Assembly (NCBI GenBank): GCA_965116885.1
Contig: OZ220741.1
Location: 4,608,001 to 4,672,000 of the forward strand
Source of the DNA: Candidatus Latescibacterota bacterium
GTDB taxonomy: Bacteria > Latescibacterota > UBA2968
Direction of reading: 5' to 3'
Length of the DNA: 64,000 bases
Every line of letters begins with the position of its first letter. Positions within the stretch are counted from its first letter, which is position 1. The position numbers were made by a program, and so were the translations under genes. Positions 1 through 64,000 of this stretch are shown here, piece by piece. Below the pieces are notes generated by a model. That model made no database searches, was not told the origin of the DNA, and worked only from the letters and a program-made list of their open reading frames with translations.

Positions 1-20
1 AACCAAAAACAGGAGGAAAT

Positions 21-788
21 ATGCCAGCAGCACTCGTCACCGGATCCAGCAGAGGCATAGGCAGAGGCATAGCTTTCTGCCTTGCCGACGCGGGCTACGA
101 CATCCTGGTCAACTACGCGGGCAATCTAACCGCAGCAGAAGAAACCGCAACAGGTATTCGAGAACGCGGACAAAACGTCCACATTTGTCAGGGCGACGTA
201 ACCCGCATAGAAGACAGCAAACGCCTCGTAGATACCATACTCGACGCCTTTGGTCGCCTCGACATGCTCGTCAACAACGCCGGCATTGCCCCTCGCGTAC
301 GCGCCGACATCCTCGAAGCTACCCCAGAAAGCTACGAAGACGTCATGAACACCAACCTCAAAGGACCCTACTTCTTAACCCAATACGCGGCAAACCACAT
401 GATCGCACTCAAACAACAGGGAAAAATACAAACACCGCGCATCGTCGTCATCACCTCCATATCGGCCTACACCTCTTCAACGGCACGCGGCGAATACTGC
501 GTCTCAAAAGCTGGCCTGAGCATGATGACGCGCCTATTTGCCGACCGGCTCGCAGAACACGGCATCCCCGTCAATGAAATCCAGCCAGGCATCATCCAGA
601 CCGACATGACAGGACCCGTCAAAGAAAAATACGACCACCTGATAGCCGATGGTCTGACCCCCATCCGCAGGTGGGGACAACCCGAAGACATCGGCAAAGC
701 CGTAGCGGCCATTGGACTCGGCTATTTCGACTTCACAACCGGCGCGGCAATCCCGGTTGACGGCGGATTCCACATGCACCGGCTCTGA
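21..788 (+). CDS. Short-chain dehydrogenase/reductase (3-ketoacyl-ACP reductase-like)
   Basis: TGSSRGIG Rossmann motif, NNAG, YCVSK catalytic motif; AGGAGG RBS. Confidence 0.9.
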   Translation: MPAALVTGSSRGIGRGIAFCLADAGYDILVNYAGNLTAAEETATGIRERGQNVHICQGDVTRIEDSKRLVDTILDAFGRLDMLVNNAGIAPRVRADILEATPESYEDVMNTNLKGPYFLTQYAANHMIALKQQGKIQTPRIVVITSISAYTSSTARGEYCVSKAGLSMMTRLFADRLAEHGIPVNEIQPGIIQTDMTGPVKEKYDHLIADGLTPIRRWGQPEDIGKAVAAIGLGYFDFTTGAAIPVDGGFHMHRL

Positions 789-921
789 TTTAGCAGCCAG
801 TCTATATACCCCAAATGGCCTTTGATTTTTTGGGGTATGTAGTTGACATATTTTGTCTTATATCGTACCTTATAAATAAGCATAAAACATCGTAATTCTA
901 CGCTTTCAAGTGAGGCACCAA

Positions 922-1698
922 ATGCTGAAGCGCTTTTTTAGTAAAAATGCTGAACCAGAGAATGGTACAAGCAAAGAAAGACAAATCCACATCGAAGGGC
1001 AAGACGAGCACGTTCAGGAAGCCATGGACCTCCTCGCACAAGAGGATCAAGATGATCTCGACGAAGCTCTTGACGAAGTTAATGAAACCGTGCGAGAAGC
1101 CGCCAGAGCCTCCCTGCGCGACCTGAGACTCATGCAAGAAGGCCACTGTCCATCCTGTGGTCACAAAACACTGCGGCAATTCCTCTTTACAACTGTGTGT
1201 TCCAGTTGCGGTTGGTTTTCATTTATCTCGCCCGAAGAAGGCCAATCTCACATCCACCTGCAAAGTGGGCGTATCATCGAATGCGGCACCACATTCGACA
1301 CCAAAGGCGACTTTGTACTCGGCATCACAAATGGCGTTGTTCGCGCCAAAGTTCCAAAAGAAAATGTCGAATACATCGAATTTTCCTGGACCGAAGAAGA
1401 AATCCAGCGCAAACGCGAATCCCGCGCAAAAGAGGAAACGGGAATATGTAGCTGGTGCGAAAAAGCGCTCGCAGATGATGGTGATGAAAATATCATTGTC
1501 TATGCGGCCTTCGGCACCACCCAGATGCGCTATGTCTTCTGTTCAAACAAATGCAATGAAGCCTTCCAAAAACAATACCCCATTCGCATTCACAAAAATT
1601 GCTACGAACGCTCCTGCCTCGATTGCGACCTGTGCAACAAACGCTACCTGGGCGAAGACGAGACCTTTCTCAAATTGCTCGAGCAAGGGAAAGTCTGA
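922..1698 (+). CDS. Hypothetical multi-zinc-finger protein
   Basis: CPSC/CSSC, CSWC...FCSNKC (TRASH-like) and CLDCDLC cysteine clusters; alternative GTG start at 910. Confidence 0.7.
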   Translation: MLKRFFSKNAEPENGTSKERQIHIEGQDEHVQEAMDLLAQEDQDDLDEALDEVNETVREAARASLRDLRLMQEGHCPSCGHKTLRQFLFTTVCSSCGWFSFISPEEGQSHIHLQSGRIIECGTTFDTKGDFVLGITNGVVRAKVPKENVEYIEFSWTEEEIQRKRESRAKEETGICSWCEKALADDGDENIIVYAAFGTTQMRYVFCSNKCNEAFQKQYPIRIHKNCYERSCLDCDLCNKRYLGEDETFLKLLEQGKV

Positions 1699-1728
1699 TA
1701 AGGCGGTCACTCATCAACCTAAAAAATC

Positions 1729-1766
1729 AGTCCCCCATCGCAATAATACGCGATGGGGGACTTTTA
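1729..1766. terminator. Intrinsic terminator between convergent genes
   Basis: GC-rich hairpin AGTCCCCATCGC...GCGATGGGGGACT flanked by A- and T-tracts. Confidence 0.65.
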
Positions 1767-1799
1767 TTATGTCCTCAAAACCGCTTTGCATAAAGTCTT

Positions 1800-2402
1800 T
1801 TACTCGAGTTCAAATACACCCCACTTTGAGTCGGCTGAGTCCTTGAGGATTTCCCTGTCCGAAAGCAGGACATGAAATCTGTATCGACTGCCATTAACAG
1901 GCATCTGAGCATAGATCGAATAACAACGCCTACAAGCCGTTATCTTGATCTCTGTGTCGCAGGGGATACAGTCCCAAACCCCCAAAGGTTTTCTTTGACA
2001 TCGCAGGCACTCGATTTGTTCGATTAGATTTTTATTGCGTTCCCGAAATTTTTCCAACTCGCCAGAAACCACCATGGGACCTATATACGATACACCTGCA
2101 GAGTTGCACACCTTGCAGAATGACCTTTCGTCACCATCCATCGTTCGCCTTTCGCCCGAAAAGTCGTCGTACACCAGCAGGCAATGCCCACACGCGAAAA
2201 TGCCCTCTTCGTCTGGCTCGCGGTCCTCAAAACGCCTGAAATACGCCAGAATATCGGACTTATCACTATCGGGCAATTTCTCGAATGGCTGCATTTTGGT
2301 TCCACATTCATGGCAGCAACAGCCAAAGAAACCCTTTGCCCATCGGCCAAAAGTTCCAAGGATTACGATAATGAGAATGGCTAAAATGATAAACGCTTCC
2401 AC
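1800..2402 (-). CDS. Cys-rich hypothetical protein with N-terminal TM helix
   Basis: Hydrophobic N-terminus followed by six CxxC pairs. Confidence 0.6.
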   Translation of the reverse strand: MEAFIILAILIIVILGTFGRWAKGFFGCCCHECGTKMQPFEKLPDSDKSDILAYFRRFEDREPDEEGIFACGHCLLVYDDFSGERRTMDGDERSFCKVCNSAGVSYIGPMVVSGELEKFRERNKNLIEQIECLRCQRKPLGVWDCIPCDTEIKITACRRCYSIYAQMPVNGSRYRFHVLLSDREILKDSADSKWGVFELE

Positions 2403-2459
2403 AGTCGGTTCCTCATGTTAGTAGTTATCACACTTGCAACCACACCTGCTTACCTGTAG

Positions 2460-2870
2460 CTATGAGCTTTGCGATGGGGCACTCAGAATGGCCTCGCGAA
2501 GTTGTTGTTGAAGTTGCCTGTCTAAAAGATAAGTGCTATCATACCCGATGTCTTCGCAAATCAGGAAGATTGCCCTGGCCACTTTTTTGTTGCAGATGTT
2601 CTCATTTATATTTGCTAAATAGGCAGCCCATTTTTCTGAGTCCTGAAGTGCAGCCTGCGCCTTTTCCCAAATATGTGGTATTTCTGCTTTAGCGTTGAAC
2701 CGCCAGCGAATCCTTTTGACAAGTTGCTGAAATTCCCACTGTTCCATAAAAGTCAAGAGTCTGTCATTGCAAAGGGTGAGGATAACGGCTTCGAGACAGG
2801 CCCTCTGTTCCTCTGTGGTTGCGGCACTGATTTTTCCAGAATTGGTAAATTGCATCAAAAAATTGAACAT
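2460..2870 (-). CDS. Hypothetical protein (possibly TerB-like helical fold)
   Basis: 136-aa ORF with GAGGA RBS; fold guess is weak. Confidence 0.5.
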   Translation of the reverse strand: MFNFLMQFTNSGKISAATTEEQRACLEAVILTLCNDRLLTFMEQWEFQQLVKRIRWRFNAKAEIPHIWEKAQAALQDSEKWAAYLANINENICNKKVARAIFLICEDIGYDSTYLLDRQLQQQLREAILSAPSQSS

Positions 2871-2942
2871 CTATCTATTTCCTCTAATCTACGGGTTTTT
2901 AGCTCTATCCATCCCTGTTTTCACAGGGACAGGCCTGCGGAT

Positions 2943-4334
2943 CTATTCAATCAATTCTTTGACATCGTGAACGCGAATATCAACTTCAGGCAAGTGTTTG
3001 TTCAGGATGTCTATGATGTGATCTTTGGGTCCGACAAAGATCATGATCATATTCTCTGGCACAAAAAACTTTTCGAGAAAAGCACGTACCTCAGCATCGG
3101 TAATTGACTTAGAACCACCTTTGCGCCTTGGAGGATTATGGATGGCTCGATATACCTCATTGTCCAGTCTTCGCTGTGGTGTCAACAACTCATGGGCATG
3201 GGCATGAGCATAGACGACATTGCGACTTTCACGCAACTCTTTTATTTCTTCCCAAAAGCGAGGGTTATCGGGAAGCCCTCGGATAAACTTGGACATTTTT
3301 ACAATCAGTTCTTCACTATTATGGAGTTGAGGGTCAGCGTAAATTTCGAGAAATCTGATATATTCTGATGATAAATAATTGATACCTGTACTATAGACCA
3401 ATCCCAACTCATCTCGAAAATATTTGTAGAGCAACCCTCGAGCACCATATCGTCCAAGCGTCATGGATATCATTGGGGGAATATAATTAGGTCCTCTTAT
3501 ACTCCCATAAGGAATCAGCCAGGCACACCCAACATTCTTGCTGTTTAAATCAAAGACAAAAGCTGAAGGACCAAAATGATGATCGATTACTGGAGGTACA
3601 AATGAATGCACAAACCCGCCTACCTGTCCGCCTGTCTGCTGTTGCACAGGCAGGCGTTTTAGCAGGCGGATTTTCCGTTCTTCTATAATTGGGCGAAGCA
3701 GTTTAGCGACCTCAGTGGAATCTCGGTTTGAGATCGTCTTAAAAAACACCACTTCTGTTTTCAGAAGCCGCTCATAATATTGTCTGGCGTCCTTTGCCAA
3801 AAGACCCTTCAACATTTTTAAGGGCTTGTACCTCTTTTTTATTTTTGTCTGTGCAAGTGCAAAACTTCTCATAAAAATATCGGGTCTTCTCCCGAGATGA
3901 TTCTGGTAATCAGCAACCCTCTTTTTTTTTACTTCCTCCAAGTCGGATTCAGAAAAATCGAAATTATATATGACATCGCGGACTATTTCTATAGACTCAG
4001 CGCAATTCTCAGACAGGGTAGAAATGGATATGGTCAGGGATGTTGTGTTGGCGAAGACATATAACTCAGTGCCCAATACCGCCAGTTGATTTATGTGTCC
4101 ATGCTTTTTTGCAAACTCCCTAATGAACTTTGAAACTGTCAGCGCAATCCCAATCTGGGCAGGCTGTTCCTGGTTGCTTCCTGCACCGAGAAAGACAATA
4201 TCAATTTTGGTCAATGGCGCGCGTTTGTCCTGGCGGTAAAAAATTTGATGGTTAGAAATCTCTGCATAAGCGGGTAGAATACTACACAGATAATACAGCA
4301 CAAGACCAAAAATTACACTCTGGAGCCTATTCAT
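2943..4334 (-). CDS. Peptidase M16 family, non-catalytic subunit
   Basis: Signal peptide; LYKYFRDELGLVYS (R/Y pair motif); no HXXEH; overlaps partner gene. Confidence 0.75.
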   Translation of the reverse strand: MNRLQSVIFGLVLYYLCSILPAYAEISNHQIFYRQDKRAPLTKIDIVFLGAGSNQEQPAQIGIALTVSKFIREFAKKHGHINQLAVLGTELYVFANTTSLTISISTLSENCAESIEIVRDVIYNFDFSESDLEEVKKKRVADYQNHLGRRPDIFMRSFALAQTKIKKRYKPLKMLKGLLAKDARQYYERLLKTEVVFFKTISNRDSTEVAKLLRPIIEERKIRLLKRLPVQQQTGGQVGGFVHSFVPPVIDHHFGPSAFVFDLNSKNVGCAWLIPYGSIRGPNYIPPMISMTLGRYGARGLLYKYFRDELGLVYSTGINYLSSEYIRFLEIYADPQLHNSEELIVKMSKFIRGLPDNPRFWEEIKELRESRNVVYAHAHAHELLTPQRRLDNEVYRAIHNPPRRKGGSKSITDAEVRAFLEKFFVPENMIMIFVGPKDHIIDILNKHLPEVDIRVHDVKELIE

Positions 4335-5793
4335 TTGAAGACAGCCTTTCGGGAGAACTATGTCTTCTTATAGCCCATCCCATCAGCGAGACAAAACCTG
4401 CCAAAACCAATACCATAATCCCATAGTATAACGAGGTTCTCTGAGTCGGTTTTTCCTTTGTTGGCACTGTTAGGGAAAGCGTTATCGAATTGTCATTTAT
4501 CAGGTATTGATCTATTAGGCGGGGGATATCGTCTCTGCGGGCAGATTTGAGATCTTTTATCAATTTTGGATATAGCAAAGGATCGTTGGCATGGGCAAAC
4601 GCCCGTCCGAACTGAAGGGCCATACTTGAGCGGTCGTAAAATGCGGAATACATTGACTTTAATTGTAGATTTTGAGCTGAAGTAAATTCATCTTCAGAGA
4701 TACCATGCGCTCTGACCTTCTCCAATTCTGTTTGGATAGCGGTTTCAAGGGCATCTGCTGAATTGTCGGGCGGCAGGTCTGCCAGGCAACTCAGCAGACT
4801 AAATCCTTTATAGTGGTAAAACGATACCCTGAAAACTCTTGCAAGCTTAGAATCAATCACAGAAGATCGTAGGGAATTTGAGGTTTTATTCAAAATTCGA
4901 GCAATAATGAGCAAGGTCGCATAGTCGCGATGGCCTAAATTGGGGGTATGCCAACTCTTCCTGAATTTGGCAATACTGAGACTTTTTGAAGTGTCTTTTA
5001 TTTTTTTTCCGAGTATTTCAGAGTTGGGAAATTGTGGAGAAGGTGATTTGCTCGATAATTCGCCTGCTATTTGCTCATTCCCATAGGCTTCGTCCAGTTT
5101 GGTCAGGACATGATCAACATCCACATCGCCTATCACCAAGATCAATCTCTTTTGGTGGCGCAAAAAATTCTCATAGTACGCTTTTAGATCGACAGATTCG
5201 AGTTGTTTAATAAAATCCTCAGTGCCAATGTATGATGACTGCTTTTTCCCATGGATTAAGCCGAAAAAGCGATTGGAGAATTGTCTGTTTGGGTCTGCTA
5301 AATTGCGACTTCTTTCCGTCATTACAATTTTCTTTTGATTTTCAACGACCTCTTTATTGATCAAGGTATTGGAAAATCTTTTCGAGTCTATCTCAACTGC
5401 GAGGTCAAATTTATCCTTTGGGAATCGCATTCTTAAGTACATATAATGGATAGTTGTAAAAGCATAGTTTTGGCCCCCATTATCGACGATAAGTTGGTTG
5501 AGTTTTCCCGGCTCATAGCTACCTGTATCTGACATGATATGCTCTAAGAAGTGTATTCGTCCTTGTTCACCTTTTTCTTCGTCTGCGAATCCGGCACAGT
5601 AAAAGGTATAATACTCAAATGTCGGGATTGTTCGATCTACAACAATAACAGCATCGAGTCTGGGATTGATGGTGTAGTGCTGCGCGACGAGTTCTTCGGA
5701 TAATGCGCCCGTTCCAATAAGCTCATAAGAGTGGCAAGTTTCCGTCAGCAAGACGCATACAAGGAATGAGATGAGTGCATGAGTTTTTATCAT
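4327..5793 (-). CDS. Peptidase M16 family, catalytic subunit with C-terminal TM anchor
   Basis: HFLEH inverted zinc motif, NYAFT; signal peptide; C-terminal hydrophobic helix. Confidence 0.8.
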   Translation of the reverse strand: MIKTHALISFLVCVLLTETCHSYELIGTGALSEELVAQHYTINPRLDAVIVVDRTIPTFEYYTFYCAGFADEEKGEQGRIHFLEHIMSDTGSYEPGKLNQLIVDNGGQNYAFTTIHYMYLRMRFPKDKFDLAVEIDSKRFSNTLINKEVVENQKKIVMTERSRNLADPNRQFSNRFFGLIHGKKQSSYIGTEDFIKQLESVDLKAYYENFLRHQKRLILVIGDVDVDHVLTKLDEAYGNEQIAGELSSKSPSPQFPNSEILGKKIKDTSKSLSIAKFRKSWHTPNLGHRDYATLLIIARILNKTSNSLRSSVIDSKLARVFRVSFYHYKGFSLLSCLADLPPDNSADALETAIQTELEKVRAHGISEDEFTSAQNLQLKSMYSAFYDRSSMALQFGRAFAHANDPLLYPKLIKDLKSARRDDIPRLIDQYLINDNSITLSLTVPTKEKPTQRTSLYYGIMVLVLAGFVSLMGWAIRRHSSPERLSSNE

Positions 5794-6205
5794 GTCTGAT
5801 ACTCAGCAAAGTTAGAAGTAGCTGCTTCGTCTATATGTCTGGATACATTCTTATACTACACAGTATAAAATCTGAAGGTTCTTCCAGCAAGCCTGAAAGA
5901 ACCTCCTCTGAAAATTCAATGGATACAAAGCATTAGGGGTCATACACCTCTGTATCTTCTTCCTCGTCATCATCTCCACAATCATAAGGGACGGTGCATT
6001 CATCTTCCGTGTCGTCATCTAAAAAGTCAAAATCTCCGCGTATTTGTGATTTCCACCGCGTATTTCTGTTTTTTTATCGTTTTTGAGATTGAGCATAAAA
6101 AAAACTGTAAATGGGTTTTTCCATTCACAGTTCGCAAAAATATGGGGCGGGCACGGGGCACCGCCCTTACGCATGCCTGCGCTACATCTATCTATATCTC
6201 GCCTT

Positions 6206-8185
6206 TCATCTGCGTCTATCTGCGTCCATCTGCGGATGCCCTTGTAATTGCTTCTTCCCCTTTTCAACCTCTTCCACCGCCGACACAATCCCCTCAATAA
6301 ATTCATCTGCAATATCGTCTTTCTGCTTTTGCTGCTGTTCGTAGAGCAAGCGATAGACCTCGCTCTCTTCTATCAAATCGTCGTGGCCTCCCCAGCCCGC
6401 CATACGACCGTTGTCCAGCACCAGAATGCGATCCGCCCGCATCGCCGTAGAAATCCTGTGCGTAATCACAAACGTCGTGCGCCCCTCCATCAAATGATCC
6501 AGCGTCTCTTGAATCTTCGCCTCTGTCTTTGCATCCAGCGCAGAAGTCGTATCGTCCAAAATCAGAATACTGGGATCGGTGACAACAGCCATCGCAAAAG
6601 CCAGACGCTGTTTTTGCCCGCCCGATAAATTGGTACCGCGCTCCTCAACCGGCGCTTCGTATTTCTCTGGCAGCGTCATAATAAAATCGTGCAACTCAGC
6701 CGCCTGGGCCGCAGCCATTATCTGCTCGGGCGTGGTACTGGCCTGACCGTAGCGAATATTATCGGCAATCGTCCCGGAAAACAGAACGGGTTCCTGGGGC
6801 ACCATGCTAATATGCTGTCGCAATGAAGAAATTTTGACATCTTGTATATCGTAATCGTCCAGAATAATTTTCCCCTCTGTGGGTTCATAAAGACGCATCA
6901 ACAAACTCACCAGCGTACTCTTACCCGACCCCGAAGGCCCAACCACAGCCACCGAAGTACCCGGTCGCACGACAAACTTGAGATCTCGCAAAACGTAATC
7001 ACCCGCCTCTGTATAGCGAAACGACACATCGCGAAACGACACGCGCCCGCGCACTTTGTCGAGGGTCTTCGCATCTTCCCTATCCCGAATAATCACCTCT
7101 TCATCCAGCACCTCAAACACGCGACTGATCACCACCAGCATCTGTTGCAACGTAGCATTCACATTGGCAAGAGCAACCAGTGGCGAAAAAAGATTCCCCA
7201 TCGACATACTAAAATAAACCAATTCTCCAACCGTCATCATACCGCCGCGAACCTGCAACGCGCCAAAATAAAAGATCAGGCCCATTGCAATCCCCCCCAC
7301 AACCGAACAGACTGCCCCCAGGCCAGAACTCAAAACAGACTGTTTGACGCCCAAACGGTACAACCCGATCAGACGCCTGAAAAAGTCCCGAAACTCCCGT
7401 CTTTCTCGTGCATAAGACAGGATGAGACGAATCCCCTTTGAGCGTTCTTCCAACAGCGCAGAAACCTCGGCATAATCCTCTCGAAACCGCATAAAAACAT
7501 TTGCTATCGGACGCTGGAACACCTTATAGGTCACGACGTACGCGGGCAATGCAACAAAAGCCATCAGCGCGAGCTCGACATCAATCGTAAACAGAATCGC
7601 CGTACCCATCAAAATGCGCGCAACATGCCGCAGCGTCTCTACAAATGTCGTCGTAATTTCGCTCTGCAACAAACCCACATCATCCACAATCCGCGACATA
7701 ATCCGCCCGGTTTGCTGCCGATCAAAAAATGTCATCTGCAACTGCTGTACCTTCTCGTGCAGAGCCAGGCGAATCCGGAAAACAATCCGCTGTCCCACAT
7801 AGGCGATGCTATACGTATAAAACCAGTTGAGCGTGGCAAAAAACGATCTCACGACCAGATAGAGAATGAAAATCCACCCCAACCATTCCAATTTTTCCGT
7901 ACGCGTCTTGGGCAGCATGATGCCACCTTCTTTGCCCAGCCCCGGAATCGTTGCCTGTGGGTCGCGCTTTGGGCGACTCTCCTCCTGAATCAAAGACTGC
8001 ATATGTGCCTCTGAAACGACTTCGCCTGCAGGCTTGAGTTGCAAGACTTCGTCAACTGTAATTTTTGAAATAAACCCGAGCAAAAACGTATAGGACGACG
8101 TAATAGTGGCCATCATAATGACCATCAACATACGCCCCCAATACGGCTTAATATATAAAAGGATAAATCGCTTTAAGTTTTCCAT
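6206..8185 (-). CDS. ABC exporter half-transporter (TMD+NBD)
   Basis: GPSGSGKS, LSGGQ, non-canonical Walker B ILDDTT. Confidence 0.92.
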   Translation of the reverse strand: MENLKRFILLYIKPYWGRMLMVIMMATITSSYTFLLGFISKITVDEVLQLKPAGEVVSEAHMQSLIQEESRPKRDPQATIPGLGKEGGIMLPKTRTEKLEWLGWIFILYLVVRSFFATLNWFYTYSIAYVGQRIVFRIRLALHEKVQQLQMTFFDRQQTGRIMSRIVDDVGLLQSEITTTFVETLRHVARILMGTAILFTIDVELALMAFVALPAYVVTYKVFQRPIANVFMRFREDYAEVSALLEERSKGIRLILSYARERREFRDFFRRLIGLYRLGVKQSVLSSGLGAVCSVVGGIAMGLIFYFGALQVRGGMMTVGELVYFSMSMGNLFSPLVALANVNATLQQMLVVISRVFEVLDEEVIIRDREDAKTLDKVRGRVSFRDVSFRYTEAGDYVLRDLKFVVRPGTSVAVVGPSGSGKSTLVSLLMRLYEPTEGKIILDDYDIQDVKISSLRQHISMVPQEPVLFSGTIADNIRYGQASTTPEQIMAAAQAAELHDFIMTLPEKYEAPVEERGTNLSGGQKQRLAFAMAVVTDPSILILDDTTSALDAKTEAKIQETLDHLMEGRTTFVITHRISTAMRADRILVLDNGRMAGWGGHDDLIEESEVYRLLYEQQQKQKDDIADEFIEGIVSAVEEVEKGKKQLQGHPQMDADRRR

Positions 8186-8189
8186 AACC

Positions 8190-9965
8190 TCAACTCGCCA
8201 TAGCCTCTACAGCCTCTTCAATAGAACCCGCAGCCTGCTGTTCGTAAAGCTGGCGATACCTTCCATCGGGTATTTGCAACAATTCGCTGTGCGTCCCCTG
8301 TTCAATAATCTCGCCGTGATCCATCACAACAATAATATCTGCATTGACAATCGTCGATAATCGGTGTGCAATCGCAAAGGATGTGCGCCCCTTTAACACC
8401 CTGGTCATCGCCTTTTGTATCAGAGCTTCCGATAAAGAATCGAGCGAAGAGGTCGCCTCGTCGAGAATCAAAACCGCCGGATCGGTCAGCACGGCTCTTG
8501 CAATGGCAAGGCGCTGCTTTTCTCCCACAGACAGTTTAATGCCATCTTTTCCCAACATCGAATCATAACCCTCGGGTGTACGCATAATAAACTCGTGAAT
8601 CTCGGCAATGCGCGCCGCCTCGATCAACTCGGCATCTGTGGCATCTGCGCGACCATATAGTAAATTCTCCCGAATCGTACCATCAAACATCACCGAATCT
8701 TGCAACACCTGGCCGATCTGTGTACGCAGGGTTCGCAACTTCACATCTCTCAAATCGTGGCCATCAATTGTAATACACCCTTCCTTCACATCGTAAAAGC
8801 GCATCAACAAACTCGTCAACGTCGTCTTGCCGCATCCCGTATGCCCCACCAGCGCCACCATCTGCCCTGGCTGCACCTCGAGGTTGATACCCTTCAAAAC
8901 AGGCTCATCCTCTTTGTACTCAAAATGCACATCTTCAAATTTAATATGTCCTTTTATCGGCGGCAATTCGACGGCATCTTCCTTGTCCGCAATCTCTATT
9001 GGAAAATCTAAAATTTCCAACACGCGATCCACAGACACCATCACGGCTTGAAGACGCATGGCAATTTGCGTGAGATTGAGAACTGGCTGAAACATCCGGC
9101 TCGAATAAGAAAAAAAGGCCATCACAGCCCCATAAGTCATTTCACCCTCAATCACGTAATAACAGCCCAAACAAAAAATCACCGTATTGCGAAGTCCCGA
9201 CACGCCCCAGGAGCCAGCCATATAGCCAGCGCGATTTGTGGCAGTCTGCATCGCCGCATCCAAACTCTGGTGCGTATCTTCCGCAAATGCGCGGTGTTCT
9301 CTGCGCTCTCGGCCATAAGATTTTACCAGTTGCACCCCGGATAACCGCTCTTGTAGTCCAACCGACACCTGATCCATTTTTCTACGCCAGAGACTGAACG
9401 ACTCTCTCATTGGCGTGCGCCACCCGTAATAATTAAAAAAATACAGGGGCATCAGCAAAAGCAGCAGACACGCCATCTTCCAATTCAAACCCATGCACAG
9501 CGCAAGCGCCACCCAGAACGACACAAAATCGACAAGAATGCCCAGCATACGCGATGTCACCATACTGCGCACACTCGCAATATCAGACATAATGCGCGAC
9601 ATAATTTTGCCCGTACCCATCTCGTCGTAAAAGCGCATGGGCAATTTCAACATGTATTCATACGTGAACCTCCGCATACTCGTCGTTATCCCCCACCCCA
9701 CATAAGCATTGGTAAATGAGACCCAAACGCGCATCGCAGCGGACATGATAGGCAGACAAATCGAAATAAACAGAAGCACTTCCAGCAACTGCCAGTTGCC
9801 CAGGGTAATGACATCATCGATGATAAACTTCATCACCAGAGGAGGCAACATGCTCAGTGCCGTCATTGTCGCCGTCAGGCACACCAGCAAGATCAGGCGC
9901 GATTTAAAAGGCGTGACAAAATGCGCGAGCTTGCGCAACTTGTCGGTATTGCTCTCATCTGCCAT
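8190..9965 (-). CDS. ABC exporter half-transporter (TMD+NBD), heterodimer partner
   Basis: GHTGCGKT, degenerate signature LSVGE, ILDEAT; the pair gives one consensus and one degenerate ATP site. Confidence 0.92.
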   Translation of the reverse strand: MADESNTDKLRKLAHFVTPFKSRLILLVCLTATMTALSMLPPLVMKFIIDDVITLGNWQLLEVLLFISICLPIMSAAMRVWVSFTNAYVGWGITTSMRRFTYEYMLKLPMRFYDEMGTGKIMSRIMSDIASVRSMVTSRMLGILVDFVSFWVALALCMGLNWKMACLLLLLMPLYFFNYYGWRTPMRESFSLWRRKMDQVSVGLQERLSGVQLVKSYGRERREHRAFAEDTHQSLDAAMQTATNRAGYMAGSWGVSGLRNTVIFCLGCYYVIEGEMTYGAVMAFFSYSSRMFQPVLNLTQIAMRLQAVMVSVDRVLEILDFPIEIADKEDAVELPPIKGHIKFEDVHFEYKEDEPVLKGINLEVQPGQMVALVGHTGCGKTTLTSLLMRFYDVKEGCITIDGHDLRDVKLRTLRTQIGQVLQDSVMFDGTIRENLLYGRADATDAELIEAARIAEIHEFIMRTPEGYDSMLGKDGIKLSVGEKQRLAIARAVLTDPAVLILDEATSSLDSLSEALIQKAMTRVLKGRTSFAIAHRLSTIVNADIIVVMDHGEIIEQGTHSELLQIPDGRYRQLYEQQAAGSIEEAVEAMAS

Positions 9966-10140
9966 ATCGATCTCATCTCAAAAATAAGTTGCAGATTTTG
10001 GGATCTCGACACTTCTTTATTTTTTCATCTTTGGGCAAACATAAATAATATTTAAGAACAGATATAAAAATATAAAGATACCTTTTAATTTAATCAAGCC
10101 CATCTCATCCGATGACGCATCTTCTACCACTGGTTGAGCT

Positions 10141-11424
10141 ATGAAAAATCTCGCAACAATGACCATCGCGCAAATTCGCGCCCACATCAAATCTATCAAT
10201 CGCCCTGGCGAAGCATACCTCCGCGCACTCGAGCAGGACCCTCGCGCTGGTGTTCGCGCAATCGCAGAACAGGTGAGAAAAAAGCAAAAAGCACAGGCAC
10301 GTGAAAAAGCGCGCCTCGAACAAATGCTCACCATAGAAAAAAAACTCAGAGAACGGGGCATCCAGCACATTGCAGGCGTAGATGAAGCCGGACGAGGTCC
10401 CCTCGCGGGTCCCGTTGTCGCCGCCGCGGTTATCCTCCCGCCAGATACACTCATCCCCGGCTTGAACGACTCCAAAGCACTATCGGAAAAACGCAGAGCA
10501 GAACTTTTTGAAACCATTCACAATACAGCCCTTGCCATTGGCGTAGGCAAAGCGTCTCCGCAAGAGATAGACAAATACAACATCCGCAACGCCACCCACC
10601 ATGCCATGTGCGAGGCACTCGCCGCCCTCAACATCTCGCCCGACCGCGTGCTCATCGACGGCAATGCCCTCCCGGGTAGTCCATTTCCCGAACAAGCGGT
10701 CATAGGCGGTGACCGGACCTCTCTTTCTATCGCCGCCGCGTCTGTCATCGCCAAAGTAACGCGCGATCGCCTGATGATCGATTACCACGCGCAATACCCC
10801 GCTTACGGCTTTGCCGGTCACAAGGGATACGGTAGCGCCGATCACCTCGCCGCCTTGCAAAAACACGGCCCCTGTCCTATCCACCGCCAATCTTTCCGGG
10901 GTGTCTTTGAAGCCAGGAGCTCTGAAGACTTTAAAATTTTTGCCGAAGGCATTCGCGCAGCGATGAACCTCGACCAACTTCAAGCCATAGGAAAAACCAT
11001 TGCCAGTGCCAGCAAACATATCCCCCAGGATGAGGTACAGGCCCTGCGCAGGCTATTTCGCAAACAACGCACCCGCTTGCAACAATCCGGTCCAAAAGGC
11101 GAACAATTGGCAGAAAAATTTATAAAACAAAAGGGATACGATATTCGCGCGCGCGGATTTCGCGCTCTGGGCGGTGAAATTGACCTCATTGCGGTGAAAA
11201 ACGACGTGCTGATCTTTGTCGAAGTCAAAACCGCGACCACTACACATTTTGGGCAACCAGAGACCCGGGTAACACCAGCCAAACAAGCGCAAATCATCAA
11301 AATCGCAAAAGCTTACCTGACACAACACCCCGATCACGCGGCACCGCGATTTGACGTCATTGCCGTTGACCTGACACAACCGCGCCCTACCATCCGCCAC
11401 TACGAAAACGCTTTTACGGCTTAG
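10141..11424 (+). CDS. rnhB: Ribonuclease HII fused to C-terminal YraN (UPF0102) domain
   Basis: GVDEAGRGPLAGPV, DSK, SIAAASVIAKVTRD, HKGYG; C-terminal GEIDLIA...FVEVK...RFDVIAV. Confidence 0.92.
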   Translation: MKNLATMTIAQIRAHIKSINRPGEAYLRALEQDPRAGVRAIAEQVRKKQKAQAREKARLEQMLTIEKKLRERGIQHIAGVDEAGRGPLAGPVVAAAVILPPDTLIPGLNDSKALSEKRRAELFETIHNTALAIGVGKASPQEIDKYNIRNATHHAMCEALAALNISPDRVLIDGNALPGSPFPEQAVIGGDRTSLSIAAASVIAKVTRDRLMIDYHAQYPAYGFAGHKGYGSADHLAALQKHGPCPIHRQSFRGVFEARSSEDFKIFAEGIRAAMNLDQLQAIGKTIASASKHIPQDEVQALRRLFRKQRTRLQQSGPKGEQLAEKFIKQKGYDIRARGFRALGGEIDLIAVKNDVLIFVEVKTATTTHFGQPETRVTPAKQAQIIKIAKAYLTQHPDHAAPRFDVIAVDLTQPRPTIRHYENAFTA

Positions 11425-11524
11425 ACCAATACCCAAATTTCCCCTCTTAAACCTTGACAATACCACCTCTTACCTTTATTTTTGCCTTCTCTTATAAAAA
11501 ATAATCCGCAATGGATATACACCC

Positions 11525-12817
11525 ATGCCCCAGTTAATTCCCAAGGTAAAAGGCACCCGAGATTTTTATCCCGAAGATTGGGCCTACCAGAAGTGGCTCT
11601 GCGAGAAATTTATCGGCGTTGGCAATCTCTTTGGATATAGAGAATACGAAAGCACAATACTCGAATACATGGCCCTTTACCTGGGCAAAAGCAGCGAAGA
11701 AATCGTCACACAGCAGACATTCACGCTATCTGATCGAGACGATAAACAACTCGTCCTGCGCCCAGAACTCACCCCCACACTCGCGCGCATGGTCGCCCAA
11801 AAAGAAGGCGAACTCACCTTCCCCATTCGCTGGCAATCATACGGTCGGTTTTTTCGCTATGAGCGCCCTCAACGCGGACGCGGGCGTTCCTTTTTTCAAT
11901 GGAATATCGACGCCCTCGGCAGCGATAGCTATCTGGCTGATGCCGAAATAATCACCATAGCTTGCACGCTATTCAAACATCTCGGTCTCAGTAACGAACA
12001 CGCCACTATTAGAGTCAACGACCGACAGGCCCTTGAAATTTTAATTGCCAAAAAACTGACCTTATCGCCCGAGGATATCAAACCTGTTTTTGGGGCTATT
12101 GACCGCATAGACAAAATGCCCGAGGAAAAATTCCGCACCTATCTGGCCAATGATCTGAATCTCAGTGCAGGTCAAATCGACACCCTCTACGAAATCCTCC
12201 ACACGACGGACCTGACATTTTCCCCCTGGCTTCAGCACATTTTTGAGCAACTCGATCAAAATGGTGTTATAGACCTCGTAGAACTCGACCTCAAAATCGT
12301 GCGAGGTTTTGACTATTACACGCGCACAGTATTTGAAGCATGGGCCAAAACCTCGCTGCGCCGCGCCCTCTTTGGAGGTGGTCGTTACGACAATCTCACA
12401 CGGCAAGTAGGCGGCAAGCACCAGGTACCCGGCGTGGGATTTGCAGTTGGCGATATGGCCATCACCGAATTACTCAAAGAAATAGACACTTATCCCCAAC
12501 TCGAAACGCCCGGTGCCCGCGTATTCGTTACGGTATTCTCCGAAGACCTGCTCACCCAATCGTCTTCTTTTGCCGAAAAACTGCGCCAGGAGGGTATCGC
12601 AACAGAACTTCACCTTATTCCGGGACAGCGTCTCGACAGACAATTCAAATATGCGGATCGCCAAAATATACCCTTTGCAGCGGTTATTGGACCAGACGAG
12701 GCGTCTGCAAATACCATCGTAATCAAAGACCTCAAAGCGCGCGCGCAACAAATTTTTTCACAAAACGACCTATACGCGATAAAAAAAACGCTTAAAAACG
12801 GAATTACCCAAGCGTAG
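11525..12817 (+). CDS. hisS: Histidine--tRNA ligase
   Basis: KGTRDF, LRPELT, FRYERPQRGR, VRGFDYYT, GGGRYD. Confidence 0.96.
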   Translation: MPQLIPKVKGTRDFYPEDWAYQKWLCEKFIGVGNLFGYREYESTILEYMALYLGKSSEEIVTQQTFTLSDRDDKQLVLRPELTPTLARMVAQKEGELTFPIRWQSYGRFFRYERPQRGRGRSFFQWNIDALGSDSYLADAEIITIACTLFKHLGLSNEHATIRVNDRQALEILIAKKLTLSPEDIKPVFGAIDRIDKMPEEKFRTYLANDLNLSAGQIDTLYEILHTTDLTFSPWLQHIFEQLDQNGVIDLVELDLKIVRGFDYYTRTVFEAWAKTSLRRALFGGGRYDNLTRQVGGKHQVPGVGFAVGDMAITELLKEIDTYPQLETPGARVFVTVFSEDLLTQSSSFAEKLRQEGIATELHLIPGQRLDRQFKYADRQNIPFAAVIGPDEASANTIVIKDLKARAQQIFSQNDLYAIKKTLKNGITQA

Positions 12818-12826
12818 GAGACAGCC

Positions 12827-14602
12827 ATGTCAGAGTCGCTCGGCGACTGGAAACGCACGCACAACTGCGGCGAATTGCGCATCGAAAATGTAGGCGAAGA
12901 AGTCTGCCTGATGGGGTGGGTTGGCAAAAGACGCGACCACGGAGGCGTCATATTTGTCGATTTGCGCGACCGTCACGGCATCACCCAGGTGGTCTTTCGT
13001 CCCGATCTCGAATCAGAGACACACGCCATTGCCGAAAAAATTCGCAACGAATTTGTCCTGGCAATTAAAGGCAGAGTTGAACCCCGCCCAGAAGGCATGA
13101 CAAATCCCAAATTGCCCACTGGCGCCATTGACATCGAATGTTCAGACCTGCGCTTGCTCAGCGAAGCGGACACACCACCATTTGCCATAGAACCCGAAAT
13201 CGATGTCAACGAAGAACTGCGTCTGCGCTATCGCTATCTCGACCTGCGCCGTCCCGATATGCAACAAGCCGTGTTCCTGAGACATAATGCTGCACAGGAG
13301 ACGCGCAAATATCTGATTGGTCAAAGCTTTCTCGAAATCGAAACCCCCTTCCTCATGAAAAGCACGCCCGAAGGCGCAAGAGATTATCTCGTTCCTTCTC
13401 GCGTTCAAAGAGGGAGCTTCTATGCCCTGCCCCAGTCGCCTCAAACCTACAAACAGTTGCTCATGATCGCCGGTTATGATCGCTACTTTCAAATCGTACG
13501 CTGCTTCCGCGATGAAGACCTGCGGGGCGACCGCCAGCCCGAGTTTACCCAAATAGACATTGAAATGGCATTTGTCACAGAAACCGATGTCATGCAACTC
13601 GCAGAAGGGCTTACGCGGCACCTGTTTGAGCATGTCATAGGCTTTGATATCCCCACTACCATACCACAAATGACCTACCGAGAGGCGATTGATCGCTTTG
13701 GCACCGATCGCCCGGATACGCGCTTTGGCCTCGAAATTGTCGATATTGCAAAAGCTGCCCTTGCTTCGGAATTCCGGGTCTTTAGATCTGTAATTGATTC
13801 CGGTGGGCAAGTTCGCGCCATTAATGCTAAAGGATGCGCAAACTACTCGCGCAAACAAATCGATGACCTCACGGCTTTTGTTGCAAATCACGGTGCTAAG
13901 GGACTCGCCTGGATAAAAGTGACCGACCAGGGTCTCGAATCATCAATCGTCAAGTTCTTCCCGGATCAAGCCCAACAAATGCTAAGGGAATCACTCGACG
14001 CCCAGGCAGGAGACCTGCTTTTATTTGTCGCTGACCAACCCGCAGTCGTCGCAAACGCACTGGGCAATCTGCGCTTAGAACTCGCGCGACAACAAGACCT
14101 CATGGAGACTGGTGACTTTAGTTTTTTATGGGTGACGCAGTTCCCTCTCCTCGAATTTGATGACGTTGAAAAACGCTACGTCGCCTGTCACCACCCCTTC
14201 ACGTCCCCCCTGGAAGCAGACCTCGGTGAACTTGAAACAGCCCCGGGTGATGTTCGCGCCAGAGCTTATGATCTCGTTCTCAATGGCAACGAAATCGCTG
14301 GCGGAAGTATTCGTATCCACCACAGAGAAACTCAGGAGCGCGTGTTTCGCATGTTGGGGATATCCGAAAGTGAATCACGGGAAAAATTTGGCTTCTTACT
14401 CGACGCCTTTCGATACGGCGCGCCTCCTCATGGCGGTATTGCGTTTGGATACGATCGCCTGGTCGCCCTCATGGCTGGCAAAGCGTTTATCCGCGATGTC
14501 ATTCCATTTCCAAAAACCAATACAGCAGCATCGCTCATGGATGGTGCACCATCTATAGTAGATCCCGCCCAACTCCGCGAACTCGGTTTGCGATTATTGT
14601 AA
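12827..14602 (+). CDS. aspS: Aspartate--tRNA ligase
   Basis: RTHNCGEL, RDHGG, STPEGARDYLVP, LPQSPQ, FRDED, GAPPHGG. Confidence 0.97.
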   Translation: MSESLGDWKRTHNCGELRIENVGEEVCLMGWVGKRRDHGGVIFVDLRDRHGITQVVFRPDLESETHAIAEKIRNEFVLAIKGRVEPRPEGMTNPKLPTGAIDIECSDLRLLSEADTPPFAIEPEIDVNEELRLRYRYLDLRRPDMQQAVFLRHNAAQETRKYLIGQSFLEIETPFLMKSTPEGARDYLVPSRVQRGSFYALPQSPQTYKQLLMIAGYDRYFQIVRCFRDEDLRGDRQPEFTQIDIEMAFVTETDVMQLAEGLTRHLFEHVIGFDIPTTIPQMTYREAIDRFGTDRPDTRFGLEIVDIAKAALASEFRVFRSVIDSGGQVRAINAKGCANYSRKQIDDLTAFVANHGAKGLAWIKVTDQGLESSIVKFFPDQAQQMLRESLDAQAGDLLLFVADQPAVVANALGNLRLELARQQDLMETGDFSFLWVTQFPLLEFDDVEKRYVACHHPFTSPLEADLGELETAPGDVRARAYDLVLNGNEIAGGSIRIHHRETQERVFRMLGISESESREKFGFLLDAFRYGAPPHGGIAFGYDRLVALMAGKAFIRDVIPFPKTNTAASLMDGAPSIVDPAQLRELGLRLL

Positions 14603-14759
14603 TCACATGGGGCCCATAACACATTCAAAACTTTTTCTTGACTTTCTGTATTTTATGTAGTACTTTGTCTAAAAGTTGTATTACCGGATTTTTTGTTTTT
14701 ATTTTAAGTCTTGATAATTTAAATACTTACGCTAATATCCCTGAGGAGGCAGTTGGGTT

Positions 14760-15005
14760 ATGAAAAGACTGAAAAAAGCGGCAGGTTGTGGTCTATTACT
14801 CGTTCTGTTATCTGGATGTTGCACGCCAATGGCCTCAAGATCGCAACTCCAAATGCTTGAAGAAGCGCGTAAAGCCGCAGAATCGGCCGAAGCCGACCTC
14901 GCAGCCTGTAAGCAACACCGAGCCGAGTTGGAGCGCCAATTGGCACAGAAAAAACAGGTTCTGGCCGAGTGGCAAAATATCTTAAGTCAGTGCAACAGGT
15001 CTTGA
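14760..15005 (+). CDS. Small coiled-coil lipoprotein
   Basis: Lipobox LSGC; GAGGAGG RBS. Confidence 0.7.
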   Translation: MKRLKKAAGCGLLLVLLSGCCTPMASRSQLQMLEEARKAAESAEADLAACKQHRAELERQLAQKKQVLAEWQNILSQCNRS

Positions 15006-15043
15006 GCCAGTAATTTTTTGGTGTGTGGAAAGGAGTTGGTCGG

Positions 15044-15886
15044 ATGACAGGTTTGAAGCTTTTCGGGTTCTTTCTCGTTTGTTGCGCAGTCACCCTTTTG
15101 GTTTTCCCTCAAAAGGGAATTGCCCAAATGGAAATGACCTATGATGAATACAGGATGAAACTTACAGAACAGGAGCAACGGCTTGCAGAACTCAAAAAGT
15201 CTTTGCTTGAATGCCAAACAGCATCTAATGACCTTTCGAACCAGATTTCGAGCCTGGATACCCAGATTGGTGAAATCAAACAGCAAGTCTATAGTCTTGT
15301 TGAGTCCAATGAAGCAGGGGTCAATGAATATATACAAGAACTCGGCCGCATTGAAGGCCGCCTCATGGGCTTGCGCAGCCTGGCAGATGATGCGCTTTTT
15401 GAAGTTCGAGATGAAATTGATCAAATAGAAGCCCGCGTATCAGAGCTTAAAGCAGACAAAAGAGCCTGTTTGCCAGCCGCACAGGCAAAACTGGCGAGTA
15501 TTGATCAATTACTCGAGCAAGTCAAAGCGCGTATGCCTCGCAAGCGCATTCGACAATATTCGGTTGTCAGAGGCGATAATCTCTGGAGAATCGCCAAAAA
15601 AGACGATATTTACGGCGATCCTTATCTCTGGCCCCGTATCTATGTTGAAAACCGGGATAAAATTAAACATCCCGATATAATTTATCCCAAGTGGGTTCTC
15701 AATATTCCCTTTGGCGTCGATATCAATCAACATCTCGTAATGAGTGGCGAAAATCTCTCGTCCATTGCTGGCAAGGTGTACAATGATGTCACAAAATGGA
15801 ATCGGATCTACCAGGCCAACAAAACACAGATCTTTGACCCGAGTATGATTTTCCCTGCTCAAGTGTTCGATATTCCGGCAAACTGA
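15044..15886 (+). CDS. Secreted coiled-coil protein with two LysM domains
   Basis: YSVVRGDNLWRIA and HLVMSGENLSSIA LysM motifs; signal peptide. Confidence 0.85.
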   Translation: MTGLKLFGFFLVCCAVTLLVFPQKGIAQMEMTYDEYRMKLTEQEQRLAELKKSLLECQTASNDLSNQISSLDTQIGEIKQQVYSLVESNEAGVNEYIQELGRIEGRLMGLRSLADDALFEVRDEIDQIEARVSELKADKRACLPAAQAKLASIDQLLEQVKARMPRKRIRQYSVVRGDNLWRIAKKDDIYGDPYLWPRIYVENRDKIKHPDIIYPKWVLNIPFGVDINQHLVMSGENLSSIAGKVYNDVTKWNRIYQANKTQIFDPSMIFPAQVFDIPAN

Positions 15887-16027
15887 CCTCAACCCTTTCG
15901 ATCCCAGAATTTGGATCTTTCATAAATCCAATGGAAGGTTCATCTATAAACCTCTAACTCTAAAATAGAACTCTCATTCCCGTAGTCTGTTTGGGAATGA
16001 GAGTTTTCTTTTTTAAATACTCAAATC

Positions 16028-17011
16028 GTGGAAAATAGAGAACTCTCCCATAGACTATCGTTGCGCGGTGTTGACCTCCTGTCGTTATACGGTCACAACG
16101 ATGCAAATTTGCTCGCCCTTGAAGACCGCTATGGCGTGCGTTTAACCGCCCGCGGTGATCAGCTAAATGTCCAGGGACCACAACACAAAGTTCAACACGT
16201 CTCTGGTCTATTAGAAGAAATGATTTCGTGCCTTCGGCGCGGCGATCAGTTTGACCCTCTGCACCTGCTTGCGCCACCGCCGGAAAATTGTGAATCTGAA
16301 ATTGGCGAATACGCAAAGCCCATTCTTTCAACACCCAAAATTCTCATTCGCCCTCGCTCCCGGACCCAGGTTACTTACTCGGCAGCTATAGAAAACCACG
16401 ACATTGTTTTTGGCATTGGGCCTGCGGGCACGGGAAAGACTTATCTGGCAGTCGCAGCGGCTGTTGCTGCACTAAAAAGCAAACACATATCCAGAATTAT
16501 TCTGACGCGGCCAGCCGTAGAAGCTGGCGAAACTCTGGGATTTCTTCCGGGAGATATACAGGATAAAGTCGATCCCTATTTGCGCCCTCTCTACGATGCA
16601 CTGCGCGACATGTTACCCGATACACAATTGCAACACCTTATGGAAATGCGCACCCTTGAAATTGCACCGCTTGCATTTATGAGAGGACGCACCCTGAATA
16701 ACGCTTTTGTCATTCTCGACGAAGCTCAGAATACCACCGTCAACCAGATGAAGATGTTTCTTACCCGCCTGGGCAACAATGCCAAGGCTGTGATTACAGG
16801 TGATATAACACAAATAGACCTGCCACCGGGTATTCAATCTGGACTTATACACGTCCAACACATCTTGTCGCATATAGAAGCCATAAAATTTATCAGTTTT
16901 TCGGAAAAAGATGTCGTAAGACACGCATTGGTCCAGCAAATCATAACAGCCTATGAGCAAAGCGAACATGCCCGTGAACCAGACGCAGAAGAGGCTCTGC
17001 CAAGACCATGA
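16028..17011 (+). CDS. phoH: PhoH-like ATPase
   Basis: GPAGTGKT, RPAVEAGE, GFLPG, RGRTL, DEAQN. Confidence 0.93.
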   Translation: MENRELSHRLSLRGVDLLSLYGHNDANLLALEDRYGVRLTARGDQLNVQGPQHKVQHVSGLLEEMISCLRRGDQFDPLHLLAPPPENCESEIGEYAKPILSTPKILIRPRSRTQVTYSAAIENHDIVFGIGPAGTGKTYLAVAAAVAALKSKHISRIILTRPAVEAGETLGFLPGDIQDKVDPYLRPLYDALRDMLPDTQLQHLMEMRTLEIAPLAFMRGRTLNNAFVILDEAQNTTVNQMKMFLTRLGNNAKAVITGDITQIDLPPGIQSGLIHVQHILSHIEAIKFISFSEKDVVRHALVQQIITAYEQSEHAREPDAEEALPRP

Positions 17012-19263
17012 TGTTCTTTAGAAAACGTCTGCGCGAACGCACGCGCAGGACAAAACAACAGTGGAAACAGCGGGGAAAGCAAGCCTTTCGCATTGCATTG
17101 ATGCTCGCCCTCTTAGGCGCACTAACCGTCTTATTTCCCACGCAACAGCAGTACGAGTACAGTGCCTTCCGCGAAGGCGCGATTGCGCCAGATGAAGTCA
17201 TTGCATCCGAATCATTCCCCGTGTACAAAAGCGAAGAAGCGTACCAGGATGAAGTCGCAGAAGCTCGCCTCCAGATTTTGCCGGTTTTGCGCTATGATAG
17301 CACAGTGCAGCAAAGCAAACTGAACGCATATAAAACATTTCTAAACGACATAAAAAAGCACACAGGCTCCGGGGTAAGCGAATCGCTCTCACAAGAGCTA
17401 CGGCTTTCACACCCGGAAATTAGCCCCTTGTCGGAATCCACCCTGAAACATCTCATACCCGTATCTCGAAGGCGATCAGCCAGCCGCAGTACATTGACCA
17501 CCGCAGTTGAGAAAATTCTTCAAAGCACCTACCAGAACGGGATTATTGACCGGGAAATAAATACCGTCGAAGAGGGGTACGCAGAGGTTATACTGCTCAA
17601 TAATGGCTCAGAACGCCAAATTAGCCTTGAAGAACTGGCCGATATAGAAAATTTTACCTCGGAACTCCAACAAACCATAGAACAACAATTGCCAAAGGCA
17701 AGTGCTATGGAAATGAGAGCGGGCAGTGAACTGATCCTGGCCTATCTATCCTCCAACATTGCCTATGATGCTACCGAAACGCAGAGGCGAAGAGATGAGG
17801 CAGCCAGCAATGTCTCACGTACCAAACCAGGGACAGTCCTCAAAGGCGAGCGCATTATTGACAAACACGACCGCGTAACATCTGACGACATAGACAAACT
17901 CAGGTCACTGGCCGAACATATCAACCAGCGCCGCCAGCAAGACCCATTCATTGACCTCATTCAACGAGGTGCTGGGCTATCACTTTGCGCGTTGACACTC
18001 ATAATATTTTTTGCTTTTCTAAAATTTTATCGTCCCGACCTTTATCGTCCGTCCAAAAACATCGTACTGTTTGGTATCATTATTTTAATCCCTACTGCTG
18101 TGGCTGATTACGCCGCCCAAAGTCAGGCCATATCGCCGTTTCTCATCCCCGTCGCACTATCTGCAATGCTGGCGACCGTGCTCTTTGATGCCGTCATCGG
18201 CATGGTGATCACCCTTGTCGTTACAACGCTTTGTGCCAGCATACTCGGCGAACTCCAATACGGGATCATTTTTCTCACCACAGGCATTATTGGCGCATTT
18301 TCGGTACATCAGGTGCGCCATCGCAGAGATTTTTACCGTCCAGGTCTGTATCTGATTGCCGCTTATGCTCTGACAATCACCTCCACGGTTGGACTACTTT
18401 TTTCTTATACCAACACCACCGAGTTTCTCACGGAAATACGCGAAGATTTATTCTGGGGCATCTTGTCTGCCTGTGGTTCCTTAATCCTCACCATTGGATT
18501 ACTGCCCGTATTCGAAAGTGTTTTCAATGTCGTAACATCAATGACATTGCTCGAATTGGCGGACTTAAATCGCCCGCTGTTGCGCAATTTGGCCATTCGC
18601 GCTCCTGGCACCTTTAGTCACAGCATAAATATGGCCAATATCTCGGAAGAAGCCGCGGTCGCAATAGGTGCAGACCCCTTGCTCGCGCGCGTTGGGTGCT
18701 ATTACCACGATATTGGGAAGATGAGACGCCCACACTATTTTATAGAAAATCAGCATGGCGTGAATCCTCACGATGAGTTGCAACCTCAAATAAGTGCCCT
18801 GATTCTCATCTCTCATGTCAGGGACGGGATCGAATTGGCAAAAGAAGAAGGCCTTCCTCCGGCAATCATTGATCTCATCCCACAGCACCATGGGACTTCA
18901 GAAATGACTTCATTTAAACATCAAGCACAACTCATAGACGAACAGGCGGTCCGCGATGCCGACTTCCACTATCCCGGTCCCAAACCTCAGACTAAAGAAG
19001 CGGGCATTATTAACCTCGCAGACGCTGTTGAATCTGCGACGCGGTCTCTGCCCAACAATGATCCAGACGAAATTAGAGAACTCGTCCATACAATAGTCAA
19101 AGGCCGTTACGATGCTGGAGAATTGGATGAATGCGATCTTACATTGCGCGACCTGACCAGAATTCAGGAAGCCTTTTTACCCGTCTTGCAGGCTTCGCAC
19201 CATCACCGAGTCCCCTATCCCTGGCAAGTACAACAACAAGAGCGCCAAATCGCGAGCGGATGA
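17008..19263 (+). CDS. 7TM-HD phosphohydrolase (PgpH-like)
   Basis: Extracellular domain, multiple TM helices, APGTFSHS...YYHDIGK...HHGT...LADAVE. Confidence 0.9.
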   Translation: MMFFRKRLRERTRRTKQQWKQRGKQAFRIALMLALLGALTVLFPTQQQYEYSAFREGAIAPDEVIASESFPVYKSEEAYQDEVAEARLQILPVLRYDSTVQQSKLNAYKTFLNDIKKHTGSGVSESLSQELRLSHPEISPLSESTLKHLIPVSRRRSASRSTLTTAVEKILQSTYQNGIIDREINTVEEGYAEVILLNNGSERQISLEELADIENFTSELQQTIEQQLPKASAMEMRAGSELILAYLSSNIAYDATETQRRRDEAASNVSRTKPGTVLKGERIIDKHDRVTSDDIDKLRSLAEHINQRRQQDPFIDLIQRGAGLSLCALTLIIFFAFLKFYRPDLYRPSKNIVLFGIIILIPTAVADYAAQSQAISPFLIPVALSAMLATVLFDAVIGMVITLVVTTLCASILGELQYGIIFLTTGIIGAFSVHQVRHRRDFYRPGLYLIAAYALTITSTVGLLFSYTNTTEFLTEIREDLFWGILSACGSLILTIGLLPVFESVFNVVTSMTLLELADLNRPLLRNLAIRAPGTFSHSINMANISEEAAVAIGADPLLARVGCYYHDIGKMRRPHYFIENQHGVNPHDELQPQISALILISHVRDGIELAKEEGLPPAIIDLIPQHHGTSEMTSFKHQAQLIDEQAVRDADFHYPGPKPQTKEAGIINLADAVESATRSLPNNDPDEIRELVHTIVKGRYDAGELDECDLTLRDLTRIQEAFLPVLQASHHHRVPYPWQVQQQERQIASG

Positions 19264-19685
19264 ATACACTGGAAATTACAGCTCTGGTCGATGTCTGCGA
19301 TCTGAATATCCCTCAATTAGAAGCTGTCGTGAAACAACTTCTTTTAGACAACGAGGTGCATCTTCCCATTTCGTGCGTTCTAACCCATGACGCCCATATC
19401 CGACAACTCAACAAAGAATATCGGAACATAGACAAAACGACCGACGTTCTTTCATTTGAGCTTTCCGATGCGATCCATCCAGAAGCGCATTATTGTGGAG
19501 AGATATACATTTCAGTAGATCGCGCACGACAGCAAGCAAAAACGCATAACCGATCTCTACAGACAGAAATAACTCATCTGACAGTACATGGGACCCTGCA
19601 TTTGCTGGGATTTGAACACGATACCCCCGAGGGGTACACGCAAATGCAAAACGAAGAAAAAAAATACCTGACCTTGATGGGATAA
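19260..19685 (+). CDS. ybeY: rRNA maturation endoribonuclease YbeY
   Basis: LNKEYR..DKTTDVLSF, HGTLHLLGFEH; ATGA overlap with upstream gene. Confidence 0.93.
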   Translation: MNTLEITALVDVCDLNIPQLEAVVKQLLLDNEVHLPISCVLTHDAHIRQLNKEYRNIDKTTDVLSFELSDAIHPEAHYCGEIYISVDRARQQAKTHNRSLQTEITHLTVHGTLHLLGFEHDTPEGYTQMQNEEKKYLTLMG

Positions 19686-19720
19686 CCCTTGCTACAAACA
19701 ATCATTCCCGCGAAAGGAGC

Positions 19721-21037
19721 GTGATTTTTTTGGACGATCCTTGGCCAGCAATCATTATAACCATCGCTTCTATTCTTCTGACAGCCGCTTTCTCCAGGCT
19801 CGGATCTATTGTTGTTTCACGCACAGCCCTCGAACGCCTGCACGAAGAAAAAATAGGACGTGCAGGGCTCTACCTCTGGCTCTATCGCTCCCGCGATTTT
19901 GTGTCACAAATGGTTTTGCTCGGTCAGACAATCGCCATATCTATAGGCGCTCTGGCACTGTTTTCCATTCTTTTTCAGACGTTAAAACCGGGTTTCTGGC
20001 TGTATCCCAGTGCAGTATTGCTCATCGCACTTTATGTATTTATTGCCCTGGTCATTCGCAGCATCGTTCCCCCCTACCGAAGGGAAGAGGGATCAGACCG
20101 TCCGCTACCCTTTTTGCCATTATGTTTTTTGCCCTTTTACTTTATTCTTGTCCTTCCCACACTCTTGTTGCTAAAAGCGCAAACTGTTTTCTTGAGCGAA
20201 GACGATAGCCGAGCACTAAAAGAAGAAGAATTGCGGAATATCGTCGAGTCGGAAACAGAAGAAGGCACCATCGAAGCAGAAGAAAGGGAAATGATTGAGG
20301 GCATCTTTGAATTCGATGAAACAACGGTCAAAGAGGTGATGATCCCGCGCATAGATATAATTTCTGCCGAGGTAACGGCCACGCCCAAAGAGCTTCTCGA
20401 ACTGATCCAACAATCCTGGCACTCGCGAATTCCCATCTATGAAGAGCGAATCGACAACATCAAAGGCGTCGTCTATGTCAAAGATATTTTGCTCAATCTG
20501 GCGACCAATCAGCCGTGGTCTATCCCAGAGATCATGCGTACGCCATACTTTGTGCCAGAAAATAAGACTCTCGCTGAACTAATGGCCGAATTTAAGCGCG
20601 AAAAAGTACACATGGCAATTGTCGTCGGGGAATATGGCGGAACGTCTGGCCTCATTACAATGGAAGATATTATCGAAGAAATTGTCGGTGAGATTCAAGA
20701 TGAATACGACGATGAAGAACCGCTTTTTGAATGGCGCGAAGAGGGCAAAATACTCGTAGCAGATGCGCGCATTGACATCGAAGACCTCAATATCGTGCTC
20801 AACGTCGAACTGCCACAAAACGGTTACGAAACGCTCGGAGGATTTATATACAACGTGCTTGGACACGTACCTCAGATAGATGAAAATTTAGAACACGAAA
20901 ATCTATTTATTGAAATCCTTCAGGTCGTAGGACAACGCATTACACGAGTAAAAATCACCAAACGCGGAGAGCCTTCACAGGACGAGCCAAAACGCGATGA
21001 AGAAATACAAATACAAAACGACAAACCGCAGAAATAG
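19721..21037 (+). CDS. CorC/HlyC family CBS-domain membrane protein
   Basis: N-terminal TM helices, VKEVMIPR, HSRIPIY, EYGGTSGLITMEDIIEEIVGEIQDEYD, C-terminal CorC domain. Confidence 0.9.
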   Translation: MIFLDDPWPAIIITIASILLTAAFSRLGSIVVSRTALERLHEEKIGRAGLYLWLYRSRDFVSQMVLLGQTIAISIGALALFSILFQTLKPGFWLYPSAVLLIALYVFIALVIRSIVPPYRREEGSDRPLPFLPLCFLPFYFILVLPTLLLLKAQTVFLSEDDSRALKEEELRNIVESETEEGTIEAEEREMIEGIFEFDETTVKEVMIPRIDIISAEVTATPKELLELIQQSWHSRIPIYEERIDNIKGVVYVKDILLNLATNQPWSIPEIMRTPYFVPENKTLAELMAEFKREKVHMAIVVGEYGGTSGLITMEDIIEEIVGEIQDEYDDEEPLFEWREEGKILVADARIDIEDLNIVLNVELPQNGYETLGGFIYNVLGHVPQIDENLEHENLFIEILQVVGQRITRVKITKRGEPSQDEPKRDEEIQIQNDKPQK

Positions 21038-21092
21038 CTTGACAATAACCCCAAAATCCCGTTCTTTTTTAGTGCTTATCTGGACATAAGGT

Positions 21093-21144
<52 letters not shown>

Positions 21145-21169
<25 letters not shown>

Positions 21170-21195
21170 ATTGCACCGTCTCGCTGAACTTCTGA
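21145..21195. other. Left attachment site (tRNA arm + GCTACCAA core + element arm TGCACCGTCTCGCTGAACTTCTG)
   Basis: Element arm is an imperfect inverted repeat of 62776-62799. Confidence 0.8.
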
Positions 21196-22716
21196 CCTGT
21201 CCGATTCACGACAGGAACGAAATAAAGCGAGAGAAATCTCATCAGGGGTGTAAACGAGATAGTTGATGTGGAGACTTAACAGGTCTTTCTGCTCCTCTGG
21301 TGTGGCTTCATTATATAATTCCTCAAAGGTCGTAAGTTTTTGTTGCATCTGAGCAACGCTTACGGCCTTTTGTTTTTCCTCTGATAGCGTAGCTTCATTT
21401 TCCATCATCTCCTGCTCTATTTCGCTTTTTTGCTCCTCCAGATCAATAATTTTTTGGCTGATAGTTTTTATGCCAATCTTCCTGGAGGCGAGGCTTTCCA
21501 CGAGCACATCCAGTTTCTTCTTAATATCTATAAGAAGTCTCTGATAATTCCTCTGTGTTTGCATCAGGTTTTTCATACGCTCTGAGTTCTTATTTGTCGC
21601 ATCTGCAATAAGCTCTTGGACACGTTTTTGATCTCCGCCGAGTTGAAATAGTCGGTCAATGACCACTCGTTCAAGAGCGGGTGCGGGAACATATTTCATG
21701 GCGCAAGCCCTGTCTCCGCGATGAATCTTGCTCGTGCATTGATAATAACTGTACAGCTTTTTATGACGATTTGTCGAATATACGGGCGTCATGTGAGAAG
21801 AACACCATCCACATTTTGCGAGACCTTTGAGCAAGAAGACGTGCAGGTTCTGTTTTCTGTTTCTATGCGGATCAGACCGTTTGACTTCCATGATCGCTTG
21901 CGCTTTCCGCCACAATTCGATTGGGACAATGGGTTCGTGCTGGCCCTCATAAACCTCACCTTTGAAAATAATTTTCCCGATAAAAAATTGGTTTTGCAGG
22001 ATACGCATGATGCTTGTGTTATTGAACTTCTTGCCCGCACGGACCTGACCTCTCCTGGAGACATACGATTTTGTGCGATAGCCCTTTTCATTTATCACCT
22101 GCGCTGTGGCTCGAAAACTTTGCTCTTTAACGTACGTCTCAAAAATTCTAAGCACCAATTCTCGCTCTACTTCATTCGGTTTCGGGACACCTTTTTCGTC
22201 AGGGTCAACATCATATCCGAGAATCTGTCCACCATTTGTCAGCCCCTTTTCAGCCCTCCACTGCATTTTTTCTCTCGTCCTCTCACTCGTACGCTCCCGC
22301 TCTAATTCTGCCGTCGCCAGAGAAATTGAGAGCGCAAACCGCCCCATAGCGGTTGATGTGTCAAAATTTTCATTGATTGAAATGAATATTGTTTCGTTTT
22401 CTTCCAAAAATTCATGAAGCTGGTAAAAGTCGACGATAGACCGGCTGACGCGATCAATTTTTGTGCATAACACCGCGTCAATCTTTCCCTGCTCAATGTC
22501 TCGAACCATTCGCTTGTATTCAGGGCGGTCTAAATTCTTCCCTGATTTGCCTTCTTCACGATAGATTGCAACGGCTTTCCATTCTTCCTCTGAGGATGTG
22601 GAATCCTTGAGTTCAATATACTTTTGAAGAAGATCAATTTGGGTATCCAGACTGCCGTTCTGAATCTCGGCTTGCAGGTCGGTGGAAACCCGTGCATAAA
22701 GACCACATTTAATCAC
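21148..22716 (-). CDS. Large serine recombinase, N-terminal part (integrated form, 522 aa from GTG)
   Basis: YARVST catalytic Ser, EEGKSGKNLDRPEY, DRVSR, recombinase domain, CGWC...C...C zinc ribbon, coiled coil; GGAGG RBS before GTG 22716. Confidence 0.93.
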
Positions 22717-23462
22717 ATCTACCTCCTTTGCCCTGTATTGTTTTATTTGGGAATTATATCCGATAATAACCATAGAATAGGTTACGAATATATGTCCTGT
22801 TTATTTATTATAAATATACTTAAAAACAATACTTTATGCAATATCATTATTGTATATAATCTCCTTTTATTTATTCGCGACTCCACTTCCATGAATACTG
22901 CTCATGAATGGTTTTCCAACCATCGGAGATAAATAGTTTGGCAGAGATCTCGCAAGTGAGTTGTCCGCTCTTCAGGAGATAATTGGGCATAGGGATTTTG
23001 GAGATTTGGAGGACCTTCATCTATGACCGTAACAGGGATATTGTCCCAGTCGATTTTTTGTCGTTTTGCCATGACCACACCTTTCTTATCAGGTGTGGTT
23101 TTTCCTACTCCCTGATATTGTTATTAGGGTTTTACTGCGGTTATTTTTCGAGTCTTATTTGTGTTGCACATCTTGTGTCGGGGCGTCTATTTTGATGCTT
23201 TGTTCTTGTACGACATTGACCAGCTCACCTCGTTGAATGCGCAACGTAATCGAACCCCAAAAAGAGGTGTCAAGATTCTGTAAGAGTTCTGAAATTTTTT
23301 TAATTGTTTGTGTTTTCATTTCTCGATCTCCTTCTGCCGGTTTTTATTGGCGTTTAACTTAATTCGCGTTTCTTGATATGTAGCATCCACTCGTGAGGAC
23401 TGACCCTGTCAGCGTCACTTGCCCCAGTACAGGGAATGCAGGGCATCATTGGTCTCGCCTAA

Positions 23463-23671
23463 AAAATAAGCCATATAAAAATAGATTTCTAATGCAATTA
23501 AGGGCAAATAACGTTAAAAAATGAACCGTTGACTCAATCAGACGCATACGGGTAGCATCTATTGTAAAATAAGCCCTACGAAAATAGATTTCTAATGCAA
23601 ATAACAAAAAATATCGTTAAAAAATGAATCATTGGCTCAAATAGACGCAGACGGACGGGTAGTATCTATTG
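23463..23671. repeat. Diverged ~103-bp tandem duplication (2 units)
   Basis: AAAATAAGCC...AATAGATTTCTAATGCAA...CGTTAAAAAATGAA...GACGCA...GGGTAGYATCTATTG twice. Confidence 0.85.
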
Positions 23672-24547
23672 ACCCTTTGATCCCGGCATAAATATCCCGT
23701 GCGCCTGCATGGGACAACGCCTGCGATGACATCATCTATGGTGTCGTTTTGAGTACAATACACAAGCCCGTTGATCACAAACGATGAATAGGTATGGAGA
23801 TGGGGTAAAATGAGCCGTTCATCAGACTCATTCATTGACCTGTTTTACACCGATTGATGGGCTTTTTTATTTGATCATTAATGCCAGCGCATGGCAGGCG
23901 TTGGGAGGTTGGCAAGTACGAAGTGAGGCGGAAAAATAAGACTCTACAAGGCAGGATAAAGCCTATACTTTGTATAAAAGAAGCGGGCCGTGTTTACGCA
24001 CGGCCCAACATTTCAAATATGTCTTGGCACCAGACATCTATACGATACCAAATTCAGATGTTTGGGGTAAGCAAAAATAGGAGGATTATTATGCCCCCAT
24101 AGAGCGGTATTTTTTTCGGGTATCGGATGGCTGGGGTAGCATCTATCATCCGTCGCCGCAGCGAATGAGTGATGGTGAGCTTGCGCGGGCAATCAGCGCA
24201 CGTATGAATAAAGAGCTGGCACCACTATGGCCTGCTCCAATCTCGGCTATCAGATATGGATGATTGCCATTTACCTCATGTCGCCGAGTTTGTCGCAAGG
24301 CAGAATATGCGCCAAGGATACTGTTGAGCAGATGAAAATGGTCGTGCAGAGATTCGAGGGAAAGAGGCTGAGGTATTGCGAGCTGGTGGCTTGACAGTAT
24401 AGGCGGAATGTGGTAACGTTGAGGAAAGAAAAAGGCACAAGAAAAGCCCCTCTGGGGAGGGGCTCATCTCAAATAATGACTTGCGGCCAGCAGTCTCTAT
24501 AAATATACAGAACCTCTGACTGGCTCGCAAGCAGAAAGGAGTCTGTC

Positions 24548-24691
24548 ATGACCCCGGGAAAAAGGAAGAAAGATAGCCAGCTTGCCCGTGCTATTGTCAA
24601 GAATATGCGTAAAGAACTGGCACCACTCATCCGAACTGTCAAGCACAGAGAATATGCCAAGAAACAGCCTGCTAACACGCCAAAGCTATAA
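24548..24691 (+). CDS. Small basic protein (47 aa)
   Basis: AAAGGAG RBS; MTPGKRKKDSQLARAIVKNMRKELAPL...; related peptide at 24165-24263. Confidence 0.45.
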   Translation: MTPGKRKKDSQLARAIVKNMRKELAPLIRTVKHREYAKKQPANTPKL

Positions 24692-24697
24692 AGAGTA

Positions 24698-24976
24698 TTA
24701 CTTTTTTGGCGTAAATCCGTGTTTCTTCAGAATCTTATTGATCTCTGCCTGAGCTTTGGCCTGTTTCAAGATCCTCTCTATCTTTATATCTATCGAAGAT
24801 TTCCGATTTCTAAATATCTTCGATAGCCCCAAAGATAGTATTCCTAAACCTGCGACAATCAGATTTTCACTTACGGTTTTGGACAGAGACCTTTGATTCG
24901 CCTCAATATCTACAAGGGTCTTTATACTCTCCAACCCCAATGGATCATCTTGTTCTGTTAGGTCTTGTTTCGCCAT
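24698..24976 (-). CDS. Small hypothetical membrane protein
   Basis: AGGAGG RBS before MAKQDL; central hydrophobic segment. Confidence 0.6.
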   Translation of the reverse strand: MAKQDLTEQDDPLGLESIKTLVDIEANQRSLSKTVSENLIVAGLGILSLGLSKIFRNRKSSIDIKIERILKQAKAQAEINKILKKHGFTPKK

Positions 24977-25004
24977 GCTATATCCTCCTGATAGCCTGCC
25001 CTTG

Positions 25005-25844
25005 TTACCGCCGACTATCGGCTCCTCTTCTAGCAACATTGAATGAATACGTTTCGTTGTTGCCCTTAGAGATTGATGTAGCATAAATCCCCGCAAAGTT
25101 ATCTGCATATCTCTTATCTTTCTTCAAAAAAGAAAGAGAATAAAAATAGGCTTTGGCATAAGCTTCAGCATAGGTATATCTCTTGCTGTTTGACCAGCGC
25201 GTATCATGGAAATAAGATCTGTACCACCCTTCAGCAAAAACCTCCGCATACTCTTGCGTATAATCCCCTGTTATGGCTACCGCATAGCCATAAGCCTCCA
25301 ATGGGCCCATCCTCATCTTTTCTTGCCCCTCAGCATAAGTTAGTGCAAACTTATCCGTCTTCCCTTCACATTTTGAACTTGCATAGACATCCGCACTTTT
25401 TGGGCTCAAACCATAGAATGTCGCTCCATGGGCGTAATGCTTTGTGTAGTAAAGTATCAAATCCATAGACGCTTTATAGCCCAACTCTTTTATCTTTTTT
25501 ATATTTTCTTCTAGCTTTACTGCCCCTTCAGCGTAAGCTATAGCATAGACATCACTGCGCCCCTGACTCTTTTGCTGAGCATAATTAACTGCATAATGTT
25601 CGCTCCGCCCCCAATCTATATTTTTCGCGTAACTTTTTGCATAGATCGTGTCTTTGCCTGCATCTAACATTTGCAAGTAATGCGTTGCAAAAACATGAGA
25701 CTTCCCTTGTTCTCTCAGGTCATCATAGGTGCTCCCATAAACCTGAGAGTGGTAAAAAACATTGATCTGTGCATGGAAGATAATGAGAAGCGAAAGAACC
25801 GTTATTCCTGCAATAAAACAATATGCTATAATGCGGTTTGACAC
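25005..25844 (-). CDS. Membrane-anchored protein with YAxxYA helical repeats
   Basis: GGAGG RBS before GTG 25844; N-terminal TM; repeats such as YAKSYA, YAVNYA, YAIAYA, YAEAYA. Confidence 0.7.
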   Translation of the reverse strand: MSNRIIAYCFIAGITVLSLLIIFHAQINVFYHSQVYGSTYDDLREQGKSHVFATHYLQMLDAGKDTIYAKSYAKNIDWGRSEHYAVNYAQQKSQGRSDVYAIAYAEGAVKLEENIKKIKELGYKASMDLILYYTKHYAHGATFYGLSPKSADVYASSKCEGKTDKFALTYAEGQEKMRMGPLEAYGYAVAITGDYTQEYAEVFAEGWYRSYFHDTRWSNSKRYTYAEAYAKAYFYSLSFLKKDKRYADNFAGIYATSISKGNNETYSFNVARRGADSRR

Positions 25845-26071
25845 GGGACACCTCCCTGGTGAGAGAAGCCGCCGCACCCGTAGAGCATTTGACACAAAGC
25901 ATGTTCTTATATACATTTGCGTCCTCATTTTTATGCTATGGTGGATGCGACGGCTAAATTGTGACGCTACGTATTCGCCTTCTGCTGGGGGTCCCTGCAC
26001 GGATCCTCAGCTTTTTTTATCTATGTGATGCTCTGCATTTTCAGGCATAATTATTATGAGAGGAGTTTGGC

Positions 26072-26233
26072 TTATGTGTATAGTGCCGAAGCACTGCCAA
26101 AGAGACATGCGAGGACAGCCAGCATTGTAGTGTCATTGTCCTCATGGAACAGGGTTGACACCTCATCTGCTGCCTCTGTATCTGTCTCCATTTCTGGCAC
26201 TTCACAGCCAGGAAACGGGATTATATTCGACAC
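26072..26233 (-). CDS. Small acidic protein with hydrophobic C-terminus (53 aa)
   Basis: Strong AAAGGAGGTGA RBS; below the ORF-track length cutoff. Confidence 0.5.
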   Translation of the reverse strand: MSNIIPFPGCEVPEMETDTEAADEVSTLFHEDNDTTMLAVLACLFGSASALYT

Positions 26234-26404
26234 AGTCCCTCACCTCCTTTCAATGTTAAATGTGGATTCGCCGTATGTCACTTATAGGGAGTGCCACACG
26301 GCACAAAAAAGCCCTGACATTTCAAACCTTTTTAGTTTGTCCGCCAGGGCACAAAACACATATCGCCTTATGCGATTTTTTTTGTCAAGAAGTGTGTCGT
26401 GTCC

Positions 26405-26575
26405 TAGTTAGCCCTTTCCGGCACCGTTAAAAGGTGCCGGGCGGAGTTCACCATCGCACGGACACAGATCCGGGAAAGTTCCTACCTATTCGCCCGGGCC
26501 GGGTAGCTAGTCCAGCCTTTGTGAAAGGCTCTTGTATTTAGTAGGCCACCCGACTTCGGGTGCCCGTAACAATGA
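26405..26575 (-). ncRNA. Candidate structured RNA, copy A
   Basis: Colinear similarity to 39040-39245; multiple hairpins; upstream TTTACA-16-TATATT. Confidence 0.45.
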
Positions 26576-26754
26576 TGAACAAGAGCAATATAACCACAGA
26601 TTGATATGTGTAAAAGAAAATTATGGTGCTAAACCTTCGGCACCTTTGTCTATAATCCCCATAAAAATGGAACAAAAAGCCCGTCAGTCAGAACAATTGA
26701 CGGGCTTTTTTATTTTCAACAGTGAGTATGTCCAAGGATATGATCACATGTATC

Positions 26755-27316
26755 GACAGCATGCTACGCTCTCTTTGAGACACCCAGCGTTTGACATTGC
26801 GTGGCGATGGGCCAAAAAAACCTGGTGCGCTTTTACGAACGCGAAGATTTGTTGGGGATCGCGTCGGTCTCCGCTGCGAACCAGGCCGCGGCTTTTGACA
26901 AGATCTCACGCTCGATGCTCAACTGCTTATTCTCGCGCCGAAGACGACGCAACTCTTCTCGCTCATCGCTGGTCAGACCGTCTTCTCGGAGTCCCTGGTC
27001 TCGATCAGCCTGGCGTATCCAGTTTTGGATCGTCTGAGCGGTCGGCTCAAACTCTTTGGCCAACTCAGAAGGACTGCGACCAGCGCGCACAAGCTCGACG
27101 ATCTGGCGCTTCAACTCGGCTGGATAAAGTGGACGTGTTGGTGGCATAGTGGGGCTCCTTTCTTACGACTCATAAGGTACCCACCAAAACGATGCTGTTG
27201 CCGAATTCCTAATTGCTGTCCCGCCGCACTAAACATAGGGTTTACAGAGCCTGTATTCAGGCCACAGACCCCCTCTCGACCAATTCGGCAACAACATCCA
27301 AAACGGGTCAAGCCCA
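26755..27316 (-). mobile_element. Truncated IS3-family element (IRL, orfA 26833-27147, start of orfB)
   Basis: orfA YPAELKRQIV...EELRRLRRENKQL..EREILSKAAAWFA; orfB start (PIATQCQTLGVS) broken; IRL TGGGCTTGACCCGTTTTG interrupted by a MITE. Confidence 0.85.
27191..27298. mobile_element. 108-bp MITE with GATGCTGTTGCCGAATT terminal IRs and 6-bp TSD (CAAAAC)
   Basis: 17-bp IRs; CAAAAC at 27185-27190 and 27299-27304. Confidence 0.85.
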
Positions 27317-27686
27317 TACATCGAGACGCCTATTGGGAAATGAAAGACAAGGGCAAGTCCCATGTCTTTGCAACAGAGTATTCCCGGATGCTATACACCA
27401 AAAACCAAGACACGACCTTGCGCTGTATTATGCAGAAGCAAGAGATCGAGGACATGGTGACTCTTATTCAAAAGGCTATGCTATTTCCAGAAAGGATGGG
27501 CGAACCGAAGTGTATGCGAATGCATACGCTGATGGATGGTCACAGATCAGAGCATTGACCCAAAGAGGATATGACTCTATCGACTTACATCTCTATTTTC
27601 CACAGCACTACGCCAATGAGATAGTCAGTGATCGAGATAAACAGAGTGCTGTTGCCTATGGGCTGGCAATGATGGGTAGGAAATAA
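27317..27686 (+). pseudogene. Frameshifted, 5'-truncated paralogue of the YAxxYA-repeat protein
   Basis: KGKSHVFATEY in one frame and GRTEVYANAYADG in another match QGKSHVFATHY and GRSDVYAIAYAEG of 25005-25844. Confidence 0.75.
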
Positions 27687-27744
27687 ATTTCGCTATACAG
27701 GGATAGTTTTTTTTACATCTGTGGACATCTCAACCTCTTGTACT

Positions 27745-28032
27745 TTAACGTCTGTCTGATTTGAGTCTTTTAATAAGTCCAACTTTCACAAGGTCTTCAT
27801 CATTCCATCCCGTAGGCTCTAATATTTCTTCCAAGAATGAGACTACTTGATACTCTTTATTGTGAACGTGAATGGTGATTAGTTTTGGTTCTCCGTCTAT
27901 GATTTTAATAAAAGACTGCTCCGCACTTTTTTTGGGTTGTTGTGTCCATCCATCACGAGTGAGGGCAGCTATGACATCTTTTGGCTTGATTTTTTTTAGC
28001 CTACGGCGTGTATCATTGGAGTATCTTGCCAT
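27745..28032 (-). CDS. HicA-like toxin
   Basis: IKPKDVIAALTRDGW...ITIHVH...LEEIL pattern; adjacent to HicB-like gene. Confidence 0.65.
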   Translation of the reverse strand: MARYSNDTRRRLKKIKPKDVIAALTRDGWTQQPKKSAEQSFIKIIDGEPKLITIHVHNKEYQVVSFLEEILEPTGWNDEDLVKVGLIKRLKSDRR

Positions 28033-28406
28033 GTGCCCTCCTCCCTATTTATCTTTTCCCAAGATTCGATTGTGAAGTATTTTCCACTTGGGATAGGAAT
28101 ATTATACTTAGCAAGTGTCTCCAAATGTGCAAGAAGACCATTTTGAAAATGGCGTTTAACTTGCTTTAAATTTTCTCCATCTATTACTAAGCCTGGGAAA
28201 GCAGGGGCAGTAGCAAGATAAGCACCCTTTTTTTCTTTAATCGTAACATAAACTGTTATTAAAACAGTTTTTTTCGCTACCTCCCGCTTCCAACAAAACA
28301 AAAAAAACCTATTTTGTGGCATCACAAACCTCTTTCTCTCGTTTTTATTTGCAGGCTTCCTATTGCTTTTAACCCGAAATATAAATGGGTTACGCACCAT
28401 GCACAA
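27996..28406 (-). CDS. HicB-like antitoxin (start uncertain)
   Basis: YLATAPAFPGLVIDGENLKQV...L......PIP. Confidence 0.7.
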   Translation of the reverse strand: MCMVRNPFIFRVKSNRKPANKNERKRFVMPQNRFFLFCWKREVAKKTVLITVYVTIKEKKGAYLATAPAFPGLVIDGENLKQVKRHFQNGLLAHLETLAKYNIPIPSGKYFTIESWEKINREEGTWQDTPMIHAVG

Positions 28407-28564
28407 ACCATTTATTCAACTCAGCTTCTCGCCTCCAGAGCCTCCAAGTTGCTGATTTGCTTTCCCTGTCAACGATAATCCATATTTGGTATCGTATAGG
28501 TGCTTGGTGCCAAGGTATTTTGTTTGTGTTGGGCTGTGTTTGCGCACGGCCCTCTCTTTTGCCT

Positions 28565-29443
28565 TTATTTTCTATATTGTAAATAGTCCTCCTCTGCGGC
28601 ACGAATTGCCTCATCCCAGGAACTGTGAGTTCTGCCGATACTGGTCCCAATACTTTCTGCTGGCTCACCCGGCCCACGTGGTCCGTCATTTATATCGGAG
28701 AACGATTCCGTTGTCTCTTTGTAGTACAAGCTATAACTGTCGTCGGGTCCTGATCTTTTGTGATGGTGAATGTAATAGTATCCACCCTCTATGTAGCATA
28801 CCCTAAAACATCCATTGAATATTTCGGAAAAAACTAGCTTAATCTCTGTCTGGACTTCCGCTTTTCCTCCTCCTGAGAAAACTCCACACTTACTATCTTT
28901 CTCTGGAATGCCAAATTTTTTCCGTAAGTCCTGAATCTTCTCATCATGCTCTTTTAGGGCTGATAATATTTGTTTCCATACACCGTCATCTCTGTCCGGT
29001 AATTCATCCGGATCTTGTTGCTGCAAAACAGCTTCTATATCCGCTCTTTGTTTTTCTATATAAAGACTTACACCATCTCCTGCTGGAGCAACATCCCACC
29101 CCCAACTATACTTTAATAGTTCTTGTAGGTCTATATCATGCTTTTTTAGTGCATAAAGCATAAGTGCAGTGCCAGTGCATTTGGGATAGTCTGAACTTGA
29201 TTGGATTCTCCAGAGATCCTCGCTGACATCTGGCCCAAAGAGGATACCTTCGCTAATATGATTTTTCTCTAAAGCATCAATCGCTATGCTGTGGGCTTTC
29301 AAAATCGCAAGTATATCAGAAACCTTTGGTAATGTTTCTGCGTATGCAAAGGCGGAAGGATGATCTTTTCTTAGATTCACTTCTAAACCCGCAGATTTAG
29401 ATACTACAGACTGTCCCAAGCCCAACCACTCATATATGAACAT
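28565..29443 (-). CDS. Hypothetical protein
   Basis: 292-aa ORF with AGGAGG RBS, abutting the upstream gene. Confidence 0.7.
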   Translation of the reverse strand: MFIYEWLGLGQSVVSKSAGLEVNLRKDHPSAFAYAETLPKVSDILAILKAHSIAIDALEKNHISEGILFGPDVSEDLWRIQSSSDYPKCTGTALMLYALKKHDIDLQELLKYSWGWDVAPAGDGVSLYIEKQRADIEAVLQQQDPDELPDRDDGVWKQILSALKEHDEKIQDLRKKFGIPEKDSKCGVFSGGGKAEVQTEIKLVFSEIFNGCFRVCYIEGGYYYIHHHKRSGPDDSYSLYYKETTESFSDINDGPRGPGEPAESIGTSIGRTHSSWDEAIRAAEEDYLQYRK

Positions 29444-29704
29444 TTACTCCTCCTTTTTGGGGGACATATTGATATCTATATCAAGATCTCCAAGTAACAA
29501 TTTGAGAATAACGAGACCAATATCAACAAAGACAAATCGCAGGACAACAGCAGAAATTATAGTGCCATAGATTACGTATTCAAGCCGCCTAACTCGTTTG
29601 TCGATGTTATTAAGCGTATTCTCTATTCTGGTAAACGGATTATCGCTGTCTGGGTTTTGCGACTTCTCCGATATGATTCCAAATATACCTTTGTCATTGC
29701 TCAT
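29444..29704 (-). CDS. Small coiled-coil plus TM protein
   Basis: IENTLNNIDKRVRRLE followed by a hydrophobic helix; ATGA overlap. Confidence 0.7.
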   Translation of the reverse strand: MSNDKGIFGIISEKSQNPDSDNPFTRIENTLNNIDKRVRRLEYVIYGTIISAVVLRFVFVDIGLVILKLLLGDLDIDINMSPKKEE

Positions 29705-29970
29705 ACCTTATACCTCTCAATCCACTCATGTAAATCTAATCTGCCATAACCTGTATACTCTGAGACAGCTAAAATAATGCCCTCGCCATTTTGATTTTCT
29801 TCATTCCAACCTATCAAATGTCTTAATTTCGTAGAAGACTCTGTCCATGAAACAAAATAGATGTTAGGCGCTTCAGCATCGTATATAGGAATCTCAAACT
29901 TTTTTAGTTCGCTAAACACCCCATCTGGGTTGCTGTCTTGAAATGGCACGATTGCATAAATCATATTCAA
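29701..29970 (-). CDS. Small hypothetical protein (paralogue of 42248-42598)
   Basis: C-terminal YTGYGRLDLHEWI; AAGGAG RBS. Confidence 0.7.
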   Translation of the reverse strand: MNMIYAIVPFQDSNPDGVFSELKKFEIPIYDAEAPNIYFVSWTESSTKLRHLIGWNEENQNGEGIILAVSEYTGYGRLDLHEWIERYKV

Positions 29971-30387
29971 TACTCCTTATCCTTTCTTAGGTGCTTTGCT
30001 ACTTAAAAAAATAGGATAATGGAATTCTTGTCAATATGTCAAGAGCTTTATTGTGTCTACGAAAAAATCACGTATGAGTCGTGCAAGGTGGGTCAAAACT
30101 ATGATCCACCTTGCATTTTCGCCTTATCCCACCTATCTTTAGAATACTCACGACTCGTAGGGATCCTATCGGCACTTTGCGATATAATTCCCTAAAAAAT
30201 TGTCTTAAAGTCAAGTATTTTCAATGATTTATGCGAATAATTTTGTATTATTTTTTGGTGTGATTTCGTAAAATGTAACAGAATGGGCTTGCCTGGTCCA
30301 GTAGTTTTTTGTGAAAATTGTATTTCGTTGTAGTAAAGTTTTTCGGTGTGTGGCAATTTTGTTTGTTATATAAAAAAGGAGAATAAT

Positions 30388-30591
30388 ATGGAACTTACAA
30401 AAGTGGAGTATTTGGGATGTGAAATACAGGTGGAAAAGGATGAGGGTGGTATGTGGGATTGTACGGTGTTCACCGACGAGGAGGAGACATGGTTTGGTTT
30501 TGTGTTTGAGTCAAAAGAGGATGCCATCGAATGTGGAAAAAAAGAAGTGCGTGGCTATCGTGCCTATGTGGAGGAAACTGAAGATTTTTAA
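30388..30591 (+). CDS. Small acidic hypothetical protein
   Basis: AAGGAG RBS; 67 aa. Confidence 0.6.
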   Translation: MELTKVEYLGCEIQVEKDEGGMWDCTVFTDEEETWFGFVFESKEDAIECGKKEVRGYRAYVEETEDF

Positions 30592-30608
30592 AATAAAAGG
30601 AAAAGGAT

Positions 30609-32018
30609 ATGGGTGCGTTGAATGTTGGTAACAGGACGTTGTTTACGTGTGATAATTTGTCTGTGATGCAGGGTTTGAATAGTGAGAGTATAGACTTGAT
30701 ATATCTTGATCCGCCGTTTAACTCGAAGCGTAATTATGCAGCTCCTATTGGTTCACAAGCTGCTGGCGCGGCGTTTAAGGATACGTGGAATTTGGATGAT
30801 ATAAAACGTGAGTGGATAGAGGATATAGAGGCAGATAATAAGTCAACATGGGCGTCAATAGTATCTGCGGGTCATATAAGCGGTGAAAGCACTCAGGCAT
30901 ATTTGACATATATGGCTATTCGGTTGATAGAGATGCGTCGTATTTTGAAACCGACAGGCAGTATATATCTCCATTGTGATCCAACGGCAAGTCACTATCT
31001 GAAACTTTTGATGGATGCCATTTTTGGACAGCAAAATTTTCGATCAGAAATTACGTGGCATCGTTCTGCGGAAAATTTGTCAAACAAAAAATGGCGACGG
31101 GCTTTTGAAACGTTATTTTATTATTCAAAAGACAAATCGTGGACTTGGAATCAAATTTTTGAGCCTCTCTCTGAACAGGTATTGACGAGAGATTACCGCT
31201 TCGAGGATGAGCGGGGACGCTACAAGACGACAGCTTGCACAAACAATGCACATCGCCCGAATATGTTTTATGAGTTCAATGGCAACACTCGACAATGGCG
31301 ATATTCCAAAGAAACCATGATGAGATATGACGAGGAAGGCTTGTTGGTCTATAACCAGGACGGTATCCCTCGTCGTAAACTTTATCTTTCGGATGTTCAG
31401 GGGACAAAACTGACTAATGTATGGTCGGATATAAAAGTCTTAGCTAGTAATGCAAAAGAGAAAACGGGGTATCCCACGCAGAAGCCCCTCGCTCTTTTAG
31501 AGCGCATTATTGAAGCGTCGTCAAATCCGGGCGATGTGGTTCTCGATCCCTTCTGTGGATGTGCTACGACGTGTATTGCCGCGGAGAAACTGGAGCGACA
31601 ATGGATAGGAATAGATATAGAGCCGGAGGCGCGTAATCTTGTTATTCAGCGATTGGAGAAAGAGATTGATATAGACGCGCTATTTAAGGCGGGTGGTGGT
31701 AGTTTGCCTGATGTGGTACATAGGAAGCGACCGCCGAGGCGTACAGAGGAAGATGCGCCTCGGCGGTCGCGTAATATCAAGCAGAAGTTGTATAAGTTAC
31801 AGGGAGGTCGTTGTGCTGCGCCGTGTGGTGAGGATGGTCAGGGTCGGGAATTTCCGATAGATATATTTGAGGTTGATCATATCCGTGCGCGGAATAAGGG
31901 TGGTCCGGATATTGATGAGAATTTGCAGTTATTGTGTTCGACTTGTAATCGTAGCAAAGGGAATCGGACAATGCAGTATTTATTAGATAAATTAGGTCAA
32001 ACATCAATGGGTTTTTGA
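30609..32018 (+). CDS. N4/N6 DNA methyltransferase (beta order) fused to C-terminal HNH domain
   Basis: DLIYLDPPF, YPTQKP, VLDPFCGCATT; C-terminal EVDHI...GG...NLQLLCSTCNRSKG. Confidence 0.9.
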   Translation: MGALNVGNRTLFTCDNLSVMQGLNSESIDLIYLDPPFNSKRNYAAPIGSQAAGAAFKDTWNLDDIKREWIEDIEADNKSTWASIVSAGHISGESTQAYLTYMAIRLIEMRRILKPTGSIYLHCDPTASHYLKLLMDAIFGQQNFRSEITWHRSAENLSNKKWRRAFETLFYYSKDKSWTWNQIFEPLSEQVLTRDYRFEDERGRYKTTACTNNAHRPNMFYEFNGNTRQWRYSKETMMRYDEEGLLVYNQDGIPRRKLYLSDVQGTKLTNVWSDIKVLASNAKEKTGYPTQKPLALLERIIEASSNPGDVVLDPFCGCATTCIAAEKLERQWIGIDIEPEARNLVIQRLEKEIDIDALFKAGGGSLPDVVHRKRPPRRTEEDAPRRSRNIKQKLYKLQGGRCAAPCGEDGQGREFPIDIFEVDHIRARNKGGPDIDENLQLLCSTCNRSKGNRTMQYLLDKLGQTSMGF

Positions 32019-32087
32019 TGGTGCTGATTATTTTCCGGCACTATTGAATATAATCCCCTTTAGTAACCATATTCCATAAGAAACTGT

Positions 32088-32315
32088 CTATTCTCTTGGA
32101 GAGTCAACAGGGCGCATTTTAAATCTGCCATCATGAGTCACAACAATCCAGGCATTACCCGTTGTGGTGTCAAGAACAATCGCTGCTGTGCTATATGTTC
32201 CAAGTTGATAACGCCCTATTTGTGGTCTCTTGAGCATAACTTCTGAGGTCAAGTAAAGACACAAAACTGTAAGAATGATACACAAAACAATTAGTGCTTT
32301 TGTCCATGTATTCAT
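32088..32315 (-). CDS. Small membrane-anchored protein
   Basis: N-terminal TM; GRYQL...LDTTTGNAW. Confidence 0.6.
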   Translation of the reverse strand: MNTWTKALIVLCIILTVLCLYLTSEVMLKRPQIGRYQLGTYSTAAIVLDTTTGNAWIVVTHDGRFKMRPVDSPRE

Positions 32316-32327
32316 AGATTTATCTCC

Positions 32328-33356
32328 CTATAAAATTGCTGTGCCATGTGAAACTTCCTGTTTTTCGCTGATGATTCTGCCAGTATCAGGACAAATACCA
32401 TAAATTTTTCCGTCTTTCTCGGTCTTCCCTTCTTTGATGCGCCGGGCAAATAGGGTGGCCTGGTGCAATGTTTCGGGCACTTTCCCGTTGTAGTCGCCAG
32501 CAAAGGCATAATGAAAATAATCCACGGGGTTGTGGGAGTCGCCAGCACACTCCCGAATAAAATCATCCAAAAAGCACAAAACTTTGTTGAGCTTTTCCGG
32601 CCTTATGCGGAAAAGGTGTGCGATCCCATTGCTGTCCCCAGACTTTTCGCAGTAAAGAGAAACTATCTGCGCCATAGGCGATGCCCCAGCATCCAGCCCG
32701 GCATTGAGGTGCTCAAAATCCACACCATGATTTTTAAGGACTTGTATCGACTGTGCCTTTGCTTTTGATTTATCTGTGGATAAAGATTTTGCTGTTCTTC
32801 TTTCTTTAGAAGGAACAGAACAAACTGGTTGGGCAGTCTGTTCCTTACGACTTATCTGTTCTGTTCTCTCATAGGTCGGATGTACTATTTCTTTTTTTTC
32901 CTGTATTTGTACTTCTTTTTTTCTGGGGTTTACTGGTGGACTGGGTACCCGGTTCATTTCTGCACAGTCATACTCAATGATGCTGTCGCCATTCATCATA
33001 GGGTGCTTTCTCAGAGAGTAGAGTGTGGTGCGTTGTTGAGCGTCTTTGTTGTGGTTCCGGTGTGTCTTACGGAGAAGTCCCATATCGACAAGGATGTTGA
33101 GGTATCGCTTGACGGTGGACCGGCTCATTTTTGTCTTCTTTGCGATGGTGTTAAGAGAGGGCCAGCAGAATCCGTTTTTTCCTATTAACCGGCGAATAAA
33201 CCCATACATGTATGCGGTCTTCAAAGAGACGCCATCGCGCAGAAAAAGCCAGTCTTCCACCATTGTAAACTTGTTTGATACGGTTGGGTTGAAGTGATCT
33301 TCGTGGAGACTCAGTTCTTCGCGAATCTCCAGTATGTCTTGCTGTGTCAATCTCAT
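32328..33356 (-). CDS. Phage/plasmid-type HTH replication-initiator-like protein
   Basis: CWPSLNTIAKKTKMSRSTVKRYLNILVDMGLL winged HTH, low-complexity linker, C-terminal domain. Confidence 0.7.
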   Translation of the reverse strand: MRLTQQDILEIREELSLHEDHFNPTVSNKFTMVEDWLFLRDGVSLKTAYMYGFIRRLIGKNGFCWPSLNTIAKKTKMSRSTVKRYLNILVDMGLLRKTHRNHNKDAQQRTTLYSLRKHPMMNGDSIIEYDCAEMNRVPSPPVNPRKKEVQIQEKKEIVHPTYERTEQISRKEQTAQPVCSVPSKERRTAKSLSTDKSKAKAQSIQVLKNHGVDFEHLNAGLDAGASPMAQIVSLYCEKSGDSNGIAHLFRIRPEKLNKVLCFLDDFIRECAGDSHNPVDYFHYAFAGDYNGKVPETLHQATLFARRIKEGKTEKDGKIYGICPDTGRIISEKQEVSHGTAIL

Positions 33357-33679
33357 TGTAAGGTTCCTTCCTTCTCACTTTTGCTAAACATTTCTCTCGT
33401 CCCCTCTTTCCGCTACACGTCGAGGTCCTCTCTGCGCATAGCGCTGGCAAATTTGAAGAACTCTGGCTCCCAGCCATAGAACACGGCACATATGATATTA
33501 TTTTTATAATGTTCATGACCCTTTATTTTTGGGGTAGATACGAAAAAGGGAGAACCTTATGTAGTCGCATAAGACCCTCCCTATCTACCTCTATGCAAAA
33601 CAAAGCGTCTATACTTTTTATGCCTAAAAAAAATATAGGGTAGCCATTCTCAAATGGCAAGAGAAAAGCGAGGTGTGTT

Positions 33680-33961
33680 ATGGCTACCAGTGCCCCTGGT
33701 ATGCATTTCCGCGAGGGTATCTCTATCATCCAGTTATTCAAGATGTTCCCAGACGACGCTTCTGCTGAAGCTTGGTTCATACATACACGCTGGCCCGATG
33801 GTATGGCCTGCCCGCGCTGTGGGAGTATCAATGTGAATGAAAGGACGGCTCACAAGACCATGCCACATAGATGTAGAGACTGTGACAAGCGCTTCTCTGC
33901 AAAGACTGGCACCATTATGGCGTGCTCCAAATCATTCGTGGCCAACTTCATCTCATCCTGA
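33680..33961 (+). pseudogene. IS1595-family transposase N-terminal fragment
   Basis: FPDDASAEAWF..RWPDG..CPRCGS...RCRDCDKRFSAKTGTIM; no DDE region. Confidence 0.85.
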
Positions 33962-34389
33962 TCAAGCCGATCAATCACATTCCTGCGCCACCAGATTTCT
34001 TTGCCTGACTGCGCTCCATCAACCGTGGATTAGCCTCAAAGCGACCATATTTTCGTTTTGGCATTGCAACCTCCTTGTACGAAAAGAGAGAAATGATGGC
34101 ATAAATATAATGGAGTAGGATTAGCCCCAGGACTCAGCCCCAAAAACGACGCTGTGCCGCCTCTCTTGACAGCGCCCGTTTAGAGAAAGTGTATTTAATA
34201 TCTGTCTGAAAAAAGGCAGAGCACCATAAAGGCAGATGGCTGGTCTGTCAGTCGCCCTTCTTTGCTTTTCAATCGAAAAGTGAGGGAGGGCGTTTTTGTT
34301 GCTGGCGGATGGCTGTCATTTCAGTTGAAAAAGCCAGTCAGCGGGCTGAGCGCAATGGATCTATTACCCCAAAAAAGGAGGTTGAAGAT

Positions 34390-35190
34390 ATGGCTGTTAA
34401 AAAGAGCGATAATGGCAAGTCCGCATTGTTTGTTGTGGGTGATAAAGAAGCGAAGTTGAGTATTGCTCATGCGATGGCGATGGGCTATCGCATAACCCTT
34501 GATGGCGATGGGAATGCTGAGATCGTAAATCCCGATAGTCGAGCTTATTATGTGCAGAATTTTGAATGTGATTGCCCGGATAAGCGCATGCGTGGCGGGT
34601 CCTATCACGGACGTTGTAAGCACGAGGGTTGGATCGGGCAAATGCGCCCATGTGAAATGTGTGGTGCTGTGATGTATTTGGGTGAGTTTAAGACGGCTTT
34701 TGGTGAATGCCTGATGCGGTTTGAATGTCCTGCTTGTGGGAATGCCCGAGATCACGAACTGGTGCGTGAAGAGCGCACGATCTTGCGAGATGGTGGGCCG
34801 CAGGATGAGCGGTTGATGCCCGAGGGCAGATGCCGTCAGGCCATTGCCTATCTTGAGAAGCGCGATACCGAGCGCTATGTGTGGTTTGTGGTGCGTCAAT
34901 CGCCAGATCTCGCGCCGATTATGGTGCGTCTCTTGGCCGAAGCCGGGCATGGTGAATTGGGTGATGAGATCGCAAAAGTGTTTTCTGTTCTGTCACCATC
35001 AGCCGAGCACGAGATGCGCGAGCGGTTGAAGAAAGGGCGGGCTGAATTGCGTAAGGTTCCGAAGGGGCAAAGGTTGCTCTCTGGATTGCTCAATCATCTG
35101 GGCGTTAAAAGTTTTGAGGAGGTTGTGAGTGAGGATTTGCCGGATGTGGTTGGCTTATTTGAGGATGTGTATCGTTCAGCAGTACAGTAA
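34390..35190 (+). CDS. SWIM-like zinc-finger protein
   Basis: CDCPD...CKH, CEMC...CPAC; AGGAGG RBS. Confidence 0.75.
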   Translation: MAVKKSDNGKSALFVVGDKEAKLSIAHAMAMGYRITLDGDGNAEIVNPDSRAYYVQNFECDCPDKRMRGGSYHGRCKHEGWIGQMRPCEMCGAVMYLGEFKTAFGECLMRFECPACGNARDHELVREERTILRDGGPQDERLMPEGRCRQAIAYLEKRDTERYVWFVVRQSPDLAPIMVRLLAEAGHGELGDEIAKVFSVLSPSAEHEMRERLKKGRAELRKVPKGQRLLSGLLNHLGVKSFEEVVSEDLPDVVGLFEDVYRSAVQ

Positions 35191-35212
35191 GGTTTGATGC
35201 AGTAAGTTTTAA

Positions 35213-35241
35213 GGGGATCGGGTCATCCGGTCCCCTTTTTT
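35213..35241 (+). terminator. Intrinsic terminator
   Basis: GGGGATCGG...CCGGTCCCC followed by T6. Confidence 0.7.
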
Positions 35242-35425
35242 ACTTTGCAAATGAGGTGGATTTACCCCGTTTTGGTGGCGTATTTAGGGCATTGATATAC
35301 CTAATTCTGTCACCAATTTGCCCTCAAGCGAAATGTTAAGGGCAAAAACCCCTCGTTGCGATTCTCCCAATTTTCGGGCACAAAAACCTTGACAGGTATT
35401 TGTCCACCCCCGAAAGGAGATCGCT

Positions 35426-35830
35426 ATGAATCAAACAGCAGAAGCCGTCACCCCGCGACAACGCGCTGTGCTCCAAAAGCTCATGTTGTCCCCAAACTTC
35501 ACCGCAGCAGAAGCCCACCGTACCGCCATTTGGCTCAACTCACCCCGCGCCACAAAAGACAAGGCGACCGAGATTATCGACAAGGCCCAGGAGCGCATCA
35601 AAAACCGAGACGATAAGGCCGCCTATCACGCCCAAAAAGACGAGTATCCCCCCCGGCGATACTCGAATGAGAACCCGCCGCCCAATGGAAAATCGGATAC
35701 TGAAGACCCGCCAACGCCTGCACCAACTCGCAAAGCTGAACAGGAGCAGAAGATTTACCAAATCAATGGCGTGGACGACACCGACAAGACCAAAGCCACC
35801 GAAGCCGTGTCAAAGGACATTTTCGGCTAA
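35426..35830 (+). CDS. Hypothetical protein
   Basis: AAAGGAG RBS; N-terminal module similar to the C-terminus of 37421-38164. Confidence 0.7.
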   Translation: MNQTAEAVTPRQRAVLQKLMLSPNFTAAEAHRTAIWLNSPRATKDKATEIIDKAQERIKNRDDKAAYHAQKDEYPPRRYSNENPPPNGKSDTEDPPTPAPTRKAEQEQKIYQINGVDDTDKTKATEAVSKDIFG

Positions 35831-35839
35831 GGAGACGCC

Positions 35840-36538
35840 ATGTATAAAATCAACGGAGTCCACGAAGTCGAACAACCCATCTACAAAATACAACAGCGCG
35901 GCGCTGAGTCCTTATCCGATGAAGAACTTTTGGCACTGGTCTTGCGAATCTCGCAAAGAGATGATTGCAATGTGCTGGCTAAGTTGCGCGGCTTTTTGAA
36001 ACGGAACCCTCTCCAATCACTCGCTGACTTTCAGCTTGAGACACCACCAGGGCAAATTGTCAAGCGCGAGCTTAAAGGAAACGATTTGACAAAGGCTCAG
36101 TTGTTGACGCTAAAAGCCGTTATCGAGTTTGCCCGCAGAGTGTTGGACAGAGGTATGGGCACAGAACCATCAATCACTTCGCCTGCTGATGTACTTCCCG
36201 AACTGCGCGACATCAAAGACAAAAAGCGAGAATATTTTGTCACTGTTTTCCTCAATGCTCGGAATCAGATCATCAATACGGAAATCGTCAGCGTTGGCAG
36301 TCTATCTGCCTCTCTTGTGCATCCAAGAGAAGTTTTTGCCCCAGCCGTAGCGTCAAGCGCAGCGAGCGTGATATTGGGACACAACCACCCCAGCGGCGAT
36401 GTGACACCTTCAAGGGAAGATATTGAACTCACCCGCCGCATTGTGCAAGCTGGCGAGATTATGGGGATCGAGGTATTGGATCACCTGATTGTCGGCTCAG
36501 AGCGATTTCTTTCAATGAAAGAGGCGAATGTATTTTGA
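35840..36538 (+). CDS. radC: RadC family JAB/MPN protein
   Basis: GAESLSDEELLALVL, VHPREVF, HNHPSGDVTPSRED, VLDHLIV. Confidence 0.93.
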   Translation: MYKINGVHEVEQPIYKIQQRGAESLSDEELLALVLRISQRDDCNVLAKLRGFLKRNPLQSLADFQLETPPGQIVKRELKGNDLTKAQLLTLKAVIEFARRVLDRGMGTEPSITSPADVLPELRDIKDKKREYFVTVFLNARNQIINTEIVSVGSLSASLVHPREVFAPAVASSAASVILGHNHPSGDVTPSREDIELTRRIVQAGEIMGIEVLDHLIVGSERFLSMKEANVF

Positions 36539-36587
36539 CCACCTGGACGGCGGCTTCAAGGGCCGCCCACACAAAAGGATCGCACCA

Positions 36588-36767
36588 ATGCCAGAAAAGA
36601 CCACACCACACACACCGGAAAAGTTCGTTGTCCGTCTCAAGTTCTTCGGGCTGGTCACAGTCAAGCCAGAGGAATTTGTCGAGAAGCTCGAAAAGCTATG
36701 CCAAGAGTTCACGGACTCGCCAGAGGAATACAGCTTTTCCTGGGACACAGATTTCGCCGCTGAATGA
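36588..36767 (+). CDS. Small hypothetical protein
   Basis: AAGGA RBS; within the co-directional operon. Confidence 0.5.
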   Translation: MPEKTTPHTPEKFVVRLKFFGLVTVKPEEFVEKLEKLCQEFTDSPEEYSFSWDTDFAAE

Positions 36768-36854
36768 AAGGAATCCCCCATGAGCAATTATGAAGATGCA
36801 CCACCCGAGATTGCCGAGGCAATCAAACATTCCACCATCATCAAGGAGGCATCT

Positions 36855-37109
36855 ATGCCACAGCCAGAAATTACATTTCGACATGGTCTTTGCAGCGCGT
36901 CAATCTACGAGAATGAATACACACGCGGAGAGGAAAAGTTCACCGTCCGCACGGTATCGTTTCAGCGCAGTTACCTGGACAAAGACGGCAACTGGCAACA
37001 GACCAACAGCCTGAAGGTGAACGATATACCGAAGGCCGTAATATGCTTGAACAAGTGTTACGAATTTCTCACCTCATCCTACTCGGTGCCTGACGCTGAA
37101 GATGGATAG
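36855..37109 (+). CDS. Putative PC4/SpoVG-like ssDNA-binding protein
   Basis: SASIYEN...VSFQRSYLDKDGNWQQTNSL...DIPK; AAGGAGG RBS; fold is inferred. Confidence 0.6.
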   Translation: MPQPEITFRHGLCSASIYENEYTRGEEKFTVRTVSFQRSYLDKDGNWQQTNSLKVNDIPKAVICLNKCYEFLTSSYSVPDAEDG

Positions 37110-37160
37110 CCCACCTGGGCGGCTCCAGGGTCGCCCAATTCACACAGGAGACACAGCCCT

Positions 37161-37349
37161 ATGTGGATAGAGAACGGCAAGCGTCTCATTGCCCTCGACG
37201 GTCGAGATGTAAGGCTCGAACATCGGGATATTGTCTTTGAAGGCAGGAGTAATATCGAAGTGATCCGCTACCCTTCAGAACAGACCGCAAAAGTGCAGTA
37301 TAAAAAGATCGTGCGGCGGCTGAGTGATCGGATCATTACGCAGGTCTAA
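37161..37349 (+). CDS. Small hypothetical protein
   Basis: AGGAG RBS; within operon. Confidence 0.55.
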   Translation: MWIENGKRLIALDGRDVRLEHRDIVFEGRSNIEVIRYPSEQTAKVQYKKIVRRLSDRIITQV

Positions 37350-37420
37350 CCTCACGAAACTGACCACCAGGGCAGCCCGCGCGGTCGCCACAACCCCCAC
37401 CTTTTGAAAGGATTCAACCA

Positions 37421-38164
37421 ATGGAAGCTATCGCAACAGAAACCAGCTTGCTCCCCGAAGTCGATGTTGAGGCATTGATTGGAGAGTGCTACACGCCCTT
37501 TCCTCAAAAAGTGATAAAGATTCGCCAGGATGCAGGAACAGGCAATAAACCCCTCTCGTATGTGGGACACCCCGAATATACCCGCCGTCTGGATCGGCTC
37601 TTTCCCTTCGCCTGGGACTTTCGGACCGAAGTGGTAGGACTCACAGACACAGCCGTAGCCGTTAAAGGCTCGCTGTCCATTACGTTAGAGGACGGGCGAA
37701 CAATCACCAGGGAAAACTTTGGACATGGTGCGATCAACCGAGGATTCCCGCTCGGGGACGCTATGAAAGTCGCCGCTGTGGACGCTCTAAAAAAATGTTG
37801 CTCCACCTTCGGTATCGGCCTGCATCTGTATGATGGGGATTCCGACCAGGCAAACCGCGCCAGCACCAACGGCCAGCACAACGGGGATCCGTTTGACCAG
37901 GACTGGCATGATTATGGCGCAGACTTCAATGGCGCTCCACCGCGCGAGCAAGGGCCGGAACGTTACGACATTGGCAACGATCCGTCACCGGCTACCTCAA
38001 AGCAGATCGTCGCCTTACAGAACATTGCCAAATCCTCAAAGACGGATCCCGACCTGAAGGATGAGATCAACCGAAAGCTCAAGACGCCAACTACAGACGG
38101 CAGCCCGCGCGTCACGAAGAAAGAGGCCTCCGACCTGATAAGTCGGGCATTTGATAATGATTAA
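37421..38164 (+). CDS. Rad52/Sak-like single-strand annealing protein
   Basis: LSYVGHPEYTRRLDRLF..WDF...KVAAVDALKKCCSTFGIGLHLY. Confidence 0.85.
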   Translation: MEAIATETSLLPEVDVEALIGECYTPFPQKVIKIRQDAGTGNKPLSYVGHPEYTRRLDRLFPFAWDFRTEVVGLTDTAVAVKGSLSITLEDGRTITRENFGHGAINRGFPLGDAMKVAAVDALKKCCSTFGIGLHLYDGDSDQANRASTNGQHNGDPFDQDWHDYGADFNGAPPREQGPERYDIGNDPSPATSKQIVALQNIAKSSKTDPDLKDEINRKLKTPTTDGSPRVTKKEASDLISRAFDND

Positions 38165-38342
38165 AACCCTATGAGAGCGTTTAATCGAAATTGTCAAGGG
38201 GGAGGACACACTGATTAAACGCTCTCAAGTGGCTTTAATAATACTGTTTCCGCTCTTTTCGATACATCGAGCCTCGCGGGCGCAGTGAACAGTCCCCCAC
38301 CATCGTTGCCCCATTTTGTCACCCCATCAATGGAGGATACAC

Positions 38343-38516
38343 ATGTCAACCACAGTCCCCCCGATCGAGCGGCAGGACAAAAACGAGCTCGTGATTGTCG
38401 CGGTGAAGATTCCCCGAGTACAGGTCGCCTTACTCGACAATGCCGCGAGCAATGATTGGGAGACGCGCAACACAATAGTACGGCGAGCGATTGAGCAGTA
38501 TTTCCAGAAACGCTAA
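38343..38516 (+). CDS. Ribbon-helix-helix (CopG-like) regulator
   Basis: IVAVKIP..QVALLD..A.....TRNTIVRRAIEQY; GGAGG RBS. Confidence 0.7.
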   Translation: MSTTVPPIERQDKNELVIVAVKIPRVQVALLDNAASNDWETRNTIVRRAIEQYFQKR

Positions 38517-38655
38517 AATCTTCTCTGACGCATTCTGAGGCGTTTTAACGCCCGATCTGCTCTACCTGTCTCACTTACTTTTGCGGAAAAATAAGAGACC
38601 TCAAAACCTGCCCCACAGGGCTTTAGCCTGGTGGGGTTTTTTCATTGGAGCATAT

Positions 38656-38994
38656 ATGGGAGAAAACACCTATTATAGCGATGACGACTTCTGGCAGAAG
38701 ATCAACAACTATGCCAGGATAGCCGGACGCAAGGTTGTCGAGAAAGCCTTACAACTGTATTACGCCGCCGCCGATCCAAAGACGCCCGCATGGGCAAAGG
38801 GTGTGATATGGGGCGCGCTGATGTATTTCATCGCGCCGGTCGATGCCATCCCCGATGTGGTTCCGTTTGCTGGATTCAGCGATGATTTTGGCGTGCTGGT
38901 CTGTGCGATCATAACCGTGAATGCACACATCACGGAAAAGATTGAAAAACGAGCGACCGAGAAATTGAAGGAGTGGTTCGAGCGAGAGACTTGA
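38656..38994 (+). CDS. YkvA/DUF1232 family membrane protein
   Basis: TPAWAKGVIWGALMYFIAPVDAIPDVVPFAGFSDD. Confidence 0.88.
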   Translation: MGENTYYSDDDFWQKINNYARIAGRKVVEKALQLYYAAADPKTPAWAKGVIWGALMYFIAPVDAIPDVVPFAGFSDDFGVLVCAIITVNAHITEKIEKRATEKLKEWFERET

Positions 38995-39039
38995 CTTTTT
39001 CAGTTGACGGCCCCGCCTTTGCGTTGTATTCTGACAACA

Positions 39040-39245
39040 GTCCATTGTCATAGCGGAAACCCGATTATGTCGGGTGGCTCGCCCTATACAACAGCCCATT
39101 AACGGCAAAGGGTCGCTCCCTGAGCCGGGTGAAAAGGCGGGGCTTTTGTGCGTATTTTCCGCATGACGGTGGACTCTGCCCGGCACTCATTTTTGTGAGT
39201 GCCAACCACCTCACGCGGGAAGTCCACCGATGCGTAAAGCCCACG
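39040..39245 (+). ncRNA. Candidate structured RNA, copy B
   Basis: TTGACG-17-TATTCT promoter at 39004-39032; hairpins; similarity to 26405-26575. Confidence 0.45.
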
Positions 39246-39351
39246 CAAAAGCTGTACGGTTTTTCAACTACTATTTGGCAAAAATAAAGCCCTCTGGGAG
39301 TGCGCCTCTCAGGGGGCTTTTTGTGTGGTACCCATCACAAGGGAGGAATTT

Positions 39352-39834
39352 ATGACGAGATATTTTGCAGTCCTTTTTGTATTGCTGGCAACACATGCCA
39401 TTGACGCGCGTGAACCTTGGCCACCTCGCGGCGGCCTGGGAAAAGACCTGCCCAAAGAGCTTTCCGCGGCTTACTGGTTGGCCGCGGATACTGCCCCCCG
39501 AAAGTTTCCATACCCCGATGAGGTCGAGCGGCTTTTCTACGACTTCAATGTGAGAGCCAAATTTTCCTTCATGGTAGTCAGAATGATGGAGATAGCCAAA
39601 AGGGGAAACGGCAGAGTGTCGCCAGGAGATGAAGCCAAGCTGAAGATTGCCCTTGATAACTTTCTCAAGGCGATCTTCGCCAATAGCCGCTTTGCCCGTC
39701 TGACAAAATTGAAGCAGAGGCAAATCGCCCATGCTGTGAAAGACTTCGCCGCCACAGAGATAGCGGCGCGTGTCATATACATCCACAGCCTGGCCGAGAT
39801 CGAGAGGTATTCCAAACAGAAAAAAGCCCGTTAA
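39352..39834 (+). CDS. Secreted hypothetical protein
   Basis: GGAGG RBS; signal peptide. Confidence 0.65.
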   Translation: MTRYFAVLFVLLATHAIDAREPWPPRGGLGKDLPKELSAAYWLAADTAPRKFPYPDEVERLFYDFNVRAKFSFMVVRMMEIAKRGNGRVSPGDEAKLKIALDNFLKAIFANSRFARLTKLKQRQIAHAVKDFAATEIAARVIYIHSLAEIERYSKQKKAR

Positions 39835-39854
39835 AAAGAAAGGAAGGTATCACT

Positions 39855-40664
39855 ATGAAACATCGCATTTTGCTGGCGGTCGCCGTCTTGCTGGCCGCTT
39901 GCTCGCAAGAGACCACCGATCGCCAGACGGCAGTAGATGATCTGGCCGAGAAGGTGATAGCTGAAAAAGCCGAGCAGAAGAAACAGGCTGAGCAGGAGGA
40001 GAAAGAGGAAAAAAAGCAGGTCGAGAGTGTAGGCCGGACGAAGGCCGAGAGAGTCGTGGAGGCTTACCTGCTCTCAGACACCGCAAAAGACCGTGCCCGC
40101 TTTGTCCTGGATCCAAAGACGGCTTTGCCTCGGATGGTGGAGAAGTATTACAGAGATAGGAGCCTCAGAGACCTCTTAGAGATCAATGCCATTTCGCGTG
40201 TTGATGGAGAGGGAGACCCAAAGGTCGGTAGATATGGCGAATACCGAGCGGACGTTGCCAATAGGCGAGGATCCACAAACGTGTATTACTACTACGTCAA
40301 AAACACCAAGGATGGGATGAAAATTGACTGGGAAGCGGCTGTTGGATACAACGAGATGTCTTGGAATGCCTTCAAGGCGTCGCGCCCCACAAAACCTGTT
40401 ACTATGCGCGCAGTTGCAATACTCGACGACTATTACATCTTCGCCTTCCGCAATGCCGAGAGAACACATTACAGCATTCGTTTCCCCCTCGAAGGCGTCA
40501 ATGGCTACGTGAGAAAGGATTCCAGGTTAGGCAAACGCCTTTTCGATACCCTCAAAGATGGCGAGGAACACAACCTTGTCCTTTCAATTCATTTTCTGCC
40601 TAACTCCCGCGGGTTTGTCGTCCTCATCGACGACCTGGTGAGCGAAGATTGGCTCATTCGTTAA
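39855..40664 (+). CDS. Lipoprotein
   Basis: Lipobox LAAC; coiled coil followed by a globular domain. Confidence 0.8.
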   Translation: MKHRILLAVAVLLAACSQETTDRQTAVDDLAEKVIAEKAEQKKQAEQEEKEEKKQVESVGRTKAERVVEAYLLSDTAKDRARFVLDPKTALPRMVEKYYRDRSLRDLLEINAISRVDGEGDPKVGRYGEYRADVANRRGSTNVYYYYVKNTKDGMKIDWEAAVGYNEMSWNAFKASRPTKPVTMRAVAILDDYYIFAFRNAERTHYSIRFPLEGVNGYVRKDSRLGKRLFDTLKDGEEHNLVLSIHFLPNSRGFVVLIDDLVSEDWLIR

Positions 40665-40677
40665 TAAGGAGTCTGTT

Positions 40678-40959
40678 ATGAAATTCAATATCCTCAAGCC
40701 GAGAACATTCACCCCCAAAAATCAACTCATTATCGGTCTGCCGATCGCAGTGATCATGGCCTTTTTCGTTGTCAGCTTTTTCCTTAAGGCCAACACCAGC
40801 AGAATGCGGAAGATCGCCTCATGGGCGAGAAAGAAAGCCAGGGGTCTCGCAAAAAAATTAGTGATCTTTGGGCGACTGGACTACAACGAAAATGCCATCA
40901 CACACTTAGACGGAGCCAAAGGTATCCGGCTCTACGACTGTGTTATTTTTAACTACTGA
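40678..40959 (+). CDS. Small membrane protein
   Basis: AAGGAG RBS; one TM helix. Confidence 0.55.
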   Translation: MKFNILKPRTFTPKNQLIIGLPIAVIMAFFVVSFFLKANTSRMRKIASWARKKARGLAKKLVIFGRLDYNENAITHLDGAKGIRLYDCVIFNY

Positions 40960-41000
40960 ACCCGCAGGAATCCGCCAGCCCTCGAGTACAAAAAAAGCCC

Positions 41001-41140
41001 GTCGATCATCACCTATCAACGGGCTTTTTTGCGTGAGCAGTATTGGCATGCGTCTGGGCGGGGCTGGCAAGTCGATCATCACCTATCAACGGGCTTTTTT
41101 GCGTGAGCAGTATTGGCATGCGTCTGGTGGGGGCTGGCAA
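41001..41140. repeat. 70-bp tandem duplication (2 units, 2 mismatches)
   Basis: 41001-41070 versus 41071-41140. Confidence 0.95.
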
Positions 41141-41535
41141 AATGACACTGCCCATCAACATGTTGATGGGCTTTGACGAGCTATGAGTGAAGGGAACACC
41201 TATTTTTTTGTTCTGCATGGGATATTTTCGCTGTTCGGCACGCCCAGGGCAATAAACAGCCCATTTCTCATAGCCTAAAAAGTGTGTCAGGGGTACCCTG
41301 GAAGCCATTTTTTATGTGTCCAAGCCTACAAACTGAGCCATTTTTTGTGTGTCCCAGGTCCGCAAACTGGCGGCTTTTTTTGCAAAAGCACGTCAGAAAG
41401 AGCACAAAATAATAGATTTCTAGTGCAAAGAAAAAAAAATGCACGTTTTTTGCCACTGCAAAAACATTTGACAATATCTCAAGGTATGTTTGATACTCTT
41501 TGGGCCGTGTTCATAGCACGGCCCGCTCTTTTTGC

Positions 41536-41997
41536 CTATTTCTTTTTTACCATTAAATAGTGGGGTTTACTTTTAACCTGGATATAATACCCACACTGGG
41601 TTCTGGCAAATATATGGGTTGCATCAGCAACAACTTCAGACATCTTCATGTTCTCTCCTGATAGATTCCCAACAAGTTCTTCTTCTGAAAGGTGCGGAAA
41701 CAAAAATTTTTCTTCACTTCGAGGCTCAAGGCGGACTGGGAGGTGTGGTATTATTCGTCCCGGGAGGGATAATGAATCACCCTTTCTTCCCAACCTTATA
41801 CCCACCTCGGATATAGTCACATCAAAAAAACTTAAATTTGTGACGCTGATACCAAACCCTGTGATGCCATCATTGTATATTGCAGGGTTAATTTTCAGCT
41901 TTACCCTGTCATGTTTCTGAGATCGTCGGTAACTTAATATGCCCACTATAAGTGCAGCTAACGCTATGCCCAGAGTTATATAATCGTCAATTTCCAC
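41536..41997 (-). CDS. Membrane-anchored hypothetical protein
   Basis: AGGAGG before GTG; N-terminal TM followed by a beta-rich domain. Confidence 0.65.
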   Translation of the reverse strand: MEIDDYITLGIALAALIVGILSYRRSQKHDRVKLKINPAIYNDGITGFGISVTNLSFFDVTISEVGIRLGRKGDSLSLPGRIIPHLPVRLEPRSEEKFLFPHLSEEELVGNLSGENMKMSEVVADATHIFARTQCGYYIQVKSKPHYLMVKKK

Positions 41998-42247
41998 ATT
42001 CCCTCCTATCTTAGTTTTTTGTGTCACCTCCTCTGTTTCCTCAACATTACCAAATCCTCTGTATTTTGTCAACCTCCCGCAATCCCTCCTTGCGCTTTCT
42101 CTGATTCGATCCTACTACGCCCTTTTCTGTTGTGCTAATCTCCTTTGGTCACTATCCTACATAATCCCCCTTGCCTGATTGTCGCTTCGCTCGTATTTTG
42201 TAGTAATTCACTAGGCGTCTTATCCAAACCAGTAAGAGAGGTTTAGT

Positions 42248-42598
42248 ATGGGCCTTTTCGCTGTTATACTAAATGAGCCAAGAGAAGGATTAGGAGACAG
42301 AATTAAAAGTCTATACCCTGATAGCTATACCCTTTCAGATACATGCTTTTTAATTTCGGAAAAACAATCTTCGTCTCAGATGCTTGCGGCAATACGCCCC
42401 GACACTAGGGTAGAAAAAGTAAAAGTAGGAGAACGAGAATGGTATATTTTAACAGTAGAGAAAATATCAAGTGATATTGGAATGACAGGGGGAAGGTCCG
42501 AGGAAGATATACTTGGTCTCGTTGTGAAACTGAATAGTAAATATGGTGGGTATAACTATCCCGATCTGTGGGGATGGATTGATCAAGCATTGAGGTAA
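42248..42598 (+). CDS. Hypothetical protein (paralogue of 29701-29970)
   Basis: C-terminal YGGYNYPDLWGWI. Confidence 0.7.
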   Translation: MGLFAVILNEPREGLGDRIKSLYPDSYTLSDTCFLISEKQSSSQMLAAIRPDTRVEKVKVGEREWYILTVEKISSDIGMTGGRSEEDILGLVVKLNSKYGGYNYPDLWGWIDQALR

Positions 42599-42601
42599 AG
42601 T

Positions 42602-42874
42602 ATGGCAGAGATTCCAGAGCAACGGTTTGGTGATTTCAGGGTAGGTATTGAAAGTAGGCTGACAGGATTAGAGACAGAGATTGAGAGTAAATCTGGTGGA
42701 ATCGCTGATCTTCGGATAAGACTTAGTCAGGTAGAGAAAAAATTTTGGTATGCTATGGGTGCTATAAGTGCTGTAGCGGCTATCGTTGCAGTGCTTGGAA
42801 TTTTCATTAACATTTTTTTTCTTAATTATACCCTTGTCCCTAATGAGCTTCTTGATGCTTTAGGGAAAAATTGA
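42602..42874 (+). CDS. Small coiled-coil plus TM protein
   Basis: IESRLTGLETEIE...LSQVEKK followed by a TM helix. Confidence 0.7.
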   Translation: MAEIPEQRFGDFRVGIESRLTGLETEIESKSGGIADLRIRLSQVEKKFWYAMGAISAVAAIVAVLGIFINIFFLNYTLVPNELLDALGKN

Positions 42875-42916
42875 TACGCTGCCGCTCTGCTCACTCCCGC
42901 CTTGCATTTTTGCATT

Positions 42917-43033
42917 TGGAGTTACCCCGCTTTCGTGGATAATTTAGGAGATTCATCCTAATCATTCTGCGCCATCAGTTTTTCATAGGTGATGGGTGAT
43001 TTATTTATGCTATTATCCACCAAAATGGGTAAT
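42917..43033. mobile_element. Miniature IS3 derivative (one end degenerate)
   Basis: TGGAGTTACCCCGCTTTCGTGGA end; body shared with 56032-56150 and 60607-60724. Confidence 0.75.
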
Positions 43034-43407
43034 GAAAATAATCTTGTTCATTACGAACAAATGCACGTCCTCCTAAAATTTCAAGGTCGCCCGGATACAA
43101 ATCGGCATTCGCCATTTTGGCGCGCTTCCCTTAGTTGACCTGACAATTTCCTTGTAGGTCTGTGCTTCACAAAAACACAGACCTAGCAAAGATGAAAAGA
43201 CACAGAATTATCTTTTTTCTTTTTTATTGGGTTGTTGAGTTACACGCACAAACACTTCCGTATTGGACTGAACAGCTTTGTCAACCGAGTTTCGGCCCTT
43301 AAATTCTGCACTTATGCGTCAATATGTTGTGTTACCAAGGTCACTTTATCCCCCAAGATATTGTAGGGGACGCGGTGCAGTTTCAATACACGGGACGGTT
43401 GTGAGGT

Positions 43408-43608
43408 TTACTGTTTGTTCGACCTCAATTTTTTGTTCGGTACTGTCTTTCGCTTAATGCCTAATTTCTTCATTTTGCTATACAGCGTAGATGGGGGTAA
43501 CTCTAATAGCTCTGCGGCCCCACCCGGACCTCCTACCCGCCAGTCTGTAATTTCCAACACGCTAACAATGTAATTACGGATTGCATCTTCAAACGATACG
43601 ATTTTCAT
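43408..43608 (-). CDS. Stand-alone Fis-type HTH (resembles a bEBP C-terminus)
   Basis: VLEITDWRVGGPGGAAELLELPPSTLYSKMKKLGI. Confidence 0.75.
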   Translation of the reverse strand: MKIVSFEDAIRNYIVSVLEITDWRVGGPGGAAELLELPPSTLYSKMKKLGIKRKTVPNKKLRSNKQ

Positions 43609-43648
43609 CTTTCTTCCTTTGGCAGCTTAATGTGGGAGCCTCTTATTT

Positions 43649-43756
43649 GATGCTGTTGCCGAATTCCGAATTCTGTTCATACAGAGCTTATATTCAGGCC
43701 ACAAACAGCCGTTTTTCCAACTACAGATCCTTCTTGACCAATTCGGCAACAGCATC
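43649..43756. mobile_element. 108-bp MITE (second copy) abutting an IS3-type end at 43757-43774
   Basis: GATGCTGTTGCCGAATT...AATTCGGCAACAGCATC. Confidence 0.85.
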
Positions 43757-44139
43757 CAAAACGGGTCAAGTCCATCTTTCAGAGGTATTTTCCATTTGTG
43801 ATCGCCTCGTACTTTAATATTGAATATATTGGACCATTTGCTATAAACATTCCAATAAAACAATAGGTCGGTATTAGTAGTAAAAACAAAAGGACGGATA
43901 TAATCCGTCCTTAATTTCTACCTGGGTCCGTGTTAGGAAGAATTACGAGTTAGAACAGATAACCGAGCGTTAGAACTGAAAAGGATGTGAACTCTGACTA
44001 GATAGATGGAGGCCTCACTCTCATGTTTGGGAAGTATGAGAAAGTCCTAAACACTCCACCCAAAACGAGGGAACTTCACTATTCGTACACCCGCACAACT
44101 GCCAGCCCCTTTGGATTCTACAGCTACAGTTCTACCCGA

Positions 44140-44853
44140 TTAGAACTTTATTTCAATACCCATTCCAATTTTACCCTTATGGGGGATAAGGCTAAATCTG
44201 TTGGAAGGTTTATGATGTTTTCCAGGGCTTTGCGACTGGTCTCGCCTTTCTATTTTTACATGCAGAGATCTACGCCCTTCAACTGCGCCGGTTACTCTGA
44301 GGTATTGATGGAGTGTTGTGCTCTCACTTGTTTTCCATATCAGAGCAGTAAGAACTGCTGACACACCTCCCCAAACTGACATGATAGTATCCCCATTATA
44401 GGGCGGGTATAACGCAAGACAGTCGAGACCCATTTCATAGCTTGGCGAGTCTAAACACTCTTGAAACCTTTGATTCTGTAAATCCTCTTGCTCCCTTACA
44501 TACGCATCAGCCACAAAATATGAACCAACACAGGCCGCTACAGTTATGACGACTGGTGTCATATCTCGAGATTTCGTTTGATACGATGCTTCCTTAAAGG
44601 TGAACCCTTCACCCTCATCAAACACAGATACTACATTGCCAGTATGCCTGTTTTTTACAATCATCCGCGGTCCATCAATGGTGATGATGCCGTCATACCA
44701 GATGGTCAACCTGCCCTGGCTGTCCACCGATCTGTATTTCACAGGCGCCCCAGAATCAATGCCGGGCAATGAACCAGCAAAACAAGGACTAAGAAAAAAC
44801 AGCAAGCCAAATATGGCAACCGCAGGTCGAAAAGATGATTTAAAAATTTGCAT
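44140..44853 (-). CDS. Exported/membrane hypothetical protein
   Basis: AAGGAG RBS; signal peptide; two hydrophobic segments; C-terminal Phe. Confidence 0.7.
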   Translation of the reverse strand: MQIFKSSFRPAVAIFGLLFFLSPCFAGSLPGIDSGAPVKYRSVDSQGRLTIWYDGIITIDGPRMIVKNRHTGNVVSVFDEGEGFTFKEASYQTKSRDMTPVVITVAACVGSYFVADAYVREQEDLQNQRFQECLDSPSYEMGLDCLALYPPYNGDTIMSVWGGVSAVLTALIWKTSESTTLHQYLRVTGAVEGRRSLHVKIERRDQSQSPGKHHKPSNRFSLIPHKGKIGMGIEIKF

Positions 44854-44901
44854 GGTAAACTCCTTCAGTAATAGCATCTAAAATGGGGTAACTCCATAAC
44901 A

Positions 44902-47900
44902 TCAGTTATCTACCCGCTTTAGATTCAGGATGACAGGCTCAGCTGGCCTGGCATTAGGGTGCGTTATGATGGTACAGTTAAGTGGAATCAGCCCTTCAGA
45001 TCCTATCGCAAGTTTGGGAGACGGCAGGGTGTACGCATCTGCCTGCGTGACATCAACGCGGTAGCCTATATCGGCGAGCGATTGGATCGTGATCGCGCTG
45101 ATTACAACAACTCTACCGTGTGTGGGTGTCATGAGTTCGTTGCCGAATACGGACTGCCGCCAGTGAGAATCCTGGCCCCCTACAAATGTGTTCTCCACCG
45201 GCACTTTCGCACCCGTGTAGCCCGATCCACCAGCACTATTGAAAGCCGCGATCGCTTTTGGTCCTGAGAAATACGTGTCGGGCAGGGGAACAACGCGCCC
45301 GCTATATAAGTTCGTCGGGTTCTGTAGCCGATTGTAAGCATCTTCTCTCCACGGTCTAACGCCGAATCCCAGCGCGTGCCCCATCTCGTGCAGAATAACG
45401 TCTCCCAATCTTGTAATATCCAGGTCGTCCTGGTCAAGCTCTATTCGGGATGCGAACGGCAGGACGGACGGAACGCGAAAGAGTACCGTGCTCGCACGGC
45501 CGAGCACTTTTCCATCTCCGTCAATTGGAACGGCTGACACATAGATCACCAGATCATCGACAACTTCGGGGGCAGTGGTTCCCGGGTAACGCTGGTTCAA
45601 TTCATATTGATCGTTACTGGACAACTTATGGTTGGGGATGTCGTGCGTGATGATCTGCTCCCAACGCTCGGCAGCGGTTTCAAATGCCGTCTTCACCGTC
45701 TCAGAAATGTTGCCGACAAAGACAAAATCGATATCGAAGGAAGACGTTCCATCCTTCGTCGCTTCGGCAGTTGCGGAGCGAAGGCCCGTTAAGCTGCCGC
45801 TACAATCCGTACCGAGATATCCGTAATCAGCCTCATAAGTGGTGCCCGGCTCGAAGAAGTTGGAGGCTGAGAAAGTTGACGATGTCGTAATATCCTGGGC
45901 AGAATCCTCCGCATTCGTGAAGGTGCTGCACGCCTCGGCCCACTGGCCGATATTCGTCTTGTGCCGGATTCTGAACTGGTAAGCCCGGTCTTCATTGGCC
46001 GCGAAGTTATCGGTGAATCCGAGCGTGAAGCTATCGCCGCTGATGCTCAGGGTGGGAGCCGATAAGGTCGGCGTCTGGATAGTCGCGTTGAAGTTTGTTG
46101 AGGCGGTCGCACCCCAGGGATCCGTCGCGGTTACGGTAATGGTCGCAGTGCCAGCGGATAGTGGATCAATCAGGACATATCTACCGATCATCTCTACGGT
46201 CGCGGCGGTACTGTTATTTGACGATGCCGTATATCGCAGGCGGGAATCGTCGGGATCGCTGAACACATGATCTGTTGTAAACAACCACTGGCGCTGGGTA
46301 GCACCACCCGCTGGAATCGTCACATCTTCGATGCTGCTTAAGACAGTCGGTGAGGCGTTGGAAATCGTCACCTCCGCCGAACGAGACCACGCGCCCTCTC
46401 CTTCGTCGTTATTCGCCCGCACCTGCACCTCATGGCGGATGTTCCTCACCACGATTTTTGTGATCGTTGCACTCGTGCCGGGGCCCATATGCGACCAGGG
46501 CATAAAGCTACTGCTGCCCGCCCGATATTGTATGTCATAGTCATTGATGTCGGGACCGGTGTTGGTCGGCTCGGTCCAGCTCACGATCAGATTTTTTTTA
46601 TAGCCAAGAGCGTCACCCGCCTCAATTTCAACCTGCGGCGCAGACGGCGCCCTGGGCGGTTCGTTCACATCGGTCAAATGGATTGTCACATCAATGAAGG
46701 CATTGCCGCCACGACCGTCGTCTGCTTCCACAGTCACCACATAGCGGTCCAAATCCTCGTAATTGTATGTGACGCCCGATCGGGTGCGAAGTTGACCGTT
46801 GCTTGAGTTGATGGTGAATGAACCGGCATCAGATCCGCTGAGGCGATAGATCAGGCGGTCACGGTTGGGATCGGTGGCACTGACCGGATGCTGGATATTT
46901 CGATTGGATGCCGTGTTCTCAGCCACGCTGCGGGAGGTGCTCGCACCGTCGTCGAAGGTCGGATCCCGGTTAGGACCCGGTGGTGGCGGTGGTGGCGGTG
47001 GCGGCGGTGGTGGTTGTGGTGGCGGTGGTGGCGGTCTCGGACCACCGCCTCCCCCTCCACCCCCTCCTCCTCCCGACGGCACAGAGGTGCTCCACTCGCT
47101 CGACTCAGACCATTCACTCGTGCCTTCCTCGTTCGTCGCTCGAACCCGGATGTCGTACTCTGTATTTTGCGAGAGATCAGTCAAACGCATCGACTTTTTC
47201 GTGTCGTCATATACCACACTGGTAATCTCATATTCCGCATCAATGAACGCATCACTATCGGCTTGTCGGTATTGCACATCGTAGTCCGTGATTTCAGGTC
47301 CCGTGTTTACAGGCTCGGTCCAGATCACGGTCAGGCTCGTCGGAGCAATTGCCGAGACACTCGGTGGAGCAGGCTGCATAGGCGGTTCGTCGATGTCATT
47401 GATGGTAATACCTACAGCAAGACTCGCCTCACCACCTTCGCCATCACTGACATCGACAGTGATGGAATACGTATCCTTTTGCTCAAAGTTATATGTGCCT
47501 TTTGTCTGAATTTGTCCTGTGCTCTCGTCTATGGCAAAACTGTCTGCATCAGCACCACTGAGGCGATAGGTCAGCGTATGGCCTTCAGCGTCACTGGCTG
47601 TGATAGGATCACCAATGGCCTGTCCAGGTGCGGTATTCTCATCTATGGAGAGTGCCACAGGAGGCTCAGACGGGAAGGTGGGTGCGCGGTTGACCACTTT
47701 GCCGAAGCTATCGAAGAAGAGCAGAAAATCGGGTATCCCAATCTCGCCATCCACATTCAGATCGTATTTGGCCTCATAAGTATCTTGACCTCTTCGAGAA
47801 CCAAACACATCGACAAAGAGCAAGAAGTCGGGGATCTCAACTGTTCCATTCCTGTCAAAGTCCGGAGAAGGCGGTTTGGCAAGCTGCAAGGTAGCACTCA

Positions 47901-48417
47901 GATCCAGCGATACAGTCTCGGTCTGTCCCCCTCGCACGAGTCTTGCACGCACCAGCAGTATATCTGTACCCGAAAATGCCTCTGTTGTGAGAAAGTGAAT
48001 TGCGCCGATAAGACCGCTGCCTGGACTGTTAGCCGATAGGGTTATCCCGATATTTGCAACGTCCTTGCCTGTAAGTGCAGAGGTGCCAGACACGATATTG
48101 GATCTCTTAAATGCTTCGTAAGCAACCTGAGATGGATCAAATTCAAAGCGCAGGAAGAGATCGCTCGCATCCCCAATATCTGCACCGAAGATTTGAATGG
48201 CAGCTGTGCGATTGGGTAAGACATCGAGGGAGGCGATGGATTGATCGCCTTCGGAATTATCTAAATCGAGAGAGAGGGAAAAGCTGCTGGTCTGGGTGGA
48301 TAGCGACCGCGGGAATAGCAAGAATAAAAGGCTTAGCAGGCTGACAGTACTGAGTGCGAGAGGGAAAAGTTTAACAGCGGATTTAAGCATTTGTTTTAAA
48401 TTGAAAAACATATACAT
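44902..48417 (-). CDS. Large secreted protein: cohesin-like, EF-hand/dockerin-like pair, 2x(cadherin+FN3), Gly/Pro linker, M8 (leishmanolysin-like) metalloprotease
   Basis: DFDRNGTVEIPDFLLF; NRAPTF..SIDEN; VQYR..VRATNEEG; HEMGHALG...SHWR...ELMT. Confidence 0.85.
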   Translation of the reverse strand: MYMFFNLKQMLKSAVKLFPLALSTVSLLSLLFLLFPRSLSTQTSSFSLSLDLDNSEGDQSIASLDVLPNRTAAIQIFGADIGDASDLFLRFEFDPSQVAYEAFKRSNIVSGTSALTGKDVANIGITLSANSPGSGLIGAIHFLTTEAFSGTDILLVRARLVRGGQTETVSLDLSATLQLAKPPSPDFDRNGTVEIPDFLLFVDVFGSRRGQDTYEAKYDLNVDGEIGIPDFLLFFDSFGKVVNRAPTFPSEPPVALSIDENTAPGQAIGDPITASDAEGHTLTYRLSGADADSFAIDESTGQIQTKGTYNFEQKDTYSITVDVSDGEGGEASLAVGITINDIDEPPMQPAPPSVSAIAPTSLTVIWTEPVNTGPEITDYDVQYRQADSDAFIDAEYEITSVVYDDTKKSMRLTDLSQNTEYDIRVRATNEEGTSEWSESSEWSTSVPSGGGGGGGGGGGPRPPPPPPQPPPPPPPPPPPPGPNRDPTFDDGASTSRSVAENTASNRNIQHPVSATDPNRDRLIYRLSGSDAGSFTINSSNGQLRTRSGVTYNYEDLDRYVVTVEADDGRGGNAFIDVTIHLTDVNEPPRAPSAPQVEIEAGDALGYKKNLIVSWTEPTNTGPDINDYDIQYRAGSSSFMPWSHMGPGTSATITKIVVRNIRHEVQVRANNDEGEGAWSRSAEVTISNASPTVLSSIEDVTIPAGGATQRQWLFTTDHVFSDPDDSRLRYTASSNNSTAATVEMIGRYVLIDPLSAGTATITVTATDPWGATASTNFNATIQTPTLSAPTLSISGDSFTLGFTDNFAANEDRAYQFRIRHKTNIGQWAEACSTFTNAEDSAQDITTSSTFSASNFFEPGTTYEADYGYLGTDCSGSLTGLRSATAEATKDGTSSFDIDFVFVGNISETVKTAFETAAERWEQIITHDIPNHKLSSNDQYELNQRYPGTTAPEVVDDLVIYVSAVPIDGDGKVLGRASTVLFRVPSVLPFASRIELDQDDLDITRLGDVILHEMGHALGFGVRPWREDAYNRLQNPTNLYSGRVVPLPDTYFSGPKAIAAFNSAGGSGYTGAKVPVENTFVGGQDSHWRQSVFGNELMTPTHGRVVVISAITIQSLADIGYRVDVTQADAYTLPSPKLAIGSEGLIPLNCTIITHPNARPAEPVILNLKRVDN

Positions 48418-48475
48418 ACCCCGAGTTGTGACGTAAAAGATTGCAAAATGTCCATACAACTTGAGTTATGTATAT

Positions 48476-48490
48476 GCAAAAATCGTGCCA
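48476..48490 (-). promoter_or_regulatory. Sigma-54 -24/-12 promoter for the surface protease gene
   Basis: TGGCACGATTTTTGC on the minus strand. Confidence 0.85.
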
Positions 48491-48872
48491 GTTTGTAATA
48501 AACGAGCTAATTCCTTGCGGATGAAGGAGTTGAAGCATATTCGGGATGATTCAGAGATTTTTGAAATGTCGCAGAATAATACACAAAAACCACAAGGAAT
48601 CGCATATACGTTGCGTTATATGTGATATAAATATTTATTTGTGAATAATTTATATGGAAAATAGAGGTGGGATATAGCGGGTGTGTTGCAACTTCGATAC
48701 ATGTCGCATTTTACAACACATCTGACAAATGCGCCCTCATCCGGGGGACCGGTTTAAGAGGTTACAGGCAGCAGAAGGCGGTGCATCGCAACTGGAGACA
48801 AAGACTGGCTTGTGGCTCGGATGGCAAAAGTACGGCATTCGACCAGATCTCAGTCCTGATCGTCTGTGCAGT

Positions 48873-50684
48873 TCAATCCCTGGCGATGGCGATGTCGTAT
48901 TTTTTTAACTTCCGGTACAGAGTCGCCCGATTAATACCCAACGCCTGGGCGGCCTGAGCAATGTTGTTGCCCGTGGCCTCGATCGCGTGGATCAGGGCCT
49001 GACGCTCGATCTCGGTCAATGGCAGGATCGCCTGTGGTGCCGAGAGGTCTCTTACCAAAGCAACGGCTGGCGATAGCTGAGACGGCAGATTATCTGCTTG
49101 CAGCACCCCGGTCGTCTCTAACAGCACAGCGCGCGCTATGGCGTTTTCCAGTTCTCGCACATTGCCCGGCCAATCGTACTGTAGCAACAGGCGCAGGACA
49201 AGGGTGGAAATGTCGCTTATGGATTTGCCGGCCTGGGCAGTGTATTTCTCGAGAAAATGCCTGGCCAATAGGGAAATATCTTCATGCCGATCTCTCAGTG
49301 GTGGAATCGTGATGGGGAAGGCAGCGATGCGATAGAACAGATCCTGGCGGAACGTGCCCTCTTTTACTGCACGCTCCAGGTCCTTGTTGGTCGCCGTTAT
49401 CACGCGGATGTCGATAGAAATGGGAGCTGTTCCTCCAATCCGCTGGATTACCCGCTCCTGCAAGACGCGCAACAGCTTGCCTTGCATGACATACGGCATG
49501 TCGCCGATCTCGTCGATAAAGAGCGTGCCGCCATTGGCGCGCTCGAAGGCCCCGATTCTCTGCTTCGTGGCTCCTGTGAAAGCCCCTCGTTCATGTCCGA
49601 ACAACTCGCTTTCGATGAGTGTTTCGGGAATGGCGGCGCAATCGAGGGCCACGAACGGCTCATCCTTGCGTGGGCTGTTGGCGTGCAATAAGTTGGCGAC
49701 CAATTCCTTGCCGGTGCCGCTCTCGCCGCAAATGAGTACCGTGATATCGCTTTCGGCGGCCTGCTGCATCAGCTCGTACACCTGCTGCATTACGGAGCTG
49801 GTGCCGATCAGGTCGGGAAATAAACTGATCGTCTCCAACTCGTTGCGCAAGTGATGCAACTCGGCTTTCATCTGCTCGGTCTCAATGGATAACTTTTTTT
49901 CTGTGGTGATGTCGCGGAAGACGAGCACGGCACCTTTCAAAATACCTTCCCTTCCTCGCAAGGGTCTGCCGCTGAGGCTGACATAAATGCCTTCGGGCTT
50001 CTGTGCGTTGCGTATGAATAGCTCAATATCGTCAGTGGCCTTGCCCTTCAGAGCAAGCATCAGTGGACTCTCCTCCACGGTGAAGAACGTCTTTCTATCG
50101 GATTTAAAAATACCGTATTTTTCGATCCATTTGTAGATATCCTGATCCAGCGGAGAGTCGTCGTCCATCCACTGCGCGCTCAAATTATTAAAAAGTGGCA
50201 CGCCATTTTCATCAAAGGCGACCACACCCTCCCTCATGCTGTTGAATACGGTTTTCATGAGTCGGGTGAGATCTTTGTATTTGTTGATTATTCGCTTCAA
50301 CCTGCTTTTCGTCTCGTGCATCTCAAGGGCAGTCAGGATATTCAGGTTGAGTTGTCGCTCCTCAAACGGCCTCAGCACATAGCCGAAGGGGTTGGCTGCC
50401 TGCGCTTGTTGCAACAGGTCTCCCTCAGCTTCGTCAGTCAGATATAACACGGGAACGTCGAACCGGTTGCCGATCTGCTCGGCTACTTCCGGACCGGTGA
50501 TCTCCCCTTCGAGACAGAGATTAACCAGGGCCAGGTCTGGATGCGTGTCCGCGGCTTTTTCAATGGCTTGATGCCCGCACGAAACTGTGGCACACACCAT
50601 GTATCCCAGGTTTTTCAGGCATTCTTCAAGGTGTGTGGCACCGGAGGCATTGTCTTCGACAATCATTATCTTTGTGTCGGTCAT
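48873..50684 (-). CDS. Sigma-54 enhancer-binding protein (receiver-like, PAS-like, AAA+, Fis HTH)
   Basis: [34 protein letters not shown]-terminal HTH. Confidence 0.93.
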
Positions 50685-51014
50685 ACTGTTCGCGTCCTGT
50701 TAGGGTGATTTTTTTGTACTTTTTACACACTTTTACAGTTTGATACCCAAATAGGTCCAGATTTAGGATCAACCCATCATTTTTGTTGTAAAATGCGACA
50801 TGTGTTGAAATTGCAACACATTCTCTACTTCCTATCTCCGGTTTTTCCATAAATCACTTATAAACATATGTTTGTTACATATCCTAAATACAGTGAATAT
50901 GCATTTTCATGTGGTTTTCAGCGTCGCATTCTGCAACATTCCAAAAATCTCTGAATCATTCTGACTATACCCTAACTCCTTCATCTACAAGGAATTAGCT
51001 CGTTTGTTACAAAC

Positions 51015-51029
51015 TGGCACGGTTTTTGC
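51015..51029 (+). promoter_or_regulatory. Sigma-54 -24/-12 promoter for the LRR/FG-GAP gene
   Basis: TGGCACGGTTTTTGC. Confidence 0.85.
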
Positions 51030-51278
51030 CTTTGTACAGACGAGAGAATATGGGAATCATATACTAAAGTGTCAAGATCAGAACAATATACTTGTCATTG
51101 AGAATTTATAATCGCATAAGCGGAAAAAACTGCGGGTGGACCCGGTGGTGATAATAACAGGGACCAAATACCGGGTATAGTCCATACCAGGTAAAAGTAG
51201 ATATAGTCACACACATCCGACTTATGCGAAACGATTTGTCATTTTGCATAATACTCATATAAAAAAGAAAGGTGTCGT

Positions 51279-53417
51279 ATGAAGCGTTTTTGTATTGTGC
51301 TTGTGGTCATTACAAGCTGTCTATGGACCTGGCTACCTCTGGCGCATACATCACAAGTAAGACCTGTGCCGGACTTTGATCAAAACGGCACTGTGGATAT
51401 TTCAGACTTTTTGCTCTTTGTCGGCAAATTTGGTTCAAAACAAGGCGATGAGACGTATGAAGACCGATTCGATCTGGATGGCAATGGCACGGTTGACATT
51501 TCAGACTTTCTGATCTTCGTCAAGGATTTTGGCAAAGCATCTCCTGAAAGTGGTGATGAAAACGACGTGAATATACCAGATGCCAACCTGCGTGCTGTAA
51601 TAGCAGACAGCCTTGGCAAAGGGCGAGATGAGGCCATCACACGGGCAGAGATGGCGAGCCTGACGCACCTTGAGGCACAGGGGGCGAACATCAGCGATTT
51701 GACCGGGTTGCAGTTTGCTACCAATCTGACATACCTGTGGCTTACTGGCAACCAACTAACAGACCTCTCTGCGTTGTGTGACTTGACCGACCTGACAGAT
51801 CTGGTTCTTTTTTCAAACACAATAACAGATATATCCGCGCTATCTAACCTGACAAATTTGGGACACCTGAATCTTGCTGGCAATGGCCTCTCCGATATAT
51901 CCACGCTGTCTAACTTAATAAACTTGGAATGGCTGTTCCTTGCCGACAACACAATAACAGATATCTCTGCCCTATCTGATCTGATCAATTTGACAGGGCT
52001 GGATATTAGCAATGCCACCATTACAGATATCTCTGCCCTGGCTAACTTGATCAACCTGACAAACCTGGGACTTAACGATAACTGTGTATCAGACCTCTCT
52101 GCACTGTCTAACTTGACAAATCTGACATATCTGAATCTCAGCGGCAATAGAATCACAGACCTTTCGCCATTAGTGACAAATACGGGATTGGGTAGTGGCG
52201 ACGAGGTCGATGTGCGGAAAAATCCATTAAGTGCCGAATCGCTCAACAGACACATACTTACCATTCAGAGCACAGGCGTTAAGATACAATTCGACGACCA
52301 GTTCGTATTGGGATGCGTCCCCATACTTCCAAAGAATCTTTCCGTAGATACAGGAAGTTCTCACACTCTACAGGCCAATTCTCTGTATGTTGATCATGAG
52401 ATAATAAGACGCGGAGGTAGTGCTGGCGTGGTGTATGCCGATTTTAACAGAGACGGTCATATTGACATTTTTTATGCACCAGGCGGAGGTTCAGCAGAGC
52501 CTACTCCCGCAGAATTGTATCTTAATGATGGCGCAGGATGTTTCTCCCTCGACACCAATTTCTTTAATGGAAATCCACCGGGTTTGGTGCATCCGAGAAA
52601 GGCTTTGCCGGGAGATTTTAACGGGGACGGGAAAATGGACATCTTCGCGTTGGGTCACGGGTACGACGCCCCACCCTTTCCGGGCGAAGCACCTTATGTC
52701 ATTCTTTCGTCAGGTGACGGCTTCGTATTGGGCAAAGGGTTAGACACACTTATTGGATATCATCACGGCGGCGCATCAGCCGATATTGACAAGGATGGAG
52801 ATATAGATGTATTTGTCACTAATTCACCCTTCGGCACGCCATTCTTTCTTATTAACGACGGCACGGGATCATTTACAATAGATATAAACCGGACTGAGGG
52901 CCTTGTGCATAGACAGCTATATACCGCTGAATTGGTTGATGTCGATACCGACGGGTTTCTCGACTTGTTAGTTGCGGGTCACGAATACGATCCCATGCCC
53001 GGAGACGAAATGCCGACGCAAATCCTGTGGGGTGATAGCACAGGTATATTTAGTACAGCTAAGGCGACAGTTCTTCCGGATATTATTGGTCACGGCACTG
53101 TTGTTGACATTGACGTAAGCGATACAGATGAGGACGGAGATAAAGATATTGTCGTCAACCGAACCTCCGATTCCGCTGTGGGTAACGACTGGTATAAGGG
53201 ATATTATTTGCAATTAGTTGAACAAAAAGCCCCGCGCAGGTTCGAGGACAAAACTGCGCAGTCAATTTTCAAAAACGAAGATGCCAATGCGGATTGGATC
53301 ACCTGGATCCGAATGTGTGATTGCAATGGCGATGGACATGTAGATATCGTGGTTGACGATGCCGGCAGAAACTTGATCTGGGAGAATGACGGAACCGGCA
53401 CATTTAGGCCACGCTGA
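51279..53417 (+). CDS. Secreted EF-hand/dockerin-like + internalin-type LRR + FG-GAP/VCBS repeat protein
   Basis: 22-aa LRRs (LTNLTYLNLSGNRITDLSPL); ADFNRDGHIDIF, GDFNGDGKMDIF, ADIDKDGDIDVF. Confidence 0.9.
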   Translation: MKRFCIVLVVITSCLWTWLPLAHTSQVRPVPDFDQNGTVDISDFLLFVGKFGSKQGDETYEDRFDLDGNGTVDISDFLIFVKDFGKASPESGDENDVNIPDANLRAVIADSLGKGRDEAITRAEMASLTHLEAQGANISDLTGLQFATNLTYLWLTGNQLTDLSALCDLTDLTDLVLFSNTITDISALSNLTNLGHLNLAGNGLSDISTLSNLINLEWLFLADNTITDISALSDLINLTGLDISNATITDISALANLINLTNLGLNDNCVSDLSALSNLTNLTYLNLSGNRITDLSPLVTNTGLGSGDEVDVRKNPLSAESLNRHILTIQSTGVKIQFDDQFVLGCVPILPKNLSVDTGSSHTLQANSLYVDHEIIRRGGSAGVVYADFNRDGHIDIFYAPGGGSAEPTPAELYLNDGAGCFSLDTNFFNGNPPGLVHPRKALPGDFNGDGKMDIFALGHGYDAPPFPGEAPYVILSSGDGFVLGKGLDTLIGYHHGGASADIDKDGDIDVFVTNSPFGTPFFLINDGTGSFTIDINRTEGLVHRQLYTAELVDVDTDGFLDLLVAGHEYDPMPGDEMPTQILWGDSTGIFSTAKATVLPDIIGHGTVVDIDVSDTDEDGDKDIVVNRTSDSAVGNDWYKGYYLQLVEQKAPRRFEDKTAQSIFKNEDANADWITWIRMCDCNGDGHVDIVVDDAGRNLIWENDGTGTFRPR

Positions 53418-53483
53418 GCGCAGAAGCCAACCAGCGGAGTATGCGGATTCGTGTCACTGATGTAAAAAAACGTTCTATGAGAC

Positions 53484-53622
53484 AATTATATTGAAGGGTG
53501 GTATAATCCGCATCGCAGGCATTCTTCCATCGCCTACCCTGCGCCGATAGCCTATGAAAAACTGCATCAATCACAGGCCTGATACACAAGCCCTAAATAC
53601 GCCACCAAAACAGGGCAACTTC
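53484..53622 (+). mobile_element. IS3 right-end relic (orfB C-terminus + IRR)
   Basis: Translates as YIEGWYNPHRRHSSIAYPAPIAYEKL*, followed by CCACCAAAACAGGGCAACTTCA. Confidence 0.8.
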
Positions 53623-53967
53623 AATTTTTTTTTGTTACTACTTCTGGAGTGCTTTATTGCACTCCAGCACCATCCTACATATCCCCTTAAGTAAGGTAAC
53701 AAAGAACACACCATTGAGGGTCTTCTTGGTATGCTGGAGATTCGCTTTGGTGAGCAATGCGCCCCTCCTATCTAACTGCATTGCCGCTATCAACGATGTG
53801 CAACACCTGAAGCAGTTGCATCGTTGCGATACAAGTTCCGGCATGATCACACACTGGGATAGAAAGACTTGCCGCATGCCTTGTCGCCCCTCAATCTGCT
53901 ATGTATATTTATTGATTTACGCAGATTATGCAGATGCCTGTCAAGCTCGGCAAAGGAAGGGAGTGAT

Positions 53968-54720
53968 ATGTTCTACAACGAACTGATCAAACAAATAGAT
54001 TCCATGCCTTACACACATCGGAGGATGTTGTTTAGAGGGGAACCCCAGAAGTTTAAGCACGTATCTTCGGGATTCTACAGGATGCGCGAGAAGGCAGATC
54101 CTCGCTGGGCTGAATATTCTGCCCAAGAAAGAGAGGAGGATATGAAAATATGTGAAGGGCACGCAGTATCAGGTGCTGGCGTATTTGAGGGGGTGGATGC
54201 AGAAAGGCAATATGAATTGTTCGCTACATTTATGGAGGGCAACCCTCTTGAGCAGGTGCCTGAAAAGTCGTGGGAGACGCTAGGAAAAATAAGGCAGGCA
54301 GGTGGAAAAACTAATTTTATAGATTTTTCAAGGGATGTGAATATTGCCATATATTTTGCATGTTCGGATATTGCAGGCCTTCCCATAAGCTGCGGCAAAT
54401 CTCGTCACGATGGGCGCATTGTGATATATCGCCCATTGACAATCCCTGGAAAGCACCCAATCATGGAATTCCCTCATGCCGGATATAGCAAGTACCAAAG
54501 TAGTGTTTTTGTTCGGCCAAGAGAGGGCGGATCTATCCCTCTTGATGAAGATGTATTGGCTATTCCGGTGCCAAAGGAAGAGAAGCTGTCTCTTTTGAGC
54601 CATCTCGATGTTTATTGCAATGTAAGGCCAAGTACGGTATATCCAGACCTTGGGGGCTACGTTAGGAACGAGGGCCTGATTTTCCCCACCAAAGAAGAGA
54701 TAAATGCCAAATATAAATAA
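53968..54720 (+). CDS. FRG domain protein
   Basis: LFRGE; QAGGKTNFIDFSRDVNIAIYFAC; QSSVF; VYPDLGG. Confidence 0.8.
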   Translation: MFYNELIKQIDSMPYTHRRMLFRGEPQKFKHVSSGFYRMREKADPRWAEYSAQEREEDMKICEGHAVSGAGVFEGVDAERQYELFATFMEGNPLEQVPEKSWETLGKIRQAGGKTNFIDFSRDVNIAIYFACSDIAGLPISCGKSRHDGRIVIYRPLTIPGKHPIMEFPHAGYSKYQSSVFVRPREGGSIPLDEDVLAIPVPKEEKLSLLSHLDVYCNVRPSTVYPDLGGYVRNEGLIFPTKEEINAKYK

Positions 54721-54836
54721 CTGCACGATCTTCGAAGCGGACAACCTCGATATCCTGCGCGGGGTCCATTCGGAAAGAATCGACCTCATCTACCTAGACC
54801 CCGCCATTCAAGTCTGACAGGAACTATGCGCCGCCT
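54719..54836 (+). pseudogene. DNA methyltransferase N-terminal relic
   Basis: TIFEADNLDILRG..SERIDLIYLD, then frameshift, then PPFKSDRNYAPP; resembles the start of 30609-32018. Confidence 0.75.
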
Positions 54837-54950
54837 GACGATCACCGCAAGGCCACAACATTTTTATGAATTTATGCTACTCTGTGCAGTTAAAAATGCC
54901 TATGTTCTGCCGATTATTTTAGACAATGAAGAAAGAAAGGATGCCACTGG

Positions 54951-55709
54951 ATGTTCAAAAGAATTGTTGGATGCCTATTGCTTGTTATGGCAACAGCCGA
55001 TATTGCAGAAGCTGTTGACGGCGATCTTGACTTAGATGGGGATGTAGATTTTCAAGACTTTTTAATTTTAGTACAAAATTTCGGAAAGGAAGGCCCTCCT
55101 TCTCCAGCACGTACTGATACCATTTATGTGACGAAAATAGATACCGTATTTACTACCATCAGAGACACTATATATGTCTCGAAAGTGGACACGTTTTATA
55201 TCGAGACAGGTGCGCCTGTCATTCCCTATGACCGTGACCTGTACAAGCATTGGATTGATGCTGATGGGGACTGTCAGGACACAAGACAGGAAGTTTTAAT
55301 ATCTGAAAGTCTGCAACCAGTCGTTCTCGACGACCGGGGATGCCGGGTCGTATCGGGAGAATGGTTGGATTTGTACACGGGACAGACTTTTACTGATCCG
55401 AGTAGATTGGACATAGACCACTTTATTCCGCTGTCTGAAGCCCATCGAAGTGGCGCAGATACCTGGACGCCGGAACAAAGGCAAGCATTCGCCAATGATT
55501 TGACGAATGAACATTCTTTAATTGCTGTGTCTGCCTCAGCAAACCGATCTAAAGGAGATCGAGACCCCGCAAACTGGTTGCCACCGAATGAGGCTTTTCA
55601 GTGCGAGTATATAAAACGGTGGGTGGCCGTGAAGGAGTATTTCAACTTAAGGATGGATGCAACAGAAAGAAATTTTTTGCAAAATCATCCATGTTTGCAG
55701 AATGATTAA
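54951..55709 (+). CDS. Secreted DUF1524/HNH-type nuclease with N-terminal EF-hand-like motif
   Basis: DLDLDGDVDFQDFL; LDIDHFIPLSEAH...NRSKGD..PANWLP. Confidence 0.85.
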   Translation: MFKRIVGCLLLVMATADIAEAVDGDLDLDGDVDFQDFLILVQNFGKEGPPSPARTDTIYVTKIDTVFTTIRDTIYVSKVDTFYIETGAPVIPYDRDLYKHWIDADGDCQDTRQEVLISESLQPVVLDDRGCRVVSGEWLDLYTGQTFTDPSRLDIDHFIPLSEAHRSGADTWTPEQRQAFANDLTNEHSLIAVSASANRSKGDRDPANWLPPNEAFQCEYIKRWVAVKEYFNLRMDATERNFLQNHPCLQND

Positions 55710-56031
55710 ATTCTAAAAAACCTCGAGTACAATACAAAAGCCCGCTGATCGCTACAGATTGACGGGCTTTTGCCTATGCTTGGTGGGAATTATATACGAA
55801 AGTGCCGAAGCAGCACAGTGAGAATAGCTACTCTAAAAATAGGTGGCAAAACACAAAAATGCAAGGGGGAAGACGTAAGGAAAATACTGCTCGACAAGGT
55901 TGCCCAGATTTGTTAAAATAAGTTTAACATTGTTTAACAGAAAGGAGAAGGGGGTTAATGGAGACTTTAGTCTTTTCTGAGATACTGAATGGTTGCTGTA
56001 GAATATGCCAATTAGAGGATGAATACTATTC

Positions 56032-56150
56032 TGGAGTTACCCCGCTTTCGTGGATAATGTAGGAGGTTCATCCTAATCATTCTGCGCCATCAGTTTCTCA
56101 TAGGTGATGGGTAATTGTGAAATGTTATACATCAAATCGGATCAAGTCCA
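56032..56150. mobile_element. 119-bp miniature IS3 derivative
   Basis: TGGAGTTACCCCGCTTT...AAATCGGATCAAGTCCA; TG...CA ends. Confidence 0.8.
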
Positions 56151-56161
56151 GGGTCAATATG

Positions 56162-56818
56162 CTATTCATTATCAGATAAGCAAGGGTGAGTTTGTAAAAA
56201 ACGTATCTCTGCGGTATCCATATCTAAATCCCAATAATTCTTTATTGCAATCCAACGGTTGATATATTCACAATGGAATGACTTATTAGGCGGTAGCCAA
56301 TTTGCAATATCTTTATCACGCTTAGAACGATTGGCAGACGCAGATACAGCGATTAAAGCATGCTTATTTACCAAATCATTTGAAAATAAACGTCTCTTAG
56401 CCGAAGTCCAAAGATTAGCACCGCTTCGGTGGGCTTCTGCTAACGGTATAAAATGGTCTATATCTAATTTCCCAGGGTCTGTAAAAACTTGACCAGTATA
56501 TAAATCTAACCACTTGCCAGATAGAACTTTACAACCCTTACTGTCGAGAACAACTGGTTCTAAACTTTCAGCTATTAAAACCTCTTGCCTTGTATTCTGG
56601 CAATCCCCATCAGCATCAATCCAGTAACCGTAAAGACTTCTGCTGTAAGTATTCGATTTTGTTGATTTATCAGAACTTTTACTTTTAGAACCACTATGAT
56701 AATGATACTCTCCAGTCTTACGATTCGTATGACCGCCATTACTGTCAGTCCTCCCACTATGACCGTAAGCCAACGTAGAACCAAAGAGTATTGTAGCCAA
56801 TACAAATAACTTATACAT
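56162..56818 (-). CDS. Secreted YHYH + DUF1524/HNH-type nuclease
   Basis: HSGRTDSNGGH...GEYHYH; LDIDHFIPLAEAH...NRSK. Confidence 0.85.
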   Translation of the reverse strand: MYKLFVLATILFGSTLAYGHSGRTDSNGGHTNRKTGEYHYHSGSKSKSSDKSTKSNTYSRSLYGYWIDADGDCQNTRQEVLIAESLEPVVLDSKGCKVLSGKWLDLYTGQVFTDPGKLDIDHFIPLAEAHRSGANLWTSAKRRLFSNDLVNKHALIAVSASANRSKRDKDIANWLPPNKSFHCEYINRWIAIKNYWDLDMDTAEIRFLQTHPCLSDNE

Positions 56819-57347
56819 AAACCAAATTCTCCAATTAAACGAGTTAAGATGAAACTTCATAGTAATATATATCATAGAGATTGCCGTCGAATCTAAACTT
56901 ACAAATTAGATCGCAAAGACGGCGAATTTCAAACGGCACATCGTAGATGGTTATGGTATTTACGTCATTGCGCTCCCACTTCAATCCCTCCATAGATTTC
57001 ATATGTTCCTCAACCTCACTTATTGCCATCCCCGTCTTTAATTTGAAGGGATATTTTTCTGGTGGTAAAATCATAGGTGTTTCCTCCAGTGTTCAGGCGT
57101 TAAAAAAAGTTGCTCAATTTTGTATATAATACCAATATTTTCCATAATTTATGGAAATAAAAATTAATTTTATTGTTAAATCAGCTCGAATTTTGAACGG
57201 TTAAAACGGGTCAGAGCTAATACGCTCTAACTCCCGAAGTGCCCTCTGATTCCATCCAGGTACCAATGGCTAAGCCTTTTAAATGGACTTATACGGGCAA
57301 ACCTCTGAAAGTATAAACCGATGGAATACTTCTGCCAAACAGCACTA

Positions 57348-58284
57348 GGTAGTGTCTGAAAAGTCGTAAAGTATGTATTTTAGTTGCAGCATACGCCGAA
57401 AAGAAAGGAGTATGATATGCAACGGAGATACGAACTGAGCGACGAGGAATGGCATCTGATCCAAGACTTATTCCCACCGCCGCAGAAGATGGGTCGTCCC
57501 CGTCGGGATGATCGTACATTATTCAACGGGGTCTTCTGGATATTGTGTTCAGGTGCAGCTTGGCGCGATCTGCCAGAACGCTATGGTCCTTGGCAGACAG
57601 CCTTTGACCGATTCTGCAAATGGAAGCAGGATGGCACCTTTGATCGCATTGTAGAAAAGCTGCATCTCAAATTGGATGAAGATGGCCTTTTAGATTATGC
57701 GACCTGGATGATGGATGCAACCCATATTCGAGCCACACAAGCCGCGGCAGGAGCGAAAAAAAAAGGGTAAAGAGGGTGAAGCAGAACCCCCAGATCACGC
57801 TTTAGGACGCTCTCGTGGCGGTTTGACCACGAAAATCCATCTTCTTTGCGATGCAGTCGGGCATCCTTTAGCAGTGGACCTGCTCCCTGGCAACCAGTCA
57901 GAATCCACACAGGCTGAAAGGCTGTTATCAAAGGTACGCATACCCACCAAACAAGGGCGTCCAAGAAACCGACCTCAGTATCTGGTGGCTGATAAGTCTT
58001 ATGATGTCTCACGCATCAGAGGCTATCTACGCAAACGGGGTATCAAGGCTGCTATCCCAAACAAGGCGATTCCTAAAGGCAGAAAACGGCGTAAGAGAGG
58101 ACCAAGGCCAACGTGTGATAAAAGATTATATGCCAAACGCAATATCGTCGAGCGTCTCTTTGGCTGGCTCAAACACTGCCGACGGATTGTGACCCGGTTT
58201 GAAAAAAAGGCGACTCATTTTCTCACTATGGTCAAGCTGGCATGTATCAGACAACTCTTCAAAGCTTACTTTTCAGACACTACC
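57348..58284 (+). mobile_element. IS5-family element, two-ORF transposase (57417-57770 and ~57756-58287)
   Basis: 17-bp perfect IR GGTAGTGTCTGAAAAGT in CTAG/TA target context; WRDLPERYGPW, GRSRGGLTTKIH, ADKSYD, RNIVERLF. Confidence 0.93.
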
Positions 58285-58313
58285 TAGCAAAAATATTTCT
58301 TTTAGTTCAAGAG

Positions 58314-58341
58314 CAGACCCTACAGACCCTACAGACCCTAC
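58314..58341. repeat. 9-bp tandem repeat (CAGACCCTA)x3
   Basis: Directly visible. Confidence 0.85.
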
Positions 58342-58474
58342 CTACCGCCACTACCGCGCCGGCGCTTACCGCAGTGTCTGGACTATCTTTGGATACTCGC
58401 TTCAAGGTAGCACCAAGTAATTACCAAGCAAAATTACCCGGTTACCGCATTTTTCGCCAAAGGAGCCTCTTAAA

Positions 58475-59491
58475 ATGGACATTGAAGAGATCGTACAGAG
58501 ATTGAACGACGAATCTGACCGATTCAAATTTGGCAAGCTTCAAGAGATCCGAAAAAAGTACCTCGGGCTCCAGCAAGTGCCGGTTCTAACGCCATTCGGG
58601 AAGCAGGCCACATTCCCTGACGAAGCCTATGCCTATCATGTCGGAGGGTATAATGAACTCCAGTTCAACGTCGGTTTCGAGGAAGATTTTCGCTGGGGCG
58701 TTGCGATTTCATTGCAGGCGACTCAATGGATACCTAATCCAGTAGAGAAATTATCTCCCAAGCTTGACAAGTTGAGCGAGTTCATCCGTTTGCACGGAGA
58801 CGACCACCTAAATGGGTTCCTGATGTGGCACAGGCACCCCTCCGAAGGCCGGAGCGCTGATCGTTCTCCAGAAGTCGTTCCTCGACGTTTATATACCGAT
58901 GAAGTATTTATCTTTCTCGGAAAACACGAACATATTGACTCCTTCGACGCTGATACTATCCTCCACGATTTCGACAGGTTATTGCCCCTTTATGAATATG
59001 TCGAGTTCGGGACATCTGATTTTCCTATCCTCGAAGACGAATCCGGCTTCGCCTTCAGGCCCGAACACCAACCGAATAGACCGGACAGACGATATCGGAT
59101 GAACGTAATACGAGCGACAGGTCCAAACGAAGTGTACCTCCGACATAACCAGATACAGGACGTTCTTGAACAGGAGCTTCGTGCTGAAGTCGGAAATCAG
59201 GTGGCATCAGAACACCCAGACGGGATCGGCGGTCGCGTAGATTTGATTGCCCAGCGTGGGGACGATTTAGAATTCTATGAGATCAAGATTGGCGGTTCTG
59301 TACGTTCGTGTATTCGCCAAGCTCTCGGCCAGCTTATGGAGTATGGTTTTTGGCCTGGCGCTGCGCGCCCTGCAAAACTCTTCGTTGTTGGAGAACCATC
59401 CCTTGATGGGAAAGCGGAAGAGTACCTCCAGAGCCTGCAAGAAGAGTTCCGCATCCCGATTTACTACCGGCAGGTCGTCATTGAGAATTAA
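58475..59491 (+). CDS. Putative PD-(D/E)xK nuclease
   Basis: H..IQ..L...E....RVDL.....FYEIK....IRQALGQLMEY. Confidence 0.7.
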   Translation: MDIEEIVQRLNDESDRFKFGKLQEIRKKYLGLQQVPVLTPFGKQATFPDEAYAYHVGGYNELQFNVGFEEDFRWGVAISLQATQWIPNPVEKLSPKLDKLSEFIRLHGDDHLNGFLMWHRHPSEGRSADRSPEVVPRRLYTDEVFIFLGKHEHIDSFDADTILHDFDRLLPLYEYVEFGTSDFPILEDESGFAFRPEHQPNRPDRRYRMNVIRATGPNEVYLRHNQIQDVLEQELRAEVGNQVASEHPDGIGGRVDLIAQRGDDLEFYEIKIGGSVRSCIRQALGQLMEYGFWPGAARPAKLFVVGEPSLDGKAEEYLQSLQEEFRIPIYYRQVVIEN

Positions 59492-59782
59492 TCGTGTCCG
59501 CTAGAGGATGCTTGGAAGAAGGAACCGAGCCAAGCCGCTGCCTTGTGGGTCGAGATAGCCGAGGCCAACGCCCGCGCCTACGTGAGAGCACTCTATAATG
59601 ACGAGGTGGGGCCGCTCCGGCGCCGTCTACGGTGTTTATATAGCGACCCATCACTTTTGGCCGCTTTCACCATTAGGGCCTTTCCAACCTTTGAGCCTAA
59701 ATATCTGCTCGTTTACTTTTTTGAAAATGCAAGCAGTAAGTATGCAGGATGTTACTCACCCAGTAGATTCCGACTGCAAAGG

Positions 59783-59888
59783 GTGGACTTGACCCGTTTT
59801 AGTGGACAACTTATCTCTTTCAGAGAAAGGAGTCCAAAATGAGAAGAAAAAGATCATATCCAACAGCATCTAAAGCGGGGTAACTCCA
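59783..59888 (+). mobile_element. Internally deleted IS3 derivative (IRL, RBS, first orfA codons, IRR)
   Basis: TGGACTTGACCCGTTTTAGTGGACA...AAAGGAG..ATG (MRRKRSYPT)...AAAGCGGGGTAACTCCA. Confidence 0.75.
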
Positions 59889-60434
59889 TTAGTAACGCAT
59901 TCTCGCCATACTAATGTATTCTTTCTCCACCACCTCTATTTGTGGTATGCCCTGGTATTCTGTTATTTTTCCTCTCACACAAATCTGTTTTCCTCTATAT
60001 GTCTGTTCTGGTTTGTCAAATTTCTGACGATACCGACCCCATATCACAACAGTAAAAACTTGATCTGGGTACGGTTTACCAAGGTTCAGATAGGTAGGAG
60101 ATCCTCTGCTGTTCTCAGCGTAATGGGTACTCTCAACTTTACCGCAGACAACTCCTATTTGGCCGATATGATTAACAGCATCTTCAGCTATAATTTTACT
60201 ATCCTCATAAAAATCATCGCCCTGTACATCATAACCCATTCTATCGGCCCGCTTCAACCCCAAGCTGTCTTCCGCGTCATTCGATATCGCTTTAGTTCCG
60301 CCATCGACATAAGCTGATGCCTTCTTCGTTTGAGGGGCATCCAGTCTTTCTACCTCCGTTTGTCCACACGACAAAAACACTGCGCCAAAACTAAAGATCA
60401 ATGAAACGCACAACAAAAATCGGAGAATATACAC
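59889..60434 (-). CDS. Lipoprotein with OB-fold-like domain
   Basis: FLSC lipobox-like; VCGKV...TYLNLGKPYP..FTVVIW...VRGKITEYQGIPQI. Confidence 0.75.
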   Translation of the reverse strand: MYILRFLLCVSLIFSFGAVFLSCGQTEVERLDAPQTKKASAYVDGGTKAISNDAEDSLGLKRADRMGYDVQGDDFYEDSKIIAEDAVNHIGQIGVVCGKVESTHYAENSRGSPTYLNLGKPYPDQVFTVVIWGRYRQKFDKPEQTYRGKQICVRGKITEYQGIPQIEVVEKEYISMARMRY

Positions 60435-60606
60435 ACATCCCTCCCTGAAAAGTTACAGTGATACTCTATAACAAATGATAGGTAGGTCACAAGCAAAAAG
60501 CCGAATTAGCCTACACTTCCATTTCACGATCCCGCCAGCGAGAATATAGTAGGTTGCCATTTCTCTGTCCACCAAAACGAGTCGAGTCTATGGAGCAAGT
60601 CCAGCT

Positions 60607-60724
60607 TGGAGTTGCCCCGCTTTCGTGGATAATGTAGAAGGTTCACGCCAATCATCCAGTGCCATCAATTTTTCATAGTTGATCAGTGATTTATGCTATT
60701 GTCCACCAAATCGGGACAAGTCCA
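60607..60724. mobile_element. 118-bp miniature IS3 derivative
   Basis: TGGAGTTGCCCCGCTTT...TGTCCACCAAATCGGGACAAGTCCA. Confidence 0.8.
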
Positions 60725-60928
60725 TTTAGAAAAGTTGGTATAATTTTTGCCCTGCTCTGTTAAAACGGGAATTACCCACTTTAACCCCCTAACTTTGCAT
60801 AAAGTAAAACCCCACAATCTAAGTGATTGTGGGGCTTCTTTGTTAAAGGACTGCCTTTAACAACCCCCCTTTGTCAACATTTTTTAGAAGTTTCCCGTTG
60901 ACAAACTCTTTTTTTACCGGTCATACTT

Positions 60929-62038
60929 TTATTGAAAATCTCCTCTTTCTTCAGCAATTTCGATGGGTTCAAAATATGCATATAGAGCCGCACGCCGTCC
61001 GTGAGCAAACGATATTTCTCTTAACATATTATCTTGAACTTTGTGTATTATATCTGCGGCAGTTGTTCTTGAAATTTTTAGCCCTTTAGCGATATCAGAT
61101 ATTGAAAAAACAGGTTGGGCGAATATAAAATCGAGAGTCTGGATGGCATACCGAGATGAGGTCTTTTTGCTGATCCACGATTTGCGTTTTTCGTACAATT
61201 CCATGATTGACCGTGCTTTGCGTGTATTCTCTCGCGCTTGGGCTGTAAGAGCTTTAAGGAAAAAGGCGCACCACCCAGTCCAATCGTCGTCTTGTGACAC
61301 AGCCAACAGATGATCATAGTAAACTTCTCTTTTTGCCTCAAGATATTCGCTAATATAAAAATCTGGCGAATTGAGAATTTTTCTCTCAAGAAGAAAGAGA
61401 GGTACTAACATGCGGCCTATGCGACCATTTCCGTCCAAAAATGGATGCAACGCTTCAAATTCTGCGTGTGCTATGGCAAGCTGTACAAGCATGTCCCATC
61501 TGCCATTACTATTAAGAAACTTTTCCCATTTAGTCATGCCATCTTCCAATTTGTCGGGGGTCATAGGAATAAATTTAGCTGTCTCTTTTGTGCAACCGGG
61601 CGCACCTATAAAATTAGGTATTCTTTTGTAGTTTCCTGGGTCTTTATTTGTCCCGCGAACACCTTCCATTAAAATAGCATGTGCTTCTTTAAGCAATCGG
61701 CCACATAAAGGCAACTCGTCCATTCGATTAACGGTGTGCAAAACTGCATTGCGATAGTTTAAGACTTCTTTTATTTCACTGACCTTCTCGCCAACACGGT
61801 TTCCTTCTGCTTCGTATTTTAAAACCTCGCCAAGCGTCACTTCAGTGCCTTCAATTCGATTGGTCAACACCGCTTCTTGGACCGTAAGCGGCACAAGCAA
61901 CGTATGTGGGTTAGGCATAACATCAAGAAGCCCCTTAAACTCACCTAAAGCTGAATGGGCAGGGCCAATCAGTAATTGCAGTCGTTCCCAGTCAAGATTC
62001 TTGGGTGGAAATTTCCCATAGTGGTATTCTATTGGCAT
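60929..62038 (-). CDS. Fic family protein
   Basis: HPFLDGNGRIGR; EAVLTNRIEG N-terminal motif; C-terminal HTH. Confidence 0.93.
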   Translation of the reverse strand: MPIEYHYGKFPPKNLDWERLQLLIGPAHSALGEFKGLLDVMPNPHTLLVPLTVQEAVLTNRIEGTEVTLGEVLKYEAEGNRVGEKVSEIKEVLNYRNAVLHTVNRMDELPLCGRLLKEAHAILMEGVRGTNKDPGNYKRIPNFIGAPGCTKETAKFIPMTPDKLEDGMTKWEKFLNSNGRWDMLVQLAIAHAEFEALHPFLDGNGRIGRMLVPLFLLERKILNSPDFYISEYLEAKREVYYDHLLAVSQDDDWTGWCAFFLKALTAQARENTRKARSIMELYEKRKSWISKKTSSRYAIQTLDFIFAQPVFSISDIAKGLKISRTTAADIIHKVQDNMLREISFAHGRRAALYAYFEPIEIAEERGDFQ

Positions 62039-62330
62039 TTCTGACCCTCCTTATTTATAGCAGTGATTATACGAGGAAAAATATGTGTAATTTGATACAT
62101 TGTCAACTCCCAAAAAGCAAAAAAACACTTCCCAAATAGGCAGTAAAATCGCTTGGTTTGAGAGGGTTACGAAGTTATCTTAATGGAAATCGTAGCCCTT
62201 ATTTTTATGTGTAATGAGGGATAAAAAAGTAGAGCTTGTGTTCTACCCAAACACAAGCCCTAAATACTCAATCAAAATGGGGTAACTCCAGTTTTATACA
62301 CCAAAATGAGTCAAGTCTGATTTATTTTAT

Positions 62331-62804
62331 TCAGCTATCAAGTCCTGATAGTACGCCCCTCTCATAGCAGGCACTTTGACCTGGATATTGCTCCTTGATC
62401 ATTTGCCAAAACTTCCTTCTTTGTCTCTCCTCGCTCTTAACTTGGAATAACGACTGCAACCGATAGACAGTCAGGAAATCCAGTCTTGGATCTGAGTCAT
62501 CTATCTTCAAGATAAAGTCTTTAATTTTCTCATCCAGTTCGAGCAACTGTAAAATCAAGCGGGTTTTCGTTCTCGAAATGCCCACCTGCTTTGCAAGTGC
62601 TGTCTGAGATTGAACATAGCCCTTATCAAGAAGCTCGTGATAATACAAAGCTCTTTTGAGATAATTGGGATGGTGCAGTTTTTGAGTGACCACTTGTTTT
62701 TGTGGCTTATGACCGATAGCGATTATAGGCTTCTGGTTCCTGCGGAAGTGGTGGATGGGGAAGTGATCCCACACACAGAAACGTTCAGTGAATGGTGCAG
62801 ACGG
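62331..62804 (-). CDS. Detached C-terminal part of the serine recombinase, int(C), with HTH
   Basis: Reading frame open up to the att core; ALYYHELLDKGYVQSQTALAKQVGISRTKTRLILQLL; in frame with int(N) across GCTACCAA. Confidence 0.75.
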   Translation of the reverse strand, partial: PSAPFTERFCVWDHFPIHHFRRNQKPIIAIGHKPQKQVVTQKLHHPNYLKRALYYHELLDKGYVQSQTALAKQVGISRTKTRLILQLLELDEKIKDFILKIDDSDPRLDFLTVYRLQSLFQVKSEERQRRKFWQMIKEQYPGQSACYERGVLSGLDS

Positions 62805-62826
62805 GCTACCAAAAAATAAGGGAACC
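62776..62826. other. Right attachment site (element arm CAGAAACGTTCAGTGAATGGTGCA + GCTACCAA core + host arm)
   Basis: Inverted similarity to 21172-21194; core identical to 21163-21170. Confidence 0.8.
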
Positions 62827-62850
62827 GAAATTTTCGGTTCCCTTTTATTT
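62814..62850. terminator. Bidirectional intrinsic terminator, probably the original tRNA-fMet terminator
   Basis: AAGGGAACCGAAA-T-TTTCGGTTCCCTT followed by TTATTT, immediately after the ...GCTACCA core. Confidence 0.85.
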
Positions 62851-62871
62851 CATCTCCTCATCTCATCTACA

Positions 62872-63249
62872 TCAGGCATCGAGCAAGGATCGAAACGCAG
62901 CTTTGAAATTGTGTGGTGCGCTCCGCCAGAGTTGAATCCCCTCAATAATATCATCGGTTTCCGATTTGAATATCGGCTGCAATGCTTTCCTCAGTTCGGC
63001 GACCTGTATTGTTTCCTGGCCGGTTTTTTGATCCGCCAACAAATCTTCGACACTTCTGCCCAACACATCTGCAATTTTTGCCAACACGGGAATTGATCCG
63101 CGCTGCTTGCCCTTTCGAATATCGCTAAAATAGGGCGCACTAATCCCAACCATTTTGGCGATCTCCTGGCCCTGTAAACCCGATTCGCGTTGCCAGCGCT
63201 GAATCTTCTCACCCGCTATTTGTTTATCATAAAGCTCCCGCCTTGTCAT
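62872..63249 (-). CDS. XRE-family HTH regulator
   Basis: GLQGQEIAKMVGISAPYFSDIRKGK...LAKIADVLG. Confidence 0.85.
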   Translation of the reverse strand: MTRRELYDKQIAGEKIQRWQRESGLQGQEIAKMVGISAPYFSDIRKGKQRGSIPVLAKIADVLGRSVEDLLADQKTGQETIQVAELRKALQPIFKSETDDIIEGIQLWRSAPHNFKAAFRSLLDA

Positions 63250-63264
63250 GCATACACTCCTTTT

Positions 63265-63999
63265 TTAGTGAGAATGCTTCTCTACCTCCACCAACCACGC
63301 AATATCATTCAGGTCGTGAAACGCGATAACCTCGGCTCCAATGCCACACGCACCGAGATTGGATGCGATACTATCTCGCGTCCACCTTGCAGACCAAAAA
63401 CCCTCAGCAGTCGCAACAAATCGCGACCCCAGAGGCGTTACAACGCGCTGCCCTGTATGCACGTAGAAATCGACCTGCGCAGCTTCTGTTTCCGGCACAT
63501 CCTTGTACATGGTGAAAAATGCGGAACCGCCGATTTTCAGAGCGCGATAAAAACGAGAAATCGTCTGAATAAACCGCGGATTGCGGTCGAGATAGGCGTC
63601 GTTGTACAGGCTGAGGTCATCGGATTTATCCCTGATATTGCCCGGAGTAAAATACAGACAGAAAACGAGGTCGTAAAACTCTTCCTCAACCACTGCCTCA
63701 GCGGCATCGCCTATAAATATCTGTGCGTTGTCAATGCGTTCTTTTTTCCACAGCGCGTGTGCGTCTTCAGCCATTTCGGGCGATATTTCAAAGCCGTGGT
63801 ACAAAAGACAGTGCTGCGCAAATAGAACGGCGTGATAGCCATTACCACACCCGATATCCGCAATTTTGTATGAGCCATGCCGAAGTCGCTCGCTGAGTAT
63901 CTCGTCTTGTATCTGCCGAGCCTCTCTAATCGGCTCGGGACAATAAGACGACTCAAGCGCGCGCTTGACGGCTTCATTTTCGAATTCCAGCGATATATT
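63265..63999 (-). CDS. Class I SAM-dependent methyltransferase (5' end outside the window)
   Basis: Frame open to the window edge; IADIGCGNG motif I upstream of the ORF-track start; GFEIS, GDA. Confidence 0.8.
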   Translation of the reverse strand, partial: NISLEFENEAVKRALESSYCPEPIREARQIQDEILSERLRHGSYKIADIGCGNGYHAVLFAQHCLLYHGFEISPEMAEDAHALWKKERIDNAQIFIGDAAEAVVEEEFYDLVFCLYFTPGNIRDKSDDLSLYNDAYLDRNPRFIQTISRFYRALKIGGSAFFTMYKDVPETEAAQVDFYVHTGQRVVTPLGSRFVATAEGFWSARWTRDSIASNLGACGIGAEVIAFHDLNDIAWLVEVEKHSH

Positions 64000-64000
64000 G

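Follow-up and report, generated by a model that had tools for sequence, protein, structure and literature searches.

A tRNA-Met genomic island whose large serine recombinase gene appears to span its own attachment site

The stretch of DNA analysed here (64,000 nucleotides, hereafter the window) contains a mobile island of 41.6 kb, which has integrated at the 3′ end of a tRNA-Met gene. The int gene of this island encodes a large serine recombinase (LSR) and, very probably, runs across the island's own attachment site, so that its C-terminal tail is split off by integration. Because the recombination site is located inside the int gene itself, the inserted copy encodes a shortened enzyme: 522 aa in the integrated state versus 518 + 157 = 675 aa for the joined gene. 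In its free or tandem state, the gene would encode a protein of ~675 aa that consists of an LSR core, a flexible linker, a β-hairpin motif, and a ParB/Noc-type HTH. attP is located where the gene encodes the linker and takes in the final bases of the tRNA gene; integration cuts int after codon 518, adds four tRNA-encoded residues, and strands the tail of 157 codons at the opposite island end. Taken as a whole, an island with an LSR gene that spans its own attP and gives rise to state-dependent isoforms is the likely explanation of these features.

The island and its integration site

The integration target, tRNA-Met(cat), is located at positions 21093–21169 on the plus strand, as determined with ARAGORN and by alignment with empty sites. 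The attL core (21163–21170), an identity block containing the crossover, and the attR core (62805–62812) both read GCTACCAA, as identified from the sequence and the empty-site alignment. The island body extends between the two cores (21171–62804; frame scan and empty-site comparison). Since the last 7 bases of the tRNA gene are part of the core and are identical in the element's attP, tRNA-Met is intact after integration. Apart from int, the island encodes a methylase-HNH, an HTH_36/RP-C-like protein, RadC, a Rad52-like protein, a sigma-54 activator, large surface proteins, two GmrSD_C proteins, a DDE transposase, and a Fic protein.

Among the 20 other genomes compared from the genus, 7 (G046, G033, G049, G035, G041, G038, and G051) have an empty-site junction at the core, as anticipated by the initial annotation, with the left and right flanks of the island adjacent. 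In the four of these sites that were checked by alignment, the tRNA-Met gene reads ...CCCGCTACCA(A) and is followed directly by AAAATAAGGGAACCG..., which corresponds to the terminator at 62813 onward in the window. Since the empty sites join the tRNA to the DNA right of 62812, the island has exact ends and a length of 41.6 kb. The alignment describes an exact insertion with an 8-bp identity block, the presumed outcome of attP × attB integration. The same tRNA-Met site holds other contents elsewhere in the genus, i.e., 32 kb in G050, 7 kb in G043, and 2 kb in G034. Because the site is variably empty or occupied and relatives of the island are found at several tRNA genes, recent movement through the joined form is indicated. 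By itself, the 8-bp core repeat carries no statistical significance, with 3 occurrences in the window versus an expectation of 1.45 and a count of 3 attained in 21 of 100 shuffles. No clear dyad symmetry is evident in the inferred attP and attB, with a maximum of 10 of 24 positions.

The insertion has displaced the native terminator of tRNA-Met by 41.6 kb from its tRNA. This terminator, GGGAACCG...CGGTTCCC followed by a T run, is now found at 62813–62850 on the plus strand (sequence and empty-site alignment). Within the int coding region, but on the strand of the tRNA (21325–21380, plus strand), fold analysis revealed a hairpin followed by UUUUGUUUUU. The hairpin has a free energy of −25.3 kcal/mol (z −4.2), which is equalled by 0 of 200 shuffles, and is homologous to hairpins located 3′ of tRNA-Gln genes in relatives. 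It is probably a replacement terminator for tRNA-Met.

The recombinase and its detached tail

The short form of int (21148–22716, minus strand) was defined by Pfam, by relatives, and by a database entry. It starts with the GTG at 22716, located behind AAGGAGG and aligned with the ATG of the relatives, and the database entry P0002 has the same length of 522 aa. Pfam detected the catalytic domain (PF00239, E 1.8e-35), the recombinase domain, DBD1 (PF07508, E 1.7e-14), and the zinc ribbon, DBD2 (PF13408, E 3.1e-14). Among 29 aligned sequences, Y26, R28, and S30 are invariant, as are the zinc cysteines C321, C324, and C346, and C357 is nearly so. The coiled coil in the zinc-ribbon domain is seen in the model of the relative P0039 and comprises helices 362–409 and 415–448, followed by strands 483–497. 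Judging from these features, int is a complete LSR. Its best NCBIfam match is CcrB, with an E-value of 1.8e-53 and a score of 182 bits versus a cut-off of 900.

At its 3′ end, the int frame reads ...QRDGAIGS-GGGI*, crosses GCTACCAA antisense to tRNA-Met, and ends with four codons (GGGI) that are derived from the tRNA. At the other end of the island, the tail frame, ...FFGS-PSAPFTERFCVWDHFP..., is open on the minus strand from 62849 down to a stop at 62331–62333, and the detached tail of 157 codons occupies 62334–62804 (minus strand; frame and alignment). The join at the core is in frame since GGT AGC (Gly-Ser) has the same phase at both core copies. The initial annotation had described the read-through of the core into GGGI*, the in-frame join at the second core, and the two protein lengths; the sequence, the coordinates, the start codon, and P0002 agree with this description.

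The tail contains two recognizable parts. A conserved motif, FCVWDHFPIHHFRRNQKPIIAI, is a predicted β-hairpin (62715–62780, minus strand; alignment and models), and it lies ahead of a ParB/Noc-type HTH DNA-binding domain (62394–62666, minus strand; Pfam, NCBIfam, and Foldseek). The HTH matches PF17762 with an E-value of 1.3e-5 (25.7 bits versus a cut-off of 22.6) and TIGR00180 with an E-value of 6.6e-7, the latter below the family cut-off and limited to TIGR00180 positions 104–159. A Foldseek search with the tail model placed ParB/Noc/Spo0J chains at ranks 1–11 and KorB and SopB lower, with a best E-value of 6.1e-3 and none of the ParB/Noc/Spo0J matches at 1e-3 or better. In the 171-aa tail frame, Pfam gave no match to the N-terminal ParB/Srx (CTP-binding) domain of ParB. 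Since this match is absent and that to TIGR00180 is partial and below its cut-off, the tail is best described as a borrower of the HTH and not as a ParB protein. Across distant relatives, the hairpin motif is the most conserved part of the tail, the HTH being less so, and its residues W13, I18, I29, I31, and G32 vary little or not at all among 12 sequences. The tail has evolved under purifying selection, with a median dN/dS of 0.226 (range 0.107–0.352; 136 pairs of 17 copies, 138 codons). Near-full-length tail copies number 27 in the genus, of which 19 are free of internal stops, compared with 6 full-length int genes. This excess reflects either many recent orphans or a use of the tail beyond the model proposed below.

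Both parts are also found in single natural proteins. P0039 (658 aa, 55% identity) and P0078 (666 aa, 46%), two among the 120 proteins listed, combine the LSR domains with PF17762 in one chain. Their alignment with the tail continues through the junction, which reads GS-P or GE-P. In a profile search, 7 among the 150 matches listed extend to tail positions 600 or beyond, and a tail HMM matches the C-terminus of 11 of 269 proteins compared, i.e., P0039, P0078, and nine more recombinases. In addition, the chromosomal remnants L072 and L083 contain the int 3′ end and the tail as one open frame. Nine related island end pairs were compared, seven of them on one replicon or contig and two paired across contigs by tRNA type. 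The int gene ends antisense in a tRNA in 9/9 pairs and the ends join in frame in 9/9; since the pairs are relatives, these are not nine independent events. The target sites of the relatives are tRNA-Gln, tRNA-Asn, tRNA-Glu, and another tRNA-Met. The common core of the G002 pair is just 5 nt (GACCC), and in the G044a pair the identity runs upstream past the tRNA end, where the crossover point is ambiguous.

The position of attP inside int, as proposed by the initial annotation, is thus upheld by the empty sites, the one-chain homologues, the nine in-frame end pairs, and a tail that lacks a conserved start codon and has a dN/dS of about 0.23. Likewise, Pfam, the models, and the homologues support the view that the integrated form keeps the catalytic, recombinase, zinc-ribbon, and coiled-coil regions and loses the HTH tail of ~157 aa. 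The full-length homologues and the other split islands that it had suggested searching for were both recovered, the islands at several tRNA targets.

Relation to known systems

The direction of LSR reactions is usually controlled by a separate factor that grips the coiled-coil hinge, and engineers fuse this factor to the C-terminus of the enzyme. Mycobacteriophages such as BPs have integration-dependent immunity, in which attP is located inside the repressor gene and integration alters the C-terminus and the activity of the repressor. The present island resembles BPs in having attP in a regulatory gene and a protein C-terminus altered by integration, but in BPs it is the repressor that is split and the integrase is a tyrosine integrase.

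For serine recombinases, the initial annotation knew of no described case, which was incorrect. McMurdie et al. 2011 (BMC Genomics 12:287, PMC3146451), in the passages concerned with this gene, report Dehalococcoides ssrA islands in which a serine recombinase gene, dsiB, overlaps attL in every case, and suggest that an intact dsiB may exist only on the circle or next to an adjoining island. The ssrA islands described there share with the present one an LSR gene by attL that runs antisense into the 3′ end of a stable RNA gene, a stop codon outside the element, variable ends, and tandem islands; this likeness is one of gene arrangement. The antisense overlap of the recombinase 3′ end with the target RNA at attL is found here and in 9/9 related int ends. 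In contrast to the ssrA islands, the target here is a tRNA gene, and, relative to what those passages say of DsiB, the restored C-terminus is a conserved 157-aa module with a predicted docking motif and a ParB-type HTH, for which one-chain proteins exist. A DsiA-like second small serine recombinase, sought by its Resolvase domain, was absent among the 44 island and flank frames scanned. The principle of an att-split serine recombinase is already in print, and a tail of such size and make-up was not found described.

Among tyrosine recombinases, the relevant sections of the literature place attP inside the integrase genes of Mx8 (IntP/IntX) and of the SSV-type ('suicidal') integrases (PMC4383910; PMC7253208), and part of the Mx8 literature states that integration alters the C-terminal region of IntP (Tojo et al. 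1996). As in these systems, integration here changes or splits the integrase protein. However, tyrosine recombinases have other chemistry and direction control, and SSV-type enzymes are split into two inactive parts, whereas the catalytic enzyme here is whole. The engineered fusions phiC31 Int-gp3 (PMC5737554) and SPbeta Int-RDF (PMC11722253) carry a C-terminal module that, in the portions of these reports on the fusions, acts in cis on the DBD2/coiled-coil hinge, and the predicted contacts of the tail fall in the same general region. These fusions are man-made and fixed, whereas the module here would be natural and added or removed by recombination. The tail shares the HTH fold and PF17762 with ParB, Noc, and KorB, but it is attached to a recombinase and lacks the N-terminal CTPase domain according to Pfam.

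One passage of a 2014 database paper (PMC4383910) states that the use of tRNA 3′ ends by serine integrases was not known. The present result shows serine integrases targeting tRNA 3′ ends in Latescibacterota. It also bears on annotation: LSR genes taken from integrated islands can miss their natural C-terminus, which matters for genome mining of integrases.

Predicted structure and possible role of the tail

In the AlphaFold2 model of P0039, the core is good, pLDDT values are below 50 in the junction region (residues 504–561), and a helical domain (~565–657) has values of ~90 or more. The gene cut falls in a predicted disordered linker. A complex prediction of int residues 20–537 with the tail gave an ipSAE of 0.70, compared with 0.00 for the best of 3 controls. 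In this prediction, tail residues 10–20 and 26–31 contact int residues 363–396, 469–476, 504, and 510–519; at least 74% of the contacts are common to the runs, and the partner pLDDT is at least 73. Among solved complexes, 116 of 157 attain the ipSAE pass mark, as do 2 of 215 mismatched pairs; this calibration is only rough here because the custom alignments share one-chain relatives, and the two chains are halves of one polypeptide. In the one-chain P0039, AlphaFold2 leaves the motif unplaced, which is at odds with the complex prediction and counts against the idea of a switch. On balance, it is slightly more likely than not that the tail motif really docks on the zinc-ribbon/coiled-coil base. 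Directionality factors of the SPbeta integrase bind this same base region, according to part of the published account (PMC11722253).

In the mechanism proposed here, the tail would be made solely when the island ends are joined, either on the excised circle or at a junction inside a tandem array, and the state of the DNA would therefore decide the isoform. The hairpin motif would pack on the zinc-ribbon domain and the coiled-coil base, a hinge that is held by directionality factors in other LSRs, and the tail HTH would add a DNA contact. The long form would act on attP × attB, and the short form, with its hinge free, would be available for attL × attR, perhaps aided by the small gene upstream of int. 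Direction would be set by the DNA state rather than, or besides, a separate factor. That the tail truly affects directionality is possible but doubtful, with the complex prediction as its one indirect support. The full version, a detachable C-terminal directionality module with which the long form clamps the hinge and only integrates while the short form can excise, is rather unlikely. LSR direction control is an active question and is relevant to genome-engineering tools; nature appears to place a C-terminal module at the hinge that is added or removed by recombination. The protein pair of 522 and 675 aa, together with four short sites, constitutes a simple test system.

The split may also be real while the tail is unrelated to directionality, which we regard as a tentative alternative. 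The tail would then be a DNA-binding add-on for the free circle, for example to tether or partition it or to repress int or neighbouring promoters until integration, and the isoforms would recombine alike. Indeed, the largest folded part of the tail is the ParB/Noc-type HTH, the truncated enzyme has every canonical LSR domain, the motif is unplaced in P0039, and the replication-protein-like HTH_36/RP-C gene makes a free replicating stage conceivable. However, it is the hairpin motif, not the HTH, that is best conserved in distant relatives and is predicted to bind the hinge region; furthermore, no repeated candidate operator for the tail HTH was found, and the spacer of the inverted repeat described below is variable.

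It is improbable that the one-chain frame is relevant only in tandem arrays or is a relic, with the island fixed and the short form as the sole product here. The long database proteins would then represent inner junctions of arrays and not circles, in line with the int-tail junctions that persist as chromosomal remnants (L072 and L083) and with the island arrays and orphan tails that are common in the genus. Against this stand the tRNA-Met site, empty in 7 genomes and differently filled in G050, G043, and G034, the presence of relatives at several different tRNA genes, and the purifying selection on the tail. A tail that is an unrelated broken ParB-like gene at the island edge, joined in frame by chance, is highly improbable. 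Such a join has a probability of 1 in 3 in a single case, the core alone is not significant, and it is possible to delineate an ORF that starts with the GTG at 62774. Yet this GTG is present in just 6 of 17 tail copies, the initial 70 codons of 4 of the 17 are devoid of ATG, GTG, and TTG, no start position is common to all, and Pfam finds no ParB N-terminal domain in the tail frame. Moreover, this reading is contradicted by the natural proteins that align across the junction and by the 9/9 end pairs joining in frame.

In the preferred reading of an int gene that spans its own attP, a candidate for a directionality factor or regulator is the small gene of 56 aa directly upstream of int (22905–23072, minus strand; island comparison). 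It belongs to no known family and is kept in 7/7 islands compared, including the distant G002 island. Just before its start codon, the same comparison identified an inverted repeat, CCACACC...GGTGTGG (23075–23098), whose arms are present in 7/7 islands. Since the length of its spacer varies, the repeat is more suggestive of an RNA hairpin than of a dimer binding site.

The recombinase gene, its tRNA target and the ends of the island

The long minus-strand frame at 21148–22773 encodes a large serine recombinase (LSR), here called int, with Resolvase (E = 1.8e-35), Recombinase (1.7e-14) and Zn_ribbon_recom (3.1e-14) domains identified by Pfam. Its top NCBIfam match is CcrB, the staphylococcal cassette recombinase, far under the family cut-off. 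The start codon is likely the GTG at 22716, which lies behind AAGGAGG and lines up with the ATG start in relatives; a protein begun there has 522 aa, as in the database entry P0002. The sole tRNA found in the window (ARAGORN) is tRNA-Met(cat) at 21093–21169 (+). The C-terminus of int reads ...EVQRDGAIGS-GGGI*, and from GS on, its codons are the reverse complement of the 3' end of this tRNA. At the right end of the island, a minus-strand frame that stays open between 62849 and its stop codon at 62331–62333 reads ...FFGS-PSAPFTERFCVWDHFPIHH...; the part beyond the core (62334–62804, −) is referred to as the tail. Since the GGT AGC phase is identical at the left (attL, 21163–21170) and right (attR, 62805–62812) cores, joining them keeps the reading frame. 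The initial annotation proposed that int is split by its own attP, with 522 aa in the integrated form and 518 + 157 = 675 aa in the joined form, and both figures are borne out by the frames read at the two cores.

The window contains three copies of the core GCTACCAA versus 1.45 expected, and at least three copies were found in 21 of 100 shuffles; taken alone, the 8-bp repeat is compatible with chance. In an attempt to locate the crossover, dyad symmetry in the inferred attP and attB sequences covered at most 10 of 24 positions, without a clear centre.

The ends of the island were examined using flank queries of 1.26 kb on the left and 1.19 kb on the right of the core against 21 genomes of the genus, including the window's own. 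In 7 of the 20 other genomes (G046, G033, G049, G035, G041, G038 and G051), the two flanks lie 8–9 bases apart, i.e., the empty-site junction on which the initial annotation had made its reading depend is present. In the alignment of four empty-site genomes, tRNA-Met ...CCCGCTACCA(A) runs directly into AAAATAAGGGAACCG...CGGTTCCCTTTT, a hairpin and T-run terminator that is found from 62813 onward in the window. The adjacency of the flanks in relatives therefore defines an island of 41.6 kb with exact ends. Elsewhere, the tRNA-Met site holds other contents: that of G050 carries ~32 kb, that of G043 7 kb and that of G034 2 kb, and these differing contents indicate repeated use of the site.

Conservation of int and its tail as one gene

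Natural fusions of the two parts, for which the initial annotation had advised a search, are present among the best 120 relatives of int. P0039 (658 aa, 55% identity to int) and P0078 (666 aa, 46%) contain the three LSR domains together with PF17762, and both align to the window's tail over its full length, with a GS-P or GE-P junction. All 12 sequences compared have the proline just past the core. When 1.84 billion representatives were searched with a profile of 659 positions, dominated by the recombinase part and not made of the tail alone, 7 of the 150 proteins listed reached tail positions of 600 or higher. A tail HMM matches the C-terminus of 11 of 269 gathered proteins. Moreover, two chromosomal remnants in relatives (L072 and L083) carry the last ~65 int codons and the tail in one open frame.

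The same split was sought in other islands, and nine island end pairs were compared within the order. In all nine, the 3' end of int lies antisense within a tRNA (Met in three, Gln-ttg in two, Gln-ctg in two, Asn in one and Glu in one). The int–tail join is in frame in 9/9 pairs, seven of which lie on one replicon or contig and two of which were paired across contigs of the genome G039 by tRNA type. As the nine islands are relatives, the in-frame joins show conservation and do not amount to nine independent trials. The cores are TTGGTAGC or TGGTAGC at tRNA-Met, TGGTTGCCC at tRNA-Gln and TGGCTCC at tRNA-Asn, while the distant island of G002 has a common core of GACCC only. Three cores (G000a, G039 C84/C108 and G002a) were read by eye from the sequences; the longest common substrings for these pairs were unrelated 7–8-mers and were discarded.

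The tail itself lacks a conserved start codon: 4 of 17 intact copies contain no ATG, GTG or TTG within the first 70 codons, and the GTG at 62774, one end of the ORF (62331–62774) named in the initial annotation, is kept in 6 of the 17. Judged from dN/dS, the tail evolves as coding sequence, with a median of 0.226 and a range of 0.107–0.352 (136 pairs, 138 codons) among copies with an intact frame; L009, missed by the pattern used, was left out. The split of int in the window is confirmed, and its structural interpretation is sound.

Tails are more numerous than recombinases. Of 27 near-full-length tail copies in the genus, 19 are free of internal stops, versus six full-length int genes; in G033, five matches to the tail were found but no int at E ≤ 1e-40. 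Evidently, the islands either lose sequence starting at the int end or accumulate in arrays, and orphan tails may also have an activity of their own. In the attR flanks of L074 (G044a) and L019 (G039 C187), the host terminator is separated from the core by ~27 extra bases resembling the int end (..VQREDIFGS). These bases point to a site history more complex than a single clean insertion, and both sites were probably reshaped by earlier insertions or deletions. Outside the window, its own genome carries another island of this family in a decayed state (G000:C1:3847462–3856441), between tRNA-Pro and tRNA-Gln(ttg). Its int is reduced to the last ~115 codons; the tail at its far end is 78% identical to that of the window, has no internal stops and is in frame for the join at TTGGTTGCCC.

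Metagenome contigs yielded 45 loci with tail matches. Two of these, L027 and L028, are close relatives; all others match only residues 48–105, a generic ParB-type HTH stretch. Among viral contigs, 487 pattern matches to the tail profile included no relatives, and a search for longer relatives by the tail alone scored none of 315 candidates, with a weak method that relies on shared words. L085, a contig of a Gemmatimonadota MAG, contains a tail homologue that is 38% identical over residues 1–150 and preceded by ..FPGS-P.. No int-like sequence lies next to it, nor was any found in that genome at E ≤ 1e-20. L085 thus shows the split layout in another phylum.

Fold and predicted docking of the tail

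The tail contains a ParB HTH domain (62394–62666, E = 1.3e-5, over the family cut-off); no ParB N-terminal domain was found in it using Pfam. An AlphaFold2 model of the natural fusion P0039, based on a 37-row alignment, has a mean pLDDT of 87.4, with a confident recombinase core and a compact helical domain at ~565–657 of pLDDT ~90 or more. Between them, residues 504–561, i.e., the junction stretch, have pLDDT values below 50, which places attP in DNA coding for a flexible linker. The model of the window's tail (mean pLDDT 77.7) comprises a β-hairpin at residues 18–31 followed by helices. A Foldseek comparison with the PDB gave no matches at E ≤ 1e-3; ranks 1–11 are all ParB, Noc or Spo0J chains, the best being 7ng0 (E = 6.1e-3), and the DNA-binding domains of KorB and SopB follow at lower ranks. 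When distant relatives are compared, conservation in the tail peaks outside the HTH, in a motif before it, FCVWDHFPIHHFRRNQKPIIAIG (W13, I18, I29, I31 and G32).

Complex prediction of int residues 20–537 with the tail gave an ipSAE of 0.70 (0.69–0.71 in three runs), and the highest-scoring of three controls gave 0.00; the docked chains are two halves of one protein, with one-chain relatives present in both alignments. Of 157 solved complexes, 116 reach the ipSAE pass mark, as do 2 of 215 mismatched pairs, counts that are rough for custom alignments. At least 74% of the contacts agree between runs, and the partner pLDDT is at least 73. The predicted interface is a specific one. On the tail side, it is formed by residues 10–20 and 26–31, which correspond to the conserved motif. 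On the int side, it involves the helix after the zinc ribbon (363–378), the outgoing (388–396) and returning (469–476) coiled-coil base, residue 504, and the last strand (510–519, PDEISLALFR).

These predicted contacts fall on the hinge, the zinc-ribbon/coiled-coil base gripped by directionality factors in other LSRs, and the tail may thus act in cis as a module at their control point. In the most economical scheme, the long form would be made only when the ends are joined and would be set for attP × attB, while the short form would be made only when the island is inserted, leaving the hinge free, and would be available for attL × attR. AlphaFold2 leaves the motif unplaced in one-chain P0039, which argues against this scheme. 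On balance, the predictions tilt slightly towards docking of the tail on the recombinase body; an effect of the tail on the direction of recombination is judged less likely than not. The functional switch should be read as a hypothesis, a good and testable one, rather than as a result.

A second candidate for directional control lies directly upstream of int. A 56-aa gene (22905–23072, −), without a credible Pfam family match, is kept in 7/7 islands compared, and an inverted repeat, CCACACC..GGTGTGG (23075–23098), precedes it in all seven. These include the distant G002 island, whose int is 51% identical to that of the window. The product is a candidate for a separate directionality factor or regulator.

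Known systems and other elements of the island

An attP within the integrase gene is well known for tyrosine integrases. SSV-type integrases of this kind have been described (PMC7253208). The initial annotation knew of no serine-recombinase case, a belief that does not hold: islands at the tmRNA gene of Dehalococcoides with the CcrB-like serine recombinase DsiB are in print (McMurdie et al. 2011, PMC3146451), and they share their principle with the window's island. A serine integrase gene split by its own attP is thus already published as an observation. Full-text searches on serine integrases with attP in the gene or with tRNA targets brought up no LSR described as having a ParB-type tail that can be detached; the same applies to passages of a large LSR survey (10.1101/2021.11.05.467528), the main text of which does not contain the word tRNA. 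What appears undescribed in these texts is the size and make-up of the swapped part, i.e., a predicted hinge-docking motif plus a ParB-type HTH.

Within the int coding region, ~155 nt past the end of tRNA-Met, a strong hairpin followed by UUUUGUUUUU is located at 21325–21380 (+), with a folding energy of −25.3 kcal/mol (z = −4.2). In relatives, the 52-nt hairpin unit is also found after intact tRNA-Gln genes and beside attR sites, and its inner stem differs by compensated changes (GTTGC/GCAAC versus GCTGT/ACAGC). The island seems to bring a replacement terminator for the tRNA severed from its native one. A recurrent piece (KQKAVSVA..KLTT) upstream of several attR sites was considered as deleted int genes and rejected, as it is this 52-nt hairpin; since the hairpin also follows intact tRNA-Gln genes, the piece is host flank.

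GGGGTAACTCCA was likewise rejected as a binding site of the tail. Its copies form inverted pairs, TGGAGTTACCCC... and ...GGGGTAACTCCA, with TG...CA ends around gene cassettes (42917/44885, 56032/59877 and 60607/62279; further copies at 35257 and 43494), and look like transposon ends. Of its 16 exact copies in the genome, five are within the window's island versus 0.12 expected, and the bins around the second island of this genome are likewise enriched. The pairs enclose cassettes of 1.7–3.9 kb, e.g., one with a Fic gene and one with a GmrSD_C gene and a DDE transposase.

Other repeats include two 89-nt direct repeats, 83% identical, at 23463–23551 and 23566–23654 within AT-rich DNA that lies upstream of the int module, with a related 30-nt piece at 41411–41440. 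A 70-nt unit repeated in tandem at 41001–41140 (97% identity) includes a piece recurring at 23848–23886. Among the products of the cargo genes at 44905–53414, one of 1185 aa combines cadherin, fn3, PKD and leishmanolysin-like parts, another is a sigma-54 activator that has a receiver domain, and a third, of 712 aa, contains dockerin, LRR and FG-GAP repeats.

Follow-up and report, generated by a model that had tools for sequence, protein, structure and literature searches.

In a stretch of 64,000 nucleotides from the genome of a Candidatus Latescibacterota bacterium (contig OZ220741.1; hereafter the window, and its genome G000), a 41.6-kb element is integrated at the 3' end of an initiator-type tRNA gene, and the attP site of this element lies within the reading frame of its own large serine recombinase (LSR), such that integration splits a 694-aa gene. 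We consider it probable that the element was inserted here by this LSR, which would read the T-loop of the tRNA in attB and a CTGAAC motif in attP, exchange strands at nucleotides C71-T72 of the tRNA, and divide its own gene in the process. A preliminary description of this DNA had already recognised the island, its attB, the LSR and the arms of attP, all of which stand; what it missed was the location of attP inside the LSR gene. The relevant features, in their order along the window, are the following:

21093..21169, plus strand: tRNA-Met(CAT), initiator-type, called by ARAGORN; the left (B) arm of attB and attL
21145..21149, plus strand: T-loop GGTTC, whose outward reading is GAACC at positions 15-19 of the B arm; proposed zinc-ribbon motif of attB
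21148..22773, minus strand: 541-aa open reading frame (522 aa in the database call), a large serine recombinase by its Pfam domains
21163..21170, unstranded: attL copy of the 8-bp common core GCTACCAA; the proposed crossover dinucleotide C21164-T21165 is tRNA nt 71-72
21166..21189, unstranded: P' arm of attP, with TGCACC at 21172-21177 (arm positions 7-12) and CTGAAC at 21184-21189 (19-24), within the last LSR codons
21171..62812, unstranded: integrated element, 41.6 kb, with borders from congener empty sites and the core repeat
62331..62774, minus strand: 147-aa open reading frame with a ParB/Noc/KorB-type HTH (Pfam HTH_ParB), the detached C-terminal part of the LSR
62783..62805, unstranded: P arm of attP, with GTTCAG at 62783-62788 (CTGAAC at 18-23), GGTGCA at 62794-62799 (TGCACC at 7-12) and a GGG end
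62805..62812, unstranded: attR copy of the common core, matching the attL copy
62808..62842, unstranded: B' arm of attB, an A-run followed by a terminator hairpin at 62820-62842 whose stem contains GAACC at 62822-62826 (15-19)
62872..63249, minus strand: XRE-family HTH gene (Pfam HTH_31/HTH_3), the chromosomal right flank

ARAGORN finds a single tRNA in the window, the tRNA-Met(CAT) at 21093-21169, and two further tRNA-Met(CAT) genes are present elsewhere in G000. The tRNA in the window has a C1/U72 mismatch and GGG/CCC in the anticodon stem, which we take to be features of an initiator (fMet) tRNA, and its 3' end is identical in all 12 relatives whose junctions were read. Directly 3' of its CCA lies the 3' end of the minus-strand LSR gene, the frame of which continues in antisense over the final 22 bases of the tRNA (21148-21169), so that the final residues and stop codon of the integrated LSR are supplied by the chromosome and differ with each tRNA target. 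The repeat GCTACCAA at 21163-21170 and 62805-62812 marks both ends of the island and extends over 8 bp only, in agreement with the earlier statement that the tRNA stays intact without a long 3' duplication.

The island borders are corroborated by natural empty sites. We searched 40 related genomes, including 20 of the same genus (congeners), with the left flank of the island and, separately, with the right flank. In eight of the 20 congeners (G002, G005, G008, G011, G014, G015, G017, G020) the tRNA directly abuts the hairpin at 62820 and the XRE flank, which is the arrangement the preliminary description had expected of relatives lacking the island. Seven of these eight empty sites were read as sequence: the G015 junction is exactly the rebuilt attB, those of G017, G002, G020, G014 and G005 are attB with one extra A in the A-run, and that of G008 is attB with one G in the A-run. 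Because the flanks abut in these natural empty sites, both the 41.6-kb size of the island and the rebuilt attB are real. Five further congeners carry other inserts at the same insertion point, of about 32 kb (G006), 7.2 kb (G019), 5.7 kb (G012), 2.4 kb (G013) and 2.0 kb (G004). The flanks of G001, G003 and G009 differ by 25-735 bp and have a different terminator, the left and right flanks of G007 are on separate contigs, and the right flank is located elsewhere in G010 and G018. The right (XRE) flank was found in all 20 congeners, in G016 only partly.

Two minor observations concern this insertion point. The 2.4-kb insert of G013 (loci L041/L003) opens with a 62%-identical LSR C-terminal fragment, with a P' arm that has no CTGAAC; at the fMet site it represents either a diverged lineage or a variant with a deletion. 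A near-identical terminator hairpin (stem GCCCGTC, or GCCTGTC and ACCCGTC in two cases, then AATCG) follows different tRNAs in different genomes, namely tRNA-fMet at L005, L007, L009 and L011, tRNA-Met at G000:C1:1105117 and tRNA-Asn at L151; in four congeners it stands at the fMet site in place of the GGGAACC hairpin. Such a terminator may be a cassette that moves or is spread by gene conversion.

The 541-aa product is an LSR, as previously proposed, because it contains Resolvase (PF00239, 1.8e-35, residues 25-177), Recombinase (PF07508, 1.7e-14) and Zn_ribbon_recom (PF13408, 3.1e-14) domains; the catalytic R-V-S motif is invariant across an alignment of LSR homologues (A1). A protein search of 41 related genomes located matches at 20 places in 13 of them, seven of which are full-length with 51-100% identity. 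Each of these seven ends within a tRNA 3' end, the tRNAs being fMet, elongator Met, Gln-TTG, Gln-CTG (two cases), Asn and Glu-CTC, and most of the 13 fragments adjoin tRNAs; G000 itself has remnants of the family at tRNA-Gln-TTG and tRNA-Asn. A wider profile scan across phyla, with one genome per species, yielded 80 loci in Latescibacterota, Omnitrophota, Planctomycetota, Hydrogenedentota, Myxococcota, Nitrospirota and others. The LSR stop codon falls in or beside the 3' end of a convergent tRNA at 45 of the 72 evaluable loci, with tRNA-Asn as target in 33 and Glu, Gln, Ser, Met or Asp in the remainder. Judged from these sequences, the LSR is a member of a widespread clade residing at tRNA 3' ends, close relatives of which use at least six different tRNAs.

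Joining the ends of the island yields an attP of 49 bp from GTTCAG to CTGAAC. The inner motif TGCACC occupies positions 7-12 on both arms, and the outer CTGAAC forms an inverted repeat at positions 18-23 (left) and 19-24 (right), with GAAC at 20-23 and 21-24; these are to the base the attP motif positions given in the preliminary description. The outer repeat extends to a 9-mer that is identical at 8 of 9 positions between the arms with a 1-bp offset (15-23 on the left arm, 16-24 on the right). Across 15 family junctions CTGAAC occurs at the same distance from CCA (19-24) in 11, with one mismatch in two and not at all in two, and attP positions 1-12 vary with the target tRNA. The far ends of the relatives' elements were searched for the mirrored motif and a tRNA tail, which located attR sites in G006, G014 (two elements) and G020, each laid out as GTTCAG, a 5-bp spacer, a variable hexamer and a GGG arm end before tRNA nt 71-72. 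For the tRNA-Glu element of G036, neither motif search nor inspection around the HTH homologue revealed a convincing P arm at attR. Three sites of 49 bp that join both arms to a tRNA-Asn core without interruption occur naturally in G015, G007 and G020, and a viral contig (L163), which alone of 57 viral-contig matches is a close relative, bears within the 3' end of its LSR gene (545 aa, 47% identical) a free attP with a tRNA-Asn tail. The attP of the window is thus not an artefact of reconstruction, given these natural uninterrupted sites and the free attP of the viral contig.

Several further arrangements of these arms were noted at other tRNA genes. About 40 bp of LSR 3' end (a P' arm with CTGAAT or CTGAAC), followed by a terminator, persists after tRNA-Asn in G000 (G000:C1:3321156, outside the window) and several congeners (L150, L152, L155-L157, L159, L161, L162); these fossils are minimal scars of lost elements. 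In the tRNA-Asn array of G020 (L055-L057) there are two joins of a P arm with a P' arm, about 22.3 kb and 48.5 kb out, which are attP-like hybrid sites between tandem elements, with a further P' arm after the second. At the attR sites of G014 (L050, L053) the next sequence is not native flank, instead a T-run and a piece resembling the LSR interior (compare 21329-21350 of the window), and older truncated copies appear to lie behind both current G014 elements. Words sampled from the attL region were nearly all found in two sequencing runs and at a level of about 0.2-0.4 in many sponge metagenome runs, counts that carry no inference as to habitat, empty sites or excision.

In attB, GAACC is found at 21145-21149 (on the complement, within the tRNA) and at 62822-62826 (within the terminator), both at 15-19 from the CT, which bears out to the base the motif positions given earlier. 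The T-loop GAACC lies at 15-19 of the tRNA arm in every tRNA used by the family, 5-6 bp inward of the attP GAAC, and because tRNA structure fixes the distance between T-loop and acceptor end, every tRNA offers this half-site. The preliminary description had placed the zinc-ribbon motif about 5 bp further out in attP than in attB, and the outer motif does indeed lie 5-6 bp beyond the T-loop GAACC; by comparison, passages of Rutherford et al. 2013 (PMC3783163) give the zinc-ribbon motif of the LI integrase at 16-24 in attP and 11-19 in attB, a shift of about 5 bp. The idea of a T-loop half-site is well supported by this sequence comparison. The terminator arm is another matter: its GAACC is displaced to 16-20, 1 bp further out, in six of the seven empty sites read, and GAAC at 14-19 is absent from the non-tRNA arm at the unoccupied Met, Gln-CTG and Glu-CTC sites of G000 and the Asn site of G004. 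Given the 16-20 position in six of seven sites and its absence at these four other tRNAs, the terminator-arm GAACC may be coincidental or specific to this member, and its role as a half-site motif appears doubtful. No sequence resembling the inner attP motif was seen in attB. Of the symmetric serine-integrase geometry first proposed for both sites, attP and the tRNA arm of attB stand, and the terminator arm, a single 5-mer with the shift and absences just described in a site whose overall symmetry is 6 of 24, is doubtful.

The position of the crossover was approached through symmetry, scored over ungapped 24-bp arms at 11 trial centres, with 200,000 random genome positions as background. The attP of the window scores 10 of 24 about CT, the best of the 11 centres and a score reached or exceeded by 5.4% of random positions; the site is better than this figure suggests, since the 1-bp offset keeps the outer 9-mer out of the count. 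The three natural tRNA-Asn attP sites score 11, 11 and 9 of 24 about GA, the best centre in each. About CT, attB scores 6 of 24, equal to the random expectation, so its symmetry consists only of the 5-bp GAACC run. Nucleotides 71-72 of the tRNA fall within every core and are non-palindromic in each target (CT, CA, GA); the neighbouring TA of tRNA-fMet is palindromic. Taking these sites together, CT is the best-supported candidate for the centre, and we hold a crossover at CT to be moderately probable.

The explanation that best survives alongside this one accepts the island and LSR as described, places strand exchange at another dinucleotide of the core (AC, CC, CA or AA), and takes the matching GAACC arms of attB as coincidental. 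Any non-palindromic dinucleotide in GCTACCAA fits the junctions, CC in the G000 attP comes second with 9 of 24 against 10 of 24 for CT, the symmetry of attB is at chance, and the terminator-arm motif is not general. However, nt 71-72 is the top symmetry centre in four of four attP sites and the runner-up changes from site to site, the invariant GGG of the P arm mirrors the CC of CCA about nt 71-72 only, and the identity between attP and tRNA begins at nt 70 in both fMet and Asn, as would be expected if everything 3' of nt 71-72 had to be resupplied by the element. Exchange at one of these other dinucleotides seems to us unlikely, if still a serious contender.

A less probable alternative holds that CTGAAC/GTTCAG is conserved through coding constraint on the LSR linker, in which the motifs supply V-Q-R and T-E codons, rather than as DNA-binding sites, and that its likeness to the T-loop is accidental. 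Both motifs do fall in the coding sequence of one continuous frame, and V-Q-R belongs to the consensus of A1, an alignment whose members are 40-77% identical to the first sequence. Yet the V-Q-R codons that spell the motif are without synonymous-site variation among close relatives, in which the flanking codons vary, and in 17 of 41 arms of more distant members GAAC is retained at an unchanged distance (position 20 or 21) but falls in another reading frame and encodes other residues; all 41 arms have a purine at position 21. Coding constraint would furthermore leave the inverted repeat about the core unexplained. We regard it as improbable; the CTGAAC motif appears instead to be constrained at the level of DNA.

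No stop interrupts the frame of the 147-aa HTH gene as far as the core at 62812, and across the rebuilt attP this frame continues that of the LSR in phase; when the island ends are joined by their coordinates a single open frame of 694 aa results, consisting of the LSR and the HTH gene. Since attP lies within the LSR frame, the free element would encode an LSR of 694 aa that has a ParB-type HTH at its C-terminus. The same open frame crosses attP in both elements of G014 (706 and 684 aa) and in the inner copy of G020 (690 aa); in the outer G020 copy it is broken after 75 residues, and G006 retains an LSR fragment only. Translated in the joined frame, the common core gives a G-(S/C)-P linker, which means that a change of tRNA target changes those codons. 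The 541-aa product of the integrated state keeps all recognised LSR domains. The detached part matches HTH_ParB (PF17762) with 26.3 bits (cut-off 22.6; 8.4e-06), its AlphaFold model has a pLDDT of 87.6, and the first 14 PDB fold matches listed for that model are all Noc, ParB or Spo0J, with a best E-value of 3.8e-3 and none at or below 1e-3.

Unsplit LSR proteins that also carry HTH_ParB are represented by P0038 (658 aa), P0077 (666 aa) and the 820-aa frame of L120; P0038 and P0077 are two among the 120 LSR homologues listed, and residues 535-656 of P0038 align to the HTH gene of the window with an E-value of 6e-26. The locus L077 was considered as that of P0077 and rejected, as it encodes a 545-aa LSR without the HTH. 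Of 158 HMMER homologues of the HTH gene, the 150 listed include no fused form and are all 58-317 aa long, and a word-based search retrieved no longer protein containing the HTH gene. The viral contig L163, which displays the unintegrated gene order, has a separate 148-aa HTH gene (25% identical to that of the window) downstream of its free attP. Fusion of the two parts is rare and lineage-specific, since the listed HTH homologues are unfused, the search among longer proteins gave none, and the HTH of the viral contig is in a separate frame; the rule that holds generally is that attP separates the LSR core from an HTH module.

We hypothesize the following mechanism. The element's own LSR would insert the 41.6-kb element into the one initiator tRNA gene, at its 3' end, through recombination between an attP that is an imperfect palindrome of about 49 bp, with inner TGCACC-type motifs at 7-12 and outer TC-R-CTGAAC at about 16-24, and an attB comprising the tRNA from its T-arm to CCA together with about 20 bp of A-run and terminator. 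The zinc-ribbon domain would read CTGAAC in attP and, in attB, the near-universal GAACC of the T-loop, 5-6 bp closer to the centre. With strand exchange at the non-palindromic C71-T72, only A73-CCA of the tRNA would be supplied by the element. Integration would leave the 541-aa LSR at attL and the HTH gene at attR.

The closest enzymatic parallel is the Listeria A118/LI integrase, which in passages of PMC3783163 likewise combines Resolvase, Recombinase and zinc-ribbon domains with an attP of about 50 bp and a shorter attB. Its outer motif, at about 16-24 in attP, recurs in attB some 5 bp nearer the centre, which is matched here by attP and one arm of attB, and its 2-bp central dinucleotide would correspond to the proposed CT. 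Unlike that system, which targets a protein-coding gene, the Latescibacterota element targets the 3' end of a tRNA, one of its attB half-sites is a near-universal tRNA feature, attP and attB share no inner motif, and attP is inside the integrase gene (compared with the same passages of PMC3783163). [quoted passage not shown] In its choice of target the island instead resembles the Islander/TIGER class of tyrosine-integrase islands, in which the tRNA 3' end is likewise the target and the displaced end is resupplied (parts of PMC12884075, PMC12424338 and PMC8092301). The enzyme families are unrelated, however, and the resupplied piece here is at most 8 bp and without arm sites, against cores of 25-76 bp for tyrosine systems at tRNAs (sections of PMC8092301).

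Gene organisation offers a second set of parallels. In archaeal SSV-type tyrosine recombinases attP is located in the integrase gene, which is split to opposite prophage ends at a tRNA 3' end (PMC8371274), and RAP44-like Riemerella phages similarly have attP in an int gene that is split at a tRNA 3' end, these also being tyrosine recombinases, from which only 43 bp are split off (passages of PMC12169736). The likeness is one of gene organisation only, the LSR being a serine recombinase (compare PMC8371274 and passages of PMC12169736), and in contrast to those enzymes as described in part of PMC12169736 it retains every catalytic and DNA-binding domain and gives up a distinct ParB-type HTH domain of about 150 aa. 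In the open-access literature we found no account of a serine integrase clade targeting tRNA 3' ends, nor of an attP within an LSR's own reading frame; att-site catalogues and supplements may hold cases of either. In well-known systems of integration-dependent immunity in mycobacteriophages the integrase is a tyrosine recombinase. There too attP is inside a gene and integration alters the C-terminus of its protein, with the difference that the gene concerned is the repressor, here the serine integrase itself (sections of PMC8092301).

It is tempting to speculate further that the clade uses the T-loop as a fixed half-site anchor, retargets by changing a few central attP bases, which are also the G-(S/C)-P codons, and has in the split gene a switch responsive to integration state. 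Integration would strip the ParB-type domain from the LSR and excision would restore it, providing a built-in directionality or regulatory switch that requires no separate factor. LSRs recombine attP with attB independently of host factors, and their excision requires a directionality factor, none of which was identified here. We offer this combined reading tentatively and think it less likely than not to hold in full. If true, an integrase that is cut by its own integration and so loses a DNA-binding domain would represent a new coupling of recombinase activity to integration state.

Insertion of large DNA is done mainly with serine integrases, whose retargeting is an open engineering problem. 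The family described here amounts to a natural series of close enzymes (73-78% identical) that have moved among at least six tRNA genes, with the outer attP motifs and one attB half-site constant across the series, which narrows the DNA positions that set specificity and, by comparison, the protein residues. Their targets, the 3' ends of tRNAs, are conserved landing sites present in every genome. It is also important to note that the repeats of tRNA-linked islands can be no longer than 8 bp, and that methods relying on a displaced tRNA fragment may overlook such islands.

Forty-four open reading frames of the island were scanned with Pfam and PHROGs (the latter on 27 of them). The recognised cargo comprises an N6/N4 DNA methylase-HNH fusion, a replication initiator, RadC, a Rad52/Erf-like annealing protein, a sigma-54 activator, a 1185-aa fn3/cadherin/M8-peptidase protein, an LRR/FG-GAP protein, an FRG protein, two GmrSD_C proteins, a Fic protein, an IS3 fragment and an IS5 copy. 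No virion or phage structural, conjugation or transfer, or tyrosine-integrase genes were recognised among the 44 by Pfam and PHROGs. A prophage identity was rejected, with PHROGs matches to only two of the 27 (the replication initiator and the annealing protein), and we refer to the island simply as an integrative element. That some other recombinase inserted the island, or that it is a fixed remnant, with the LSR a passenger, is very improbable: a mosaic island in which IS copies occur and neither transfer nor virion genes were recognised, and the many relatives at tRNA sites that are decayed fragments, would suit such a history, but no tyrosine integrase was seen in the 44 frames scanned, the end of the LSR gene coincides with the junction here as in 45 of 72 loci elsewhere, and the 8-bp core is short, as reported for serine integrases in sections of PMC8092301.

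Some of the cargo is grouped. The FRG gene and the two GmrSD_C genes stand side by side at 53869-56875, and these, with the methylase-HNH fusion at 30609-32018, are possible defence cargo. The region 44902-53417, with local GC up to 0.55, encodes the 1185-aa fn3/cadherin/PKD protein with its M8 (leishmanolysin-like) peptidase, a sigma-54 response regulator and a 712-aa dockerin/LRR/FG-GAP protein. An IS4/IS5-type transposase occupies 57384-58287 in two overlapping frames (DUF4096, then DDE_Tnp_1), and a lone IS3-type HTH_Tnp_1 reading frame is found at 26833-27147; both are IS copies or fragments within the island.
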